Shown here: one piece after another, positions 1 through 43,234 of the stretch
Position numbering within the stretch: position 1 is the first letter of the stretch
Layout: each line of letters begins with the position of its first letter
Origin: Nitrospirota bacterium
GTDB lineage: Bacteria > Nitrospirota > UBA9217
Direction of reading: 5' to 3'
Length of the DNA: 43,234 nucleotides
Assembly (NCBI GenBank): GCA_963741205.1
Contig: CAVUHW010000040.1
Coordinates: forward strand, 1-43,234
The notes under the pieces: generated by a model
The model's database searches: none
What the model was told of the DNA's origin: nothing
Seen by the model: the letters and a program-made list of their open reading frames with translations, nothing else
Position numbers and translations under genes: made by a program

Positions 1-177
1 ACCTACTACTAAACAGGTTCGATAAGCAGCAACGCTGTTTTATTCGGCTTGAAGGTGTTGCCCAATATTTTCTGCCTTTGTGCACCCTCACAATCTCATA
101 AAATACAAATCCCCGTTTTTTTCATGCTCCCCGCCCTTCCGCTTATGAGAAACAAAGCGTGGCATGATTCATGGCTT

Positions 178-2677
<2,500 letters not shown>

Positions 2678-3051
2678 GATTAATCCTTGATCATGATATG
2701 TCGTACGCCGTAATTTTCTTTCCTCTTTAAACAATCTTCGGATGATTAAATTTTAGCGCATTATCTAACTGTTCGTGCTCGTCTACTCATAAACTACGTA
2801 TTTTTCGCGTCAACCAGCATGACGCCAATCCGGTGGCACTGAATTGAAATAACGTTGAAAACCGATACAATTACCACCGGCATAAGCAGCGTATCACTTC
2901 ACGCCTTCAGCACGAGGACTTTCCCGTATTCTATTGAGCCAACTGTTATTACCCCCGCTGTAATTGTCGTCTGCACCTGTTATTTGCTCATGGTTTTTAG
3001 CCAAAGTGCGTTCTTCCGGAGGACATTTTACCACTTATTTTTCCTCAAATC

Positions 3052-3065
3052 ATTTGTATTCAACT
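3052..3065. promoter_or_regulatory. Imperfect ATTTG-N4-CAAAT operator-like site (ATTTG TATT CAACT)
   Basis: One mismatch to the motif seen at five other promoters; lies next to a minus-strand extended -10 (TGGTAAAAT, ~3025-3033) pointing to copA. Confidence 0.5.
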
Positions 3066-3193
3066 TAATTCATCGCCTGTCCTGGCTTATTTCGTAGCAT
3101 ATCCTACACATGATTGCGTCAGTTGATTTATATTCTCTTTTTCATTGATACGGGAATATCATCTTTTCAATGAATTATCATGAATGGCATGGA

Positions 3194-3209
3194 TGGCATG
3201 GCAAATGCA
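3194..3209 (+). promoter_or_regulatory. sigma54 (-24/-12) promoter, copy 1
   Basis: TGGCATGGCAAATGCA = GG-N10-GC, conserved in the paralogous copy at 7529. IHF-like TTTCAATGAATTA at 3165-3177 just upstream. Confidence 0.75.
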
Positions 3210-3320
3210 CTATATATAAGCAAAACAACGAAAGAAGGAAACAAGAATTGTATCTTAGAAGATTAATTTTATTCAGTTGTAGAATTAAGATACTGAAGTA
3301 GCTAAAAAGAGGTGATCGAC

Positions 3321-3344
3321 ATGAAAAAGAAGTTTCCGCCGTAG
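3321..3344 (+). CDS. Putative leader peptide MKKKFPP*
   Basis: Strong SD (AAGAGGTG) upstream; conserved as MKKMFPP* in the second copy. Confidence 0.5.
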   Translation: MKKKFPP

Positions 3345-3416
3345 CAGGTTTCATGATGTCCTATTCCGAAGTGAACAGTTCCATTAAAAAATCTAAAAAA
3401 AGAAAGAGGTATTAAA

Positions 3417-3812
3417 ATGAAAAAGACAATATTATATGTGACAACGATGATGTTCGTCCTTGCTCTTGGAGTTTCCTATGCTGAGGCAGGCAGTAATTTC
3501 GGCAGTAATAAGGCTATCGCAAACACTAACTATGATATCGGTCCTGCAGATGTACCAGCTACGTCGATGGAAGTCACAAACGCCGGTGGGATACGATCGG
3601 TCGAACTAGGCATGGGATTGAATAACGCCGTTACGGACTTCAGCGGTAAGTCCTACGATTCGTTGGCGGACCTCAACGTAGCATCACTCGGTGAAAGACA
3701 GAGTGCAACCGCGGAAGGTTCACATGCCGGCGGGCTGCGATCAGTAGAGAATGGTATTGAGTCCTTTAACGGTGTTACCGACTTCACCGGAAGATCGTAC
3801 GATATCCTTTAG
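3417..3812 (+). CDS. Unknown secreted 131-aa protein with two internal AGG-x-RSVE...N(G/A)VTDF(S/T)G(K/R)SYD repeats (copy 1)
   Basis: SD AAGAGGT, Sec signal ending AEA, paralog at 7754..8149, downstream terminator. Confidence 0.9.
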   Translation: MKKTILYVTTMMFVLALGVSYAEAGSNFGSNKAIANTNYDIGPADVPATSMEVTNAGGIRSVELGMGLNNAVTDFSGKSYDSLADLNVASLGERQSATAEGSHAGGLRSVENGIESFNGVTDFTGRSYDIL

Positions 3813-3877
3813 ACGATCGACTAATAACTGACACCAGCAGAAGTATTAAAAATTTCTCGAGGCTACAGAAATCGAAC

Positions 3878-3910
3878 AAGAGCAGGCTGATTCACTGCCT
3901 GCTCTTTTAT
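3878..3910 (+). terminator. Rho-independent terminator
   Basis: AAGAGCAGGC...GCCTGCTCTT stem followed by T-rich tract. Confidence 0.75.
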
Positions 3911-4143
3911 TATAAATCAGAACCCTTCCGATGATGTTAGGGAAACACCCACCATGCACGGCCCAATGGTTAGTCATGTCATTGACCTAGATTATTAATT
4001 TAGTGATGATAAAATAATCCCTGATACAATCATGCATCCTCCGCACTTTAAGCAGTGCTTATACGGATTCGCCTATCCACGTAAATCCGTAGGTTACCTA
4101 CAGATTACGAAAAAAATATTATTATTCTAAATTCTGTCTCGTT

Positions 4144-5495
4144 CTATTTGAGCCCGAATTTAACCATCCGGTAGATGAGCGTCGGCCTCGTGATGCCCAG
4201 ATATTCCGCTGCGCGAGTCTGGTTGTGGCCGGTCTTCTCGAGGGCCTTGATAATCAGGTTTTTCTCCAGCGCCTCAAGATCGATCCCCTCCTCCGGAAGG
4301 TTCAGCAAGATGCTCTCGATGCTGTTTTTTTCTTTTTTAGCTTGTCCGGCAGGTCGTTCGGCGTCAAGACGTCTCCGCGTCTGAGTACCGACGCCCTCTC
4401 AATGACGCTTTCCAGTTCGCGGACGTTGCCGGGCCATCCATAGGACATCAGCACGTCAAGGGTTTCCTGCTGAACGCTGACGCCGGCATCCTTTGTGAAC
4501 TTCCTCAGAAAATGACTGACGAGGAGCGGGATGTCTTCCCGGCGCTCACGCAGGGGTGGCATGCGCAGGGCTATTACATTGATCCTATCGTAGAGATCCT
4601 CGCGGAACTTTCCTTCCCTGATCAACTGCTCAATGTCCCTGTTCGTTGAGGCGATGATTCGTACATCCACGTGTATGGATTTCGTGCCGCCGACCCGGTC
4701 GACGACCCTTTCCTGGAGGACCCTAAGAATTTTTGCTTGCAGATCGATGCGAAGGTCCCCGATCTCATCGAGGAGCAGCGTTCCTCCGTCTGCAAGCTCG
4801 AACTTGCCTTCCTTGTCCCTTACAGCGCCTGTAAAGGCTCCCTTCGCATGCCCGAAGAGCTCGCTCTCGATCAGGTTCTCGGGGATGGCGGCGCAGTTTA
4901 CCGCTATGAAGGGACCGTCGGTCCGATTGCTGTTGAAATGGACGCCTTTTGCGAGAAGTTCCTTACCCGTCCCCCTCTCCCCCGTGATCAGCACCGTCGC
5001 GTCGCTCGCGGCCACCCGCCCTGCCATGTCGAGCACTTCCCTGGTCTTGGCGCTGCTTCCCACGATACTCTCGAACCGGTACCGGTCGGTGACCACGGCG
5101 CGGAGCTCTACGTTCTCCTTCTCGAGCCGCCGCATCCGGAGCGCCTTATCGAGCGTCATTCGGAGCTCATCGCGGTTAAAAGGCTTGGTTATGTAATCGA
5201 AGGCGCCCTGCCTCATGGCCTCGACGGCGTTCTCGATCGTGCCGTAGGCCGTGATCATGATGACCGGCATACCCGGATCGCGCTCTCGGACCCTAGCCAG
5301 GACCTCCATGCCGTTCATTCCGGGCATGGTGATATCCGTGATCACCGCGTCGAAGGAGCTGTCCTCAAAGAGCCGCAGTCCTTCCTCGCCGCTCGCAGCG
5401 GTCCGCACGCGACTACCGGCCTCGGCTATGCTGAACTCGATGACCCGGCGCAGACTCTCGTCGTCGTCTATGAGGAGGATGGAGGATTTTTTCAT
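4144..5495 (-). CDS. sigma54-dependent NtrC/AtoC-family response regulator (REC + AAA+ + Fis HTH); frameshift in the poly-T run at ~4325-4340
   Basis: Receiver DD...D..MPG, GxxGTGKE, GAFTGA, LLDEIG, WPGNVREL. The HTH tail ALEKTGHNQTRAAEYLGITRPTLIYRMVKFGLK* is in another frame, ending at 4144. Confidence 0.93.
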
Positions 5496-5609
5496 ATTTG
5501 GATCAATGCAACCGCGCCTGCGCCCAGCGTTTACCTGTGCGATAGCGCAAGTGCAGCGTGTTGCTGTAATGAATGTACCGTCGAGGCGAGACGCGCTCCA
5601 TAAGTTTAC

Positions 5610-6713
5610 TCACACCGGTATCTTCACCGTAAAAGTCGCTCCCTTGCCCGGCTCGCTAGCGACATCGATCTTACCGTGGTGGTTCTCGACGATCCTGTAG
5701 GTAATCGCAAGTCCTAGGCCGGTGCCGTTTTTCTTGGTCGTAAAGAAGGGACTGAAGAGCTTCTTCCGGCCTTCTTCCGAGATGCCAACGCCGGTGTCGG
5801 TGATCACTACCACGATCATCCCGTCGCGGAGATCACTCGCGACCCTCAGCGTACCTCCCGTCGGCATTGCCTGGATGGCATTCAGCACCAGGTTCAGGAA
5901 CGCCTGCTTGAGCAGTCCTTCATCGAGGCTGCGCTTCCCGATTGACGGATCGAGCCGCTTCTCGACGTTCACGCCGGCTTTGCGCGCCTCCTGGGCCGTG
6001 AGCGTCAGCACCGCTTCGAGAGACTGGTTCACGTCGGACTGCTGATACTCGGGCTTCTTGGGCCGTGCAAACCCCAAAAACTCCTGCACGATGCAATTCA
6101 GCCGGTCCGTTTCCTTAAACAGTATCTGGATGAACTCGTACTTCGAGTCCTCGGGCGAATAGTCGTCCTTCAGGATCTCGACGGCGCCCTTGATTGCGCC
6201 CAGGGGATTTCTGATCTCGTGAGCCATACCTGCGGACAGCTCGCCAAGCGCAGAAAGCCGGTCGGCGCGTCGGAGCTGCTCTTCGGTCTGGAACAGGACG
6301 TCTGTCTGCTCTTTCAGTTTCCGGTGGGACTCGTCGAGACGGCGCATGGCCTCTTCATTTCGAATCCGCTGGCTGTGCTCCATCTCGCTTAATACGCCAG
6401 TGACGCCGCCGATCAGGAAAAACAGAAACAGTTCCACGTAGTTATAGACACTCAGAAAAGGGTCATGCCAGTGAAGGAATAGGTGCGGCGAAAAAAGTGC
6501 CGCCGATGCCATGGAAACCGACAGACCGCCCTTAGCTCCGTACCAATACGCCCCGAGGATGATCGGCACGATGTAGAGATGGCCGAGCAGGCCATGCAGT
6601 ATGCCCGCCGCCGAGATGCCCACGCTGTAATGGATGATCGAGATGAGCACAAGGAGCCCCGTAAGCATATACGCTCGGAAGCCCCTAATATGGCTGCGAG
6701 GTAATAAGATCAT
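5610..6713 (-). CDS. Sensor histidine kinase with His-rich membrane sensing domain
   Basis: H-box AHEIRNPL, N-box NLVLNAIQA, G-boxes DTGVG and GTGLGL; about four N-terminal TM segments containing several His. Confidence 0.93.
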   Translation of the reverse strand: MILLPRSHIRGFRAYMLTGLLVLISIIHYSVGISAAGILHGLLGHLYIVPIILGAYWYGAKGGLSVSMASAALFSPHLFLHWHDPFLSVYNYVELFLFFLIGGVTGVLSEMEHSQRIRNEEAMRRLDESHRKLKEQTDVLFQTEEQLRRADRLSALGELSAGMAHEIRNPLGAIKGAVEILKDDYSPEDSKYEFIQILFKETDRLNCIVQEFLGFARPKKPEYQQSDVNQSLEAVLTLTAQEARKAGVNVEKRLDPSIGKRSLDEGLLKQAFLNLVLNAIQAMPTGGTLRVASDLRDGMIVVVITDTGVGISEEGRKKLFSPFFTTKKNGTGLGLAITYRIVENHHGKIDVASEPGKGATFTVKIPV

Positions 6714-6851
6714 AAAGTGAATCCGAGGCCCTGAAAACGCGGTGCAGTATCCCCCTCTTGTCCAATTACAAAAGGAGCGATTTTATTTAAATAACACCAG
6801 AGACACAAACAATACCCCCCACTACTTGATCTGGTCTTTGGCGAAATATTG

Positions 6852-7067
6852 TCACTCTTCAATCCGATATCCGAGCTTCTCAATACTGTCCTTCGTGATC
6901 TTCGATAGCTTTTCCTCGTCAATCACTGCTTCGTTGAACTTTACGGCGATCTTCCCGTGCTCCACGTCTATGGAATCAACGCCATCCATCCCGCCGACGA
7001 ACCGTCTCAGTGCAAGCGAGCACTCACCGCATAGATTGTTGCTTACGTTAAATAGAGCTACTTTCAT
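6852..7067 (-). CDS. HMA-domain (CopZ-like) metal chaperone
   Basis: 71 aa, CGEC motif, DGV.SIDV, C-terminal IEKLGY typical of the HMA fold. Confidence 0.8.
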   Translation of the reverse strand: MKVALFNVSNNLCGECSLALRRFVGGMDGVDSIDVEHGKIAVKFNEAVIDEEKLSKITKDSIEKLGYRIEE

Positions 7068-7112
7068 CGGTTTTCCCCTCCACTCTCAACAACACTCAAT
7101 CTATTTTTTGCA

Positions 7113-7346
7113 TTATGATTTCATAATATCATCCTTCATCCGCTCGAAATCTTCTTTTGATATCTCGCCCTTGGCAAATCGTTTCTTCAAAATATCAATA
7201 GGTGTCTCGTTTGCATCTGTCCTCATGTAGCGACTGGTTATTGCCTGAACAATATACAAGAAACCTGCAATAATCAGCACCCCTAAGATGATCATGAAGA
7301 ACCATCCGAATCCCATACCCCATCCGTAATTACCCCAGCTCATCAT
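7113..7346 (-). CDS. SHOCT-domain small membrane protein
   Basis: GWGMGFGW + TM helix + ILKKRFAKGEISKEDFERMK (SHOCT signature); SD AGGAG. Confidence 0.88.
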   Translation of the reverse strand: MMSWGNYGWGMGFGWFFMIILGVLIIAGFLYIVQAITSRYMRTDANETPIDILKKRFAKGEISKEDFERMKDDIMKS

Positions 7347-7384
7347 GCCCTATCTCCTGTTCATTTAATATACCACTTTTGTCA

Positions 7385-7408
7385 TATTAATTTGCATACA
7401 AATTAATA
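7385..7408. promoter_or_regulatory. Perfect palindromic operator TATTAATTTG-CATA-CAAATTAATA
   Basis: 10-bp perfect inverted repeat with 4-bp spacer, overlapping the promoter region of the SHOCT-HMA-HK-RR unit. Confidence 0.75.
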
Positions 7409-7528
7409 CAACTCCCGCGTCGTTTATTTCGAAGCATATCCTACACCTGATTGTATCGTTCGACTCATCTTCTTTTTTTATTGCGACGGGGAATCCGTCT
7501 TTTCAATGAATTACGCGTATGATGCGGA

Positions 7529-7544
7529 TGGCATGGCATATGCA
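7529..7544 (+). promoter_or_regulatory. sigma54 (-24/-12) promoter, copy 2
   Basis: TGGCATGGCATATGCA = GG-N10-GC; IHF-like TTTCAATGAATTA at 7501-7513. Confidence 0.75.
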
Positions 7545-7652
7545 AAATACATTGGCATACAGCGAAAGAGAATATCGTAAATCTTATTTACGTGGATTTT
7601 TTATTAAACTGCCGAACGAAGATACTGAGATAGTAAAAAAGAGGTGATTAAT

Positions 7653-7676
7653 ATGAAAAAGATGTTTCCGCCGTAG
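7653..7676 (+). CDS. Putative leader peptide MKKMFPP*
   Basis: SD AAGAGGTG; paralog of 3321..3344. Confidence 0.5.
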   Translation: MKKMFPP

Positions 7677-7753
7677 AAGTTGTATAAGAACTTTGTCTTA
7701 AGAAAGATGTTCCATTTCAAAACTAAAATCTAATAAAAGAAAGAGGTGCTAAA

Positions 7754-8149
7754 ATGAAAAAGACAATATTATATGCGATAATGATGATGTTGGTCCTTGC
7801 TCTTGGAGTTGCCTATGCTGAGGCAGCCAGTAATTTCGGCAGTAATGAGGCGATCCCAAACACTAACTACGATATCGGCCCTGCAGATGTACCAGCCACT
7901 TTAGTGGAAGGCGCGAACGCCGGTGTGATACAATCGGCCGGACTAGGCATGGAATTGACTAATGGAGTTACGGACTTCAGCGGTAAGTCCTATGAATCGT
8001 TAGAGGACATCAGCGTGGCATCACTTGGTGAAAAACAGAGTGCAACGGCGGAAGGTTCACATGCCGGCGGTCTGCGATCGGTAGAGCCCGGCGTTGGATC
8101 CTTTAATGGTGTTACCGACTTCACCGGCAGATCGTATGATATCCTGTAG
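7754..8149 (+). CDS. Unknown secreted 131-aa repeat protein (copy 2)
   Basis: Colinear, same-length paralog of 3417..3812 with the same signal peptide and repeats. Confidence 0.9.
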   Translation: MKKTILYAIMMMLVLALGVAYAEAASNFGSNEAIPNTNYDIGPADVPATLVEGANAGVIQSAGLGMELTNGVTDFSGKSYESLEDISVASLGEKQSATAEGSHAGGLRSVEPGVGSFNGVTDFTGRSYDIL

Positions 8150-8207
8150 GTGATCGTTTAACATACTCCTGTGGAAATGCTGACGGGTCCTCGGGTTCAT
8201 TGGGAAC

Positions 8208-8245
8208 AATAGAAAGCGGGCTGTCACCAGCCCGCTTTCTATTTT
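8208..8245. terminator. Likely bidirectional Rho-independent terminator
   Basis: AATAGAAAGCGGGCTG-TCAC-CAGCCCGCTTTCTATT perfect stem between convergent genes. Confidence 0.8.
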
Positions 8246-8383
8246 AAGTGAGCAGCATCTGATAATGTCGGGAAACACTGCCCCTTGCGCAACCTCTCCT
8301 GCCGTTCTTCTTCGCTATTTCAGCATTGCCAGATACCGCATTGTTCCATTTGGTCTGCATTTAAACACAGTCCAGGAATCACT

Positions 8384-8835
8384 TCATTTCATCATTCCTT
8401 CCTTCATCTTCTTGCCTTTATCCATCATCATTTGGCCTTCTTTCATCATCATTTCTCCCTTTTTCATCATCGTGTCCTTGTTCATCTTGCCTTCCTTCAT
8501 CATCTTTCCGTTCTTCATCATCATCTTTCCAGCATTCATCATCTTGTCGTCCTTCATCATCTTGCCTTTATCCATCATCATTTCGCCTTCTTTCATCATC
8601 ATTTCGCCCTCTTTCATCATCGTGTCCTTATCCATCTTGCCTTCCTTCATCATTTTGCCCTTGTCCATCATCATTTGCCCCTTTTCCATCATCATATCGC
8701 CGTCATGTCGCCATGTTTCATCATCATATCTTTGTCCATCATCTTTTCTGCTGCCTGTACGAAATTGACCCCTATTGAGAGCATCAGGACTATGGTGGAG
8801 ACAATTACTGTAGCTAATACAAATATCTTTTTCAT
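8384..8835 (-). CDS. Secreted Met/Lys-rich low-complexity protein (MXKDX-like repeats); frameshift at ~8700
   Basis: SD AGGAGG, signal MKKIFVLATVIVSTIVLMLSIGVNFVQA, then MMDKDMMMKHGDM, then frame change into (GxMMMK/DK)n repeats. Confidence 0.85.
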
Positions 8836-9249
8836 GGTAAATCCTCCTTTTGTTATTTACGAATTCTAAGGTTTGGTTTTAAAAATATCCCATAGATATC
8901 TCGGGATATAACTCTTGCGACTTTATCGCACTGTTCCTGATAGGTCTTTACGCCGTAGACTATGCTCTCACCTCCCCTCTGTCGATTATTTTTAATTACC
9001 GCCCTATCAGAAATTGTATCGATAGATTCTATTTAGAATGCGCAATTTGCAAATCTCACTGAACACAACCTTATCTGCCAATGAACTGCTCCGGACCGGA
9101 GAGCACCGCGGCCTTGATCCCTTGATCCTGAGAACGCCGTGCTCCCCGATGACATGGCCGAACGTATTAAGAACCTGACGCAGTGAGCCCCTTCGATTTA
9201 AACGAAATCAGGGCATGTCCATCTCCTGATATCGCAACCCACAATCTCT

Positions 9250-10288
9250 TCAATCATGATAACCCAGTCTGTGACTCTCGATATCAATATAGGTGAGCAC
9301 ATCCTTAATTTCTTCTTTATTCAACCCCAGATTGGGCATCGGCAGATCGTGGTACTCGGCCAATAAGGCCTTGGCGATGGGGTCTTTCTCTCTCAACATC
9401 TTGTCCGGCTCGGCCATCCAGCGGGTGAGCCAGGCCCGGTCACGCTTGTGGGTCACACCCAACAGGTCCGGCCCTAAAGGCCGCTTCTCGGCACGTTCTG
9501 CAGCCGTCATCACCGATCGTGTGGCAGGAGGCACAGCGGGTTCTGAAAAGTTCTTCTCCTTTGGAGATGTTTCGCACCTCGGGGGCCTCTGCATAATCTC
9601 TTTTCTCTTTTGGCGGCATCTTCCAGTTCTGCAACCAACTGCCTAACTGCGTGGCTAGGACGTAGGGGTTTTCAAAGGGTGACAGCTTCATCCACTGCCC
9701 CGTTGCCTGATTGCCGACGATGAAACTCAGGTTGTGGTCCTTAATGTTGTCGCCCTCCTCTTCGCTGTACAGGCCGAGTTTCGTGCGGATCAGTTTGATG
9801 TCGGCGTCCTTCCCGGTCAGAAACAGCCAGCCCGGGCCGATCTGGAATCTTTTTGCGTATTTTCTTAGGACTTTCACGGTATCATGCTTCGGATCTATCG
9901 TGATTGAATACAGAAAAACATCGCGACCGACCCGGTCCCCCAGTATCCTCTGAACCTCGCGAAGTCTCGCCGTCTCGAGGGCGCAGGCATCCGGACAATT
10001 CGTATAAATGAAGTTGAGCGCTACAACCTTGCCTTTTATGACATCAGTAAAGAACCGGACCTTCTTTCCTTCATGGGTGGTGAGTTGGACATCGGGGAAG
10101 TAGTCCGCGCCCCACATCGATCCGCCCGTTTCGTCGGCAATGGCGGGGCCCGCCGGGAAAATCACAATAGCTCCGATGAGCAATAATATGGCAGTAACTG
10201 CATGGATCGAGTTGCCGGTGTAATTTTTGCATAATTTCTCCCAAAATTCCCCTCCTCCCATCCCTCTCCCGCAGGGTAAGAGCTGCAT
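9250..10288 (-). CDS. SCO1/SenC copper chaperone fused to a monoheme cytochrome c; frameshift at ~9490-9510; start codon uncertain
   Basis: FIYTNCPDAC (CxxxC), SITIDP.HDT, conserved His; then CASCHTIG and, in the next frame, GPDLLGVT...W...MPNLGL. Confidence 0.88.
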
Positions 10289-10341
10289 TTGCAGCCACTC
10301 TGAGTGGATGGGTTGAGAAGGATGATGTTCCTAGTATACAC

Positions 10342-10369
10342 AAAAAAAAGGGGCCGTTTTTCGGCCCCT
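10342..10369 (-). terminator. Rho-independent terminator after the multicopper oxidase
   Basis: GGGGCCG/CGGCCCC stem next to an A8 run on the + strand. Confidence 0.65.
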
Positions 10370-10384
10370 CGCGATCAGTTGCCG

Positions 10385-13268
10385 CTAGGGAATAGAAGCT
10401 TGAACTGCAGGCCCGACCCCGTCGCCCGTCCTGAAGGTGGGGAGTGCTGCGGAGTCCACAAATTCTACCCCTTCCCACGTCGGCATGGGCGCAGGCATCA
10501 GCTTGAGCTGTCCTGGATGCTCGATGTCCCAGCGAAGCAGCATGGAGTGGTCCTCGTGCTGAGTATTGTGGCAGTGCTCCATGTAGGTCCCGTGAAACTC
10601 CCTGAAATGGATGGCGATCTCGACGCCATTGGTGTCATCGCCCAAGGGGCCTATCCGGTAGATGTCCTTGCGGGCATATTTTTCCCACAGGGGCGGCTCT
10701 TTCCCTCCGCGCGTCAGGATGACGCCTTCTTCAAAATGGACGTGGACCGGATGGGTCCAGCCTTGGCCGCCGTTCACAATATGCCATATCTCGAGTGTAC
10801 CATCCCCACTGAAACCCGCTTTCGTAGGACCGGTGGCGAGTTGAGGCGCGGCCGAGATCCGCCTGGGATCCATACCGAAGTCCGCCTCCCCGTCAGTTTT
10901 GATGGTCCACCGGGTCTGGTCCGTGGGGTTCGAGCGGGCGAATTCGAAGGTGCGGTGCCGCGCCTTCGCTATCTTTGCCAGATCGATCGGGTCATCACGA
11001 TGGATGGGAAGCGTGATCATTACTTTCCCTCCCGGTTCGAATCTCGTCGGGTCCATGGAGAGGTCTGTGCCGGAATACGGGAATACCCGGAATTCCAGGA
11101 ACCTACCGACACACGGGTCTCCTCCGACCCAGCGAAGCGGTACGCCGTTTGCGTCAAGCTCCATCCGGGCTTTGTATCTCTCGGACAGAATATCCGCAAG
11201 CGGGATCTTCCGATTCGGGCCCTTGCCGGTCGAATGTTCGAGCACATTGACGAAGTAAAGCTTATCGCCGGGCTTGATGCCGTATTTCGCGAAGTCGACG
11301 ATGATATCGTAGCGTTCGCGCAAGGCGGCCCAGTTCCGGCAGAATGGCGTTATGGTCGGCGTCCATTCTTGAGTCAAAGGCGATCGCGTGCTCCATGATA
11401 TTGCCGTCATTGGCGATCATATGGAATGGCACCCTGTTGTAGGAGACCCCGGAGTCCGGAGGTCCCGGCATCTCGCCGCCATCCCCCTTTATCTGATGTA
11501 CCAGCCCGATTGCGAAGAAGCGCGACGTCGAGGCGTCCAGAATACGGAAGCGATAGCGTCGGGCGCGAACGTTAAAGTAGGGGTGCCACAGCAGGTTGGT
11601 CGTGATCTCGTCGCCCACGAACCCGTCGAGGTTGAAGATATTGAACCACAGCTGGCCTTCCCGGTCCCAAGCCTTGTCCATGATGAAAAGGTTCACGTCA
11701 TAGTCGCGGTTCCCCCATGGCAGCGCCGTGCCGCTCGGGAAGCGAAGGTTGATTCCGTCGTCGAACGCTTCATTGCCCCGGTCTAGCGCGCTGTAGTAGT
11801 TCATCTTGGCGGCGTTGCCCTTGTATACGTTCTGGGCCGTGAAATCGAACATGTGGTCATGGAACCAGTGGGAGCTCATCGTCTCCCTCCAGTCGCCGCG
11901 GATCTTGATGGAGCCGTTTTCGCAGGTCTTCGGGTTCGGCTTGCCGTCGTTTACAAAGAGCGTTTCGCCGGGCGAACACGGAAATGCGGCCCGGGGATCG
12001 CTCGCGTCGGTGTTGATGCTGTCGTAGCCCGCCAGCTGGATCGGCCAGCGATAGTCATAGAACTCCCCCGGGAAGAAGAACGCATTGGTGAAGCCGTCGC
12101 TTTCACCCGGGGAGTGGCCGTTGTGCTCGTGGGTCGTGATCGTGTGCAGCCCGAAGCCGCGGTTCGCCGTCGGGTCAATGGGGAGCGCGTTGTGATGGCG
12201 GAAAGGATCGGCTCTCCATAGCGCACCATCGAGCAGCTTGGGCGGAAGCGTCCCGTCCAAGGTCCACATGGTCTTGTGGTTCTGAACAGGCATCAGCGGG
12301 TGGAATCGGAACGCGACGCCTTTCGTGGTCCCTACGAGCTTGGGCGCGCCCGGGACCGAGGATTCGTAGACCGTGTGATAAAGGCCTCCCGGTCCGAACT
12401 CACCGAGTGCGTACCCATGCCTCTGCAGACTGTCGCGCAAACCGGTGTTCGTGCGTGCGCCCGCAATGGCCGTTTGGGCAAATACTTGAGGAGTGAACTC
12501 GTTCCAACGCTGATGGGCCCAGCCTTCCCCCGGAGGTCGGCCTTCGGCTGGGGCTGTGGCAAGCGGCCTTCCAAGGAAGGCCTCAATGTCCCCTTTCCAC
12601 GGGTTTTGATCTCCGGTATCGGAGAACCTTGTGGGAAAAGGCGCAAGGCCTTTCTGCGAGAGAAAGGCATCCAAATCAGCCCCCGATGGGCCGCTCGCGA
12701 AAATGCTAGCCGGATCCTGCTCTGGCCCGGGTCCGATAGAAGGCATTGGAAACGGCATTGTCGGCAAAGGAGAGGACGGATCGAGCGGCTCGGTACCCAG
12801 CTCCTCGGCTCTCATCATCTGTTGGGTGAAATCCTGGGCGCCAAACAGCGGGCTCGGCCTGCCGTTGGTAGGGATGTTCAACGCCAGCAGTTGCGCCTTT
12901 TGGACTACATTGTTGATGCCCTCGTCTTTGAAGGTCCCTGATGGACCTCCCACGAAGGCCCCCTGATTTGCCGGAGGAAGCGTGGCGAGCAGATCACGGG
13001 CAAACTGCAGCCCGATGAAAGGCCCGATGAACGCGGTCGGATCTCCCGCCGGCGGCGGAGCAAAGCAGTCCAGTACCCCAGGTGGCGGGACGACGCAGGC
13101 GCCGATCGCCATGCTTCTTATTTTGGGGTCTGTCACCGGGCCTTGCGGAGACGATGTTCCGCCACTGCATCCCCACAAAGTTATAAGCAAACCACTGAGC
13201 ATTACACCGATAAAGAATCGATCGAATTTCTTTATCGGATTAGCTGACGCTATATTTATTTTTAACAT
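10385..13268 (-). CDS. Large lipoprotein multicopper oxidase; frameshifts at ~12205-12230 (compensating pair) and ~11330
   Basis: Lipobox LWGC; copper motifs THEHNGH, HWFHDH, HPVHVH, HCHNTQHEDHSM across the two ORFs. Confidence 0.92.
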
Positions 13269-13354
13269 TTCATATCACCTTCTTTGCCTCAAGTATAGAC
13301 CTCAACTATGCTTTTTTCTACCTACCAAAGCATGATTTTATTTTTAGTCAAATT

Positions 13355-13368
13355 ATTTGTCTTCAAAT
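13355..13368. promoter_or_regulatory. Operator-like site ATTTG-TCTT-CAAAT upstream of the multicopper oxidase
   Basis: Perfect match to the recurring motif, about 90 bp upstream of the start. Confidence 0.6.
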
Positions 13369-13837
13369 GTTTGCCTAGCATGTTACTCTCTTAAGCTTTA
13401 AAGAGGTACGACCTATCAAGGGCACGCTTCCGATAGGTTGCGAAGTTTCCACGGCGATTAAACCGTGTGAGGAATCATCAAAGAGGCGGACACGGACGTG
13501 ACAAAAGAATATATTGCTTGAATATGAACCAGTTCTCGGGGATTGTGGCCAGATTCGACCTTAGACTGCGAGACGGGTCATGAACTTCAGTGTCTCCGCC
13601 GACGAAGCGTTAAGAATGACCATCAAGCGACATCATTCATGCCGTTGCAGATACCGCCACTGAGGATATTCATCGAAGATGTGATGGAAGGTAACGTCGG
13701 GTTGCCGGGAGATGGGATCCCTCGGCGTACGCAGGATCGATGCCTTCGCTCCGGTCACAGTGCTAAGGCAATTAATTCTATAACTGTAGAAAATATCGAG
13801 GAGGGAGCACATCAAGCCTTCAATGCCGGCATTCCAG

Positions 13838-15186
13838 TTATTTCCCTGGTCTTTTCAGCTTTTCAAGGCCTTTTATGATGCCGCTGCTTACGCTTTTCTG
13901 ACGGGGATGAAATTCTACATTCCCAGCGTCTCTCATCTCGCTGCCCTTTGCGACCGTAAGAGAAGAGGATTTCGCGAGTGAAAGCACCTGGCTCGGGTAA
14001 ACGCTGCGGTGGCCGGTCATCAGAAAACTGATGACGCAGGCCACCGCGGCGTACGGGGCGATCTCGGGCCGAAGAGCTCGATCGCCATGATGCTCGCGGA
14101 AATCGGCGTGTTTGCCGCGCCTGCGAGAAGGCCGACCATTCCGATGGCGGCAAACAGGGCCGGATCAAACCCGAGCGATCTGCCGAAGGCGCTGCCCGCC
14201 GTTGCGCCGATGAAAAAGATCGGGGTGATGATTCCGCCGCTCCCGCCAAAGGAGAGCGTGATTGCCGTGAACAGGATTTTCAGGAGAAACGCGCCCGCAG
14301 GGACGCTTTCCCCTTTCAGGGACGCTGTTATGGTGTCCAGGCCGAGGCCGAGATAACGGGTCGAGAACGCCCAGGCCAGGACGACGAGCGGGAGTCCCCC
14401 GATAAGGCCCTTCCACGGCGCCCAGAGCTTTACCCGGTGGCTCAGGCCCTCGAAGAACTTAAGCGCCTCGATAAGGAGCAGCGAACAGAGTCCGAAGAAC
14501 AGCCCCGCCAGGCAGATCTTGAGAAAGAAGTAGCTGCTGAAGGCGGGGATGATGCTGATTTGTTGATGAAAGTAGGTGATGCCCAGGGCGGAGGACACCT
14601 GGTAGCCCACGATGCCCGCGACAAACGAGGGCAGCAGCACGTCGTAGAGCATGGAACCGACGAAAAGCACCTCGACGCCGAACAGCGCCCCCGCGATGGG
14701 CGTGCCGAAGATCGCGGCGAACCCCGCGCTGATGCCGCAGATGACAAGTTTCTTCCGGTCGCGGTCGCCAAACCGCAGGAGGCCGGCGAAGCCCGACGCG
14801 AGCGCCGCGCCGATCTGGGCCGCGGGCCCTTCCTTGCCCGCCGACCCTCCGAAGGCGATGGTGATGACCGTTGCTACGAGCTTGACCGGTACGACCGACA
14901 ACTTCATTTTTCCCGAATGCCGGTGCACCGCCTCGATGATCTTCTCCGTGCCGTGGCCCTCGGCGTCGGGGGCGAAGGTCTTCACGATCAGGGCGCTCAA
15001 AAAGAGAGCGGCAGGAAGCAGGAGAAAGTAATACTGATACCCGGTCGCGCCGGAGATGCTGAGCCCGAGCAGTTTCAGGAACACCGCCGTGGAAATTCCG
15101 ACGATGATGCCGATGCAGGATGCAAGAAACAGCCATTTCAGGATGCTCACGAAGAGAACAGAGCTCTCCAATACTTTTTTTCTCAT
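13838..15186 (-). CDS. ClC-family chloride channel/antiporter; frameshift at ~14065
   Basis: GSAGKEGPAAQIG, AGFAAIFGTPIAG, GGSGGIITPIF; C-terminal GHRSVY in ORF 13838..14044. Confidence 0.92.
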
Positions 15187-15236
15187 GAATACACACTCGC
15201 ATCCGCTTTACGCTCACGCATGCGCAACCTTGCCTC

Positions 15237-15818
15237 TTATTCCGTCATGACGACAAAGTCGTCTCGTCGGTTCTGCTGCATGCATGACTCGTCATGTCCG
15301 GCGCAGACCGGCTTTTCTTTGCCGTAGCTCAAGAGTGTTATGCGTTGTGCAGAGACGCCCATGTCGGTCAGATACTTCTTTGCGCTCGCACTGCGTCGCT
15401 GGCCCAGGGCCTGGTTGTACTCTTTGGTCCCGCGCTCATCGCAATTCCCTTCAATCCTGATCCTGACGCGGGAATGGGCCTTAAGCCAGTCGGCATTGGC
15501 TTTCATAATCTGCCCTGCGTCATCACGGACATTTGACTTGTCATAATCGAAATAGACCGGCTTCAGGCCTGTCGAAGCGGCGGCGGCCCGTTCCCTGGCT
15601 TCCGCCTCTTTCGCCAAGCGAGCCTCCTCGGCCGCCTTTGCCGCGGCAGCGGCTTCTGCTGCCCTTTGCGCCTCGGCGGCTTTTGCAGCATCTTCCGCAG
15701 ACGTTTCCTTCGGAGTTTCCGGCGCTGAGGTCATTTCTGTTTTCTTGGGACAACCCCAGAGGACGACGAGACACGCCAGAACCAATAATGACACAAACGA
15801 TATACTTTTGAACTTCAT
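15237..15818 (-). CDS. pal: Peptidoglycan-associated lipoprotein (OmpA-C domain)
   Basis: Lipobox LWGC; VYFDYDKS, IEGNCDERGTKEYNQALGQRR, SYGKEKP, NRR. Confidence 0.93.
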   Translation of the reverse strand: MKFKSISFVSLLVLACLVVLWGCPKKTEMTSAPETPKETSAEDAAKAAEAQRAAEAAAAAKAAEEARLAKEAEARERAAAASTGLKPVYFDYDKSNVRDDAGQIMKANADWLKAHSRVRIRIEGNCDERGTKEYNQALGQRRSASAKKYLTDMGVSAQRITLLSYGKEKPVCAGHDESCMQQNRRDDFVVMTE

Positions 15819-15923
15819 TTGGACATCCCTCCTGCATTGTCGATGATTTATGATTTCGTCTCTTTAGACGAGTTTTAACGGAACGCCTTGCTTACTTGCA
15901 AGCTCGCTTGATATTTTCTGCAG

Positions 15924-16055
15924 TCATACTTCTTTTTTCAGTTCCTCACGAAATCGAGAACGTAATTCCCGAAGGTCCTTTTCCTGTTTCGCTTTCAAAA
16001 ACGACAGTGTGGCAATAAATAAGCCTAAAAGCGAGGATATAATAAATATCGTCAT
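15924..16055 (-). CDS. Small single-TM protein (43 aa, MTIFIISSLLGLFIATLSFLKAKQEKDLRELRSRFREELKKEV)
   Basis: SD AGGAG; hydrophobic N-terminus with charged tail; shorter than the ORF-track cutoff. Confidence 0.5.
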   Translation of the reverse strand: MTIFIISSLLGLFIATLSFLKAKQEKDLRELRSRFREELKKEV

Positions 16056-16177
16056 AATTGTGCTCCTGAATCGGGTTAAAGGCTGTGCAGTGCATAACGA
16101 TTATTTTTAGCTTATTTTGAAGATTTTATACTATAATAGCTCTGCATATGCCATTTACTGTATGCGATGGCCGATGC

Positions 16178-16206
16178 TTGACTTCGTTGTTGTTGTGATT
16201 TATCAT
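16178..16206 (+). promoter_or_regulatory. sigma70 promoter for the first MarR gene
   Basis: TTGACT-N17-TATCAT. Confidence 0.6.
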
Positions 16207-16229
16207 ATATTTTATTTCAGCAAGATACT

Positions 16230-16243
16230 ATTTGTGTTCAAAT
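16230..16243. promoter_or_regulatory. Operator ATTTG-TGTT-CAAAT in the marR divergent promoter region
   Basis: Perfect motif match between the marR promoter and its start; a minus-strand TTGACA lies about 22 nt away. Confidence 0.7.
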
Positions 16244-16296
16244 TATTAACACAATGAACCTTTATTGTCAACAGCATATTTCGGAGGAAACATCTT

Positions 16297-16833
16297 ATGA
16301 CCAAAAAGGCAGATGCTGTCGCTGAAATCATCGATAATCTGCGCAGAGTATTCCAAGTGGTGAACGAACAGTCCAAGAAGGCCGAACATGAAACGGGCCT
16401 CACCGGCCCCCAACTCTGGGCGATCAAGACCATAGCCCAGGAAGCGCCCATCATGGTCTCGGATATAGCCAAACGCATGCACCTTCACCCCGCGACCGTC
16501 GTGGGAATACTCGATCGTCTTGAAAAACAGGAACTCGTCGTTCGCGTGAGATCGACTGAAGACAGGCGCGTAGTAAAAGTAGAGCTGACCAGGCAAGGCC
16601 GTGCCCTCGTGAAAAAATCGCCGGAAGTTGCCCAGGGGCTTCTGGTCTCCGGATTAGAGAAACTCGGCGAAAAGAAACTCAAAAACATCTCCGAGGGCCT
16701 GGATCAGATGGTGGATATCCTCGGCGCCCAGAACATCCCGCCCCGGCTTATTCTTTCCCCGGAAGTGAACAAGCCGGCAAAACGGAAAGCCGTGCACGAA
16801 ATTAGACAGGCACGAAAGAAACCGGAGGTTTGA
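16297..16833 (+). CDS. MarR-family transcriptional regulator (copy 1)
   Basis: LTGPQLWAI...HPATVVGILDRLE...RSTEDRRVVKVELT..G winged-helix signature. Confidence 0.93.
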   Translation: MTKKADAVAEIIDNLRRVFQVVNEQSKKAEHETGLTGPQLWAIKTIAQEAPIMVSDIAKRMHLHPATVVGILDRLEKQELVVRVRSTEDRRVVKVELTRQGRALVKKSPEVAQGLLVSGLEKLGEKKLKNISEGLDQMVDILGAQNIPPRLILSPEVNKPAKRKAVHEIRQARKKPEV

Positions 16834-16931
16834 TCCTAAGACGACTTCGTGATAATCGTAAATCGATTTTCATCGCCTAATGTCAAGGATGTCCGATCTT
16901 TTCTACTCACAGTTTACTGGTTTCGCCCAGC

Positions 16932-17762
16932 TTACCGTATCTCGTAGTTCAGCGTCACTCGCTGGCCGCCCCGCACCAGATCGATGGCTATGTTTCTCTC
17001 ATTCCTAAGCCCTTGATAGAGTTGAAAGAACTTTCCCGGATCGTCCAGTGACTGAGAATTAACCCGCTGGATGACGTCTCCGTTTTGCAGTCCGATTTTT
17101 GAGTAGATGCTTCCGGGGACTATCTCGCTGATTCGGAACCCCGCCGTCTTCCCCTGCTCCATGTAGGGCACTGCACGCGCTTGCGTGAGAATCTGCGCCA
17201 TGTTCTCGGTTGAGTCCAAAACCTCTTTCTGGTCCACCATGAATCTGCCGTCCGCGAGTTTCTTCACACCCGCGCCGCTCGGTCCGCTCTTCTGCATGCC
17301 GACTATCTTTGTATCGTCAACTACTTCGATGTTCGCAGTTGAACCATCGGGCCTTTGAAGTGTTATTTGATAACGCATGACTTTAATGACGGCCGAGCCA
17401 TCGGGCAGCTTCTGGTTAAGCCTGTAGAATGCCTGGCCCGTACTGTCAGCCAGCACTGCACCGGAAAATATATTGCCTTCGATCGTGCCAATGAGCTTGT
17501 AGGACGAGGCTTCTGCTGCAATGGCATTGCTGGACGGGCCTTTGCCCTCGCCGAAAAGCCCCCGATCAAGAATGGTCGTGTAATCAGACAGCTCCCGGCG
17601 CGGTAGCAGACCAAAGCGGGTCTTCTCCTCGGGAATGATCAATTTTGGAGAGGCCTCGAGATTGTGGCCGATCAGTGCGTCCACTGTGTCAGCGAGAAAA
17701 TACGCCGAAAGCGTAAGGAGCGCCACAAGCGCAATCGTATAGAGAGTTCTTTCTTCCTTCAC
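16932..17762 (-). CDS. gspC: Type II secretion system protein C (TM + HR + PDZ)
   Basis: N-terminal TM, YKLIGTI HR-like region, ARAVPYMEQGKTAGFRI...GLQNGDVIQRVN...RGGQ PDZ domain. Confidence 0.88.
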   Translation of the reverse strand: MKEERTLYTIALVALLTLSAYFLADTVDALIGHNLEASPKLIIPEEKTRFGLLPRRELSDYTTILDRGLFGEGKGPSSNAIAAEASSYKLIGTIEGNIFSGAVLADSTGQAFYRLNQKLPDGSAVIKVMRYQITLQRPDGSTANIEVVDDTKIVGMQKSGPSGAGVKKLADGRFMVDQKEVLDSTENMAQILTQARAVPYMEQGKTAGFRISEIVPGSIYSKIGLQNGDVIQRVNSQSLDDPGKFFQLYQGLRNERNIAIDLVRGGQRVTLNYEIR

Positions 17763-17893
17763 GGTTTTGTCACTGGGCCTTTTTACCAGTTCTTATCCTT
17801 ATGCAAAAAGGCGTCTTCCTGAGCTCGATGTATCATAGAGTACATTCCACGGGTTCTCGGCAAGCTCGGAGAAATCTCAACAATTTCCCCTCC

Positions 17894-20138
17894 TCAATCG
17901 TTCGGTGCGCCCGTATTGATCCAGATCTTGATGATGTTCTCCTCATGCGTGAGATAAGAACGGTGGACCGTCCTGCGGCATTCGAAGCGTGCTGGTGATT
18001 ACACCGGTCGCCGTGATCCTTTGGAACAATATGCTGTTGGGAGCGTCAAAAGGCACTACGCGGGTGCCCGTCGTCTGCGTGGCAAGCTGGTTCACCAGAT
18101 TGGAGTATGAAACATCCGGCTGAAGGATGAGCCCGGTATACCCCGCGGCCGCGAAGGGCTGGTGGCACTTGACGCAGCGGCCGGAAAAGATCGGCTGGAC
18201 ATTGCCTGAAAAGGTCTGGAGCTGCCCGCGGATTTCACCGCCCGGGTTCAGCAGAGGTGTCAACACTGATGTAGAACCCGGCGGAGATGAATCTGTTCAT
18301 CTGCACGTCGCTTAACGTGGGAGCAGTCGCAGGGATGGTCCATGTGCCGCTGCGGGAGGCGTCTCGGTGAGGGAAACCACAGGTGTAGTGCTGTTGTTGT
18401 CGGCATCCGCGTCATTGATATGGACGGCGGTGACGGTGTTTGTGCGTCATATTGGAAATAACCACCGTGCCGGTCAGCTTTTTTGTCGCCGTATCCAATA
18501 CCACTGTCGCCGTGCCCGTGGCGCTTGAAGTTACAGCCGGTGCCGAAACGACCTGTATTATCGTTCAGGAAGGCATTACGGGTATATTGTTTGGACGGCG
18601 GCGCCTGCGGAGCCTGCACGGCGCCGTTATTGTCCATGGCCCCCATGATGATCCAGACTTTGATGAGGCCTTGATCATGCGATGACAGCGCCGGCGTGAC
18701 CGGACTGGGAGGAGGCATGACCGACCCGACAACCGAGGAGAACCCGACGCCCGATTATTCGTTGAAGCAAAACGCTGTTATCGGCGTCAAAGGGGATTAC
18801 CCGCGCGCCGGTTGACTGAGTGGCGGGCTGGTTCACCAAGGTAGTGAGTGATATATTGGGGGACAAGTCGAGTCCGGTAAACGCAGCAGGTCCCAGAGGA
18901 TAGTGGCACCCGGCGCAATTAGCATTGAATATCGGCTGAATGTTGTCCGCATACGACAGGAGCTGACCGCGGATCTCGCCTCCCGGGTTTACGGAGGTGT
19001 CAACGCTGATGTAGAGCCCGGCTGCTTTGAATCTTTCCTGTTGCGCGGCGGTCAATGCGTCAGCCGTATCAGGCACGGTCCACGTTCCGCTGCCGGGGGG
19101 CGTTTCCACGAGGGAAACAACGGGATCACCATTGTTTCCAGGGTCGCCTTCGTTTATATGGACGGCCGTGACAGCGTTCTTCATGTTGGAAAGAGCCACC
19201 GTGCCGGTCAGGCGGTTTGTAGTCGTATCCAGCACCATTGTTGCAGATCCCGTGGCGGCTGAAAGTACAGGAGCTAGAGAAACGACCTGGATATTGTTTA
19301 GTAACGCCCTGCGGGTAAATTGAGGACTGAGGACGCCGCTGTCGTTTTCAGCCCCCATGTCGATCCAGGCCTTGATAAGGTTTTCATCATGCGTGTTTAA
19401 AAAAGGTCCGTTAAGAGGCATTCGCTGCGTATCTGAGAAGCCGACGCCGGTTATCCTTCGGTAGAGCACGCTGTCGCTTGAATCGAAGGGCACCACCCGG
19501 ACGCCCGATGATTTCGTGGCATTCTGGTTGACCAGAAGGCCGTAGGAGAGGTCTTGGCCCAGAAAGAGGCCCGTCGAAGACGCCTGTCCGCCGCCATTAT
19601 GACAGCCCACGCAATGCTGATCGAATATCGGCTGAATGTTGTCCGTAAACGACAGGAACTGTCCGCGGATTTCACCGCCCGGGTTCGCCGAGGTGTCGGC
19701 GACCACGTAAAGACCTGCCGTTTTAAATCTGTCCTGTTGCGCGGCGATCAATGCCGCAGCCGTATCCGGAATGGTCCATGTTCCGCTGCCGGCGGGCGTC
19801 TCCACAAGTGAAACAACGGGAGCGCCGTTGCTTCCGACATCGCCGTCATTGATGTGGACCGACGTGACCGCATTCGTCATGTTAGCCAGAGTCACCGTGC
19901 CGGTCAGCTTGCCGGTCGCCGTATCCAGTGTCACTGCCGCCGTGCCCGTGGCGGACGAAACCGGAGGCGTGTCGGAGACTACCAGTTTATCGGTCAGAAA
20001 CGCATGACGGGTGATCGCGTTGATTGATTGCGGAGTCTGGCCGCTTGATCCGCCGCCATTGCTCTTGCAGGACAAGACGGTTACAGTCATGCAAAAAAGA
20101 GCGAGAGAAACAATCAGGAGTCGGTTCATGGAATTCAT
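17894..20138 (-). CDS. Lipoprotein with three tandem CHRD + monoheme cytochrome c modules; several frameshifts
   Basis: Lipobox VLSC; three times ATGxA..LDT.T..LTGTV...VHIN.GD...GLY.....NPGGEIRGQ followed by CVGCH, CAGCH and CVKCH, each with MP and a WIxxGA end. Confidence 0.85.
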
Positions 20139-20163
20139 CGTGGCCTCCCCTTCAACTACATAT

Positions 20164-20370
20164 TTAATGGTACTTGTGATACGAATACAGAAATGATGAT
20201 TTTTGTACCTTCCTCACTTTTTGTAGCGTCTCAGCTGAACCCTTTTTGAGCTCGGCGGTGGAACCATCGCTATGGTCGTTCTCGTTGTTTATTTCCTCGA
20301 ATGTTATTTTTCTGGCAAAATACACTATGACTAGCGCAAGAATTGTATATTCCAGATAAAAGAAACCCAT
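20164..20370 (-). CDS. Small single-TM hypothetical protein
   Basis: SD GGAGGTG; MGFFYLEYTILALVIVYFARK... followed by a charged tail. Confidence 0.55.
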   Translation of the reverse strand: MGFFYLEYTILALVIVYFARKITFEEINNENDHSDGSTAELKKGSAETLQKVRKVQKSSFLYSYHKYH

Positions 20371-20443
20371 ATCAGCACCTCCGGATCGGATTAATAAACC
20401 CCTTCCAACGCGCTCTTCGGTTTCCAAGTAGAACAATATATAA

Positions 20444-21276
20444 ATCTCAAAATTGATTTTTTCTTGTGATATATACCGAATCTGATATTATCGGGCATGG
20501 CATTGCGTATTACAGACGAGCAATGGGAACTAATCCGGGAGCACTTCCCAGAAGAAAATATTCCCGATGGTCGCGCAGGACGCAAGCCGATACCCACTCG
20601 TCAAGTCCTTGAAGGTGTGCTCTGGATCCTGAACACAGGAGCGCAGTGGCACATGCTTCCACAATGCTATCCGAACTATAAAACTGTCCATCGTCGTTTT
20701 CAGCAGTGGTGCCGCAAAGATGTCCTGCGTGATGTTCTGTGCCAGCTAGCAAACACACTGCGCGAGTCCGGAGCGCTGGACGAATCCGAGTGCTACATCG
20801 ATGCAACCTTCTCCCCGGCAAAAGGCGGAGGAGATGGCATCGGCCTAACAAAGCGAGGAAAAGGCGTGAAAATCATGGGTATTGTGGATCGCAATGGTTT
20901 GCCCCTGGCAATCACCACGCACGCTGCGAATCACCATGAAGTCACGCTTGTTCAGCTGACTTTTGACTTCTACATGATTGAAGCAAAGCCGGAGAAGCTG
21001 ATTGGCGACAAAGCGTACGATAGCGATCGTCTCGATGACGAGTTGAAAAATGACGGCATAGAAATGATCGCGCCGCACAAAAAGAATCGCGTTCTTCAGC
21101 AGACGCAAGACGGTCGAGCGCTGCGTCGCTATAAACGACGTTGGCTCGTTGAAAGATTCTGGTCCTGGCTTCACTGGCATCGGCGTCTCGTTGTTCGCTG
21201 GGAATACTACACTACGAATTTTCTCGGCTTTGTTCAGCTAGCATCCATCTGTATCCTACTAAAGCAATTTTGAGAT
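20444..21276 (+). mobile_element. IS5-family insertion sequence
   Basis: 12-bp perfect inverted repeats ATCTCAAAATTG (20444-20455) and CAATTTTGAGAT (21265-21276) around a transposase; exact outer ends and target duplication not resolved. Confidence 0.85.
20497..21273 (+). CDS. IS5-family transposase (single ORF)
   Basis: TDEQW...GVLWILNTGAQWHMLP..YP..KTVHRRFQQW; IDAT, GDKAYD, YKRRWLVER. Confidence 0.95.
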   Translation: MALRITDEQWELIREHFPEENIPDGRAGRKPIPTRQVLEGVLWILNTGAQWHMLPQCYPNYKTVHRRFQQWCRKDVLRDVLCQLANTLRESGALDESECYIDATFSPAKGGGDGIGLTKRGKGVKIMGIVDRNGLPLAITTHAANHHEVTLVQLTFDFYMIEAKPEKLIGDKAYDSDRLDDELKNDGIEMIAPHKKNRVLQQTQDGRALRRYKRRWLVERFWSWLHWHRRLVVRWEYYTTNFLGFVQLASICILLKQF

Positions 21277-21548
21277 AATCAAATGATATTTAGCAGATCA
21301 TGATTGATTCCATAAAAAGAGGGCGCCGGGTGCAGCAGAGGAAGCCCCGGTGCCCCTAAGTGGAACAAGTGTCGCAGCTTACGGGGATGCTATCTCGCAT
21401 CCTCGTGGTTGGCATTCAAGACTCCGTGAGGACCCCTTCCTTTCATAGCAATATGATGCAAAAGTATTCCCTAAAACGCAATGACCGGCAAGTCGTCGAT
21501 GGCAGCATTGCATTTTTAGTTGCATTCTCTATATTATGTGCTAAAATG

Positions 21549-21562
21549 GTTTGTATTCAAAT
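21549..21562. promoter_or_regulatory. Operator GTTTG-TATT-CAAAT upstream of the second MarR gene
   Basis: One mismatch to the motif; same position relative to marR and to a minus-strand TTGACA (21585-21590) as at copy 1. Confidence 0.65.
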
Positions 21563-21612
21563 TAATACCACAACAGAAGTGCAATGTCAATGTCGTTTTG
21601 GAGAATTCGCCT

Positions 21613-22137
21613 GTGAAAAAGAAACCCGACATGATTTCGGAAATCATCAACAATCTGCGCAGAGTTTTCCAGGCGGTGAACGAACAGTCGAAAAAGGTCG
21701 AGCGCCAAACAGGCCTTACCGGCCCTCAGCTCTGGGCGATCAAGACCATCGCCCAGGAAGCGCCGATCATGGTATCGGAAATAGCCCGTCGCATGTATCT
21801 CCACCCGGCTACGGTAGTCGGTATCCTTGACCGGCTCGAGAAACAGGGGCTCGCTGTGCGGGTTCGCTCGACGGAAGACCGGCGTGTTGTGAAGGTGGAA
21901 TTGACCAGACAAGGTCAGTACCTCGTCAAAAAAGCGCCAGAAGTGGCTCAAGGCCTCCTGGTTTCCAAGCTCGAGAAACTCGCCTCGACGAACCTGAAGA
22001 ACATCTCCGAGGGGCTGAATCAGATGGTGGATATCCTCGGCGCCCAGAACATCCCTCCCCGTCTTATGCTCTCCCCGGAGGTAAACAGGCCGGCGAAATC
22101 GAAAACTACTTGGAGGGAAAAGGACGTAAGGATATAG
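21613..22137 (+). CDS. MarR-family transcriptional regulator (copy 2)
   Basis: Close paralog of 16297..16833; GTG start after a GGAG SD. Confidence 0.92.
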   Translation: MKKKPDMISEIINNLRRVFQAVNEQSKKVERQTGLTGPQLWAIKTIAQEAPIMVSEIARRMYLHPATVVGILDRLEKQGLAVRVRSTEDRRVVKVELTRQGQYLVKKAPEVAQGLLVSKLEKLASTNLKNISEGLNQMVDILGAQNIPPRLMLSPEVNRPAKSKTTWREKDVRI

Positions 22138-22157
22138 AACGCGGTTTCTATTAAAAT

Positions 22158-23199
22158 ATGATTAACAGCACAGAAGAAAATAAACTTTTGATTAGCCGGT
22201 CTTTGCTGTATACTTTATTGGCTTTTGCCTTTGCGCTCGGAGTATTTGCGGACTCGGCTAGAGACTATTCTTATTTCTCCTTCGGATAGCAAAAGCGGCG
22301 CGGTTCCCGAAAGCGCAGAAGGAACATTCAGGTTCATCCGTACCTCGGCAATATCGAATAGTTCAGAAAATAATCGATCAACCGAAGAACTCAAACCATT
22401 CCAATACAAAGTGAACGAATTAATCGAAAGCACTTTGAAGAGCGGGGACGCAGCTTCTGTATCGGTTTATTTCCGGGATTTGAACAACGGGAACTGGTTT
22501 GGTATCGGTGAGCATGACAAGTTTCTTCCGAAGGATCTCATAAAGGTTCCTCTCATGATCGCATATTTCAAGTGGGCAGAATCGAACCCGCTGGTTTTAC
22601 GCAAGACCCTGACCTACGTCGGCAACAACCGAATAGTGATGCGGCAGCTCGACAATCCGGCGAAGAAACAACTGGAGCCCGGAAAAACCTATAGCGTAAA
22701 TGACCTCATTTTCAGAATGATCGCTTATGACGACTCTGCTGCGTATGCGTTGCTACACGCGCACCTGCCCTCCGGCCGTCTTGAGAAGATATACAGCGAC
22801 CTGAGTGTGGAATATAATCCTCAGAAACAAGATGATTTTCTGTCATTGAGGGAGTACGCTTCATTCTACCGCGTTCTGTACAACGCGTCCTATCTTTCAG
22901 AAGAGATGTCTGAAAAAGCCCTCCGCTATCTTTCGAAAGCCACCTCCTGGGACGGCATGGAGGCGGGCATCCCGCCGAACATCGAGATCGCCTCCAAATG
23001 GGGCGAACAGACGAGCTTAATTGCCGAGGAAGGGGAAAAACAGGAACTGCGGCAACTCCACGAATTCGGAATCATTTATCATCCGAACCGTCCATTTCTT
23101 CTCGGCATCGTGACACGCGGCACCAATGTTGCCCGGATGGCAAGAGTGATCCGCGATATCAACCATCTCGTATTTCAGGAAGTGGATAAACAATCATAG
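22158..23199 (+). CDS. Class A beta-lactamase-like serine-hydrolase-fold protein with degenerate active site; N-terminal anchor in another frame (frameshift ~22260-22285)
   Basis: SVYFRDLNNG, LIKVP, LYNASYLS, HEFGIIY.P.RPFLL. The SxxK, SDN and KTG positions read DLIK, DDS and KWG. Confidence 0.75.
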
Positions 23200-23272
23200 C
23201 CCCTCCTGTTGCTGAAATTTTTATCTACGAAGAATCAAGGATTCAGAGCACCCGCTTCATAAAGAGCATAGA

Positions 23273-25522
23273 ATGTCTATAATCGACAAAGACAAACACC
23301 TCCCTAAGGGCAGAGACCGCATAATAAATGGGATCTTTGTTTTCGTTGCAGGAATTTCAATCTTTCTGTCAGCGCTGCTCCTACCCGAATCGATTGTTGG
23401 AAAAAACATTTGGCTCAGGGTTGTATTCGGCATTATCCAGGTTGCCATAGCCATTGCGTCGGCCTATGGGGTAATGAAGTTTCTTCATGCTTTCCCGCCA
23501 CGAATTAATGCGGCCTTCATCGGCTCCTGGGCTCTCCTCGCCTGGTTGGCCTATAATATCCTGTCAGTATTTGTAATTCTTCCTTTCAGCGCGAGTCTGC
23601 CTCTGACGATAGCAGCCAGTCTCGTGATAGGTCTGTTCATGGCGTCGTTCGCTTCGATACTGGGAGTGACAATTGCGGCACGCCCGAGGATCGCGCTGAT
23701 CAGCATCCTCTGCATGGCCACATTGTCAACAGTCGTTCTATGGTTTCCGAAACCCCCTGCAAACACGGTTGGAACCGCCGGAACCGGCTTGCTCTTTAAC
23801 GTCCTTTCAAAACTCGACGCTCCCAATCCCGCCGCTTCCGGCACATTCGGTGTCAGGACGTTCTATTACGGAAGCGGAACGGACAGGCACAGGACTGAGT
23901 ACGGAACCAAAGCCGACTTGATTACTAAAGCAGTGGACGCATCTCCTTTTGTCCCGGATGGCTGGTCGGTGGCGCGTACCAGCTACTGGGGTTTCGATAA
24001 GACGCAGCTGCCAATCAATGGACGTGTCTGGCGTCCCGACGGCCAGGGGCCGTTCCCCCTTGTCCTGATAGTGCACGGGGCACGTTCCATGGAGGAGTCA
24101 TCAGATGCCGGTTTTGGCTATCTAGGCGAACTACTTGCAAGCAGGGGCTATATTGTCGCTTCTGTGGACGAAAACTTCCTCAATTATGGGGGAGAACGTT
24201 ATGGAGATTTTGAAGAGTCCGACATAGATGCCCGGGGCTGGCTCCTTCTTGAGCATTTGAAGGTCTGGCGGGAATGGAACAAGGATAATAAAAGCCCATT
24301 TTACAAAGGCGTAGATATGGACCGTATAGCACTGATAGGGCATTCCCGGGGAGGAGAAGCAATAGCAGCCGCAGCGGCATTCAATCACATGGAGCGTTAT
24401 TCTAAAAACGCGAATATAACGTTCGGCTTAAATTTCAACATACGAACGCTCATCGCCTTTGCGCCAAGCGACATCTACCAGTCGCTTTATGAGCGAACGA
24501 CGCCTCTCGAGATCAAGGATGTCAATTACCTTCTCCTGATGGGCACACAGGACAGGCAGGTGCCGAGCATTTTGGGAAGCAGGGTATATCAACGGGTCAG
24601 CTACAGAGGACAACCGAACGGAAACTGCAGAACCTCAAACAGCAGGCCATGCAATAGTACATATTATTTCAAGTCGGCATTATATATTTCGCACGCAAAT
24701 CACAGCCAATTCAACTCTGCCTGGGGGATCTACGACTTTTCATGGCCTTACCGGCTGCTTTCCGACATAGACACCCAGTTGAGCGGTGGAGAACAACGTC
24801 AGATAACCACACTATATGTCTCTGCATTTCTTGACGCCACCTTGAACAACGATAAACGATATATTCCCTTCTTTCGCGATTATCGCCTGATCGAAAGCTG
24901 GCTACCCAAAACCGCCTATATCAGCCGTTTCCAAGACTCAACCTGCAAAGTTATCGCTGATTTTGATGAGGATATTGATCCTGAAACGACGACGGTCCCG
25001 GGAGGTAAAATCATCGGCAAAAACCTCACCCGCTGGCGCGAGCAGGACATCGACTATCATTATTACCAGCCGTTTGGAACACGCAGTAATAGGATTGTCT
25101 CCGTGGAATGGGATGCAGAAAACAAAGAGCAGCCGATTCTGGGCTTCCAGCTGCCGGAATCGGTGGTGCACTCATGGCAACTGAAGCCTTCAAACCTTCT
25201 TCTGTTCTCAATTGCATATTTTGATCAGCAAACGCCGCCAAATGTTACCGTCCAACTGATTGACTCCTCCGGCAGAGTTGCTCGAATACCTTTAAGTCGT
25301 GTAATTTCCCTTCAACAGCCACTGTATTCTTCCGTTACCAGGCTGAGTTTTCTGGAAAAACCCACGCCGGTCACGATTCTGCAAACCGTTTCGATCCCGC
25401 TTTCGCGTTTCGTTGATCTGGATCCCCCACTCGACCTGCGCGGACTGCGTGAGATTGATTTTCTCTTTGGCAATGATAAGCCGGGGATCGTGATGATCGA
25501 TGATGTCGGCATTGAGCAGTAA
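23273..25522 (+). CDS. Membrane-anchored alpha/beta hydrolase
   Basis: About five N-terminal TM helices; GPFPLVLIVHG, LASRGY, nucleophile elbow GHSRGG, ANHSQFN. Confidence 0.88.
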   Translation: MSIIDKDKHLPKGRDRIINGIFVFVAGISIFLSALLLPESIVGKNIWLRVVFGIIQVAIAIASAYGVMKFLHAFPPRINAAFIGSWALLAWLAYNILSVFVILPFSASLPLTIAASLVIGLFMASFASILGVTIAARPRIALISILCMATLSTVVLWFPKPPANTVGTAGTGLLFNVLSKLDAPNPAASGTFGVRTFYYGSGTDRHRTEYGTKADLITKAVDASPFVPDGWSVARTSYWGFDKTQLPINGRVWRPDGQGPFPLVLIVHGARSMEESSDAGFGYLGELLASRGYIVASVDENFLNYGGERYGDFEESDIDARGWLLLEHLKVWREWNKDNKSPFYKGVDMDRIALIGHSRGGEAIAAAAAFNHMERYSKNANITFGLNFNIRTLIAFAPSDIYQSLYERTTPLEIKDVNYLLLMGTQDRQVPSILGSRVYQRVSYRGQPNGNCRTSNSRPCNSTYYFKSALYISHANHSQFNSAWGIYDFSWPYRLLSDIDTQLSGGEQRQITTLYVSAFLDATLNNDKRYIPFFRDYRLIESWLPKTAYISRFQDSTCKVIADFDEDIDPETTTVPGGKIIGKNLTRWREQDIDYHYYQPFGTRSNRIVSVEWDAENKEQPILGFQLPESVVHSWQLKPSNLLLFSIAYFDQQTPPNVTVQLIDSSGRVARIPLSRVISLQQPLYSSVTRLSFLEKPTPVTILQTVSIPLSRFVDLDPPLDLRGLREIDFLFGNDKPGIVMIDDVGIEQ

Positions 25523-25578
25523 GTATCAGCCGGGCATTGTTTCTCATTCAGGCTAATTACCATGTCTTCAAGGGGATG

Positions 25579-26786
25579 CTATTTGTTGTCTTCATCCACC
25601 GCTTTTCTCAGCATGTCCAGGATGCCGGGGATGGCTGACGTCACGCGGTTCCAGTTTGGGATAAGCGGCGCGCCCAAGGGGTTTTCCATGAACTTTTCAG
25701 CCGCCAGGGCAATGGCCCGCGTGAACGCCTCCACGGCCTTGGCCTCTTCGTGACGGTCGAATATGAGGCCATTGATCGCCGCATCCGCTTCATATTTCAT
25801 AATGGTGTCCTCGGCGAACCTCAGGTAAGAGGCGGAAAGTGACTTGAACAGCCCGTTGGAAAAGACGACCCCTCGGAGGCCAGGGTCCTGAACACGGACT
25901 TGCAGATGTCCACCGTCATCTTCATCAGGCCTTTTTGCGGGTCATCGGCCGAGAGCGCCTGGTGTTTATGCTCGTAGGTAGCGGCGATGTCAACCTGGCA
26001 GACGCGGCGCGGAGAATAGTTCCGGTACACCTCGGCCAGGGAGCCGACCTCCAGACCCCAGTCCCATGGGATGCGGTTCACCCGCGCCAGGTCCGTGGTC
26101 ATGCAGAATTCACCCGCGAGCGCATACCGGAAGCTGTCGAGGAAAATGAGAAAGCGGTGCGGCCCGATGAGCTGCTGGAGCGAACGCACCAGCGGCGTCA
26201 CCATGAGCCGCGTCACACGTCCATGCATCCTGTCGGTCACCCTGCTGTAGAAGCCCTTGCAGAACACGTAATCGATATTAGGATTCACGACGGGGTAGCA
26301 GAGGCGGGCCAGCAGCTCCCGGTTGTAGCTGACGATGTCGCAGTCGTGAAGAGCGATGACATCAGCCTTAGCCGCGGCAAGCACATACCCGTAGGCGAGC
26401 CAGCAGGACCTGCCTTTCCCGTCCTGTCCGGGATCGAGGCCGTTTCTCTTGATGGTGTCATATATCTCGCGGACGCGTTTTCCCTCGTTATGAATGATCT
26501 TGACTTCGTAAGGGATAGGTGCCATGAACTGCCGTGCTTTTACGAATTCCTTGTCCGAGGCCCTGCCCAGAACAAGGACGATCTGTCCGAGATAGTCGAC
26601 TTTGGTAAGCTCGCTGACTATCCCCGGCATTGCCCTGCCCTCGAATTCCGAGTAAAGCGCAGGAAGAACGAGCGCGATCGGCCGTATGCGTGAATGCTCC
26701 CTCAACTCTGTCTCAAGGCGTTCAAGCGACGGTTGGCCGAGTTTGTGGATCGTGGTTATGATGCCCGTCTGGTGAAAGTCCGACAT
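25579..26786 (-). CDS. gpgS: Glucosyl-3-phosphoglycerate synthase-like glycosyltransferase; frameshift at ~25865
   Basis: MSDFHQTGIITTIH, LPALYSE, GKGRSCW, LHDCDI, GRVTRL, YEHKHQ; C-terminus (IPNWNRV) in ORF 25579..25800; operon context. Confidence 0.8.
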
Positions 26787-26863
26787 GATGCCTCCCTGTT
26801 ATGGACAGTTCATAGCTGACAGTTGACGGCAACCGCCATGAGTTGTAAACCATGAGCCACAAG

Positions 26864-27539
26864 CTAAATATGTTCGATATCCCCTTTTTCCTCGTCCTTC
26901 TTTTCCGTCTCTTTCTCGATTATCTTTCGCGCGGCATCGATGCCGCCGACGCCGAAGGAAATTGACAATGCCAGGACGATGCCTCCGAAGATGATGGAGA
27001 ATGCGTTCACGACGATGTTTGGCGCAACCTGGAGCTGCTCCAGGGCCATGGCGACGAACAGGAGCGTCAGGAGAACGCGCACCGCCTCGGCTAGAAGCCT
27101 CGCGAACAGGTACCCCCGGTTCACCGCTGAAATAAGAACAGTCCTGCTGATGAAGCCCGTCACAATATACCCGATGACAAGGACCACAGCGGCGGTCAGC
27201 AACCTCGGAACGTACATGATGAAACGCGAAATGAGGCTGTCCATGGCCTGGATATTCAGCGCGCTAATTCCCGCCATCAATACTCCGATGATAAGGGACC
27301 AGAACACAAATGACGCCATGGCCACGGACGGCCTGTCCCAGAGGTCCCCTCTTCTCATGACCGAGGTAAATCCCATCCTGTCGCTCCAGCTGTCGAACTT
27401 GATTGCCTCGAAGCAACTTAACGACGACCAACCGCACGATTCGCGCCGCGGTGATTCCGACCAGGATAATGATAAGCATGGTCAGAATGTTCGGGCAGAA
27501 CCTCGCGAACCGGTAGTACACGTCCTTCAATTGTTCCAT
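26864..27539 (-). CDS. Membrane protein with MscS/CmpX-like conserved TM helices; frameshifted
   Basis: PNILTMLIIILVG, YVPRLLTAAVVLVIG, ALEQLQVA, ALSISFGVGG. Confidence 0.75.
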
Positions 27540-27624
27540 GAGTACAGCTGGCGAATGCCTCCATATTGCACCTCCCCTAATCCGGACAGGCCGGAATTGC
27601 AAATCGAATTGGAATTTGGAAACT

Positions 27625-28898
27625 TTATAACAATAAATATTTCCAATTGTTGACCAGGTGACCCTTGCCCTCCTCGAATTCCAGGCAGAGCTTCTCGATC
27701 TCCGCCTCGGCTTCAGCCTGACCCTTGTCCCGTACCTCCATGACAAACGAAGCCGTTTTCCCGAGGTAGAGCGGCGTCAGGGACCCGAGCAGGTGTTCAC
27801 GAGGCAGCTTCCTCGCATGATACGCAAGGGCGTAATCGTACACAACGCGGGTCCACAGTTTGAGCGGGAACCTGAATTCTTCATCGGCACGGGCGGCCAG
27901 GGCCTCAAGCTCGTGAAAATCGCCGCTCCCCAGTACGGTTATCCAAACCTCTTTCAGGTTCTTGAGCCCCGCCCTGAATAGGCGAAGCATCCTGCCGGCG
28001 TCCACCGAGACCTGCTCAAGCCCTACTTCGTATTGAAACCCGAATCCCGGCACCGGCTCCGAACCTGCGTACTGTTCTTCCACACTTTTTCGTAGGTCTC
28101 CATAAGGCCGAACGCCGAGCCCACAACCTGGTACAGCATGGCGGACAGGTCCGCTCCCGGGTCCTTGGGGTCGTGGATCTTCGCGCCGAGAAAGGCCTGG
28201 GCCACCTTGAAATCGTTCGCGATCGCCTCCGTCGTCATCCAGATATCGATGCCGTACCGGGCGACATCGGTATTGCCAGACGTCCTTGGCGAGAAAATGT
28301 TCGCCAGCCTGCCGGAAAAACCGAAATCCCCGCCTATCGGCTGCCGGACCCGCTTGCCGTACAAGGCACGGGTAAGAGGATAGACAATGCTGTTCGTGAT
28401 CGTGCCGTCATACTTGTGACGGTGGTACAGAGGGGTAACGTAATCCACTTCCGCTTCGAGGACCGGCTTTACCAGAAGTTCCACCCACTCGGGTGTGATA
28501 CTCCGGAGGTCGGAGTCCACGACCGCGCAGGCCTTCACCTGGAGCGCCTCGGCAATCTCAAAGATCGTGCGGAATGCGCTGCCCTTGCCCGGCAAGCCAT
28601 GATAGGGGATTGCCATCTTAAAGGCCGGCTCCACCCGATGGTGGAGCAGGATAGAACCGAAGTTCTCGATAACGGTGTTCTGCACGACGTCGATGGTCCC
28701 ATCGGTTGACCCACCGTCGGAATCGACAAGCACCGCCTTACGGTCGGGAAAGTATTTTGCGAGGCCCGCTTGCACCGCGCGCACAACGTGACCGATGGTC
28801 CGGGCGTTGTTGTAGCTCGGGATGCCGACGAGGATGTCGGCGGCACCGACCTGCTCAACAAATGCTCGGACCTCCTGACGTTGAACGATTCTTTTCAT
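27625..28898 (-). CDS. Glucosylglycerate synthase (Ggs)-like GT2 glycosyltransferase; frameshifted
   Basis: VGIPSYNNARTI, DGGSTDGT, GKGSA, VDSDLRSI, RQPIGGDF, YGIDIWMT, HDPKDP; C-terminal part in 27625..28083. Confidence 0.8.
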
Positions 28899-29134
28899 TG
28901 GCTCTCATTCGTATAATTAAACTATAGTTCATTGGCTGAATGTTACGATACCGCTTGCCGTGCTCATCCTTCGACAAGAATGATCTGAATATCCATGACG
29001 TTCGTTCCTGTCGGGCCGGTCTTTAAAAGAGAACGAGATCCGCTGACGGCATCGAACTTCTCAAACGACGTATATGAATCGTTGTTGGCCAGATAATCCC
29101 CGGCAGAGAGGCTATGGTCTGCAGCCAGGCGCAC

Positions 29135-29361
29135 CCTTCTGAGATCCTGTCCCCCAGCAGGTCCTCGGTTGCCAATGCCATTCGCGCCGTTGCCTTGCCG
29201 GCGCCCAGCACGAGGATGCGCCTGAATACCCCGAGGTCGAAGGTCCCTCCGGCGGTATGCAGTGTGCCGCCCTCAATCCGCATTGCCTTTCGTACCGCCG
29301 TGTAGGGATCAACAGCACCAATTGCCGCGCGATAGATGTCAAACAGAGCGGTACCGTTCAT
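29135..29361 (-). pseudogene. N-terminal fragment of class II glycerate kinase (GckA/TtuD-like)
   Basis: IYRAAIGAVDP...LVLGAGKATARMA...LGDRISEG, after which similarity is lost abruptly. Confidence 0.75.
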
Positions 29362-29398
29362 ATCGCTATCCTCTTGTTTATTAGGCTGCACGGCAGGA

Positions 29399-30191
29399 TC
29401 ACCCGAGCAGCAGCATCACTGCTTCATTCCAGCCCGCAGGGCCGATGCCGTTTGTCAGGTACAGGCCTGGAATATTTATCCTGGGATCATGGGTTCCGTC
29501 ATTCCTGCGGATGAGAACCGGTTTGTCCACTGCAAGAAGAAACGGCAGGTCGTTGAGGCTATCCCCGAGGCCCACCAGGGTGACAGTGCCGTGAGCGCGC
29601 TCGTAGAGTCCCCTCAGCACGTTCACGGCTTTCCCCTTATGATGGTTGCCCATGATGTGGAATATTCTCCCCTGGGTCCATCTGAGGCCCTCCGCTTCGA
29701 TAGCCTGGAGGAACCTGTCATCCGTAGCCTTGGCAAAAACAAATGGCTCGTCATACTCCCGCATGGTCGAGAGATGCCTCGTACTTGGGAAGGCCTGTCA
29801 GCGCCATGATCTCCCGGGTGTTCATATCGCCGAAGCCGCGCACCGGGATTTTGAGACGATCTCTCAGTGAAATGAAACGCTTTCGGATCTCGCTGTATCC
29901 AATGCCGAGCGAAATCACCAGATAGCCATTTCTCTTTTCGCCGTCTATTGGAAACGGGAAATACCCTTCCGGGATGTAAATGCCACCTCCGTTTTCCGCG
30001 ATGAAGGGATGATGATTCCCGAGGCGCGTCCGGTGCACTTCCAGCTCCGCGCGGGTCTTGCTGGAGCAGAGTATCAGCGGAATATCAGACTGCTCTATTA
30101 GTTCCAGAGCCGGCTTCGCCTCTGCATAAGAATAGTTTCGCTCATGAAGGAGCGAGCCGTCCAGGTCTGTGATAATAATTGTCTTGCTCAT
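29399..30191 (-). CDS. HAD-IIB mannosyl/glucosyl-3-phosphoglycerate phosphatase (MpgP/GpgP); frameshift at ~29770
   Basis: TDLDGSLL, CSSKTRAE, FIAENGG, REYDEPF, GLGDSLND. Confidence 0.88.
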
Positions 30192-30357
30192 TGTCCGCCC
30201 ACCCGCGGCCCATAGTAAACGATGACCACCGAGCACAATATAAATTCAATCCATATTGCAGCCATGGAAGTTCCTATGATTTATCGTCTTGTTGCGCTCC
30301 TCTTTGCCATCAACTTGCTCTAATTGTTCATGTAACTTATAATCACGCCGCTGTTGA

Positions 30358-31560
30358 TCATTTGCTCTTGTTCACTGCCATTACATAGCGCATGGCAAGC
30401 GGCGCAAGCAGGGTCGTGAGCGCAACTACGAAGACGACCACGGCATAGGCTGCGTCGTCGAATATCTTGCTCCGCTTTCCCACCTCGGCAAAAATCAGGC
30501 CGACCTCACCCCGGGGCACCATAGCGACGCCCGTGGACAGCTTTTCCCGAAAGCCGCCCGGCGCCCATACGCCGCTGGCCATTTTGCTCAACACCGCAAC
30601 GACGGTAAGAACTCCTGCATAACCCCAGAAGGCCCCAGAGTGCATGTCGATCACCCGCAGGTTGATGGAAACGCCGACCATCACAAAGAATACGGGAACG
30701 AATAGGTCGATGATGGGCGTAATGCTCTCTTCGATCTTTTCTGCAAGCTGATGACTGTAATGCTCGATGCTTGCGCCCAAGGGAAGGAAGAACCGGCGCG
30801 CAAGAGCGATCCCCGCCGCAAAGGACCCGAGGATCGCCGGAGCGCCCACGCTGCGGGAAATGACTGCCAGGCCGAGGATCAGGGATATGATAATAGTGGG
30901 GACCATGCCCTTCGTTCTGCCGGAGGATGCCGCCTTCGCCATCAGCGGAACGAACAGCTTGGCCAGCACCGGTGCAAGGAGCAGGAACGCCGATATGAAC
31001 ACCAGGATCCTTGCAGTTGCCGCGACGCTCACGGTCCCCTTGACGGCAAAATCGTAGAGTACGGCAAGGACGACTACGCCGATCACGTCGTCCAGGACAG
31101 CGGCGCCGAGGACGATCCGCGCCATTCGGCTAAGGTGTTGGTTCAGGTCCTTCAGCACACGCACGGTGATCCCTATGCTCGTTGCTACGATCGTGCCTCC
31201 CACGAAGAGCGAGGGGATCACGGCCATTCCGAAAAAGCGATAGGACACCCAGAACCCGAGGACACCCGGGACTACAACGCCGGTGACCGCAACCAGTGTG
31301 GACCTCACGCCTTCTTTTACGAGCTGACCCACGTCTGTTTCCAGACCCACTTCGAAGAGCAGCAGCAGGATGCCAATCTCCGCGATAAGTTGGAATGTTG
31401 GTTCCGGTGCTATGAACCGCAAAACGCTCGGCCCTATGATCAGACCGGCGACAACCTCCCCAAGCACTGAAGGGATGTTCAGCCTGCTGAATACTTCGGC
31501 AAATAACTTCGCCGCGAGCAGAATAACAAGCAGTTTGAGAAAAAATTCCGAAACTTCCAC
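30358..31560 (-). CDS. CPA2-family cation:proton antiporter
   Basis: LLFEVGLETD, ATSIGITVRVL, AAVLDDVIG, MVPRGEVGLIFA; probable GTG start at 31560 after GGAGAGG. Confidence 0.92.
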   Translation of the reverse strand: MEVSEFFLKLLVILLAAKLFAEVFSRLNIPSVLGEVVAGLIIGPSVLRFIAPEPTFQLIAEIGILLLLFEVGLETDVGQLVKEGVRSTLVAVTGVVVPGVLGFWVSYRFFGMAVIPSLFVGGTIVATSIGITVRVLKDLNQHLSRMARIVLGAAVLDDVIGVVVLAVLYDFAVKGTVSVAATARILVFISAFLLLAPVLAKLFVPLMAKAASSGRTKGMVPTIIISLILGLAVISRSVGAPAILGSFAAGIALARRFFLPLGASIEHYSHQLAEKIEESITPIIDLFVPVFFVMVGVSINLRVIDMHSGAFWGYAGVLTVVAVLSKMASGVWAPGGFREKLSTGVAMVPRGEVGLIFAEVGKRSKIFDDAAYAVVVFVVALTTLLAPLAMRYVMAVNKSK

Positions 31561-31584
31561 TATTGAGCCTCTCCCTGATGAAAT

Positions 31585-31632
31585 AAAAAAGGCCGGCGCA
31601 AGCATCAATGGAAAAATGCTCTTTGCCAGCCC
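31585..31632 (-). terminator. Intrinsic terminator inside the 5' leader of the antiporter operon
   Basis: Minus strand GGCUGGC...GAGCAU-loop-AUGCUU...GCCGGCC followed by U6. Confidence 0.7.
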
Positions 31633-31708
31633 TCTTTCCCGGCGTACTCTGTTCATCCTGTAGAATGTACTTCCGGGCGCGTCAGTCCGCCATGCATCGT
31701 TAGTATTT

Positions 31709-31749
31709 ATTTGTGTTCTAATTATATTAGCTAAAAGGCATTATGTCAA
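31709..31749 (-). promoter_or_regulatory. Consensus sigma70 promoter overlapped by an operator-like site (ATTTG-TGTT-CTAAT, 31709-31722)
   Basis: Minus strand TTGACA-N17-TATAAT, a perfect consensus. Confidence 0.8.
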
Positions 31750-31944
31750 TTTATACCCTCTTATTAAAAGCAGTGAGCCGCTCGCCCATCCAACAACTAC
31801 ACCTATTCCAGGCAATCTTCGCGCCAGAGACATGTTGTCTGAATACATCCCACCACATTCGTTGAAAAGCAATCGGTTGCTCCTTGCATTTCTCATTTCG
31901 CGGGGTATACTGATAGTATCTCAACTGTCTTAAGGAGGTATCTC

Positions 31945-32556
31945 ATGAACTCTGCAGCCGCTTCATCCTCGTCCCGTCGTTTCCTCATCATGGTGCTGCA
32001 TTTCATTGCAGCGACCGCAACGGTTGCCGTGCTGACGACGTCAGCCATCGGCGCCCCCAAAAAAGGGGGAGGCCCCATGTTCACTAAAGATGGGGAACTG
32101 GTCATGCCCAAGAATTTCCACCTCTGGGTCTTTGTCGGAGCACCGGTCACGCCTAACGACATGAACAACGGCAAGGCGCCATTCCCCGAATTCCACGATG
32201 TCTACATCGACCCGGCCAGTTTCGCCGCATACAACAAGACCGGCAAATTCCCCGACGGCACTATTCTCATCAAGGAGCTTGCATCAGTCGGCGCAAAAAG
32301 CGCCGCCAGCGGAAACGGTTATTTCCCGGGCGAATTCATCGAGGTGGAGGCAGTAGTAAAAGACTCGAAGAGATTTGCGAAGGAACCGGGCAACTGGGCC
32401 TATTTCAAATTCATGGGGGCAGACGGCAAGCCCCTGGACAAGGCCAAGATGCAGCCGACGGAGAACTGCAACGGGTGTCACGAAAAGAACGCTGCGGAGG
32501 ATTGGGTTTTCACCCAATTCTATCCCGTCCTGCGGGCGGCGAAAGCAGCCAAGTAA
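31945..32556 (+). CDS. cytL: Cytochrome P460 (Nitrosomonas CytL-like)
   Basis: VTPNDMNNGKAPF, FPDGTILIKEL (cross-link Lys), SGNGYF, EAVVKD..RF..EPGNWAYF, CNGCH, VFTQFYPVLRAAK. Confidence 0.85.
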   Translation: MNSAAASSSSRRFLIMVLHFIAATATVAVLTTSAIGAPKKGGGPMFTKDGELVMPKNFHLWVFVGAPVTPNDMNNGKAPFPEFHDVYIDPASFAAYNKTGKFPDGTILIKELASVGAKSAASGNGYFPGEFIEVEAVVKDSKRFAKEPGNWAYFKFMGADGKPLDKAKMQPTENCNGCHEKNAAEDWVFTQFYPVLRAAKAAK

Positions 32557-32820
32557 CCTGAAGTAACATCGCATACGTTAGCATTTTAAGAGGCATTCTC
32601 CATCTGTGCAGCTCGTTCGGGAAACCTTCGAAACATCGTATATGCGTTCCCCGAACGGCTGCACCGATTTTATTTCCTGCGAACATCTTCCGCACAACTT
32701 GTCAAAACATGCTAATCCCTGTTCCGTGTTCGTCGTCGGGGCGTAAGGTCGCCTCCATCTTGTCTCTCAACTCACTGTCCACCAGCATATGTTCACCTCC
32801 TCAAAATTAACCGCTCGGAG

Positions 32821-32994
32821 AAGTACACGCACGCGGCGATCGCGACGGCCGAACTGGCGGTGGCGAATGCGATGGACGGGGCCGGGAAGCGGGTGTCCGA
32901 ACTGATCATCCCGCACTGCACGTACACAGACCCTGAGGTGGCCCAGGCCGGAGTCACGCCCCAGGAAGCGGAGCGGACGTCCCCGGCCGCATAG
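32821..32994 (+). pseudogene. Internal fragment of a mercuric-reductase-like pyridine nucleotide-disulfide oxidoreductase
   Basis: KYTHAA...AVANA...IIPHCTYTDPEVAQAG, with no start context. Confidence 0.7.
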
Positions 32995-33016
32995 ACCGCC
33001 GGGTTGGCCGTTCGGA

Positions 33017-33124
33017 GGTATCGTACCCGTCCTTCGGCCGCGGCGACCGCCAGTCGGGCGGGTGGCCCTGGGCGATCTGCTGGCGATTCGGCGCGTCGAA
33101 AGGTAGAATCGAGGGGGTGCCCAT
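33017..33124 (-). pseudogene. N-terminal fragment of probably the same oxidoreductase family
   Basis: SD AAGGAGG; MGTPSILPFDAPNRQQIAQGHPPDWRSPRPKDGYD, breaking off before the expected GxGxxG. Confidence 0.55.
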
Positions 33125-33444
33125 GTTCTCCTCCTTAAAAAGTACTGAAGTTGGACCGCTTGGATATAGCGTAGCCGGGTCGGACCAAGCTAAGCTATTG
33201 ATTTAAAATCATGAGGATTCCGATAAGCGATATTTTGAAGCCTTAGAAGACAATCGTTCAAGTGGGAAAATTCGAGATTCCAAATTCTCTTTTCGTACTA
33301 CGAAATCGGCCGCCAGTCTCCATGCGGCCGCGGGCAGCACCGAATTCTCGGCAATGCCTTTGCCGCAGGTCGGTTCTTCTCCCATGAGGGTCTCCTTGTG
33401 AAGGAATGGTTGTTTCTCCCTCGTTGTGTTATGCAAAAAGCGGC

Positions 33445-33840
33445 CTACACTTTGGCTATACATTTTATTTCAATCATGAGATCAGGGAACGCGAGACGCT
33501 GAATTTGCACGATCGTGCTCGCCACCACTGGATTGCCGGAGAAAACCTCCTGTCGGCATTTAACCCTTGCGACAAAGGCTGCATCCATGTCCGTTACAAA
33601 GAGGACCTCATCTACGATGTCGGCCATTGTGGCGCCATACCGCGCGAGCACCTTCTGGACGTTGGCGTAGGCCCGGCGCATCTGCGTTTCCATATCGCCG
33701 AGCCCGACGATCTTGCCCGTGTCGTCATGGCTCACCTGCCCGGAGAGATAGATCGTGTCTCCGACCCTCACCGCCTGGGAATACCCGTACTCTTGTTCCC
33801 AAGGCATATTAAGGCTTGCTGTTTCCTTGCTGATTGCCAT
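33445..33840 (-). CDS. RidA/YjgF family protein
   Basis: YGYSQAVRVGDTIYLSGQ...LAFPDLMIEI; SD AGGAGG. Confidence 0.92.
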   Translation of the reverse strand: MAISKETASLNMPWEQEYGYSQAVRVGDTIYLSGQVSHDDTGKIVGLGDMETQMRRAYANVQKVLARYGATMADIVDEVLFVTDMDAAFVARVKCRQEVFSGNPVVASTIVQIQRLAFPDLMIEIKCIAKV

Positions 33841-33939
33841 GGAACACCTCCTGTTGGGTTTAGCGGAAAACTGCTTGATGACAAAGCTAAGCTATCGACA
33901 GCGGACGGCCGCCTGCTGCGGGGCACGCGTCGGTATATG

Positions 33940-34190
33940 CTATACAAGCGGGATGCGGTCCTTGTTTCGGGCAAGCCACTGATCGAAGGTTTGAATCGAC
34001 GGGTTGAGCGCGCGCGACTCGTCGAGGTTGCGCGCGCCGCAGAAGTACTGCTCAAAGTCCCGCTTAAACTGGAACATGTTGGCTACGTCCTCGGCGCCCC
34101 GCGAAACCGAGGCTGGATAGACTTCGGGAGGAACGTAGTTGTAGCGCACCTCCTCACCGAGCGTCTTCGTGAGCGCGGCGGCATCTGCCT
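33940..34190 (-). pseudogene. C-terminal fragment of an NmrA-family protein
   Basis: YNYVPPEVY...GAEDVANMFQFKRDF...LNPSIQTFDQWL; the Rossmann N-terminus is missing. Confidence 0.65.
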
Positions 34191-34346
34191 TCTACCAGCC
34201 GGTATCAACGACACCTACAACTGTGTATCTAGGGCTCGCTGGAAAATGTGGATATTCTAGGTGAAACGTGCATGATTCGAGGTTAATTCGCTGCTTTAGC
34301 GGTCGATTCGTCATCGGTCAAGTAATTTTGTCTTAAGTAGTCTGCC

Positions 34347-34898
34347 TTACTTCAAGGTTGGATATCCCTGAATATAGACCCAATCTGTCTTCTTAGCGGG
34401 TACGTGGCAACCTATGCAGTCTTTTCTAAAGTCGGTGGACACGTTTTTTTGAGGGTCTTTAGCTTGAAACAGTGCCCAGCCCCAGCCGTCGCCCCAGTTA
34501 GGATTGTTCTTGAAGCGACCTTTCTGGTCTTTGATCATCACAAACCAGCTGACAATATCCCCAGCCCAGTAAGCCTTGCCTGTGGTCATTTCTTCGGCGT
34601 TGATTTTGCGAATTTCTTTGATCAAAACCGCACCGTCTGGGAATTGCCCGGCTTTCTTATAACTCTCAACCGATTCGGGCTGGGTGAACACGTCGTGAAA
34701 ACCGCGACCAGGCGCCTTTTCCATAGGAACCGCCCAGGCTCCCAGATAAGCCCACCTGGCTCGATAATCCTCGGGAAGGCTGATCCTGCCCTGATCATCG
34801 ACGTAAGGGGAAAAGGTCTTTGCTTTCTCTTGGGCGTGCAAACCACTGACTAAAAGGACCCCAACAAGAAAAATGGCAATTTTCCATGTAACCCTCAT
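34347..34898 (-). CDS. Second cytochrome P460-family protein (different subtype)
   Basis: Signal peptide; GFHDVF, FPDGAVLIKE, WFVMIKD, WGDGWGWALF, CIGCH, YIQGYPTL. Confidence 0.85.
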   Translation of the reverse strand: MRVTWKIAIFLVGVLLVSGLHAQEKAKTFSPYVDDQGRISLPEDYRARWAYLGAWAVPMEKAPGRGFHDVFTQPESVESYKKAGQFPDGAVLIKEIRKINAEEMTTGKAYWAGDIVSWFVMIKDQKGRFKNNPNWGDGWGWALFQAKDPQKNVSTDFRKDCIGCHVPAKKTDWVYIQGYPTLK

Positions 34899-35079
34899 AA
34901 GTTCCTCCTTGAAAATCCCTGTGATTCGTCCCTGTTTCAGGAAGATGTTGTGACTGACAGAATAATTCTAACAGAAAAGATTGCCCTTTCCCTGGCCAGC
35001 ATCACAAAACCGTAATGGCGGCCCCGGTCAGGTGCAGCGGATGGTTCGGCGCGGCCACTGTACACCCGCGACAACTCTT

Positions 35080-35989
35080 TCACTGGTCCAACCATTGCAG
35101 CCGACGGGGCGCGAAGCCCAAAAGCCTTTTCGCTTTACCATTTGTCGCCCCTCGGAGCTTCGTGCCGTAGTACACGGCGTCCTCGCCGCCTCGTTCTCGG
35201 CCCTCCTGTTCAGTCACCCGAGGCGGGGGCGGGGCCCCGACCCACCGCGCGAACGCCGGCAGCCAGCGGCTGACCGGGGACGGGTCGTCATCAACGACAT
35301 GGTACACGCCCGGCGGGGCCGTCAGGGCGGCGACCGTTGCGACCGCCGCGTCCTCGATGTGGACCCACGACCAGACCCCTTCACCCGCGCCGATGATCGC
35401 GAGTTCCTGCTTCCGCGCCTGGTCCGCGGCGGCGCCGTCCGGGTTGTACCAGGTGCCCGGCCCGTAGAAGAACCCGTACCGCAGGGCGACCCCTTCGATA
35501 CCCTCCGCGTTCAGCACCCGCGACTCCAGCTCGGCGTAGGTCCGCGCGCTCGCCGCCACGCTGGGGGCTGGCATCGACCGCCATGCCCTCGGACTCGTCG
35601 GCCAGCCCGCTACCCGGTTTGAGGAAGAAGCCGCTGGACTGCTGGATATACCGCCGCACCCCGCACGCCCGCGCGGCGCGGTGGAGGTTCCCGCCGCCTT
35701 CTAGGCGCAACTTCCGGTCGCCGGCCGCGGCGGCGGCCATTTCCGACGGGTGCCGGGGCAACGCGGTCAACTCGTCGATGACGACTTCCGCCCGTGACTC
35801 CCGAAGTGCCCGTTCCACTGCCGGTGCGTCGAACGCGCTCACCTGGGCGACGGCCGCGCCGAGGTCGCTGAGGTGCCGCGCCCCCACTTCGGATCGCGTC
35901 ATGCCCGTGACCGTGTGACCCCGACGGACCAATTCGGCGATGAGCGGCCGGCCGATCGCTCCACTTGCACCGGCAACAAAGATTTTCAT
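35080..35989 (-). CDS. NAD(P)-dependent epimerase/dehydratase (SDR); frameshift at ~35565
   Basis: MKIFVAGASGAIG, LRYGFFYGPG, SWVHIEDAA. Confidence 0.88.
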
Positions 35990-36340
35990 ATTACATTCTC
36001 CTGGTTGACGTTTGTTGTGCGTACGCCAAGGCGGAATCTTTCTATCACGCACGCCGCCACGTGTGTCGCAATTGCACCCATGACCGTGCCAATAGTTAAG
36101 GTATTGCCGGACCAGCATTGCACGACACGAGAGAACCGAAGCTGACCGCGGGAACGTCACCATTCCAATAGCCCTCAATGACAATGGGACTCTCGATGGC
36201 GGCGTCCACCACCGTTCCGCGGCGCGTGCCCCCCTGGCCAGCTTCCTTGAACTACCCCGTGTTCGCAAACGTTGCCGGCACAGGCTTGTCCGACAGCCAC
36301 TAGGCTTCGTCGGCAGCGCTCCCGGCGGTCATCCAACCGA

Positions 36341-36739
36341 TCACTTTGCCGGCACGGTAATCGGAGCCCCCTTCTGCTTCACAATGAACACCAAGAACTT
36401 GGCAGGCTTTGTAGTGCTGGCATTCCGGGAAACCGTGTGCACGTCTTCCGGCGACTCATAGAATGTCTGGCCTGGCCCCAGTGTCACTTCCTTCCCACCC
36501 TTCACCTGCATCACTACTGCCCCTTCCAGCACATAGACAAACGCATAAGCATTGTGTCGGTGCTCAGCGTACGACCCACCCGGCGCATACTCCACCATGA
36601 CCATCGTGCCCTCTTTGCCGTCTATTCCCGCCAGTTCATGCGTCATTAGCGGCGTCACCTTGGCCTCTTGAGCCGCGGCGGTAGCCGCCGCCAGGCATAA
36701 TGCGACCACCATCAGCACCTTCGTCATTGCTGCTGTCAT
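36341..36739 (-). CDS. Secreted cupin-domain protein
   Basis: Signal peptide; PGG...HRH...VYVLEG...GQTFYE.P.DVH. Confidence 0.9.
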   Translation of the reverse strand: MTAAMTKVLMVVALCLAAATAAAQEAKVTPLMTHELAGIDGKEGTMVMVEYAPGGSYAEHRHNAYAFVYVLEGAVVMQVKGGKEVTLGPGQTFYESPEDVHTVSRNASTTKPAKFLVFIVKQKGAPITVPAK

Positions 36740-37171
36740 GATCGATCACCCCCTTTTAGAACAGTTACCTTCCCCCTCTCTGTACTACTTTTAATACAAC
36801 ACCGGCAGCACAATATGTCAATTCGATTATAGTATCAGGGTGATTTGTCGTTGCTGGATTAACAAATTCGGCGTGAAACATTGATTGATGCAAAGGCTGG
36901 CAACCACAATAAACCAGGATGATGTTGTGGTTAAAATGTCCGATTGGCAATCGATTAGACTTCTTTCAGTTGGTCAATATCAACAACACCCTCATGCACG
37001 ATCTTGCGAAACTGCAAAATTGTCAATTAACTGGTTGGGGGAAACATGTCTACGAAATCACAATCTGCGGTGACAATTTCGCAAGTTCACCCGCGCCACA
37101 ACGGCCCCAAAGTCCTCAACTCGTCATGCTACACTATAATCATGATCAATAATGAGGCAGGTGATGCAAAT

Positions 37172-38212
37172 ATGGCGAGACGTCAAACAGACAGGGGTGC
37201 CCGGGTGCTTACGTTTGCACCCGCCGTGGGTGCCTTTTGCTATCCCTATTTTGTGGCAATGCTCTATGAAAGCGGGCAGCGTATATCGCTAGCGAAAGAC
37301 GCTGCTGCCATGACAGTCGCCTATCTTTCTCTGTTCGTGTCGGTTCTGCTGATCTACGGAGTTCCCGCCTTGGCCCTTACGGCGTCGCTTAAGCTCGGCC
37401 GGTTGCCGCTCGAGTCTTCCTTCCAAATTCGGGTTCGGCGTCTTGTCCAGTTTGTCTTCGCGAGCCCGTCGCTTTTTGTTTTTATCGGTACGACCTTCTA
37501 CATGCTGGGAAGCAGCAACAGGGACTATATCTTCTGGGCCGTCCTGTGGATCGTGATCATCGCCGCACTGTCGCTCGGAAGAAACGCCCCTGCCCGCGCG
37601 TCCGTCGACGTGCCGCCAATCGGGCTTCGCAGATGGCACGGGATTTCAGCTTTGTGTATCGTTGTAATATTTCTAGCCTGGCATTTTCTGAATCACCTGT
37701 CGGCCCTGGTGAGCCTGGATTTCAATAAGGCTATGATGGAGGTTCTTAGGAAGTGGTACCGGTCGGAACCTGTTCAGCCCGTCATCGTAGGTCTCTTTGT
37801 TTTTCAGACTGTGAGCGGACTTCTTCTCTTTCGATACCGCACGTCGGTAGAGGGGGAAACGGTCAGGATACTTCAGACGATAACCGGCGTTTTTCTCTCT
37901 GCCTTCATCGTTTCGCACCTCTCTGCGGTATTCCTCCTGGGAAGGCTTTACTCGGGAGTCGATACGACATTTCGTTGGGCCGCGGGCGCCCCGGCTGGTC
38001 TGTTCAACGATCCCTGGAATGTCCGGCTTATTCCCCATTACTCATTAGTTCCCTGGGTCGTGCTGACCCATCTGGGACTCGGGGTGCGGGGCATCCTTTT
38101 GGGCCGCGGCTATGAACCTGCGGCAGCAAACAGAATTGTCCGATGGTTCGGTGCCGGCGGACTGGCCGTTGCACTTTTGATAACTGTTGCGCTCCTGAGA
38201 GTACGGGGATAA
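37172..38212 (+). CDS. Polytopic membrane protein of unknown function with several intramembrane His
   Basis: Long ORF with about nine to ten hydrophobic segments; start uncertain. Confidence 0.8.
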   Translation: MARRQTDRGARVLTFAPAVGAFCYPYFVAMLYESGQRISLAKDAAAMTVAYLSLFVSVLLIYGVPALALTASLKLGRLPLESSFQIRVRRLVQFVFASPSLFVFIGTTFYMLGSSNRDYIFWAVLWIVIIAALSLGRNAPARASVDVPPIGLRRWHGISALCIVVIFLAWHFLNHLSALVSLDFNKAMMEVLRKWYRSEPVQPVIVGLFVFQTVSGLLLFRYRTSVEGETVRILQTITGVFLSAFIVSHLSAVFLLGRLYSGVDTTFRWAAGAPAGLFNDPWNVRLIPHYSLVPWVVLTHLGLGVRGILLGRGYEPAAANRIVRWFGAGGLAVALLITVALLRVRG

Positions 38213-38863
38213 GGAACCCGTTCTGAGAACTTTCAAATTTTCAATTTCGGCATGAACTGCGCAATTTTGGCTGTCGATATTTTTGTGAAGTACAGGATGG
38301 ATGGCGCGATGAATGTTTCGACTGGAATTTATTAATTTCAGCATCTTAATATTTGTCAGCGTCACCTTCAGTCTTCTTTTGTAACAGGCCGTCCAATAAC
38401 TGTTGATAGGTTTTCAGAATAAACTGCCCATCGACTTCCTCGATAAGCGCATTGTTCATTGAACAATTCAATTTTACTATCACCGTTGTTTAAACTAGAA
38501 GATGTTAAACTTGCCGATTGGTCCAATCGTTTTTAATATAATTTTTTTTACATCATTCAACTTAACATCTCGTTCTCTGCCTTTTTTCACTACCTTAAGA
38601 AGATTATTTTGTTTGTCAAATATCAGATAGGTCCCATAGCGCTCTGGTATATGCCAAATTAGCGCTCCTATAACAAGCGGAGGAGAAGATGGACTTCTTT
38701 GCGAGGGAAGTAAAAAGCCCCTCTCAACCGGGAAGGGCTTCATTGCATTCATTTGTTTCACAACGCACTCCTGCCGTTTGCTGAAATAGCGCCTTCTGTT
38801 AAATAATTAAAAAAGTGAGGCACATTGCCCCACCCACTGCGAGTGAGAGAGAGAAGTCTACTT

Positions 38864-39263
38864 CTACTTGGTCGGCACGAACACGTTGCCAGGTGAAGCA
38901 ATACCGGCACTCACATCGCTCGCAAGCCCTGTAAAGGTAAACTTGCAGTATGCATAGGTCGTAACATAATCACACTTCCTTTCATCTGAGGTTGTGAAGT
39001 ACTTGGCCAGGTTCAAGTGTCCAGTCGATGCTTTCGCACGAAATAAGCTCGGGGTTGTCACAATTATAACAGCTGTCAATTGTCACAGTGATAATACTAC
39101 TTCCAAGGTTGGCGATATCGCACGTAAAGCTATTACCAGTAGGATTATATGCGAGTGGAGTCGTCAGTACCACTTATAGTTGCCGTCGCGGAGCTGAGAA
39201 TGCTACCGTGTTGAGGATAAATATCGCTGCCATTACGGCGACTGTTTCGAGCAAAGTTTTCAT
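38864..39263 (-). CDS. Secreted Cys-containing hypothetical protein; frameshifted
   Basis: SD GAGGAGG and signal MKTLLETVAVMAAIFILNTVAFSA; pieces in ORFs 38982..39173 and 38864..39079. Confidence 0.5.
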
Positions 39264-39349
39264 GGTACCCTCCTCTAGGTTTGGATTATATACGTTATTA
39301 AATGTCAACCAAATCCATCTATATTATGATACCGTCTCCCCGCTGCGCT

Positions 39350-39810
39350 TTAAGCAGCCGTAGCCTCTTTTTCACAGATCATTTTAAGGTTATCCATCGT
39401 GTGCTCTGCATTGCGCTCCATCATCCGCTCGATGATAAGACAATCAACCAACTACCAAGCGCCTTTCCGGGCACGGTGTTATTGTATTTCACATGTTACT
39501 TCGGTGTTACCGGATTTAGATCTGTAATTCCATGTTTGCTCGCCGGCAAAAGGTCCCTCGATAGCTCCTCGCCATCTGCTTGCTTCAGGCCCGGTACTAT
39601 CTTCCAGTCGCCGCGGCTAGTGACCGGGAATTTAATGCCCACCAGCAGATAGCTGTGCTCAGAACGGTGCCTACCTCGCCTCCGCCTGTCATCTTCTCCG
39701 GCGCGCCAGAGCGCAACCCCGCCGTGTATGCCATAGCCTCGGATCACGTGCAAAAGCATATACTTTTTCTCGGGAGCATGAATTATAACACTCTTTTTGA
39801 GATGTGCCAT
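39350..39810 (-). CDS. SRPBCC (polyketide cyclase/dehydrase-like) protein; multiple frameshifts
   Basis: MAHLKKSVIIHAP..KVYAFARDP..W; C-terminal helix ERNAEHTMDNLKMICE; SD AGGAGG. Confidence 0.7.
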
Positions 39811-39949
39811 AGCTGCCTCCTGTTCAAATAAGCATCAAATTTCTTTAAAGCCCTATTCAAATTTCTCCTTAAACCGCTTCCACGTTGCACCTCGAACTGT
39901 TCATTCATGCATCGACATGATTGAAATTCTTTCACCTCCTTTCGTTATG

Positions 39950-39998
39950 AAATAAAAAGGCCGAATTTACCTCCGGTTTATCCTTCGGCAGCTCGGCC
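39950..39998 (-). terminator. Riboswitch expression-platform terminator
   Basis: GGCCGA...UCGGCC stem followed by UUUUUAUUU, overlapping the aptamer 3' strand. Confidence 0.7.
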
Positions 39999-40062
39999 AT
40001 TCTTGGTCTTTTAAGCCCGCCGCTTTCCGTCCCCCTCTCACAAAGGGTTTGGCTTTATCGCA
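39984..40062 (-). ncRNA. GEMM-I / c-di-GMP-I riboswitch aptamer
   Basis: Minus strand CGAUAAAGCCAAACCCUUU-GUGA-GAGGGGGACGGAAAGCGGCGGGCUU...AAUGGCCGAGCUGCCGAA: AAACC, GNRA-capped P2, GGGACGGAAAGC junction and CCGA 3' end. Confidence 0.88.
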
Positions 40063-40753
40063 GAGTCATTTATCTGTTTGAGTCAGTGTAATCTGACGTA
40101 TTTTGATAGAATGTTGAGTAATGTGGGTCGCGGATGTGAATGTTTCTTATTTAGCACAAGCTATTCATAAAGTCAACGATACGGAATGGGTATTTTGGGG
40201 TAGTTACTTTTTTACACCTTCCTTTCCGATGACATGACTGGACGGAGATGTTCTTCGGTAGAGGAGGCAATAATTCAAGATGTAAATTACACTATTGCAA
40301 GGGATGGAAACTCGTTTGCTACAGGAAGACAATCACAGCTGTGTCAACGACTTTGGTTAGGTATCGAGGAAAGGATTTTTTGAGGTTTCATTAACAAATT
40401 CGAGATGAAGCTGATAGTTGAAACGAGATCGCTAGGCGAGAACTCAGGATGCAGGTCTCGATGAAAGTTACGATTGATAGTTGATGCTATAAATTCCCGC
40501 CGACGAATCGGAAGTTGTGTAATGTGAACAAACCATACCTAAAGCTTGATTCCTCTTTGGAATAAAAAAGAATGGGAGAATCTTTTAGATCCCCCCATTC
40601 TCGTTTTACCGTTTCGCTTTTCTCATAAATCTACTGCACCGCAAGACACCCTTCACTGCTCAGGATCGTGAAGATGTTGTCGCCGATATACAGCAACTCA
40701 ATGGCGTCATACTGAACACCGCTTATCAACGTGGCGCAAAACGAAGTCGCTCC

Positions 40754-41311
40754 CTAGAAATGATACGCCAAGCCGGCCTGCAGGCTGAAGTAGTCGTCGG
40801 TTATGATGTGCCACCTGGCGTCTGCGACGAAGCTAAGCCTCGGATTAATCTTTAGTTCTATTCCTGCACCGGGGACTAAACCCAAACGAGTCTCGCTCTC
40901 CGAGGCTGTGCCGGAGAATGGGAAGTTCGACACTTCCACTGTATCAAAGCTAACTTCCAGCATCCCCTGTACGAAAACCTTCAGGTTGCCGCTTTGGGTC
41001 GGGAGAAAGAACCGTCCGCCTATATCAACTGGTACACGTTTGTACGTCACATCAACGCCGAACTCGGTAGCGCTCCACTCATAGTAGGAGAGCTCGACTC
41101 TGCCCTGAAGATCCTTCTTGAGCATCGTTCCGAAGCCAAATGTAACGCCGAATCCAGTATCGAATCCCGATGCCGGTGCCGATGCCATGGCGAGCGAGCC
41201 GTCTACTTCCACATCCTGCGAGGACGATGATCCCGCGGATTTTGCAAAGGCCGTGGCCGTTATGCTGCATACTATTAAGGCCGCGAGCGTGATCAGTGCG
41301 AATCTTTTCAT
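40754..41311 (-). CDS. Outer-membrane beta-barrel protein (OmpA-TM-like)
   Basis: Signal peptide, alternating beta-strand pattern, C-terminal GLAYHF. Confidence 0.88.
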   Translation of the reverse strand: MKRFALITLAALIVCSITATAFAKSAGSSSSQDVEVDGSLAMASAPASGFDTGFGVTFGFGTMLKKDLQGRVELSYYEWSATEFGVDVTYKRVPVDIGGRFFLPTQSGNLKVFVQGMLEVSFDTVEVSNFPFSGTASESETRLGLVPGAGIELKINPRLSFVADARWHIITDDYFSLQAGLAYHF

Positions 41312-42160
41312 TTTTGACCTCCTTAATTATTCTTTAAACTTCGCAATGTGATTACATCATGATAAAGGCTCCAGGCCATGAGTCATTCATTCCATGATGT
41401 GCATCGGATAGTATCCAGCCTAAGTGGTTTCTGCTGGATCATCGACGTTTTTCGCTCCTCTCTCTCACTTCCCATTAGAGAATACCGTGAGAGTTGAATT
41501 GACGGTAAAGGGCCATGCCCTAGTGAAGATATCTCCGAAAGTGGTCCAGCGGCTTCCGGGTGCTGTACTTGAACAGCTGGGCACCAACAACTGATAAGTA
41601 TAGCCCGGGTCCTTGGCCAGATGACAGAGAATGCATATCCTAAAAAGGACCAGACCCTGACCCTCTCAGCCATAACTACGAACTTAAAAACATAGTAAAG
41701 CTCTTATTGCCGACAGGCTTAATTATGCGCTTTTATATTGATAAATATGTGATTTGAGTCACCTTGATTGTGAGAATTTCGAGATGAAATATTGATTGTT
41801 GCCAGAGATGAAATTCCAACATTTCAGGATGTACCACGCGCAGAATGTTATGCTCGGAAGTAAACGCTCGGCTGTCTATCGATCCATCACAGATCGAGGA
41901 TATAGCTCGAATATCTATGTTTTAGGGATATTTTGCAACCGGGTAGAAGCTCGAACAAACCGATGATGACCAAAAGGTTTCCGTCGATTTACAACTTCGA
42001 ATATTTCGACAGCGATAACGTTTCCATACGGGCCCTTCATCCTCCCGGCCCTCCGAGTCTAATAAATGAGTCAAGTCGGTTATCCACGTTTCGCCTGTTG
42101 TCCACCTTCCCTTTTCCCCCGGGGCAGATAATTAAGAGGCCTTAATAGGTTTTCACTGCC

Positions 42161-42462
42161 TTATGCCCAAATTTTCCTGATGGTCCTTAGGCCCTTGAGA
42201 TAATCTTCGTATTCTAGGTTCGCTTCCACACCGTACTCCGCAAGAATATCAATCATTTTTGAAAGCGATACCCCAGCCAATCGCGCCGCCTTTTCAAGGG
42301 ATGCGTCGGAATTCTTGTACTTTTCAACGGCAAGCATAATCCTTCCGAGATCGACAAGTTCGCGTACAGCCGTTGACATATCGCCCTGTTCTTCCTTAGC
42401 CAAGAAGAAAGAAACTTATAATCCTTATCATCGATACGTATACTCAATGTTTTTGTAGCCAT
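42161..42462 (-). CDS. UPF0175-family antitoxin with RHH-like N-terminus; frameshift at ~42400
   Basis: MATKTLSIRIDD..., then AVEKYK...SLEKAARLAGVSL...ILAEYGV. Confidence 0.75.
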
Positions 42463-42465
42463 TCT

Positions 42466-42961
42466 TTACCCTCCCCGTATTTGCTGTGCCGCATCATCCA
42501 AAATCTGTTTGCTGTATCTACCGATCGATTGCAGCTTCTCCAGTTTAATGATGCCTTCATCTCTTGATATCATTCCTTTTTCCACAGCTCGCATTAAAAA
42601 AGAAACAGCCGTAACAAATTCCAGTTTTAATAACTTGCATGCACGAATTGCGTTTCTATCATCGGTCGCTACAATACCGGCTTTTTTTTCACTGGCCAAT
42701 GTTATTGCCTCTGCTTCTCCGACATCAATACTGAAATCCTCCATAAGCCTTTTCACAAGAGCTACATTCTTCACCTTCACAACGTCGATCTTTGTTTTCG
42801 ATGTGTCTGTTAATCGATTCGGCATCCTCTTTGTCCAATCTTATTACCTCTGATCTTACTTTTTCGGGTATGATAATCGTTCCTTCAAAACTCGAAAGAA
42901 ACAGATCAAGAAGGTCAATACGAGCAAGGAGAATCAGCGTAGATGCATCAAATATAATCAT
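42466..42961 (-). CDS. PIN-domain (DUF3368-like) toxin; frameshift at ~42800
   Basis: IIFDASTLILLARIDLL...IPEKV..E; IDVGEAEAI.LA; VATDDRNA. Confidence 0.8.
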
Positions 42962-43180
42962 ATTTATATCGTATGACATTGTATGACGGATGTCAAGCGT
43001 TTATCGACGGGCTGGCGATTGGAGATGAGGAGAAGATAGACGTTATCGATGTACAGGTTGATTCTGATACCCGACATGCGGTTTTACAACCGCGTATCTC
43101 ATGCTTTATTTTATTGATATTATTAAGAATTTGATTGCTATTTTATTGATTTCTGGGCAGTTTCTGCCACTTTACTGTCC

Positions 43181-43214
43181 AAAAAAAAGGCCTATTCAAT
43201 CGTGAATAGGCCTT
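43181..43214 (-). terminator. Rho-independent terminator
   Basis: A8 run followed by the AGGCCTATTCA-ATCG-TGAATAGGCCT stem. Confidence 0.7.
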
Positions 43215-43229
43215 AACTCATTGATTATA

Positions 43230-43234
43230 TGGTG
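43230..43234 (-). other. Possible 3' end (CACCA) of a tRNA gene or att core continuing beyond the window
   Basis: Terminal TGGTG next to a perfect IHF-consensus site (43214-43226) and a terminator. Only 5 nt are visible. Confidence 0.35.

Follow-up and report, generated by a model that had tools for sequence, protein, structure and literature searches.

Duplicated sigma-54-type cassettes flanking an NtrC-type two-component system in a copper-associated gene cluster of a Nitrospirota bacterium: a putative metal-stress circuit

PcoE and SilE, small secreted disordered proteins of copper and silver clusters, are driven by a two-component system and bind metal via histidine and methionine. Bacterial enhancer-binding proteins act through an upstream site, IHF bending and sigma-54, and sigma-54 promoters, whose consensus is TGGCAC-N5-TTGCW with exactly 10 nt between the GG and the GC doublet, require such a protein. 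In the ZraPSR system of E. coli and Salmonella, which responds to zinc and envelope stress, ZraR drives the sigma-54 promoter of the divergent periplasmic zraP gene (from the available part of PMC4987338). The CorSR system of Myxococcus xanthus, from the curA cluster, is a copper-responsive sigma-54 two-component system clustered with a multicopper oxidase and CopA, and the available part of its description also quotes the TGGCAC-N5-TTGCW consensus (PMC3707914).

The window analysed here, a stretch of 43,234 nt from a Nitrospirota bacterium, contains two copies of one gene cassette on either side of an NtrC-type two-component system. We read the cassettes as co-regulated monocistronic sigma-54 genes that would be controlled by the two-component system lying between them, and give this reading a probability of roughly 0.55. 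The genes around and between the cassettes are:

143 to 2734, minus strand: copA, P1B ATPase of the copper type, its N-terminus bearing one YHS and two HMBD domains (Pfam E1-E2_ATPase, HMBD, YHS)
4144 to 5495, minus strand: NtrC-family response regulator, with REC, sigma-54 AAA+ with GAFTGA and AAA lid in 4302-5495 and HTH_8 in 4144-4308 (Pfam)
5610 to 6713, minus strand: histidine kinase (Pfam HisKA and HATPase_c)
6852 to 7067, minus strand: CopZ-like HMA protein, CGEC motif present, signal peptide absent (Pfam HMA, 23.2 bits)
7113 to 7346, minus strand: membrane-anchored SHOCT protein (Pfam SHOCT, 39.7 bits, cut-off 27)
8384 to 8835, minus strand: secreted Met-rich repeat protein, its gene convergent with cassette 2 (ORFs; repeat families D1 and D2)

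CopA scored 519 bits on NCBIfam TIGR01511 against a cut-off of 397. The genes that a sequence-only reading had named between the copies were largely recovered by Pfam, which supports the kinase, the SHOCT protein and the regulator (Response_reg, Sigma54_activat at 238 bits and HTH_8, with GAFTGA read in translation), the HMA match being just under the cut-off of 24.8 bits and the NCBIfam CopZ score 31.8 bits against 91. The ORF map also agrees with the orientations proposed there, copy 1 being divergent from copA and copy 2 from the SHOCT-HMA-kinase-regulator unit, of which the SHOCT gene is the first. Apart from this regulator, the 13-kb metal cluster yielded no gene for a DNA-binding regulator, and the next ones along the window encode MarR proteins, at 16.3 and 21.5 kb. 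Hydropathy gives the kinase an N-terminus of four membrane helices with an HxxxHWHD motif in a predicted outer loop and no periplasmic domain, and this region is His-rich as had been noticed, with 8 of the 12 histidines within the first 115 membrane residues. An Atlas lead relates the sensor to membrane domains like DUF4118 (score 0.91; family on 28% of members), and no ligand for the sensor domain is known. A heavy-metal system of the CusRS/CopRS type, with an OmpR-family regulator and a cztS_silS_copS kinase, does not fit, the regulator being NtrC-type and the TIGR01386 score 95.8 bits against a cut-off of 292.6.

The cassettes are diverged direct copies, at about 3052-3826 and 7390-8163, with a mean column identity of 84% (pairwise alignment of 2950-3950 against 7290-8290). 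Their elements, each present in both copies and, the AT-rich palindrome apart, in accordance with the anatomy first described, are:

3052 to 3069, plus strand: AT-rich palindrome, imperfect copy-1 counterpart, where homology with copy 2 begins (blastn)
3087 to 3116, plus strand: conserved 30-nt block, copy 1, a putative upstream activator site (28 of 30 positions identical between copies)
3165 to 3177, plus strand: IHF-like site, copy 1, identical in both copies and inside a conserved island (17/18)
3194 to 3209, plus strand: sigma-54 (-24/-12) promoter TGGCAT-N5-ATGCA, copy 1 (18/20 conserved; predicted start about 3220)
3304 to 3344, plus strand: Shine-Dalgarno GAGGTGAT and mini-ORF MKKKFPP-stop (ORF 3321-3344), copy 1 (direct reading)
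3417 to 3812, plus strand: secreted repeat protein, copy 1, 131 aa (ORF; family comparison)
3878 to 3906, plus strand: intrinsic terminator hairpin followed by a U-tract, copy 1 (-17.6 kcal/mol, z -2.93)
7386 to 7407, no strand assigned: perfect AT-rich palindrome with 9-nt arms and a 4-nt spacer (read from the sequence; blastn match to copy 1)
7424 to 7453, plus strand: conserved 30-nt block, copy 2 (pattern search and copy comparison)
7501 to 7513, plus strand: IHF-like site, copy 2 (pattern match)
7529 to 7544, plus strand: sigma-54 promoter, copy 2 (pattern match; predicted start about 7555)
7641 to 7676, plus strand: Shine-Dalgarno and mini-ORF MKKMFPP-stop (ORF 7653-7676), copy 2 (direct reading)
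7754 to 8149, plus strand: secreted repeat protein, copy 2, 131 aa (ORF; family comparison)
8208 to 8243, plus strand: intrinsic terminator hairpin, copy 2 (-33.8 kcal/mol, z -8.05)

A repeat search linked the two cassettes by collinear direct-repeat families (D3 and D5-D8) with a start-to-start spacing of 4332-4337 nt, and together with the 84% alignment these bear out paralogy over the whole length, non-coding parts included. The left edges first drawn at 3025 and 7366 were about 25 nt too generous, as the blastn homology starts at about 3052/7390 with a 49-nt match at 75.5% identity; on the right, homology in the pairwise alignment extends about 15 nt beyond the stop codons, to 3826/8163. 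Between the copies the cassette elements are 90-96% identical versus 56-66% for the non-coding background, the short spacers among them 42-50%, and the islands of conservation fall exactly on the block, the IHF-like site, the promoter, the Shine-Dalgarno sequence and the mini-ORF. The terminator hairpins of the two cassettes are non-homologous.

Both promoters, TGGCATGGCA[A/T]ATGCA, are intergenic and correctly oriented, carry the GG and GC doublets 10 nt apart and fit the sigma-54 consensus at 9 of 11 positions. The strict pattern TGGCAY-N5-WTGCW matches only twice in the 43-kb window, at these two promoters, with 0.15 matches expected and two of 100 shuffles reaching two; at a looser threshold of at least 9/11 positions the window gives 11 matches against 7.7 ± 2.6 in shuffles and the promoters are not exceptional. 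If transcription starts 12 nt after the GC, at about 3220 and 7555, the centre of the block would lie about 120 nt and that of the IHF-like site about 49 nt upstream. The IHF-like sequence, TTTCAATGAATTA, is the same in both copies and has one mismatch to the IHF consensus WATCAANNNNTTR; taken alone it is weak evidence, because a relaxed IHF pattern finds 7 matches in the window against 2.9 expected. The enhancer-type layout suggested from the sequence is supported by the coincidence of the conserved islands with the block, the IHF-like site and the -24/-12 promoter. That reading had also described a self-contained copper-responsive circuit, of which the cassette anatomy and the enhancer layout stand, whereas "self-contained" is doubtful because no sigma-54 promoter was found facing copA or, at 9/11 positions or better on the minus strand of 7347-7753, the kinase/regulator operon.

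The window has no 30-nt block of this kind besides the two in the cassettes (0.00 expected). The core of the copy-1 block, 3092-3109, forms a degenerate palindrome with right half ATCCTACAC, and only one half-site is well kept. The AT-rich palindrome at 7386-7407 is placed between cassette 2 and the start of the SHOCT gene; it extends into the region where the SHOCT operon probably has its promoter, and may be a regulatory element. We compared these features with three related genome loci, each checked within 8 kb. CopA, a sigma-54 activator or a two-component system within that distance, a strict sigma-54 promoter and the mini-ORF tail were found in none of the three, the mini-ORF being seen only in the two paralogs of the window. 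Linkage of homologs to CopA and a kinase/regulator pair, which would have favoured the circuit as first proposed, thus fails in all three of these loci, and one of the three, L001, adjoins a CusA/CzcA-type pump with a CzcB-like adaptor. A second locus, L002, has no metal genes, and in both L001 and L002 sigma-70-like extended -10 promoters take the place of sigma-54. Upstream of the L001 homolog, which is 37% identical, the block core recurs as a perfect palindrome (matched at 15 of 18 positions by 3092-3109), about 115 nt upstream of its sigma-70-like promoter. This recurrence next to a CusA/CzcA-type pump counts in favour of the circuit read here. Because a strict sigma-54 promoter and an NtrC-type gene are absent there and a sigma-70-like promoter is present instead, the L001 palindrome need not be the site of an enhancer-binding protein. 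Extended to the window, the block would serve as operator for a different factor, either a repressor or a sigma-70 activator, whose gene lies elsewhere, and the neighbouring regulator would have a different site or different target genes; the single well-kept half-site and the second conserved palindromic element at 3052-3069 and 7386-7407 fit this too. We nevertheless find it quite unlikely, since the block is placed as an enhancer would be, with first the IHF-like site and then the sigma-54 promoter downstream of it, and since the sole enhancer-binding protein encoded nearby, of the kind that sigma-54 promoters require, is the NtrC-type regulator, which probably binds the block.

The 131-aa proteins of the two copies are 79% identical, and their genes, with a dN/dS of 0.34, are under purifying selection. 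Neither copy matched a Pfam or NCBIfam family at E ≤ 0.01; they belong to a rare, undescribed family that has no model in either database, with a signal peptide (signal-like N-terminus in 54 of 66 sequences), two to three NG[VI]TDF[ST]G[RK][ST]YD repeats (at least two in 57 of 66) and predicted disorder. In the repeat units, which are 41-48 aa long and arranged in tandem, a 12-residue core is almost invariant; AGG[LIM]R recurs between the cores, and the linkers vary. The mature proteins have one His, one or two Met and no Cys, and no Cys, His or Met, as soft-metal ligands, is conserved in the family. Such tandem, apparently disordered units would suit a multi-copy precursor, each repeat being released or modified into a secreted signal or a metal-binding peptide. 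This is very improbable in our view: no gene for a maturase, protease or exporter lies next to the family genes of the window or within 8 kb of those in L001 and L002, the protein lacks Cys, and, unlike most modified peptides, it has a Sec signal peptide.

Upstream of the 131-aa gene each cassette also has, within a leader of about 197 nt, an undescribed 7-codon mini-ORF, MKK[K/M]FPP-stop. It is identical at 23 of 24 positions between the copies and its strong Shine-Dalgarno sequence at 13 of 14, versus 50-56% for the intervening spacer and for the flank that follows the mini-ORF. A C-terminal proline slows termination. Two adjacent prolines can stall ribosomes (from the available part of PMC8129111). 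The mode of action of the mini-ORF has no structural explanation, because the leader has no stable or shared RNA structure (z +1.73 and -0.13).

The genes between the cassettes are flanked by those for CopA, the Met-rich protein, SCO1 and a multicopper oxidase, and frame breaks occur in five genes of the cluster, copA, the regulator, the Met-rich gene, the SCO1-cytochrome c gene and the multicopper oxidase gene. In copA the break is near the 3' end, with an extra G in a G-run by direct reading and the true C-terminus in ORF 178-366; the Met-rich gene, a member of the metal cluster outside the duplicated unit, is split into two frames at about 8692-8695. The NtrC-type activator of the sequence-only reading has the expected domains and GAFTGA, but its HTH_8 (4144-4308) is in a separate frame beyond a break at an A6-G-A7 run. 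As written, then, the regulator ORF is severed from its DNA-binding domain, which speaks against the main reading. Alternatively, the breaks might mark a circuit in decay, in which the regulator and several other genes of the cluster are true pseudogenes and the cassettes silent relics. We hold this to be improbable, more so than the operator of another factor. The two breaks read, in copA and the regulator, both lie at homopolymers, the usual sign of long-read assembly errors, and an assembly error is therefore likely; moreover, the coding sequence on either side of the breaks is otherwise intact with strong scores, and the cassette genes are under purifying selection.

It is the neighbours, CopA, the HMA protein, the Met-rich protein, SCO1 and the multicopper oxidase, that suggest copper as the signal. 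The sigma-54 promoters could be real and the signal another one, Zn, Ag, Cd or general envelope stress as for ZraSR, in which case the place in a copper cluster would be circumstantial. The kinase and regulator cores score similarly on AtoS/AtoC, ZraS/ZraR and other models, all under cut-offs, the secreted protein lacks copper-type ligands, and the pump at the only homolog locus with metal genes is of ambiguous specificity. We consider a signal other than copper unlikely, if less so than the other alternatives, as all other identifiable genes in 143-13268 are copper-associated and the kinase is co-transcribed with a CxxC-bearing HMA protein.

In the co-regulated sigma-54 circuit that we favour, the His-rich kinase in the membrane, possibly aided by the co-transcribed HMA protein, would sense a signal from a metal or the envelope, copper being the most plausible, and would phosphorylate the NtrC-type regulator. 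The regulator would assemble on the 30-nt block, bending at the IHF-like site would allow it to meet the closed sigma-54 complex at TGGCAT-N5-ATGCA, and ATP hydrolysis would open the promoter. The transcript would carry the unstructured leader with a well-translated mini-ORF ending in Pro-Pro-stop, and Sec export would place an acidic, largely disordered protein with its two to three repeats in the periplasm. Its role there may be to buffer or to protect against stress, a likeness to ZraP, Spy and PcoE that would be one of function rather than sequence.

Compared with the described systems, PcoE/SilE is a weak lead (Atlas feature search, rank 26, score 0.76), and the proteins here have no PcoE Pfam match and none of their His or Met conserved. 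The mini-ORF is like TnaC-type leader peptides and upstream ORFs in being very short, with a strong ribosome-binding site, a long leader and a Pro-Pro-stop end, although in the leaders here no alternative RNA structures or terminator for a stalled ribosome to control were found. The regulator differs from ZraR in scoring 379 bits against 760, and the kinase from ZraS in scoring 224 against 479, on the NCBIfam equivalogs, below the level of orthology; the output is not of the ZraP/CpxP/Spy family, the kinase has a 4-helix membrane sensor instead of a periplasmic domain, the regulator operon, which in ZraPSR is likewise driven from a sigma-54 promoter, has no such promoter facing it, the output is duplicated, a mini-ORF is present and the operon contains HMA and SHOCT genes. 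From CorSR, as far as the available part of PMC3707914 describes it, the locus differs in that CorS has a periplasmic sensor and CorSR is part of an operon of nine genes that has four putative sigma-54 promoters, including that of copA, whereas here copA has none and the targets would be two separate small genes. On the side of likeness, the domains and gene context share with CorSR, in the part described, a regulator of REC, Sigma54_activat and HTH_8 with a multicopper oxidase and CopA nearby, and copy 2 with the SHOCT-HMA-kinase-regulator unit repeats the ZraPSR arrangement of an NtrC-type pair divergent from a small secreted-protein gene with a sigma-54 promoter. By analogy, the proposed wiring resembles a metal-stress circuit of the ZraPSR/CorSR kind.

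The window carries two diverged direct copies of a unit of ~775 nt, copy 1 at ~3052-3826 and copy 2 at ~7390-8163, both on the forward strand and each with one 131-aa open reading frame (3417-3812 and 7754-8149). A repeat search of the window returned five collinear repeat families at a constant offset of 4332-4337 nt, and pairwise alignment of 2950-3950 with 7290-8290 gave a mean column identity of 84%, which bears out the sequence-only reading that a sigma-54 cassette is duplicated around a two-component system. The genes lying between and around the copies are:

divergent from copy 1: copA
7346 to 4144, reverse strand: SHOCT protein, HMA protein, histidine kinase and NtrC-family regulator
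8384-8835, reverse strand, convergent with copy 2: Met-rich secreted repeat protein
9250-10288: SCO1-cytochrome c gene
10385-13268: multicopper oxidase gene

Homology between the copies runs from ~3052/7390 to ~15 nt past the stop codons, where each has a hairpin followed by a U-tract, of -17.6 kcal/mol (z -2.9) in copy 1 and -33.8 kcal/mol (z -8.1) in copy 2; these terminators do not align with each other. Since the homology ends just past the stop codons and the terminators are unalignable, the copied unit comprises promoter region, leader and coding sequence, and each cassette kept or acquired its own terminator after copying. Copy 2, arranged divergently to the regulator operon in the manner of zraP and zraSR, is probably the older one; copy 1 probably arose by insertion between copA and the regulator gene's 3' end. 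A larger duplicated segment, leaving a remnant of the SHOCT gene 5' of copy 1, was rejected, as neither tblastn nor blastn gave anything significant.

The divergence of the copies provides a natural footprint that marks the putative enhancer, bending site, promoter and a short leader ORF (mini-ORF). The coding sequences differ with pS of 0.244 and pN of 0.094, and the resulting dN/dS of 0.34 indicates that both cassette genes are under purifying selection. The signal peptides (first 24 codons; 3417-3488 and 7754-7825) are unlike the rest of the gene in having five non-synonymous and no synonymous changes, which could be chance or could reflect constraint on the nucleotide sequence where translation starts. 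Non-coding background is mostly 56-66% identical, with short spacers at 42-50%, and six islands exceed it:

3087-3116 and 7424-7453, forward strand: 30-nt block, a putative upstream activator site, 28/30 identical
3165-3177 in copy 1: IHF-like site, within a stretch with TTTCAATGAATTA, 17/18 identical
3194-3209 and 7529-7544, forward strand: predicted sigma-54 promoters, within a stretch with TGGCATGGCA[A/T]ATGCA, 18/20 identical
upstream of the mini-ORF: its Shine-Dalgarno sequence, 13/14 identical
3321-3344 and 7653-7676, forward strand: 24-nt mini-ORF, 23/24 identical by direct reading
upstream of the 131-aa gene: main-gene ribosome-binding region, 25/28 identical

In the promoter island, the sequence TGGCAT-N5-ATGCA has its GG and GC doublets canonically spaced in both copies. 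The pattern TGGCAY-N5-WTGCW matches only twice in 43 kb, both times in the cassettes, with 0.15 matches expected and two reached in 2 of 100 shuffles; scored as 9/11 consensus positions, the cassette promoters are equalled by nine further sites in the window (shuffles 7.7 ± 2.6). Because such a loose match is unexceptional, what supports sigma-54 is where the sites lie, their orientation and conservation, and the activator gene next to them, and on these grounds we regard the cassette promoters as very probably real. A scan at 9/11 or more consensus positions gave no candidate sigma-54 site facing copA or the SHOCT operon. Elsewhere, TGGCGC-N5-TTGCC at 31811-31826 on the reverse strand, also at 9/11, precedes a Na+/H+ exchanger gene (30358-31656) by ~155 nt and could be due to chance.

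With the start site taken 12 nt after the GC, at ~3220 and ~7555, the 30-nt block is centred at ~-120, the IHF-like site at ~-49, and the predicted leader is ~197-199 nt long. The IHF-like site has one mismatch to the consensus, and the relaxed pattern is mildly enriched in the window (7 matches vs 2.9 expected). The half-site of the 30-nt block is ATCCTACAC, its palindromic form being GTGTAGGAT-ATCCTACAC, and neither the block nor its 11-nt core has a further copy in the window; if the block is the site of the regulator, the local regulon therefore consists of the two cassette genes only. That the regulator acts at this block we consider fairly probable. Small hairpins at 3142-3162 and 7485-7499 were discarded as a common element, their registers differing between the copies. 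Just upstream of the SHOCT-HMA-kinase-regulator operon there is also a perfect AT-rich palindrome at 7386-7407 (9-nt arms, 4-nt spacer), overlapping a possible extended -10 promoter on the reverse strand (7375-7367), that may be the operator of this operon; its counterpart in copy 1, at 3052-3069, is imperfect.

The leaders are A-rich and fold no better than their shuffles (z +1.73 and -0.13) and, with no Rfam match in the cassettes at gathering thresholds, a structured leader or riboswitch was rejected. The only Rfam match at the gathering threshold is a c-di-GMP-I riboswitch at 39984-40063 on the reverse strand (54.2 bits; gathering score 35). The mini-ORF product would be MKKKFPP (copy 1) or MKKMFPP (copy 2); the ORF ends in Pro-Pro-UAG and is preceded by the Shine-Dalgarno sequence GAGGTGAT, which we take to be an unusually long complement of the 3' end of 16S rRNA. 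The four bases between this sequence and the ATG differ at 2/4 positions in the alignment and at 4/4 by direct reading, and the 43 nt after the stop codon are 56% identical between copies. This pattern of islands, with a conserved Shine-Dalgarno sequence and ORF and a variable spacer and flank, is as would be expected if the mini-ORF is translated. Termination is slow after a C-terminal proline. Adjacent prolines are also described as able to stall ribosomes (PMC8129111). Neither folding nor Rfam revealed an RNA switch in the leaders that a Pro-Pro pause could operate.

Neither Pfam nor NCBIfam matches the proteins encoded by copies 1 and 2. Searching 5.8 billion clusters with a word index returned seven proteins at E ≤ 0.01, of which two were the window copies themselves, and a HMMER scan of 1.84 billion representatives gave 64 matches at E ≤ 0.001, 23 at ≤ 1e-10 and one at ≤ 1e-30. 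Two giant matches, P0012 and P0062, are unrelated repeat proteins and were excluded from all counts of family members; the family set of 66 thus comprises 62 HMMER matches, the two window copies and two more from the word-indexed search. All 66 are between 80 and 186 aa long, a signal-peptide-like N-terminus is found in 54/66, the remainder mostly looking N-terminally truncated, and a core motif is present in two or three copies in 57/66, mostly spaced by 41-48 residues. The core consensus, L-Y-N-G-[VI]-T-D-F-[ST]-G-[RK]-[ST]-Y-D, alternates with VE[GS]SxAGG[LIM]R, and no additional domain is attached in any of the 66 sequences. At 65% identity, P0003 and P0004 are the nearest homologs, both on contigs of 1.0-1.2 kb. 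Once mature, the window proteins are acidic (net charges of -7 and -10) and contain one His, one or two Met and no Cys. AlphaFold2 with the 66-row alignment gave a mean pLDDT of 56.8 and a pTM of 0.20, with the signal-peptide helix alone confident; on this model the protein would be either disordered or possessed of a fold hidden by the shallow alignment. The Atlas feature search of the secreted protein had a best score of 0.82, below the meaningful level, the plasmid collection held no match to it, and the core motif strings did not occur in the literature searched. The NG[VI]TDF[ST]G[RK][ST]YD proteins are a rare, unannotated and new secreted family.

A scan of species-representative genomes, with an 8-row alignment as query, identified three related loci (L001-L003), all in Nitrospirota assemblies. 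L001 encodes a 127-aa homolog (37% identical) that is monocistronic, has a terminator and is divergent from an operon for an outer-membrane factor, an adaptor and a CusA/CzcA-family pump. Between this efflux operon and the homolog lies a perfect 22-nt palindrome (7821-7842 of L001), whose 18-nt core matches 15/18 positions of the copy-1 block; the 11-mer ATATCCTACAC is common to L001 and both window copies, and the chance expectation of each shared palindrome pattern is 0.00-0.3. No other evidence from outside the window argues as strongly as this palindrome, judged from sequence, for the 30-nt block being a genuine protein-binding site linked to the family. L001 has no strict sigma-54 promoter, mini-ORF or enhancer-binding protein within 8 kb, and a sigma-70-like extended -10 promoter is found ~40 nt before the homolog gene; as a MerR-type operator, placed between -35 and -10, the palindrome fits poorly in both spacing and -10 hexamer. 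In L002 a 130-aa homolog with a sigma-70-like promoter stands beside a cytochrome c gene, and no metal genes, palindrome or mini-ORF were found at the locus. L003 has only a frame-broken fragment (7674-8146) with one AGG-type and one NGITDF motif, beside multihaem cytochrome genes, which looks like a decayed family member. From these three loci, neither a copper-gene neighbourhood nor sigma-54 linkage is a family trait and, as far as seen in the loci compared, the sigma-54 wiring and the mini-ORF are lineage-specific.

In the operon between the copies, the SHOCT protein is membrane-anchored, and the HMA protein is CopZ-like with a CGEC motif (Pfam 23.2 bits, just below the 24.8 cut-off). The kinase lacks a periplasmic domain and has four hydrophobic segments; 8/12 of its His residues fall within residues 1-115, among them those of HxxxHWHD in a predicted outward-facing loop, and the Atlas lead for it is DUF4118-like membrane domains. 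The regulator carries the GAFTGA motif, and its best NCBIfam scores (AtoC, NtrC and ZraR) are all below equivalog cut-offs. In copA, a 91-nt direct repeat (2208-2298 and 2319-2409, 76% identity) corresponds to its two tandem HMBD metal-binding domains. The Met-rich protein consists almost entirely of Met/Lys/Glu/Asp-rich repeats with 15-21-nt periodicity (MMKEG and MMMDKG units), has no Pfam or NCBIfam match, and probably binds Cu(I) in the periplasm. DNA matches in the plasmid collection are confined to the generic sigma-54 AAA+ core. From 13.3 kb onwards, gene content has no link to metals. Further along are two MarR-family genes separated by an IS4/IS5-type transposase gene (16297-16833, 20497-21273 and 21520-22137, all on the forward strand), the MarR pair being a possible second duplication in the window, a CHRD-cytochrome c protein (18675-20138), and two cytochrome P460 paralogs ~2 kb apart (31945-32556, forward; 34347-34898, reverse).

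Five genes in 143-13268 are frame-split: copA, the regulator, the Met-rich gene (into two frames at ~8692-8695), the SCO1-cytochrome c gene and the multicopper oxidase. Read literally, the split regulator has no DNA-binding domain. The two breaks read base by base are both in homopolymers (A6-G-A7 in the regulator; an extra G in copA), which points to probable assembly error from error-prone reads rather than to pseudogenes.

Taken together, these data suggest a model in which the kinase, perhaps together with the HMA protein, would sense at the membrane a metal that is probably copper, and phosphorylate the regulator; this would bind the 30-nt block 5' of both cassettes and, with looping assisted by IHF, open the two sigma-54 promoters, each transcript yielding a Sec-exported acidic repeat-bearing protein whose role in the periplasm may be protective or buffering. 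We place the probability of the whole chain, from sensing to periplasmic protection, at roughly 0.55. Copper as the signal stands at about an even chance or slightly under, and the protective or buffering role of the repeat protein is, taken separately, doubtful. The circuit proposed in the sequence-only reading is reasonable and of a kind already known, with regulator binding and the copper signal being what we infer. Alternatively, the repeat proteins could be a new class of stress effector, secreted, disordered and bearing several motifs, or else precursors that each hold several copies of a secreted peptide, captured here by a sigma-54 metal-sensing system and gated post-transcriptionally by arrest at the Pro-Pro-stop mini-ORF, which we consider quite improbable. 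If true, the arrest would tie output to the condition of the translation or export apparatus, a second control layer undescribed for metal-stress regulons.

In architecture, the closest system to the metal-sensing circuit is ZraPSR, in which ZraR is described as driving the divergent sigma-54 promoters of zraSR and of zraP, the latter encoding a periplasmic chaperone (PMC4987338). In metal and gene context it is CorSR of Myxococcus xanthus, reported as a copper-responsive sigma-54 system with a multicopper oxidase and CopA in its cluster (PMC3707914). Membership in either is not supported, because equivalog scores fail, the kinase sensor is of another kind, the output protein is unrelated to ZraP and the regulator operon has no sigma-54 promoter. 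PcoE and SilE are alike in being small disordered periplasmic proteins of copper/silver clusters, but their ligand chemistry differs from that of the window proteins. Sigma-54 two-component control of a small periplasmic protein under metal stress is already represented by ZraPSR, and CorSR is a sigma-54 copper system, so the regulatory logic is not new; what is new is the protein family, the duplication of a whole promoter-plus-gene unit around its presumed regulator, and the conserved Pro-Pro-stop mini-ORF. For a lineage that has received little study, the two diverged copies offer a compact, directly testable model of a sigma-54 metal circuit, and they give a handle on the function of an otherwise uncharacterised protein family.

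Follow-up and report, generated by a model that had tools for sequence, protein, structure and literature searches.

A conserved palindrome as candidate operator of a Nitrospirota MarR-family repressor

Main

A palindrome of the form (A/G)TTTG-N4-CAAA(T/C) recurs in promoter regions of a 43,234-nucleotide stretch of Nitrospirota DNA (hereafter the window), and we consider it probable, at roughly 70%, that it is the operator of a Nitrospirota-conserved, often multicopy MarR-family repressor that would have further targets in the window. An original prediction had read ATTTG-N4-CAAAT palindromes at six promoter regions as a combined stress regulon of two MarR paralogues; all six were found in place and, given a marR2 start at GTG 21613 in our gene map, all six are intergenic (Table 1).

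Results

Exact matches to ATTTG-N4-CAAAT number three in the window, against 0.07 expected from whole-window dinucleotide shuffles and 0.03 from shuffles within 100-bp blocks, which preserve local AT content. With up to one mismatch allowed, there are nine matches against 1.76 and 1.16, respectively, and none of 200 block shuffles reached three exact or nine relaxed matches. By this shuffling check the motif is more frequent than chance at both stringencies, as had been predicted, and the repeated palindrome is a real feature. The relaxed search added three matches: those at 3037 and 13340 precede the listed sites 3052 and 13355, respectively, by exactly 15 bp, and the one at 4146, which falls in the frameshifted C-terminal helix-turn-helix (HTH) coding part of a sigma-54 activator, is probably a chance occurrence. 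The listed sites are not all independent: 16230 and 21549 both stand upstream of paralogous marR genes, while 3052 and 7390 lie in duplicated DNA of common ancestry and count as one event.

Table 1. Candidate operators, promoters and marR genes in the window, with scores from a weight matrix built on marR sites of other genomes and mismatches counted against ATTTG-N4-CAAAT.
Feature	Position	Strand	Sequence	Mismatches	Score (bits)	Remarks
Tandem palindromes 3037–3050 (weak) and 3052–3065	3037..3065	.	ATTTGTATTCAACT (site 3052)	1 (site 3052)	6.4 and 13.0	Duplicate of 7390 region
Sigma-54-type -24/-12 promoter	3194..3209	+	TGGCATGGCAAATGCA			136 bp downstream of 3052 site centre
Best-scoring palindrome, core 7390–7403	7385..7408	.	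ATTTGCATACAAAT (site 7390)	exact	20.0	
Sigma-54-type -24/-12 promoter	7529..7544	+	TGGCATGGCATATGCA			133 bp downstream of 7390 site centre
Tandem palindromes 13340–13353 and 13355–13368	13340..13368	.	ATTTGTCTTCAAAT (site 13355)	exact (site 13355)	9.0 and 13.2	
Candidate operator palindrome upstream of marR1	16230..16243	.	ATTTGTGTTCAAAT	exact	16.3	Position as in 15/15 related loci
Sigma-70-type promoter	16243..16271	-				TTGACA 16271–16266, 17-bp spacer, TAATAA 16248–16243; -10 abuts palindrome
marR1, MarR-family winged-helix regulator	16297..16833	+				178 aa; cysteine-free; Pfam MarR
Candidate operator palindrome upstream of marR2	21549..21562	.	GTTTGTATTCAAAT	1	19.9	
marR2, paralogue of marR1	21613..22137	+				174 aa if start is GTG 21613; 84% identity to MarR1
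Weak extra candidate site, marR2/beta-lactamase-fold gene interval	22144..22157	.			11.5	Intergenic
Weaker palindrome, promoter of Na+/H+ antiporter and glycosyl-glycerate synthesis operon	31709..31722	.	ATTTGTGTTCTAAT	1	10.6	

The palindrome had been tied to the marR genes in the original prediction, with footprinting upstream of MarR orthologues named as a check. We ran this check on 15 related loci, each encoding a close relative of MarR1 and fetched with as much as 10 kb of flanking DNA on each side of marR (about 20 kb covered per related genome). Each of the 15 loci has a GTTTG-N4-CAAA(C/T) palindrome whose distance upstream of the marR start is 47–69 bp (in L003 and L011 placed by eye from the alignment, with 2 and 1 core mismatches, respectively). 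Information content is 1.58 bits per position across the arms of the palindrome, compared with 0.58 bits for the -45 to -31 interval. A palindromic operator near the gene's own promoter is a MarR-family trait, and a candidate for one is present at both window genes and all 15 loci. The putative link between palindrome and MarR is thereby strongly supported, and a MarR-type repressor conserved in Nitrospirota most likely binds DNA at this palindrome. One of the 15 loci sits on a contig of 66.6% GC and another comes from a Syntrophales genome.

Promoter geometry is conserved as well. In 14 of the 15 loci the palindrome lies between two inward-facing sigma-70 promoters, the first marR's own and the second an opposite-strand TTGACA-17-TAnnAA directed towards genes for a pal-like lipoprotein and a ClC channel; this minus-strand promoter ends between 2 nt inside and 3 nt before the palindrome, in keeping with the predicted position over -10/+1. 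Only in the Syntrophales locus, whose neighbours also differ, was the opposite-strand promoter not found. The same TTGACA-17-(-10) layout recurs at 16230, 21549 and 31709, with the minus-strand TTGACA at a distance of 22, 22 and 21 nt, respectively, as claimed; around the 21549 palindrome the plus-strand promoter reads TTGCAT-16-TAAAAT and the minus-strand one TTGACA-17-TATTAA. The palindrome at 16230 is shared by the marR1 upstream region and the opposite-strand promoter facing the pal-like and ClC genes.

A palindrome lying among promoter elements, with a -10 hexamer to either side, would also suit a structural promoter element or a different global regulator with MarR as one target, particularly as the link between protein and site is drawn from sequence. 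We regard this as very unlikely: the distance to marR is fixed in 15 of 15 loci, including the Syntrophales locus with its different neighbours and no opposite-strand promoter, invariant DNA-reading residues in MarR go with a conserved operator core, and autoregulation through a palindrome at the own promoter is the family norm (for EctR, see PMC5924519).

Conserved gene order backs the envelope and anion transport genes as predicted targets of the MarR repressor, with a pal-like gene near marR in 11 of 15 related loci and a ClC gene close in eight and distant in three more. A beta-lactamase-fold gene follows marR in seven of 15, and at the score level of the extra site at 22144, in the window's marR2/beta-lactamase-fold interval, about one chance match is expected. 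The proposed connection of the 21549 site to the CHRD-cytochrome side is unsupported: an insertion-sequence transposase gene intervenes, and no CHRD relative was found in the 15 related loci, within at most 10 kb of marR in either direction. In L013 and L014, which encode more distant MarR relatives, the neighbours include a Na+/H+ exchanger and a trehalose-phosphate synthase, respectively.

Both window proteins match Pfam PF01047 (MarR) well above its cutoff of 24.6 bits (MarR1, 58.8; MarR2, 53.2), and MarR1 has more than 2,000 relatives, the best 120 of which show 73–92% identity. MarR1 and MarR2 have the same recognition helix and wing, so the predicted sharing of targets is plausible; both elements are also invariant across 25 aligned relatives. 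An AlphaFold monomer model (mean pLDDT 75.9) has the MarR fold of helical dimerization ends and winged helix, residues 1–145 forming helices and a beta wing, and every PDB match listed by Foldseek is a MarR protein (best 1s3j, E 2.3e-08). The C-terminus is extended by about 30 residues, which include a conserved ILGAQNIPPRLILSPEVN stretch and a basic tail; the tail is disordered in the model.

Neither protein reaches any NCBIfam subfamily cutoff. For OhrR, one source's name for close relatives, the NCBIfam model gives 47.7 bits where 200 are required, and the reactive N-terminal cysteine is absent. FabT, the streptococcal repressor of fatty-acid synthesis, is the best NCBIfam match of both proteins at 57.5 bits against an equivalog cutoff of 200; FabT sites probably have TTTG...CAAA arms as well, and the FabT–DNA complex 6jbx ranks high among the fold matches (TM 0.62/0.74), but at 21% identity, and no fatty-acid synthesis (fab) genes flank marR1 or marR2. 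The known copper and peroxide thiol mechanisms of the family are ruled out because both MarRs lack cysteine altogether.

To score the window sites by an outside standard, we used a weight matrix built only from the 15 marR sites of other genomes, with the window sites excluded. It recovers six of the six listed sites (scores in Table 1). At 10 bits or more, the window holds seven intergenic matches against 1.04 expected and one coding match against 1.17; when half-site columns were permuted, seven intergenic matches were reached in 0.4% of 499 matrices, and four matches at 13 bits or more in none. Across 282 kb of related loci, six matches of at least 13 bits lie beyond the marR operators, about 0.9 per 43 kb, so that by score 13355 and 3052 are little above real-genome background. 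In window intergenic DNA about 0.8 matches are expected at the level of 31709 and about 0.001 at that of 7390.

This background bears on whether functional operators exist only at the two marR genes, the sites at 3052, 7390, 13355 and 31709 being AT-rich look-alikes without a combined regulon. Three of these score just 10.6–13.2 bits, few extra sites occur within 10 kb of marR in related loci, and the single relatives checked of two downstream genes have no motif: one relative of the window's 131-aa genes (L007) has neither motif nor sigma-54 element upstream, and one of the antiporter (L003; 67% identical to the window's, co-oriented with ClC and following it) lacks its own motif. We nevertheless hold this reading to be unlikely, as 7390 equals the best marR operators, the excess is intergenic while coding matches stay at chance, and two sets of sites repeat a specific arrangement. 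One is the pair of tandems 3037/3052 and 13340/13355, in unrelated regions, which agree at 24 of 30 bases with the same 15-bp offset and dissimilar flanks. The other is 31709, which repeats the exact TTGACA-17-(-10)-palindrome geometry: its palindrome directly follows a perfect minus-strand TTGACA-17-TATAAT, the promoter–operator layout of the marR loci that had been predicted for this antiporter/osmolyte site, even though its mismatch falls at a conserved core position. L010 and L011 likewise have marR operators of the tandem form.

The tandem at 13340..13368 covers -35, spacer and -10 of a candidate minus-strand promoter (AAGACA 13363–13358, 17-bp spacer, TAAAAT 13340–13335) of a multicopper-oxidase-like/SCO1 operon; no sigma-54 element was found near it on either strand. 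The best-scoring site, at 7385..7408, lies between a SHOCT-HMA-kinase-activator operon on the minus strand and a sigma-54-dependent 131-aa gene on the plus strand. It had been described as a perfect 24-bp palindrome; its two 10-nt arms are indeed perfect, but the 4-nt centre is not self-complementary, leaving 22 of 24 positions. Its duplicate at 3052 had been assigned to copA, yet it stands about 300 bp from that gene, in a duplicated module with a sigma-54 promoter for a 131-aa gene. Both sigma-54 promoters (-24 GG and -12 GC correctly spaced) serve 131-aa genes and are conserved between the duplicates as TGGCATGGCA(A/T)ATGCA. A second conserved block, TTATTTCG(T/A)AGCATATCCTACAC, lies nearer to them (about 3087–3110 and 7423–7446). 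Neither 3052 nor 7390 yielded an acceptable sigma-70 promoter, and at 3052 the minus strand likewise gave no acceptable promoter. A sigma-54 activator with receiver and Sigma54_activat domains is encoded next door (4144–5495, frameshifted), its Fis-type HTH tail in another frame after an A-run frameshift and ending in a stop at 4144.

These sites might instead be upstream activator sites of that sigma-54-dependent response regulator, which when phosphorylated would bind there and reach the -24/-12 promoter of either 131-aa gene by DNA looping; the likeness to MarR sites would then be coincidental. NtrC-family activators usually have tandem palindromes at about -100 to -200, a layout with which the tandem form and a position near -135 agree, as do the conserved promoters 133–136 bp downstream, the want of a good sigma-70 promoter at either site and the NtrC/AtoC-type activator with Fis-type tail and kinase encoded alongside. 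What makes the idea improbable is that a matrix of foreign marR operators gives 7390 20.0 bits, that the near-identical 13340/13355 tandem has no sigma-54 element, and that the separate block nearer the promoter is free to be the activator site. The putative copper control by the MarR repressor is read from sequence matches, a strong one at 7390 and moderate ones at 13355 and 3052.

Discussion

Escherichia coli MarR/marO, MexR and OhrR exemplify MarR-family repressors that autoregulate and also control a divergently transcribed operon, and autoregulation via a palindrome at the own promoter is usual in the family. The window MarRs resemble them in the winged-helix MarR domain and fold, with MarR proteins as all listed structural matches, and in a palindrome over -10/+1 of the own promoter, tandem at some promoters. 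They differ in their roughly 30 extra C-terminal residues and in a candidate operator at the meeting point of two inward-facing promoters; unlike OhrR or copper-oxidized MarR, they have no cysteine and hence no such switch.

A possible parallel is found in EctR and CosR. According to PMC5924519, EctR is a homodimer on an AT-rich pseudo-palindrome overlapping the -10 of a solute-synthesis promoter, and in one species it regulates its own gene. What EctR/CosR respond to is given as unknown, with ionic strength proposed (PMC5924519 and bioRxiv 10.1101/845297), and CosR is described as lacking autoregulation in V. parahaemolyticus (bioRxiv 10.1101/845297). Here, site 31709, although of only 10.6 bits, abuts the -10 (TATAAT) of the antiporter/glycosyl-glycerate operon, and distant relatives of the window MarRs adjoin a Na+/H+ exchanger and a trehalose-phosphate synthase. 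Unlike the EctR case, the window has no ect genes, and its sites have 5-bp cores 4 bp apart, compared with 8-bp halves 2 bp apart for EctR (PMC5924519).

We propose that a MarR dimer would sit on the palindrome at each marR gene and block the start sites of both inward-facing promoters, yielding autoregulation together with control of the neighbouring operon, which in most relatives is the pal-like lipoprotein and ClC channel genes. The same MarR probably binds 31709, with its like layout at the antiporter/osmolyte promoter, the tandem site across the core promoter of the multicopper-oxidase-like operon at 13340/13355, and 7390 and 3037/3052 beside the copper-type two-component operon. That MarR is the binder, that binding means repression, and what releases it are points we infer from the sites, their excess, their conservation and the promoter geometry; we guess that it is released by a small ligand or in response to ionic or osmotic conditions, and not by thiol oxidation. 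The originally predicted combined stress regulon is supported in its MarR link, its pal/ClC arm and the layout at 31709, and lacks support in the CHRD-cytochrome arm and in copA at 3052.

More tentatively, and with doubt outweighing confidence, this cysteine-free Nitrospirota MarR subfamily, with its C-terminal PPRL-SPEVN motif and basic tail, might be a master switch for ionic stress. If so, MarR would gate the sigma-54 enhancer region at 7390 and 3052, an arrangement of which we know no description. A single dimer on one operator type would shut two colliding promoters, and the same MarR would have been recruited to copper-sensing two-component/sigma-54, multicopper-oxidase, pal-ClC and antiporter/compatible-solute operons, coupling metal, chloride and osmotic responses.

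A candidate operator conserved upstream of related marR genes

The two paralogous MarR-family genes of the window, marR1 and marR2, encode proteins with 84% identity whose recognition helix and wing are identical, and the residues of both elements are invariant among 25 aligned relatives. In the protein collection, MarR1 has more than 2,000 relatives, of which the best 120 share 73–92% identity with it; those that are named are Nitrospirota. A genome scan yielded 15 related loci, 13 titled Nitrospirota (3 from a single MAG), 1 Nitrospiraceae and 1 Syntrophales, all of which carry GTTTG-N4-CAAA(C/T) 47–69 bp upstream of the marR start. The TTTG/CAAA cores have at most one mismatch in 13 loci, and the sites of L003 and L011, placed by eye from the alignment, have two and one core mismatches, respectively. 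Information content reaches 1.58 bits per position over the ten arm positions versus 0.58 bits at −45 to −31, and the palindrome persists even where the contig has a GC content of 66.6% (L013). Footprinting upstream of MarR orthologs, a check proposed with the original prediction, thus recovers the palindrome at every related locus. As judged from this conservation, it is a phylogenetic footprint, and the tie of MarR to its candidate operator is well supported.

One Nitrospirota MAG (loci L006, L007 and L015) contains three marR copies, all of which have an operator of their own; the marR of L015 (10001–10550) is divided into two open reading frames (ORFs). The Syntrophales locus, L014, has a second good site (9265–9278, 16.5 bits), which the likely ATG (near 9315) of a SnoaL-like gene preceding marR follows at approximately 50 bp, an arrangement that suggests a two-operator unit.

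Palindromes of the window exceed chance expectation

All six sites of the original prediction (3052, 7390, 13355, 16230, 21549 and 31709) are present with the sequences it gave. Scanning the window for ATTTG-N4-CAAAT returned three exact copies (7390, 13355 and 16230), where 0.07 were expected from whole-window dinucleotide shuffles and 0.03 from shuffles inside 100-bp blocks, which preserve the AT-richness of intergenic DNA. Nine copies had at most one mismatch, against 1.76 and 1.16 expected, and none of 200 block shuffles reached the observed counts, which therefore stand above the chance level of AT-rich DNA, the objection foreseen at the outset. Three of the nine, at 3037, 13340 and 4146, had not been listed before; the first two lie exactly 15 bp upstream of 3052 and 13355, and the third, within coding sequence, is probably a chance match. 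What had been called a perfect 24-bp palindrome at 7385–7408 consists of two 10-nt arms that match perfectly on either side of a 4-nt centre lacking self-complementarity. Because 3052–3812 and 7390–8149 are duplicated DNA and the upstream regions of marR1 and marR2 are paralogous, the six sites represent about four independent places. In an Rfam search of the window with gathering thresholds, no match lay near any of them.

A symmetrised weight matrix built from the 15 foreign sites alone gave seven intergenic matches of at least 10 bits, versus 1.04 expected from the base composition of the intergenic DNA (10.9 kb, 44.9% GC), and one coding match versus 1.17 expected. Matrices with permuted half-site columns averaged 1.04 intergenic matches, with 7 reached in 0.4% of 499 permutations, and never attained the 4 matches observed at 13 bits or more. 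Outside the marR operators, 282 kb of related loci held 6 matches of at least 13 bits, approximately 0.9 per 43 kb, so that by score alone 13355 and 3052 are only modestly above the background of real genomes. These moderate sites gain weight from their tandem arrangement: the stretches 3037–3066 and 13340–13369 share 24 of 30 bases between unrelated flanks, and their CAAAT-N-ATTTG junction recurs in the marR operators of two related loci (L010 and L011).

Features of the window, with gene assignments based on Pfam and NCBIfam and scores from the matrix of foreign sites
Feature	Position	Strand	Matrix score (bits)	Remark
copA	143–2734	−
Palindrome match	321		11.0	inside copA
Palindrome match	3052		13.0
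Conserved blocks	3087–3110, 7423–7446
Sigma-54 promoters	3194–3209, 7529–7544
7-codon ORFs	3321–3344, 7653–7676
Secreted 131-aa proteins, paralogous	3417–3812, 7754–8149	+ (both)
Sigma-54 activator (response regulator)	4144–5495	−		frameshifted in A-run at ~4324–4338; Fis-type HTH tail in another frame
Histidine kinase	5610–6713	−
HMA copper chaperone-like protein	6852–7067	−
SHOCT protein	7113–7346	−
Palindrome match	7390		20.0	best in window
SCO1	9440–10288	−
Multicopper-oxidase-like gene	10385–13268	−		two overlapping ORFs; apparent frameshift 11262–11410
Palindrome match	13355		13.2
ClC channel	14020–15186	−		C-terminus frameshifted (~14020–14060)
Pal-type lipoprotein	15237–15818	−
Palindrome match	16230		16.3
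marR1	16297–16833	+
CHRD-cytochrome	18675–20138	−
IS transposase (IS4/IS5-family)	20497–21273	+
Palindrome match	21549		19.9
marR2	21613–22137	+
Palindrome match	22144		11.5
Beta-lactamase-fold protein	22225–23199	+
Mannosyl/glucosyl-phosphoglycerate phosphatase-like, glycerate-kinase-like, glucosyl-phosphoglycerate-synthase-like and MscS-like genes	26864–30236	−		several fragmented; apparent frameshifts 26864–28083 (MscS-like) and 29023–30236 (phosphatase/glycerate-kinase-like)
Na+/H+ antiporter	30358–31656	−
Palindrome match	31709		10.6
Cytochrome P460	31945–32556	+		223 bp from 31709 site, on side opposite antiporter
Cytochrome P460	34347–34898	−		near the other P460 gene
c-di-GMP-I riboswitch	39984–40063	−		54.2 bits (gathering score 35); sole Rfam match of window; upstream of small ORF without family match

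The apparent frameshifts listed reflect either assembly errors in homopolymers or decay.

Two inward-facing promoters meet at the palindrome

Most loci have TTGCAT-16-TAAAAT on the marR strand, with its end 1 nt ahead of the palindrome. In 14 of 15 loci (the exception being the Syntrophales locus), the opposite strand carries an exact TTGACA separated by 17 bp from a hexamer of the TAnnAA type, the end of which falls between 2 nt inside the palindrome and 3 nt before it. Two promoters that face inward thus converge on the palindrome, which covers both likely start sites. The same opposite-strand layout is found at 16230, 21549 and 31709 in the window, so that a remark on TTGACA made for these three sites extends to nearly all related loci, and 31709 gains weight from its exact promoter–operator geometry. 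No small ORF is conserved across the eight long leaders compared (the window and 7 of the 15 loci), which stretch from the opposite-strand promoter to the pal-like gene.

Copper-side sites and the sigma-54 module

The 13340/13355 pair spans the −35, spacer and −10 of a minus-strand AAGACA-17-TAAAAT, the sole promoter-like sequence ahead of the multicopper-oxidase-like/SCO1 operon, a placement over the core promoter that fits repression. No sigma-54 promoter occurs near 13355 on either strand, which rules out this tandem site as an enhancer.

A different setting surrounds 3052 and 7390. Conserved sigma-54 promoters, TGGCATGGCA(A/T)ATGCA, lie 133–136 bp downstream of the two palindromes and precede the genes for the 131-aa proteins, which have no Pfam or NCBIfam match and whose Atlas look-alikes (at most 0.81) are at chance level. 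With the cognate kinase and activator encoded next door, the palindromes could instead be binding sites of the sigma-54 activator. We rate this reading below that of a MarR site because 7390 matches the foreign marR-operator matrix at 20 bits (approximately 0.001 expected in the intergenic DNA of the window), because the sister tandem at 13340 lacks a nearby sigma-54 element and because another duplicate-conserved block, nearer the promoter, is free to serve the activator. That block, TTATTTCG(T/A)AGCATATCCTACAC, situated between palindrome and sigma-54 promoter, is a candidate activator-binding site, and is followed, nearer the promoter, by an IHF-like TTTCAATGAATTA. If MarR does bind here, at about −135, it might either interfere with the activator or exert control over the SHOCT operon on the other strand.

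At 3052 and 7390 the promoter tool found no fitting sigma-70 promoter, and a looser scan gave weak candidates with 8 of 12 matches; TTGTAT-16-TAATAT around 7390 (7 of 12) was not relied on. The assignment of 3052 to copA is unsupported, as the copA start is approximately 300 bp off and no promoter was found there. Between the sigma-54-type promoter and each 131-aa gene, a conserved 7-codon ORF, MKK(K/M)FPP-stop, has its own ribosome-binding site, and a leader ending in Pro-Pro-stop suggests regulation through stalled ribosomes.

Gene neighbourhood and likely targets

In 11 of the 15 related loci (one partial), a gene for a pal-like lipoprotein lies immediately upstream of marR on the other strand; beyond it, 8 loci have a ClC approximately 80% identical to that of the window. 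A more distant ClC occurs in 3 further loci. A beta-lactamase-fold gene directly follows marR in seven loci. This unit is split in the window, pal-ClC standing with marR1 and the beta-lactamase-fold gene with marR2, where the IS transposase gene interrupts the opposite-strand side and the ancestral pal-ClC partner is missing. No CHRD relative occurs in any of the 15 loci, which leaves the proposed CHRD-cytochrome target unsupported.

A marR relative neighbours a Na+/H+ exchanger in L013 and a trehalose-phosphate synthase in L014, and in L003 an antiporter 67% identical to that of the window follows ClC on the same strand. Together with the conserved ClC neighbour and the 31709 site, these gene contexts suggest an ionic or osmotic theme. 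The motif was absent upstream of both non-marR target relatives checked within the related loci, the L003 antiporter and the L007 131-aa relative (4282–4674); in L007, a gene for a PCuAC copper chaperone also lies downstream of marR. From the combined regulon of the original prediction, in which both MarR paralogs repress copper, envelope, transport and osmolyte genes, control of pal-ClC and of marR itself is supported by these comparisons, control of the antiporter/osmolyte and multicopper-oxidase operons is plausible, control of the duplicated 7390/3052 module is possible, and control of copA and the CHRD-cytochrome is unsupported.

A cysteine-free MarR with a basic tail

Neither MarR1 nor MarR2 contains a cysteine, which excludes peroxide switching of the OhrR type as well as the cysteine oxidation by which copper acts on E. 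coli MarR. Identity with FabT (57.5 bits) or OhrR (47.7 bits, and without the cysteine) was rejected against NCBIfam cutoffs of 200. No NCBIfam cutoff that would name a subfamily was reached, and sequence and fold searches of the PDB returned generic MarR proteins at no more than 30% identity. The structure model predicts a MarR fold over residues 1–145 and then a disordered tail. Solved MarR proteins lack the C-terminal extension (MarR1 ~140–178), in which a conserved ILGAQNIPPRLILSPEVN precedes a tail rich in lysine and arginine; a possible role of this extension is contact with the AT-rich DNA flanking the operator, or with a partner protein.

Relation to known systems and significance

Mechanistically, the system resembles a conventional autoregulated MarR repressor whose target is divergently transcribed. 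Its closest functional analogues appear to be EctR and CosR, described as repressors of the MarR type that act on compatible-solute genes and have no known signal, EctR binding an AT-rich pseudo-palindrome over the −10 and controlling its own gene in one species (PMC5924519; bioRxiv 10.1101/845297). Literature searches combining MarR with Nitrospira and chloride channel, or with glucosylglycerate, retrieved no publication about a regulator of this type.

Such Nitrospirota have not been brought into culture, and we know of no work on their gene regulation. For this phylum, our analysis offers a concrete and testable candidate operator for a regulator with more than 2,000 relatives, and a first sketch of a candidate regulon with a core of pal-like lipoprotein, ClC channel and beta-lactamase-fold protein, which may extend to Na+/H+ antiport, the synthesis of compatible solutes and copper handling. 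Should these extensions be true, a single cysteine-free MarR would link metal with osmotic or ionic stress, and the motif could be used for regulon annotation in metagenome-assembled genomes.

Follow-up and report, generated by a model that had tools for sequence, protein, structure and literature searches.

Conserved mini-ORFs with strong Shine-Dalgarno sequences in sigma-54-type leaders of a secreted-protein family of Nitrospirota

The leaders of two paralogous genes in a 43,234-nt stretch of Nitrospirota DNA (the whole stretch analysed, called the window below) each hold a frame of seven codons that ends in Pro-Pro-stop. What is so short a frame kept for in front of a secreted-protein gene? 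A sequence-only reading of the window proposed a regulatory arrest peptide or translational attenuator, with a decayed duplicate of the gene start as the alternative. The two leaders were compared with each other and with those of homologous genes.

Anatomy of the two leaders

The two mini-ORFs have exactly the sequences and positions that the sequence-only reading gave them, and the Shine-Dalgarno (SD) site before each and the gap of roughly 72–77 nt behind it are confirmed: from the stop to the main ATG we measured 72 nt in copy A (ATG at 3417) and 77 nt in copy B (ATG at 7754). Both copies share AAGAGGTGAT (3307–3316 and 7639–7648), followed by a 4-nt spacer and the mini-ORF (Table 1). Searched with up to 2 mismatches, the 4.27-Mb assembly contains the 24-base ORF at these two places only; a reversed control gave 0. 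The block AAGATACTGA farther 5′ was not seen in the leaders of loci L005, L019 and L027.

Table 1. Features of the two leaders and their surroundings in the window
Feature	Positions	Strand	Sequence or remark
UAS-like site A, imperfect inverted repeat	3094..3109		GTAGCATATCCTACAC; about 85 nt 5′ of promoter A
Sigma-54-type promoter A	3194..3209	+	TGGCATGGCAAATGCA; 15/16 identical to copy B
Block 5′ of SD, copy A	3287..3296	+	AAGATACTGA; 10/10 identical to copy B
Upstream SD of mini-ORF A	3307..3317	+	AAGAGGTGATC; complementary to the 16S tail over 9 contiguous bases
Mini-ORF A, MKKKFPP-stop	3321..3344	+	ATGAAAAAGAAGTTTCCGCCGTAG; ATG AAA AAG AAG TTT CCG CCG TAG
A-rich 72-nt spacer A with main SD	3345..3416	+	main SD AAAGAGGT at 3403–3410
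Main gene A, 131-aa secreted repeat protein	3417..3812	+	signal peptide; NG[VI]TDF..AGGLR repeats
Sigma-54-dependent response regulator, between the two copies	4302..5495	-	receiver and AAA+ domain (Pfam)
Sensor histidine kinase, same operon as the response regulator	5610..6713	-	Pfam
UAS-like site B	7431..7446		GAAGCATATCCTACAC
Sigma-54-type promoter B	7529..7544	+	TGGCATGGCATATGCA
Block 5′ of SD, copy B	7619..7628	+	AAGATACTGA; 10/10 identical to copy A
Upstream SD of mini-ORF B	7639..7648	+	AAGAGGTGAT
Mini-ORF B, MKKMFPP-stop	7653..7676	+	ATGAAAAAGATGTTTCCGCCGTAG; ATG AAA AAG ATG TTT CCG CCG TAG
A-rich 77-nt spacer B with main SD	7677..7753	+	main SD AAAGAGGTG at 7740–7748
Main gene B, paralogue of A	7754..8149	+	79% amino-acid identity to A

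The 131-residue protein matches no Pfam or NCBIfam family, and the protein Atlas gave weak leads (best score 0.82; PcoE 0.76). In-frame stops inside several homologues turned out to be true protein ends, located after NGITVF. The closest homologues, P0003 and P0004 (65% identity), lie on contigs of about 1 kb, and their leaders fall outside the comparison. In the soil metatranscriptome X1 (0.06 share of words), contigs at least 85% alike cover about 7636–7824 and 3645–3877 and can show neither a start, a strand nor expression, so they do not count as evidence; two X1 contigs diverge from the window 5′ of 7636.

Sigma-54 promoters carry GG and GC in their -24 and -12 elements. The motif common to both leaders is TGGCATGGCA[A/T]ATGCA, with GG and GC at that spacing, and each mini-ORF lies about 110 nt 3′ of it; transcription of A is predicted to start near 3220 and that of B near 7555. 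The genome contains rpoN (209 bits). The best NCBIfam matches of the response regulator encoded between the copies are AtoC, NtrC and ZraR, and those of the histidine kinase are AtoS and ZraS, all below the cut-offs. The -24/-12 elements, rpoN and a nearby enhancer-binding activator gene are thus all present, as expected of sigma-54-dependent promoters with a predicted start site. The block 3094–3117 around the inverted repeat is identical at 21 of 24 positions between A and B; GCATATCCTACA is kept in L027, and L022 has the perfect palindrome GTGTAGGATATCCTACAC. The repeat at 3094–3109 is probably an activator (UAS) site. Of the 47 sigma-54-like promoter matches in genome G000, only the two window leaders carry the strong-SD mini-ORF, showing that the element is not a general sigma-54 trait. 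One other match precedes an 8-codon ORF that ends 3 nt before the gene start.

SD duplex energies were calculated against the genome's own 16S tail, with 2996 long ORFs as the reference, each scored at whichever of its candidate starts, four at most, was best (median -8.0, 1st percentile -16.6 kcal/mol). The upstream SDs of three uORFs in this genome have energies of -16.5 (A), -14.4 (B) and -18.2 kcal/mol and span the top 0.1–4.2% of the reference (A top 1.1%, B top 4.2%). The main genes of the same loci have -10.8 (A), -12.9 (B) and -12.7 kcal/mol, within the top 9–22%. The upstream SD is the stronger one at all three loci.

Identity between A and B is distributed unevenly. It is 45/77 in the leader before the element, 13/13 in the SD block, 1/4 in the 4-nt spacer, 23/24 in the uORF, 21/39 in the leader after it and 345/396 in the coding sequence, where 12 of 55 four-fold sites differ. 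The SD and ORF together form an island with 36 of 37 bases identical, while the remaining leader is about 57% identical, so that the near-invariant element in a diverged leader, noticed earlier, is borne out. If the local divergence of the leader (0.43) is taken as the rate, 24 bases would show no more than 1 difference with a probability of 2.5e-5, still significant when corrected for about 183 windows; with the divergence of the four-fold sites (0.22) the probability is 0.02, and significance is lost on the same correction. Because significance after correction depends on the divergence rate assumed, the identity of A and B taken alone is suggestive, and the case rests on comparison with other loci.

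Recurrence in homologue leaders

The comparison covered homologues across one class-level Nitrospirota family; in the search for closer relatives, a metagenome scan returned 6 other loci and a genome-collection scan 1. A locus was called sigma-54-type if a promoter matching the regular expression lay within 330 nt (n = 10). In 9 of the 10, the matching place holds an ORF of 3 or 7 codons that opens with ATG, in most cases behind an SD that ranks within the top few percent of its genome. A mini-ORF no longer than 10 codons occurs with an SD energy of -14 or below in 7 of 10, against 0.12 expected from shuffles, and with -12 or below in 8 of 10, against 0.45 expected. These counts overstate independence, the loci being relatives from about five lineages. 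The 0.12 is the sum of per-locus shuffle rates, and the energy thresholds were picked after the data had been seen. Among 25 sigma-70-type homologues, none has such a mini-ORF at -12 and one has it at -9.

L041 keeps the SD GGAGGTGAATC and lacks the start codon, and L059 has a mini-ORF with a weak SD. L005 and L019 also carry the mini-ORF though neither has a promoter matching the regular expression; L005 adjoins a sigma-54 activator gene. In these two loci the seven codons are in frame with a 37-residue Cys-containing ORF, of which no other copy was found in the genome or loci compared. The small ORF before it resembles a stretch at C4 of G000 (64% over 22 residues), and its Cys motif is presumably radical-SAM-like. 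The upstream part of this form was treated as a lineage-specific insertion.

The geometry is kept throughout. In all 11 loci with an ORF the gap from its stop to the main ATG is 50–89 nt, and the uORF always ends before the main SD. Between SD and ATG lie 4 nt in 10 of the 11 mini-ORFs and 5 nt in the other; 9 have AAR as the second codon, with both AAG and AAA in use. An in-frame stop falls within 7 codons in 11/11; its identity drifts among TAA, TAG and TGA while its position is kept. Pattern scans of all 64 family genomes returned 15 distinct sites, with 0 in reversed controls: 8 are mini-ORFs, all of them before genes of this secreted-protein family, and the other 7 are ordinary gene starts of at least 39 residues.

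The sigma-54-type label requires 5 changes on the family tree, at least 3 of them being forced by well-supported branches, and sigma-54-type loci stand on both sides of the deepest split (support 100/100). The strong-SD mini-ORF is present in five separate branches, whose proteins are only about 30–40% identical. The check proposed with the sequence-only reading, that a uORF should precede homologues in other genomes, therefore passes in form.

These data bear on two readings in which the frame itself does nothing. The element might be a functionless relic of a duplicated start region, with A and B alike through recent duplication or gene conversion. The SD and ATGAAAAAGA do resemble the main gene's own start region, and the A/B identity is not significant after correction at the four-fold-site rate. 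Nevertheless, its presence in five tree-separated lineages, in 7 of 10 loci against the shuffle expectation above and in none of the 25 sigma-70-type relatives makes this highly improbable. The decayed duplicate start fails as a decaying relic, as the SD, the 4-nt spacer, the ATG and the early stop are all kept between these distant proteins. The element may still have originated by duplication of the start region.

In the second reading, which is very unlikely, the purine-rich block is a protein or small-RNA site, or a pure 30S-binding site of the STAB-SD kind, and the frame is incidental. L041, with its SD and no start, is as this would have it; ORF-internal substitutions are mostly non-synonymous; and an SD alone suffices in the LEE4 and STAB-SD cases, going by the parts of the accounts cited below. 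It leaves unexplained, however, the ATG at fixed 4-nt spacing and the stop whose position outlasts its identity. Since an ORF of 7 codons or fewer would arise in any one lineage with a probability of about 0.48 at the leader base composition, the early stop lends no more than modest support to translation. On this comparison the seven-codon frame is a genuine, conserved leader mini-cistron, and it is presumably translated.

What is kept and what it may do

The peptide takes six forms across the lineages, MKK[KM]FPP, MKI[FI][CG]PS, MIGLIHW, MKR, MKL and MNP, and Pro-Pro is confined to the two window copies among the loci compared. By this comparison, selection has kept a very strong SD, a 4-nt spacer, an AUG with AAR as its usual next codon, termination after 3 or 7 codons and the position of the whole, and not the peptide.

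The leaders are AU-rich, with GC at 0.30–0.31 against 0.56 in the genome (window leader C 0.12, G 0.19). In single-sequence folding they were no better than shuffles (z +1.56 and +0.37), and alifold gave no consensus structure for them, only 4 pairs at -1.8 kcal/mol. Scans for terminators and sigma-70 promoters returned 0 inside the leaders, the interval between uORF and gene included. Rfam found no family at its gathering score over L001, L002 and L005; the best hit (E 0.098) was an archaeal snoRNA model elsewhere in the locus. Thus no known structured RNA leader was recognised.

A regulated stall at Pro-Pro-stop that senses EF-P, proline, a release factor or a small molecule and controls downstream expression in the window lineage is decidedly unlikely. 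C-terminal proline slows termination, Phe-Pro-Pro-stop is the same in A and B down to the nucleotides, proline also stands at position 6 in L005 and L019, and L063 ends in Pro-stop. Yet the peptide is not conserved across lineages, where some ORFs have just 3 codons, and the leaders hold neither terminator or antiterminator nor RBS-sequestering hairpin nor stable fold through which a stall could be read. The spacer is a poor Rho-loading site because it is not C-rich, and a ribosome terminating 72–77 nt upstream cannot touch the main RBS. In E. coli, according to a portion of PMC8129111, CCG is the fastest of the Pro codons and pausing at F-PPP is only intermediate, so CCG-CCG is not obviously a maximised stall. 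A lineage-specific pause at Pro-Pro-stop in the window copies is possible, as a hypothesis. Of the regulatory mini-ORF first proposed, the conserved strong-SD frame stands in the homologues, and the conserved arrest peptide or attenuator is not supported, given the varying peptide and the absent terminator and fold. A conserved Pro-Pro uORF in one genome alone is not enough to call an arrest peptide.

The distance to the main gene bears on the remaining alternatives. In no locus does the mini-ORF overlap or abut the main RBS, as a coupled or occluding uORF of the uRBS type would. This weighs against a negative element, a decoy or brake that lowers main-gene translation or sets off peptidyl-tRNA drop-off or ribosome-dependent cleavage, and holds a stress protein low until full induction: in the known negative cases the element overlaps the main RBS or adjoins it, and here 50–89 nt intervene. 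Very short ORFs can repress, as with the ycbK minigenes and baxL/argL (from part of PMC8708949), and Rae1 of B. subtilis makes its cut upstream of stalled ribosomes (PMC12407103, in part). The greater strength of the upstream SD in this genome would also fit. However, ribosome supply would not normally be limiting in cis at such a distance, and a tightly off sigma-54 promoter would already prevent leaky expression, which makes a brake a distinctly unlikely role.

Could the element be a loader and not a shield? In such a hand-over, the mini-ORF would act chiefly by boosting main-gene translation: terminating ribosomes would stay on the A-rich spacer and re-initiate at the main SD. The strong SD, the frequent AAR second codon, the unstructured A-rich spacer and the uORF end that always precedes the main SD agree with this, and expression-raising uORFs are documented in S. 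meliloti (sections of PMC13285730) and in the axe-txe minigene (likewise PMC8708949). On the other hand, known coupled pairs have far shorter gaps, the main genes have strong SDs already, and L041 keeps the SD only. We regard the hand-over as unlikely.

Our preferred, still tentative reading, with a probability of about 0.4, is that a ribosome parked on the long AU-rich leader shields the mRNA from 5′-end-dependent RNases or feeds the main start. A ribosome bound at the upstream SD would form a roadblock for the leader 3′ of it and for the main start, against RNase E scanning and RNase J 5′-3′ digestion, and the shielding would lengthen the life of each rare, activator-dependent transcript. 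Parked ribosomes may also pass on to the main start. In the window copies, Pro-Pro-stop would slow the exit of the ribosome and improve the roadblock, as a local tuning of dwell time. The genome has genes for RNase E/G and for RNase J, the latter in four frame pieces (sum about 566 bits). The sequence marks of a protective mini-ORF are present: a strong 16S-complementary SD lies far 5′ of the main start and serves few codons (3 or 7) with no overlap of the main RBS. Independence from the peptide sequence is indicated by comparison, and the long AU-rich leader appears single-stranded in a genome with both nuclease genes.

Several observations sit less well with the roadblock. The main genes already have good SDs, so a helper for the main start is not obviously needed. 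In A and B about 100 nt separate the element from the predicted 5′ end, which would leave the leader's first half unprotected. The SD of L059 is weak, and L041 has no start codon. Finally, a sequence-independent roadblock does not require the near-perfect nucleotide identity of codons 5–7 and the stop between A and B, which may come from gene conversion or an extra constraint; third positions changed in 0 of 7 codons (P 0.18 or 0.02, by the neutral rate assumed).

Relation to known systems

So far, protective or regulatory mini-ORFs have been dissected in a few cases, in enterobacteria and Firmicutes, and a literature search for sigma54 leader uORFs with a Shine-Dalgarno sequence found no report. 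The TnaC, SecM, Erm and Cat leaders encode conserved arrest peptides that are each linked to a switch: a terminator, a Rho site or a hairpin that sequesters the RBS. In TnaC a proline adjoins the stop. The short leader ORF is what they share with the present loci; here the peptide varies and no coupled switch was found.

In Sinorhizobium meliloti, as set out in part of PMC13285730, a leader SD with a start codon affects the downstream gene. Such uRBS/uORF elements act when they overlap the main RBS or lie close to it, whereas the present ones stand 50–89 nt away.

The STAB-SD of Bacillus thuringiensis cry3Aa at -125 (an excerpt of PMC12970973) and the strong hbs SD of B. subtilis, where bound ribosomes block RNase J1 (an excerpt of PMC5737220), are SD-like sequences of the 5′ leader with extended 16S rRNA complementarity, and an RNase J gene is also found here. 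By one passage in a review, a STAB-SD needs no start codon, whereas at 11 of the 12 loci here the SD comes with an ATG and a short ORF, in another phylum. The likeness is drawn from sequence, with a predicted 5′ end.

The engineered obstacles of Richards and Belasco offer a further parallel. Ribosomes bound at a 6-codon uORF hinder RNase E scanning to a degree proportional to SD strength; their brief stay limits the protection, which rises when they are locked in place, as described in passages of PMC9943677. This dependence of protection on ribosome persistence supplies a rationale for a slow Pro-Pro-stop ending. Those were synthetic constructs in E. coli; ours are natural leaders in a genome where RNase E is known from its gene only.

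There is a small chance that the element has long been inherited in this lineage together with sigma-54 promoters, as a ribosome-parking module that is independent of the peptide and gives rare, activator-gated transcripts a long life. The Pro-Pro-stop of the window copies would then answer the persistence limit of uORF roadblocks: mRNA lifetime would come to depend on how fast termination is, and through this on the status of EF-P or release factor under stress. The comparative record of this uncultured Nitrospirota lineage agrees with the experiments in other bacteria in that SD strength, spacing and early stop persist and the peptide can vary, and it ties the element to one promoter class and one gene family. 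The natural series of 3-codon, 7-codon, SD-only and Pro-Pro-stop forms suits tests of how ribosome dwell time affects mRNA fate.

A close relative in form is the EHEC LEE4 leader, with a six-codon mini-ORF and strong RBS in a long AU-rich leader (Lodato et al. 2012, via PMC8708949, in part). Ribosome occupancy of its SD protects the espADB mRNA from RNase E, and the peptide and translation are dispensable, as far as the same portion of PMC8708949 describes it. The host there is an enterobacterium and here a Nitrospirota; the LEE4 mRNA is a processed operon message and ours a predicted primary sigma-54 transcript. Protection was shown in LEE4 and is proposed here, where the element is kept in 3- and 7-codon forms across a whole paralogous gene family. 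In both, a frame of 6–7 codons with a strong RBS lies in a long AU-rich leader, too far from the main start for coupling. That the SD matters in LEE4 and the peptide does not fits the pattern of conservation seen in the Nitrospirota leaders.

The paired leaders of the window

Two 24-base frames lie exactly where the sequence-only reading had placed them, each preceded by AAGAGGTGAT and a 4-nt spacer and separated by 72 or 77 nt from the start codon of the 131-aa gene that follows (copies A and B, table). They have no further match in the 4.27-Mb assembly when up to two mismatches are allowed, with 0 in the reversed control. A sigma-54-type promoter motif stands about 110 nt upstream of each mini-ORF (uORF), its GG and GC spaced as in -24/-12 promoters, and rpoN is present in the genome.

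Features of the two leaders, with A/B identities and SD-antiSD energies (kcal/mol)
Feature	Copy A	Copy B	A/B identity
UAS-like shared motif ATATCCTACAC	3094-3109	7431-7446	
Conserved TCTTTTCAATGAATTA	3161-3178	7497-7513	
Sigma-54-type promoter motif TGGCATGGCA[A/T]ATGCA	3194-3209	7529-7544	
Leader 5' of element			45/77
Invariant AAGATACTGA	3287-3296	7619-7628	10/10
SD block of uORF	-16.5	-14.4	13/13
Spacer			1/4
Mini-ORF, 24 bases	3321-3344, MKKKFPP-stop	7653-7676, MKKMFPP-stop	23/24
Leader 3' of element			21/39
SD of main gene	-10.8	-12.9	
Main gene, 131 aa	3417-3812	7754-8149	345/396 (four-fold sites differing 12/55)

The same reading described a nearly invariant element in a diverged leader, and the segment identities bear this out. 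If the leader's own divergence (0.43) is taken as the rate, at most one difference in 24 bases has a probability of 2.5e-5; with the four-fold-site divergence (0.22) the value is 0.02, which fails correction for about 183 windows. Taken alone, the A/B island could be caused by gene conversion.

Other shared segments were observed upstream. AAGATACTGA lies just 5' of the uORF SD and was seen in no other lineage; a relative, represented by the contigs of the single RNA run available, is unlike the window upstream of 7636. The UAS-like motif, 5' of the promoters, forms an imperfect inverted repeat in the window; in homologue L022, about 170 nt upstream of the gene, it is a perfect palindrome, GTGTAGGATATCCTACAC. 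It also occurs in homologue L027 and is probably a binding site of the regulator. Between it and the promoter, TCTTTTCAATGAATTA could be a site for a DNA-bending protein in both copies.

The 16S gene of this genome ends in ...GGATCACCTCCTTTCT, with which the uORF SD of copy A pairs over 9 contiguous bases. In both copies the uORF SD is stronger than that of the main gene, as in the third paralogue of the genome, L005 (-18.2 and -12.7 kcal/mol). Across 2996 long ORFs, each scored at the best of at most four candidate starts, the energies have their median at -8.0 kcal/mol, with -14.0 and -16.6 kcal/mol as the 5th and 1st percentiles. The leaders have a GC content of 0.30-0.31 versus 0.56 for the genome; leader composition is A 0.43, C 0.12, G 0.19 and T 0.26, with no C-rich stretch. 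Their folding is no better than that of shuffles (z +1.56 and +0.37). A search for conserved structure in the leaders gave only a consensus of 4 pairs at -1.8 kcal/mol, the leader loci matched no Rfam family, and no terminator-like or sigma-70-like site was found between promoter and gene.

Recurrence of the mini-ORF among homologues

A strong-SD mini-ORF recurs upstream of homologues, while its peptide differs and 3-codon forms occur, so that the proposed conserved leader ORF stands as an element and not as a peptide. L005 (36% protein identity) reads AAAAGAGGTGATTAAC ATG AAA ATA TTT TGT CCA TCG TGA, 7 codons, 80 nt before the main ATG, and adjoins another sigma-54 activator gene; its metagenome counterpart L019 encodes MKIIGPS-stop. 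L027, from another genus, shows a sigma-54-type promoter and then AAAAAGAGGTGATGCATT ATG ATC GGA CTG ATC CAT TGG TAA, a 7-codon frame placed 50 nt ahead of the main ATG. Three-codon forms follow the sigma-54-type promoters of more distant subfamilies: MKR-stop (L033, L038, L042), MNP-stop (L063) and MKL-stop (L032, L059). The SD-to-ATG spacer measures 4 nt in all but one of the 11 mini-ORFs, the exception having 5 nt, and 9/11 use AAA or AAG as their second codon. The identity of the stop varies (TAG, TGA, TAA); its position is constant.

To avoid circularity, counting was restricted to the ten loci with a sigma-54-type promoter regex match within 330 nt (window A and B, L027, L032, L059, L033, L038, L041, L042, L063); L005 and L019 possess the element and were left out because they have no regex-matching promoter. 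Expected values are sums of per-locus rates from 1000 mononucleotide shuffles per leader. Mini-ORFs of up to 10 codons occurred in 7/10 loci at SD-antiSD energies of -14 kcal/mol or lower (expected 0.12) and in 8/10 at -12 or lower (expected 0.45), the loci being relatives from about five lineages and the thresholds having been set after the data were seen. With L005 and L019 added, the counts become 9/12 vs 0.18 and 10/12 vs 0.62. Of 25 control loci, members of the family that lack a sigma-54-type match, 0/25 had a mini-ORF at -12 or lower and 1/25 at -9 or lower; this control leaves out duplicate L008, broken L012, loci matching little beyond the signal peptide (L035, L039, L043-L049), L054 (sigma-54-like match 459 nt upstream), L016 (68 nt upstream only), and L061 and L062 (starts uncertain).

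An untranslated binding site in place of a mini-ORF is one rival explanation: L041 keeps GGAGGTGAATC without a start codon. An ATG-led 3- or 7-codon ORF is found at the matching place in 9/10 counted loci.

All 64 genomes of the family were scanned for promoter, gap, GRGGTGRW, 3-7 nt and ATG. The long gap gave 7 sites, the short gap 8 distinct sites, and reversed controls 0. Eight matches open mini-ORFs, every one upstream of the 131-aa protein's family; the other 7 open ordinary ORFs of at least 39 aa. Within the window's own genome, 47 sites match a sigma-54-like promoter, and the element follows just the two that belong to the window leaders; among 26 strong-SD matches the 7-codon ORFs are the three uORFs only. 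On a maximum-likelihood phylogeny built from 28 proteins of the family, the sigma-54-type label requires 5 changes, at least 3 forced by well-supported branches, and sigma-54-type loci lie on either side of the deepest split (support 100/100).

The L005 and L019 leaders have features of their own. In both, a 37-aa ORF (MSNVI.HECGKY.YGDMSVIRPCCGKEVIN...) that has an SD of its own ends, in frame, with the 7 codons (L005 1198-1420, L019 1200-1419). A 35-43-aa Cys-rich ORF precedes it, with 64% over 22 aa to a stretch of the window's genome (contig C4:20597-20662); it carries a radical-SAM-like Cys motif and may be a captured gene fragment. L005 also holds two copies (~1000-1100 and ~2290-2400) of a promoter-leader module, CTGGCATCGT..TTG[AT]AAT then GATCCTGGGAGGTG.CGTATTAATAAC.GGA, one 5' of the third paralogue and the other 5' of a 146-aa secreted protein; the module includes a further SD-like GGGAGGTG near the putative start.

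Protein family and neighbourhood

The main product has a signal peptide followed by 2 or 3 repeats NG[VI]TDF[ST]G[RK]SYD ... AGGLR, and matched no family in Pfam or NCBIfam. The protein family is rare (7 matches among 5.8 billion protein clusters) and restricted to one family-rank lineage, which is the entire class among the genomes searched (64 at either rank); at E <= 1e-6 it occurs in 16/63 genomes of the lineage vs 0/337 other genomes of the phylum.

Between copies A and B lie genes for a histidine kinase and a sigma-54-dependent response regulator. The surroundings form a copper and envelope-stress island that encodes an SCO1 protein, multicopper-oxidase-like proteins and a P-type ATPase bearing heavy-metal-binding domains. 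At 143-13268, the two secreted-protein genes flank the ZraS/ZraR-like (AtoS/AtoC-like) two-component operon inside this island, a layout resembling zraP-zraSR; the repeat proteins may act in that system as periplasmic stress proteins.

The response regulator ORF (4302-5495, - strand) stops after a lysine run, and its helix-turn-helix tail (MLNLPEEG...GITRPTLIYRMVKFGLK) lies in another frame at 4144-4308, within 4144-4320 (- strand); the reading frame seems to shift at a homopolymer, whether genuinely or through an error of assembly. The RNase J gene (contig C10:7274-8922, - strand) is in four consecutive pieces of differing frames without internal stops, which suggests indel errors in the assembly. 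Such breaks call for caution on homopolymer lengths, including the A5 run of the uORF, which is the same in copies A and B.

A ribosome-binding site as the maintained property

The strong-SD mini-ORF is real and conserved, and it is specific to the sigma-54-type leaders of a single Nitrospirota protein family. The suggestion of a decayed duplicate start fails in the sense of a relic, since deeply diverged homologues have maintained the element. The comparison does not support a conserved arrest peptide or attenuator, because the peptide varies, 3-codon forms exist and a switch structure is absent. A regulated Pro-Pro arrest is a less likely rival reading; work in E. coli describes CCG as the fastest proline codon and F-PPP as an intermediate pauser (PMC8129111).

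What selection has kept is an exceptionally strong ribosome-binding site, a start codon and an immediate exit, mid-way in a long AU-rich single-stranded leader. The distance to the main start is too great for coupling or occlusion. In two further rival readings, ribosomes might be handed over from the mini-ORF to the main start, or the mini-ORF might be a negative decoy. In the reading we prefer, a ribosome on the mini-ORF SD would shield the mRNA from RNase, and the Pro-Pro-stop of the window copies would be a lineage-specific means of a longer ribosome stay. We infer both the translation of the mini-ORF and this lengthening. Genes for RNase E/G and RNase J are present in the genome.

In a limited literature collection, no paper was found that brings together sigma54, a uORF and a Shine-Dalgarno sequence. 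Belasco's group describes a 6-codon uORF that hinders scanning by RNase E to an extent proportional to the strength of its SD, its protection limited by the brief ribosome stay and greater with ribosomes frozen in place (PMC9943677). Further precedents are STAB-SD (PMC12970973; review PMC3997798) and the strong hbs SD, reported to block RNase J1 (PMC5737220). The EHEC LEE4 mini-ORF, as described in PMC8708949, is six codons long and lies behind a strong RBS within an extended AU-rich leader; its SD occupancy shields the mRNA from RNase E, the peptide and translation being dispensable. The window element shares this anatomy of strong RBS, few codons and long AU-rich leader, and is best filed with the known class of ribosome-binding leader mini-ORFs.

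Follow-up and report, generated by a model that had tools for sequence, protein, structure and literature searches.

The window, by which the whole stretch of 43,234 nucleotides is meant throughout, carries on its minus strand the gene for a CPA2-type cation:proton antiporter of 400 amino acids (30358..31560, GTG start), which matches the Pfam family Na_H_Exchanger with an E-value of 1.9e-64; in NCBIfam it comes closest to the CPA2 family TIGR00932, without reaching the cut-off of that family. The start codon is backed by orthologues, in which ATG, TTG or GTG occupies the same aligned position. Further minus-strand genes follow downstream (25821..30236), annotated by Pfam and NCBIfam matches, the latter sub-threshold: a mannosyl-3-phosphoglycerate-phosphatase (MpgP)-family HAD protein (29399-30236), split into two frames at 29751-30236 and 29399-29764; a DUF4147 glycerate-kinase-like fragment (29023-29391) of 122 amino acids, compared to about 460 in its relatives; a GT2 gene (27625-28898), likewise split (28023-28898 and 27625-28083); a small MscS-like membrane protein (26864-27376); and a glucosyl-3-phosphoglycerate-synthase (GpgS)-like protein (25821-26786) of 321 amino acids, compared to 402 in locus L221. 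Judging only by strand and spacing, these genes would be co-transcribed with the antiporter; the label "glucosylglycerate" operon, given to them in an earlier note on this DNA, is reasonable, although it rests on the sub-threshold NCBIfam matches. The split and shortened solute genes may be pseudogenes or assembly frameshifts, and may reflect errors of the draft genome, which is 84% complete. Two genes of the cytochrome P460 family lie near each other at 31945-32556 (plus strand) and 34347-34898 (minus strand), the first of them divergent from the antiporter promoter. The only match in the window that reaches an Rfam gathering score is a c-di-GMP-I riboswitch (RF01051; 39984-40063, minus strand; 54.2 bits compared to a gathering score of 35).

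Upstream of the antiporter, a sigma-70 promoter on the minus strand agrees with the consensus at 12 of 12 positions, as the earlier note had read it, with the -35 hexamer TTGACA at 31744..31749, a spacer of 17 nucleotides, and the -10 hexamer TATAAT at 31721..31726. This promoter (31749-31721) is the sole such site within 30000-33000, a region with four promoter-like sites as against 2.2 +/- 1.7 in shuffled sequences. Transcription would start at about 31714, and about 154 nucleotides of leader lie between the promoter and the GTG start at 31560. The 161-nucleotide leader folds at -51.5 kcal/mol (z = -2.83; 3 of 200 shuffled sequences fold equally well), and its minimum-energy structure contains both a hairpin and a terminator.

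A covariance model, R1, delimits a conserved motif within this leader at 31581..31696 on the minus strand (112.5 bits, E 4.6e-37). Near its 5' end, at motif positions 7-19, stands a near-invariant block, GCGGACUGACGCG (31678..31690), followed by a variable hairpin (31638..31677) whose conserved base, CCYG/CRGG, is identified by covariation; in the window this hairpin reads CCCGG(31677-31673)-AA-GUAC...GUAC-G-CCGGG(31642-31638), exactly as had been claimed. A conserved purine linker, AAAGAG (consensus ARAGNR; 31632..31637), leads to an intrinsic terminator (31585..31631), identified by folding and pair counts, with the arms GGCUGGC (31631-31625) and GCCGGCC (31597-31591) and a tract of six U (31590-31585); this terminator, too, had been proposed in the earlier note and is borne out. 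Between the U-tract and the GTG start lie 24 nucleotides, in which inspection of the sequence finds a ribosome-binding site, AGGGAGAGG (31568..31576). The window terminator was missed by a simple terminator scan that allows loops of 3-8 nucleotides, a limit too narrow for the terminator's loop and inner stem. A leader peptide, in the form of the mini-ORF ATG-GCG-GAC-TGA in the window leader, was considered and rejected; the mini-ORF is not conserved in other copies of the motif.

Orthologues of the antiporter were found in 14 of 41 related genomes, and the leader is common to nine of the 14 upstream regions (the window included), decayed in one and absent from four. In the decayed leader (locus L009, genome G019) GCGGA..GACGC and the GGCUGG terminator survive, whereas hairpin and ARAG linker have gone; an intact copy of the motif lies 5.7 kb away in this genome, before a gene for a 141-amino-acid protein and a second antiporter. 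In the alignment of the nine leaders, 98.2% of the hairpin and terminator cells are paired, compared to 36-45% when the partners are slid. The model R1, built from these nine orthologous leaders, finds one true copy in the window's own genome and, at E<=1e-6, 40 matches in 31 of the 64 genomes of the window's class, which represent a single order and family in the searched collection; up to three copies occur per genome, each before a different gene. Strong R1 matches also occur in four of six genomes of a second family of the phylum (f2), and there is one among the 11 genomes of a third (f8) in the phylum sample. A gapped pattern scan of metagenome contigs yielded 98 loci, of which 93 pass R1 at E<=1e-6. 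The total comes to 138 motif instances with 110 distinct sequences; since 93 of the 138 come from a pattern with fixed conserved blocks, this selection accounts for part of the invariance of these blocks. In the copies that R1 found in genomes, the same blocks recur, with five variant sequences only.

A promoter that matches at least 10 of the 12 consensus positions lies within 80 nucleotides upstream of the motif at 51 of 107 homologous loci; the figure for shuffled controls is 3 of 107. At the homologous loci the motif begins a median of 27 nucleotides after the end of the -10 hexamer, and therefore about 20 nucleotides into the transcript. Some copies have a -10-like hexamer immediately next to the motif, but these were discounted in favor of better promoters 13-48 nucleotides upstream.

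Several groups of candidate copies were rejected. The 120 loci in named genomes that match the 15-mer GCGGACKGACGCGCC are chance matches, mostly in high-GC genomes, and none of them has the rest of the motif; four of them, the Streptomyces loci L020, L033, L037 and L093, share a longer sequence, GCGGACTGACGCGCCGTC.GTCCGCC ... TATCTTCCGGGCCGAGAGCCTTCGAAGGGACCAATCCGGTGAACAAGAAG, which belongs to a conserved leader or promoter region, unrelated to the motif, ahead of a gene that starts GTGAACAAGAAG. Weak R1 matches (E 1e-3 to 1e-8) turned out on inspection to be mostly ordinary terminators at gene ends, and a locus upstream of a DUF1646 gene (L185) is the 3' end of a P-II-type gene with a terminator. 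Two loci that score 26-28 bits, L182 (genome G077) and L191 (genome G154), are possible divergent relatives and are not counted as members. The former, which precedes an MpgP/glycerate-kinase operon, comes with a TTGACA/TATAAT promoter of its own and combines GCGGACGG with a longer branched hairpin and AACGAA-GGCCGGC; the latter adjoins, on the upstream side, the gene for an Mrp antiporter subunit.

The consensus of the motif reads u-GCGGACKGACGCG-[CCYG ... variable hairpin ... CRGG]-ARAGNR-GGCYRG ... terminator ... CCUUUUUU, and about 25 nucleotides flanking the hairpin (GCGGACKGACGCG and ARAGNR-GGC) are almost invariant. Within the 5' block the same base occurs at each position in at least 107 of 109 sequences, most of which come from the pattern that fixes this block, with the exception of position 13 (U in 69, G in 40); in the linker, A60, A62 and G63 are the same in all 110 sequences. 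The hairpin between these strands ranges in length from 16 to 45 nucleotides, and its five basal pairs are formed in 110, 110, 110, 102 and 90 of the 110 sequences, with exchanges among CG, UG, UA, AU and GC. This anchor-based count, which is free of any alignment, agrees with the model-fitted covariation; in the metagenome-set alignment, itself model-fitted, 94.2% of the cells are paired compared to 31-48% with slid partners, and none of 500 shuffles reaches the observed covariation. Finally, when 60 diverse copies are aligned independently with MAFFT, RNAalifold recovers the hairpin, with compensation in five of nine pairs.

The terminator can be parsed in 104 of the 110 sequences; each of its pairs 1-6 forms in 98 or more of these 104, and the median energy of the terminator hairpin is -20.9 kcal/mol. 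The bases G66, G67 and C68 of its 5' arm are invariant in all 110 sequences, whereas the 3' partners of G66 and G67 vary (GC 90 / GU 14 and GC 96 / GU 8, respectively); with one side fixed while the other varies, the 5' arm must be constrained beyond its pairing in the terminator. The conservation of the leader had been set beforehand as a refutation test, and so had its novelty; the conservation check, as run, found 110 distinct sequences in which hairpin and terminator covary and the flanks are invariant. The leader at 31581-31696 is very probably a genuine conserved cis-regulatory RNA with a terminator.

As to novelty, the view that the leader belongs to no known riboswitch held up against Rfam 15, which gives no family for the window leader or for 20 homologous leaders, searched against all families, even at E<=10; a permissive scan of 31450-31850 with 4227 families at this threshold returned four chance-level hits and no riboswitch. 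A description of the motif was not found in full-text searches of papers, literal motif strings included, nor in passages of the 2024 "50 genomes" discovery paper (PMC11109978). We class the motif as a new, previously uncatalogued RNA class of the terminator-coupled riboswitch or attenuator kind. In its general layout, the leader has what characterizes a riboswitch with a terminator, a structured leader with covariation that passes directly into a GC-rich stem and a U-tract ahead of an ORF.

For 97 of the 110 distinct copies, a same-strand ORF could be called directly downstream of the motif, with median start offsets of 15-169 nucleotides depending on gene family. CPA2-type Na_H_Exchanger antiporters are the commonest first ORFs (30 of 97), often followed by a Na_Ca_ex gene; MpgP-family HAD proteins, followed by a glycerate 2-kinase-like or GT2 gene, account for 18, CitMHS/NhaD-like permeases for eight, and Ca/Na exchangers for six. 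CBS-domain proteins and beta-carbonic anhydrases come first at two loci each, with MscS next in line at one of the latter, and single loci have a DUF5752+TreT trehalose-synthase operon, a GpgS-like gene, a GT2 and a TPR protein; a few first ORFs are unknowns. To judge by their predicted functions, the motif-linked genes are a coherent salt, osmotic and pH-stress regulon. The idea that the leader is an RNA attenuator for an ion or osmotic signal is supported, in that the exchanger, solute, MscS and carbonic anhydrase genes would fit it well.

In second place among the first ORFs, at 22 of 97, comes a protein family of 141 amino acids that has no Pfam or NCBIfam match. The family is highly conserved, with an N-terminus MGFFGKLFGKKEELP... 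(for example L175:374-799, L219:665-1087 and 20 further loci); in the Atlas it is hypothetical, and its commonest taxa are Nitrospirota and Thermodesulfobacteriota. From these Atlas taxa, looked up for the protein of a metagenome locus, the phylum that carries the motif is probably Nitrospirota.

The gene neighborhoods also bear on whether the RNA acts on the genes behind it. The strong promoter and strong terminator, which bracket about 130 nucleotides, would suit an independent small RNA gene with a stable, trans-acting transcript of ~125 nucleotides and only incidental read-through; yet a same-strand ORF follows closely in 97 of the 97 loci with enough sequence, and these ORFs share one functional theme across many unrelated families, which is the signature of a cis-regulator. 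Such a small RNA gene is very improbable. It is more improbable still that the conserved structure is constitutive and regulates nothing, serving for example mRNA stability, with a terminator that is leaky: nothing specific speaks in favor of this possibility, and with about 25 nucleotides invariant across three families, in 110 sequences and before more than 10 unrelated downstream gene families, a specific recognition function is hard to avoid.

On balance, the leader is probably a riboswitch-type attenuator that is off by default and is turned on by direct sensing of Na+, monovalent cations, ionic strength or osmotic conditions; this assessment covers the whole statement, direct sensing included, and we infer the direct sensing, the ON logic, the antiterminator pairing and the ligand from the evidence assembled here. 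The strong, constitutive-looking promoter would start a transcript whose first ~110 nucleotides fold into three parts: the 5' block GCGGACKGACGCG, the variable hairpin with its conserved base, and the ARAGNR linker that runs straight into the terminator. By default, the terminator would form and transcription would stop about 24 nucleotides before the start codon. With the signal present, the invariant nucleotides round the hairpin base would form a compact pocket that holds the 5' arm of the terminator, most simply by pairing between CGGAC in the 5' block and GGCYG in the arm; with GGC(YRG) of the arm sequestered in the ligand-stabilised closed form, the polymerase would read into the antiporter and the compatible-solute genes. 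The CGGAC:GGCYG helix would set the invariant GACGCG and ARAGNR strands opposite each other in an internal loop between two helices, and an internal loop between two helices is the typical layout of a small ligand pocket. The RNA itself would be the sensor, most likely of Na+ or another monovalent cation, or of ionic strength.

The energetics of the leader are consistent with a default off state: all that the 5' block can contribute on top of the hairpin is about -5.8 kcal/mol, compared to the median of -20.9 kcal/mol for the terminator, and the terminator should therefore win. The 5' block has two ways of pairing, either within itself as a possible 3-bp hairpin, GCG/CGC with the loop GACUGA, or through CGGAC with the 5' arm of the terminator. 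Every copy can form the CGGAC:GGCYG helix, and of 40 leaders cut off after the arm, 16 adopt it in their minimum-energy structure (counted by inspection of the folds); the small hairpin is invariant in most copies and is broken without compensation in three (L172, L179 and L155). Rare natural variants give mixed and at best suggestive evidence for the alternative helix: G9A (L172) breaks the small hairpin and creates an A-U pair in the alternative helix, A11U (L171, L178) converts a bulge of that helix into a U.G pair, and C16G (L179) breaks both structures. With A at position 70, 33 of the 110 sequences cannot form C8-G70, one of the pairs proposed. Mutual information across 109 sequences supports no antiterminator pairing; as a caveat, covariation cannot test the nucleotides of the pocket and the antiterminator because they are invariant. 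A different pairing suggested in the earlier note, between an upstream GCCC and GGGC of the terminator, does exist in the window copy, but other copies conserve no more than three of the four pairs, the remaining one being C.A in 44 of 110 sequences, and covariation across the 110 sequences lends it no support as an antiterminator.

In the RNAalifold consensus the small 5' hairpin is favored, with the arm of the terminator left free, an arrangement that equally fits an OFF switch. It would suit a small-molecule riboswitch, for example a second c-di-AMP class or a sensor of an osmolyte or metabolite, possibly one in which the ligand stabilises the 5' and main hairpins and leaves the terminator free to form. 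Functions typically tied to c-di-AMP include CBS-domain proteins, cation/proton antiporters, MscS and osmolyte genes, and the gene set of the motif matches them; moreover, a diadenylate cyclase domain is found in 60 of the 64 class genomes and the known c-di-AMP riboswitch (ydaO, RF00379) in none of them. An OFF switch is nevertheless disfavored, because it has no stable ligand-free antiterminator (about -5.8 vs. about -20.9 kcal/mol) that could keep the genes on. In addition, the conserved core would be small for a dinucleotide pocket, and the joint switching-on of Na+-type exporters and solute synthesis fits rising salt better; a small-molecule ligand of this kind is decidedly unlikely. The ydaO riboswitch itself controls osmotic and ion-homeostasis genes through a terminator, and the motif resembles it in both respects; it differs in that ydaO, a pseudo-symmetric RNA with a model length of 134 positions, is far larger than the motif core and has no match in the window leader. 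In the passages of White et al. (PMC9337991) drawn on here, ydaO is an OFF switch.

Alternatively, attenuation could depend on a protein: a salt- or osmotic-responsive RNA-binding protein would bind the 5' block and linker and prevent or promote the terminator, with the RNA as its target only. The conserved part of the motif is indeed short, invariant in sequence and not covarying, as would be expected for a protein-binding site, and the apparent confinement of the motif to one phylum would fit a lineage-specific factor. No candidate factor has emerged, however; the sole recurrent unknown neighbor gene considered, that of the 141-amino-acid family, occurs in 13 of the 64 class genomes, as opposed to 31 for the motif, and is absent from all 14 that represent the window's genus, and on account of this phylogenetic profile the 141-amino-acid protein was rejected as a general trans-acting factor. 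The invariant terminator arm and the conserved hairpin base look instead like an overlap of aptamer and expression platform. Dependence on a protein is rather unlikely, without being negligible.

Among cation-responsive RNAs, the closest parallel to a directly sensing leader is the Na+-I riboswitch (DUF1646 motif). As it appears in the passages of White et al. (2022, PMC9337991) drawn on here, Na+-I is a short 5' leader with an intrinsic terminator, and its conserved nucleotides sit at the foot of P1 and in the P2 loop; the genes that it most commonly controls are kefB/napA-like antiporters, with osmoprotectant synthesis also represented, and in its proposed logic ligand binding blocks the terminator and turns expression on, P2 competing with the terminator. 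In terms of these passages, the motif described here is likewise a short 5'-leader RNA that ends in an intrinsic terminator and has a conserved base of the first hairpin; its commonest gene is likewise an Na_H_Exchanger antiporter, osmoprotectant-synthesis genes occur as well, and the ON logic proposed for it is the same. In contrast to Na+-I as portrayed there, the motif has no P2 with a conserved loop; its second hairpin is the terminator, with a loop that varies in sequence and length. The conserved sequence blocks also differ, and the covariance model of Na+-I (RF03071) does not match the window leader or 20 homologous loci even at E<=10. Over its cut-off of 40.5 bits, RF03071 was found in none of 151 genomes of the phylum, and it was detected in a Lactococcus lactis genome used as control. 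A further difference is that the motif does not precede DUF1646 genes in the class genomes (it was not found upstream of these genes at 17 loci).

In many class genomes, a P-II-type gene (with the ending ...IRIRTGE..G..AI*) and a strong terminator stand upstream of the DUF1646 gene (L316, L303, L306, L315, L322 and others); neither the motif nor the Na+-I riboswitch was found in these P-II/DUF1646 upstream regions. The DUF1646 gene of the window's genome, on contig C8, has an in-frame TAA.

The other alkali-cation-responsive leaders, Li+-I (nhaA-I, RF03057), the Na+-II variants and Li+-II (nhaA-II), likewise precede cation transporter genes, and the Na+-II variants use terminators and occupy a narrow lineage, as given in the passages of White et al. 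(2022, PMC9646797) drawn on here. The motif shares with all three its position before cation transporter genes, and with Na+-II the terminator and the narrow lineage; it differs from nhaA-I, as far as that RNA is described in these passages, in that P1 and P2 with a conserved loop are replaced by one hairpin flanked by invariant strands. Rfam matches to Li+-I/Na+-II (RF03057) and Li+-II were found neither in the window leader nor in 20 homologous loci at E<=10, and nhaA (PF06965) did not occur among 144 downstream ORFs scanned against Pfam.

Since the gene set of the motif parallels that of Na+-I, and Na+-I itself reaches its cut-off in none of the 151 phylum genomes, the best guess for the signal is Na+ or, put more guardedly, a monovalent cation or ionic strength. 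Alkali-cation-sensing RNAs are few, namely Na+-I, Na+-II, Li+-I and Li+-II in the passages of the two papers drawn on here (PMC9337991, PMC9646797). We tentatively raise the possibility that the motif is a third Na+ riboswitch class or the first K+ or ionic-strength class, confined to one phylum (probably Nitrospirota), in which a pocket of ~25 nucleotides at the base of a single hairpin co-activates ion export, the synthesis of compatible solutes (mannosyl/glucosyl-glycerate and trehalose) and the expression of unknown proteins.

The motif is a compact candidate with 110 natural sequence variants and a clear regulon, and salt sensing in bacteria outside the model phyla is, to our knowledge, largely uncharted. 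It links ion export with compatible-solute synthesis in an environmentally important and mostly uncultured lineage, and it provides a salt- or osmotic-stress context for uncharacterised proteins, such as the 141-amino-acid family, DUF5752 and the NhaD/CitMHS-like permeases; it would mark this regulon even if the sensor is a protein. If the tentative assignment is true, the new alkali-cation class would define the salt-stress regulon of the phylum.
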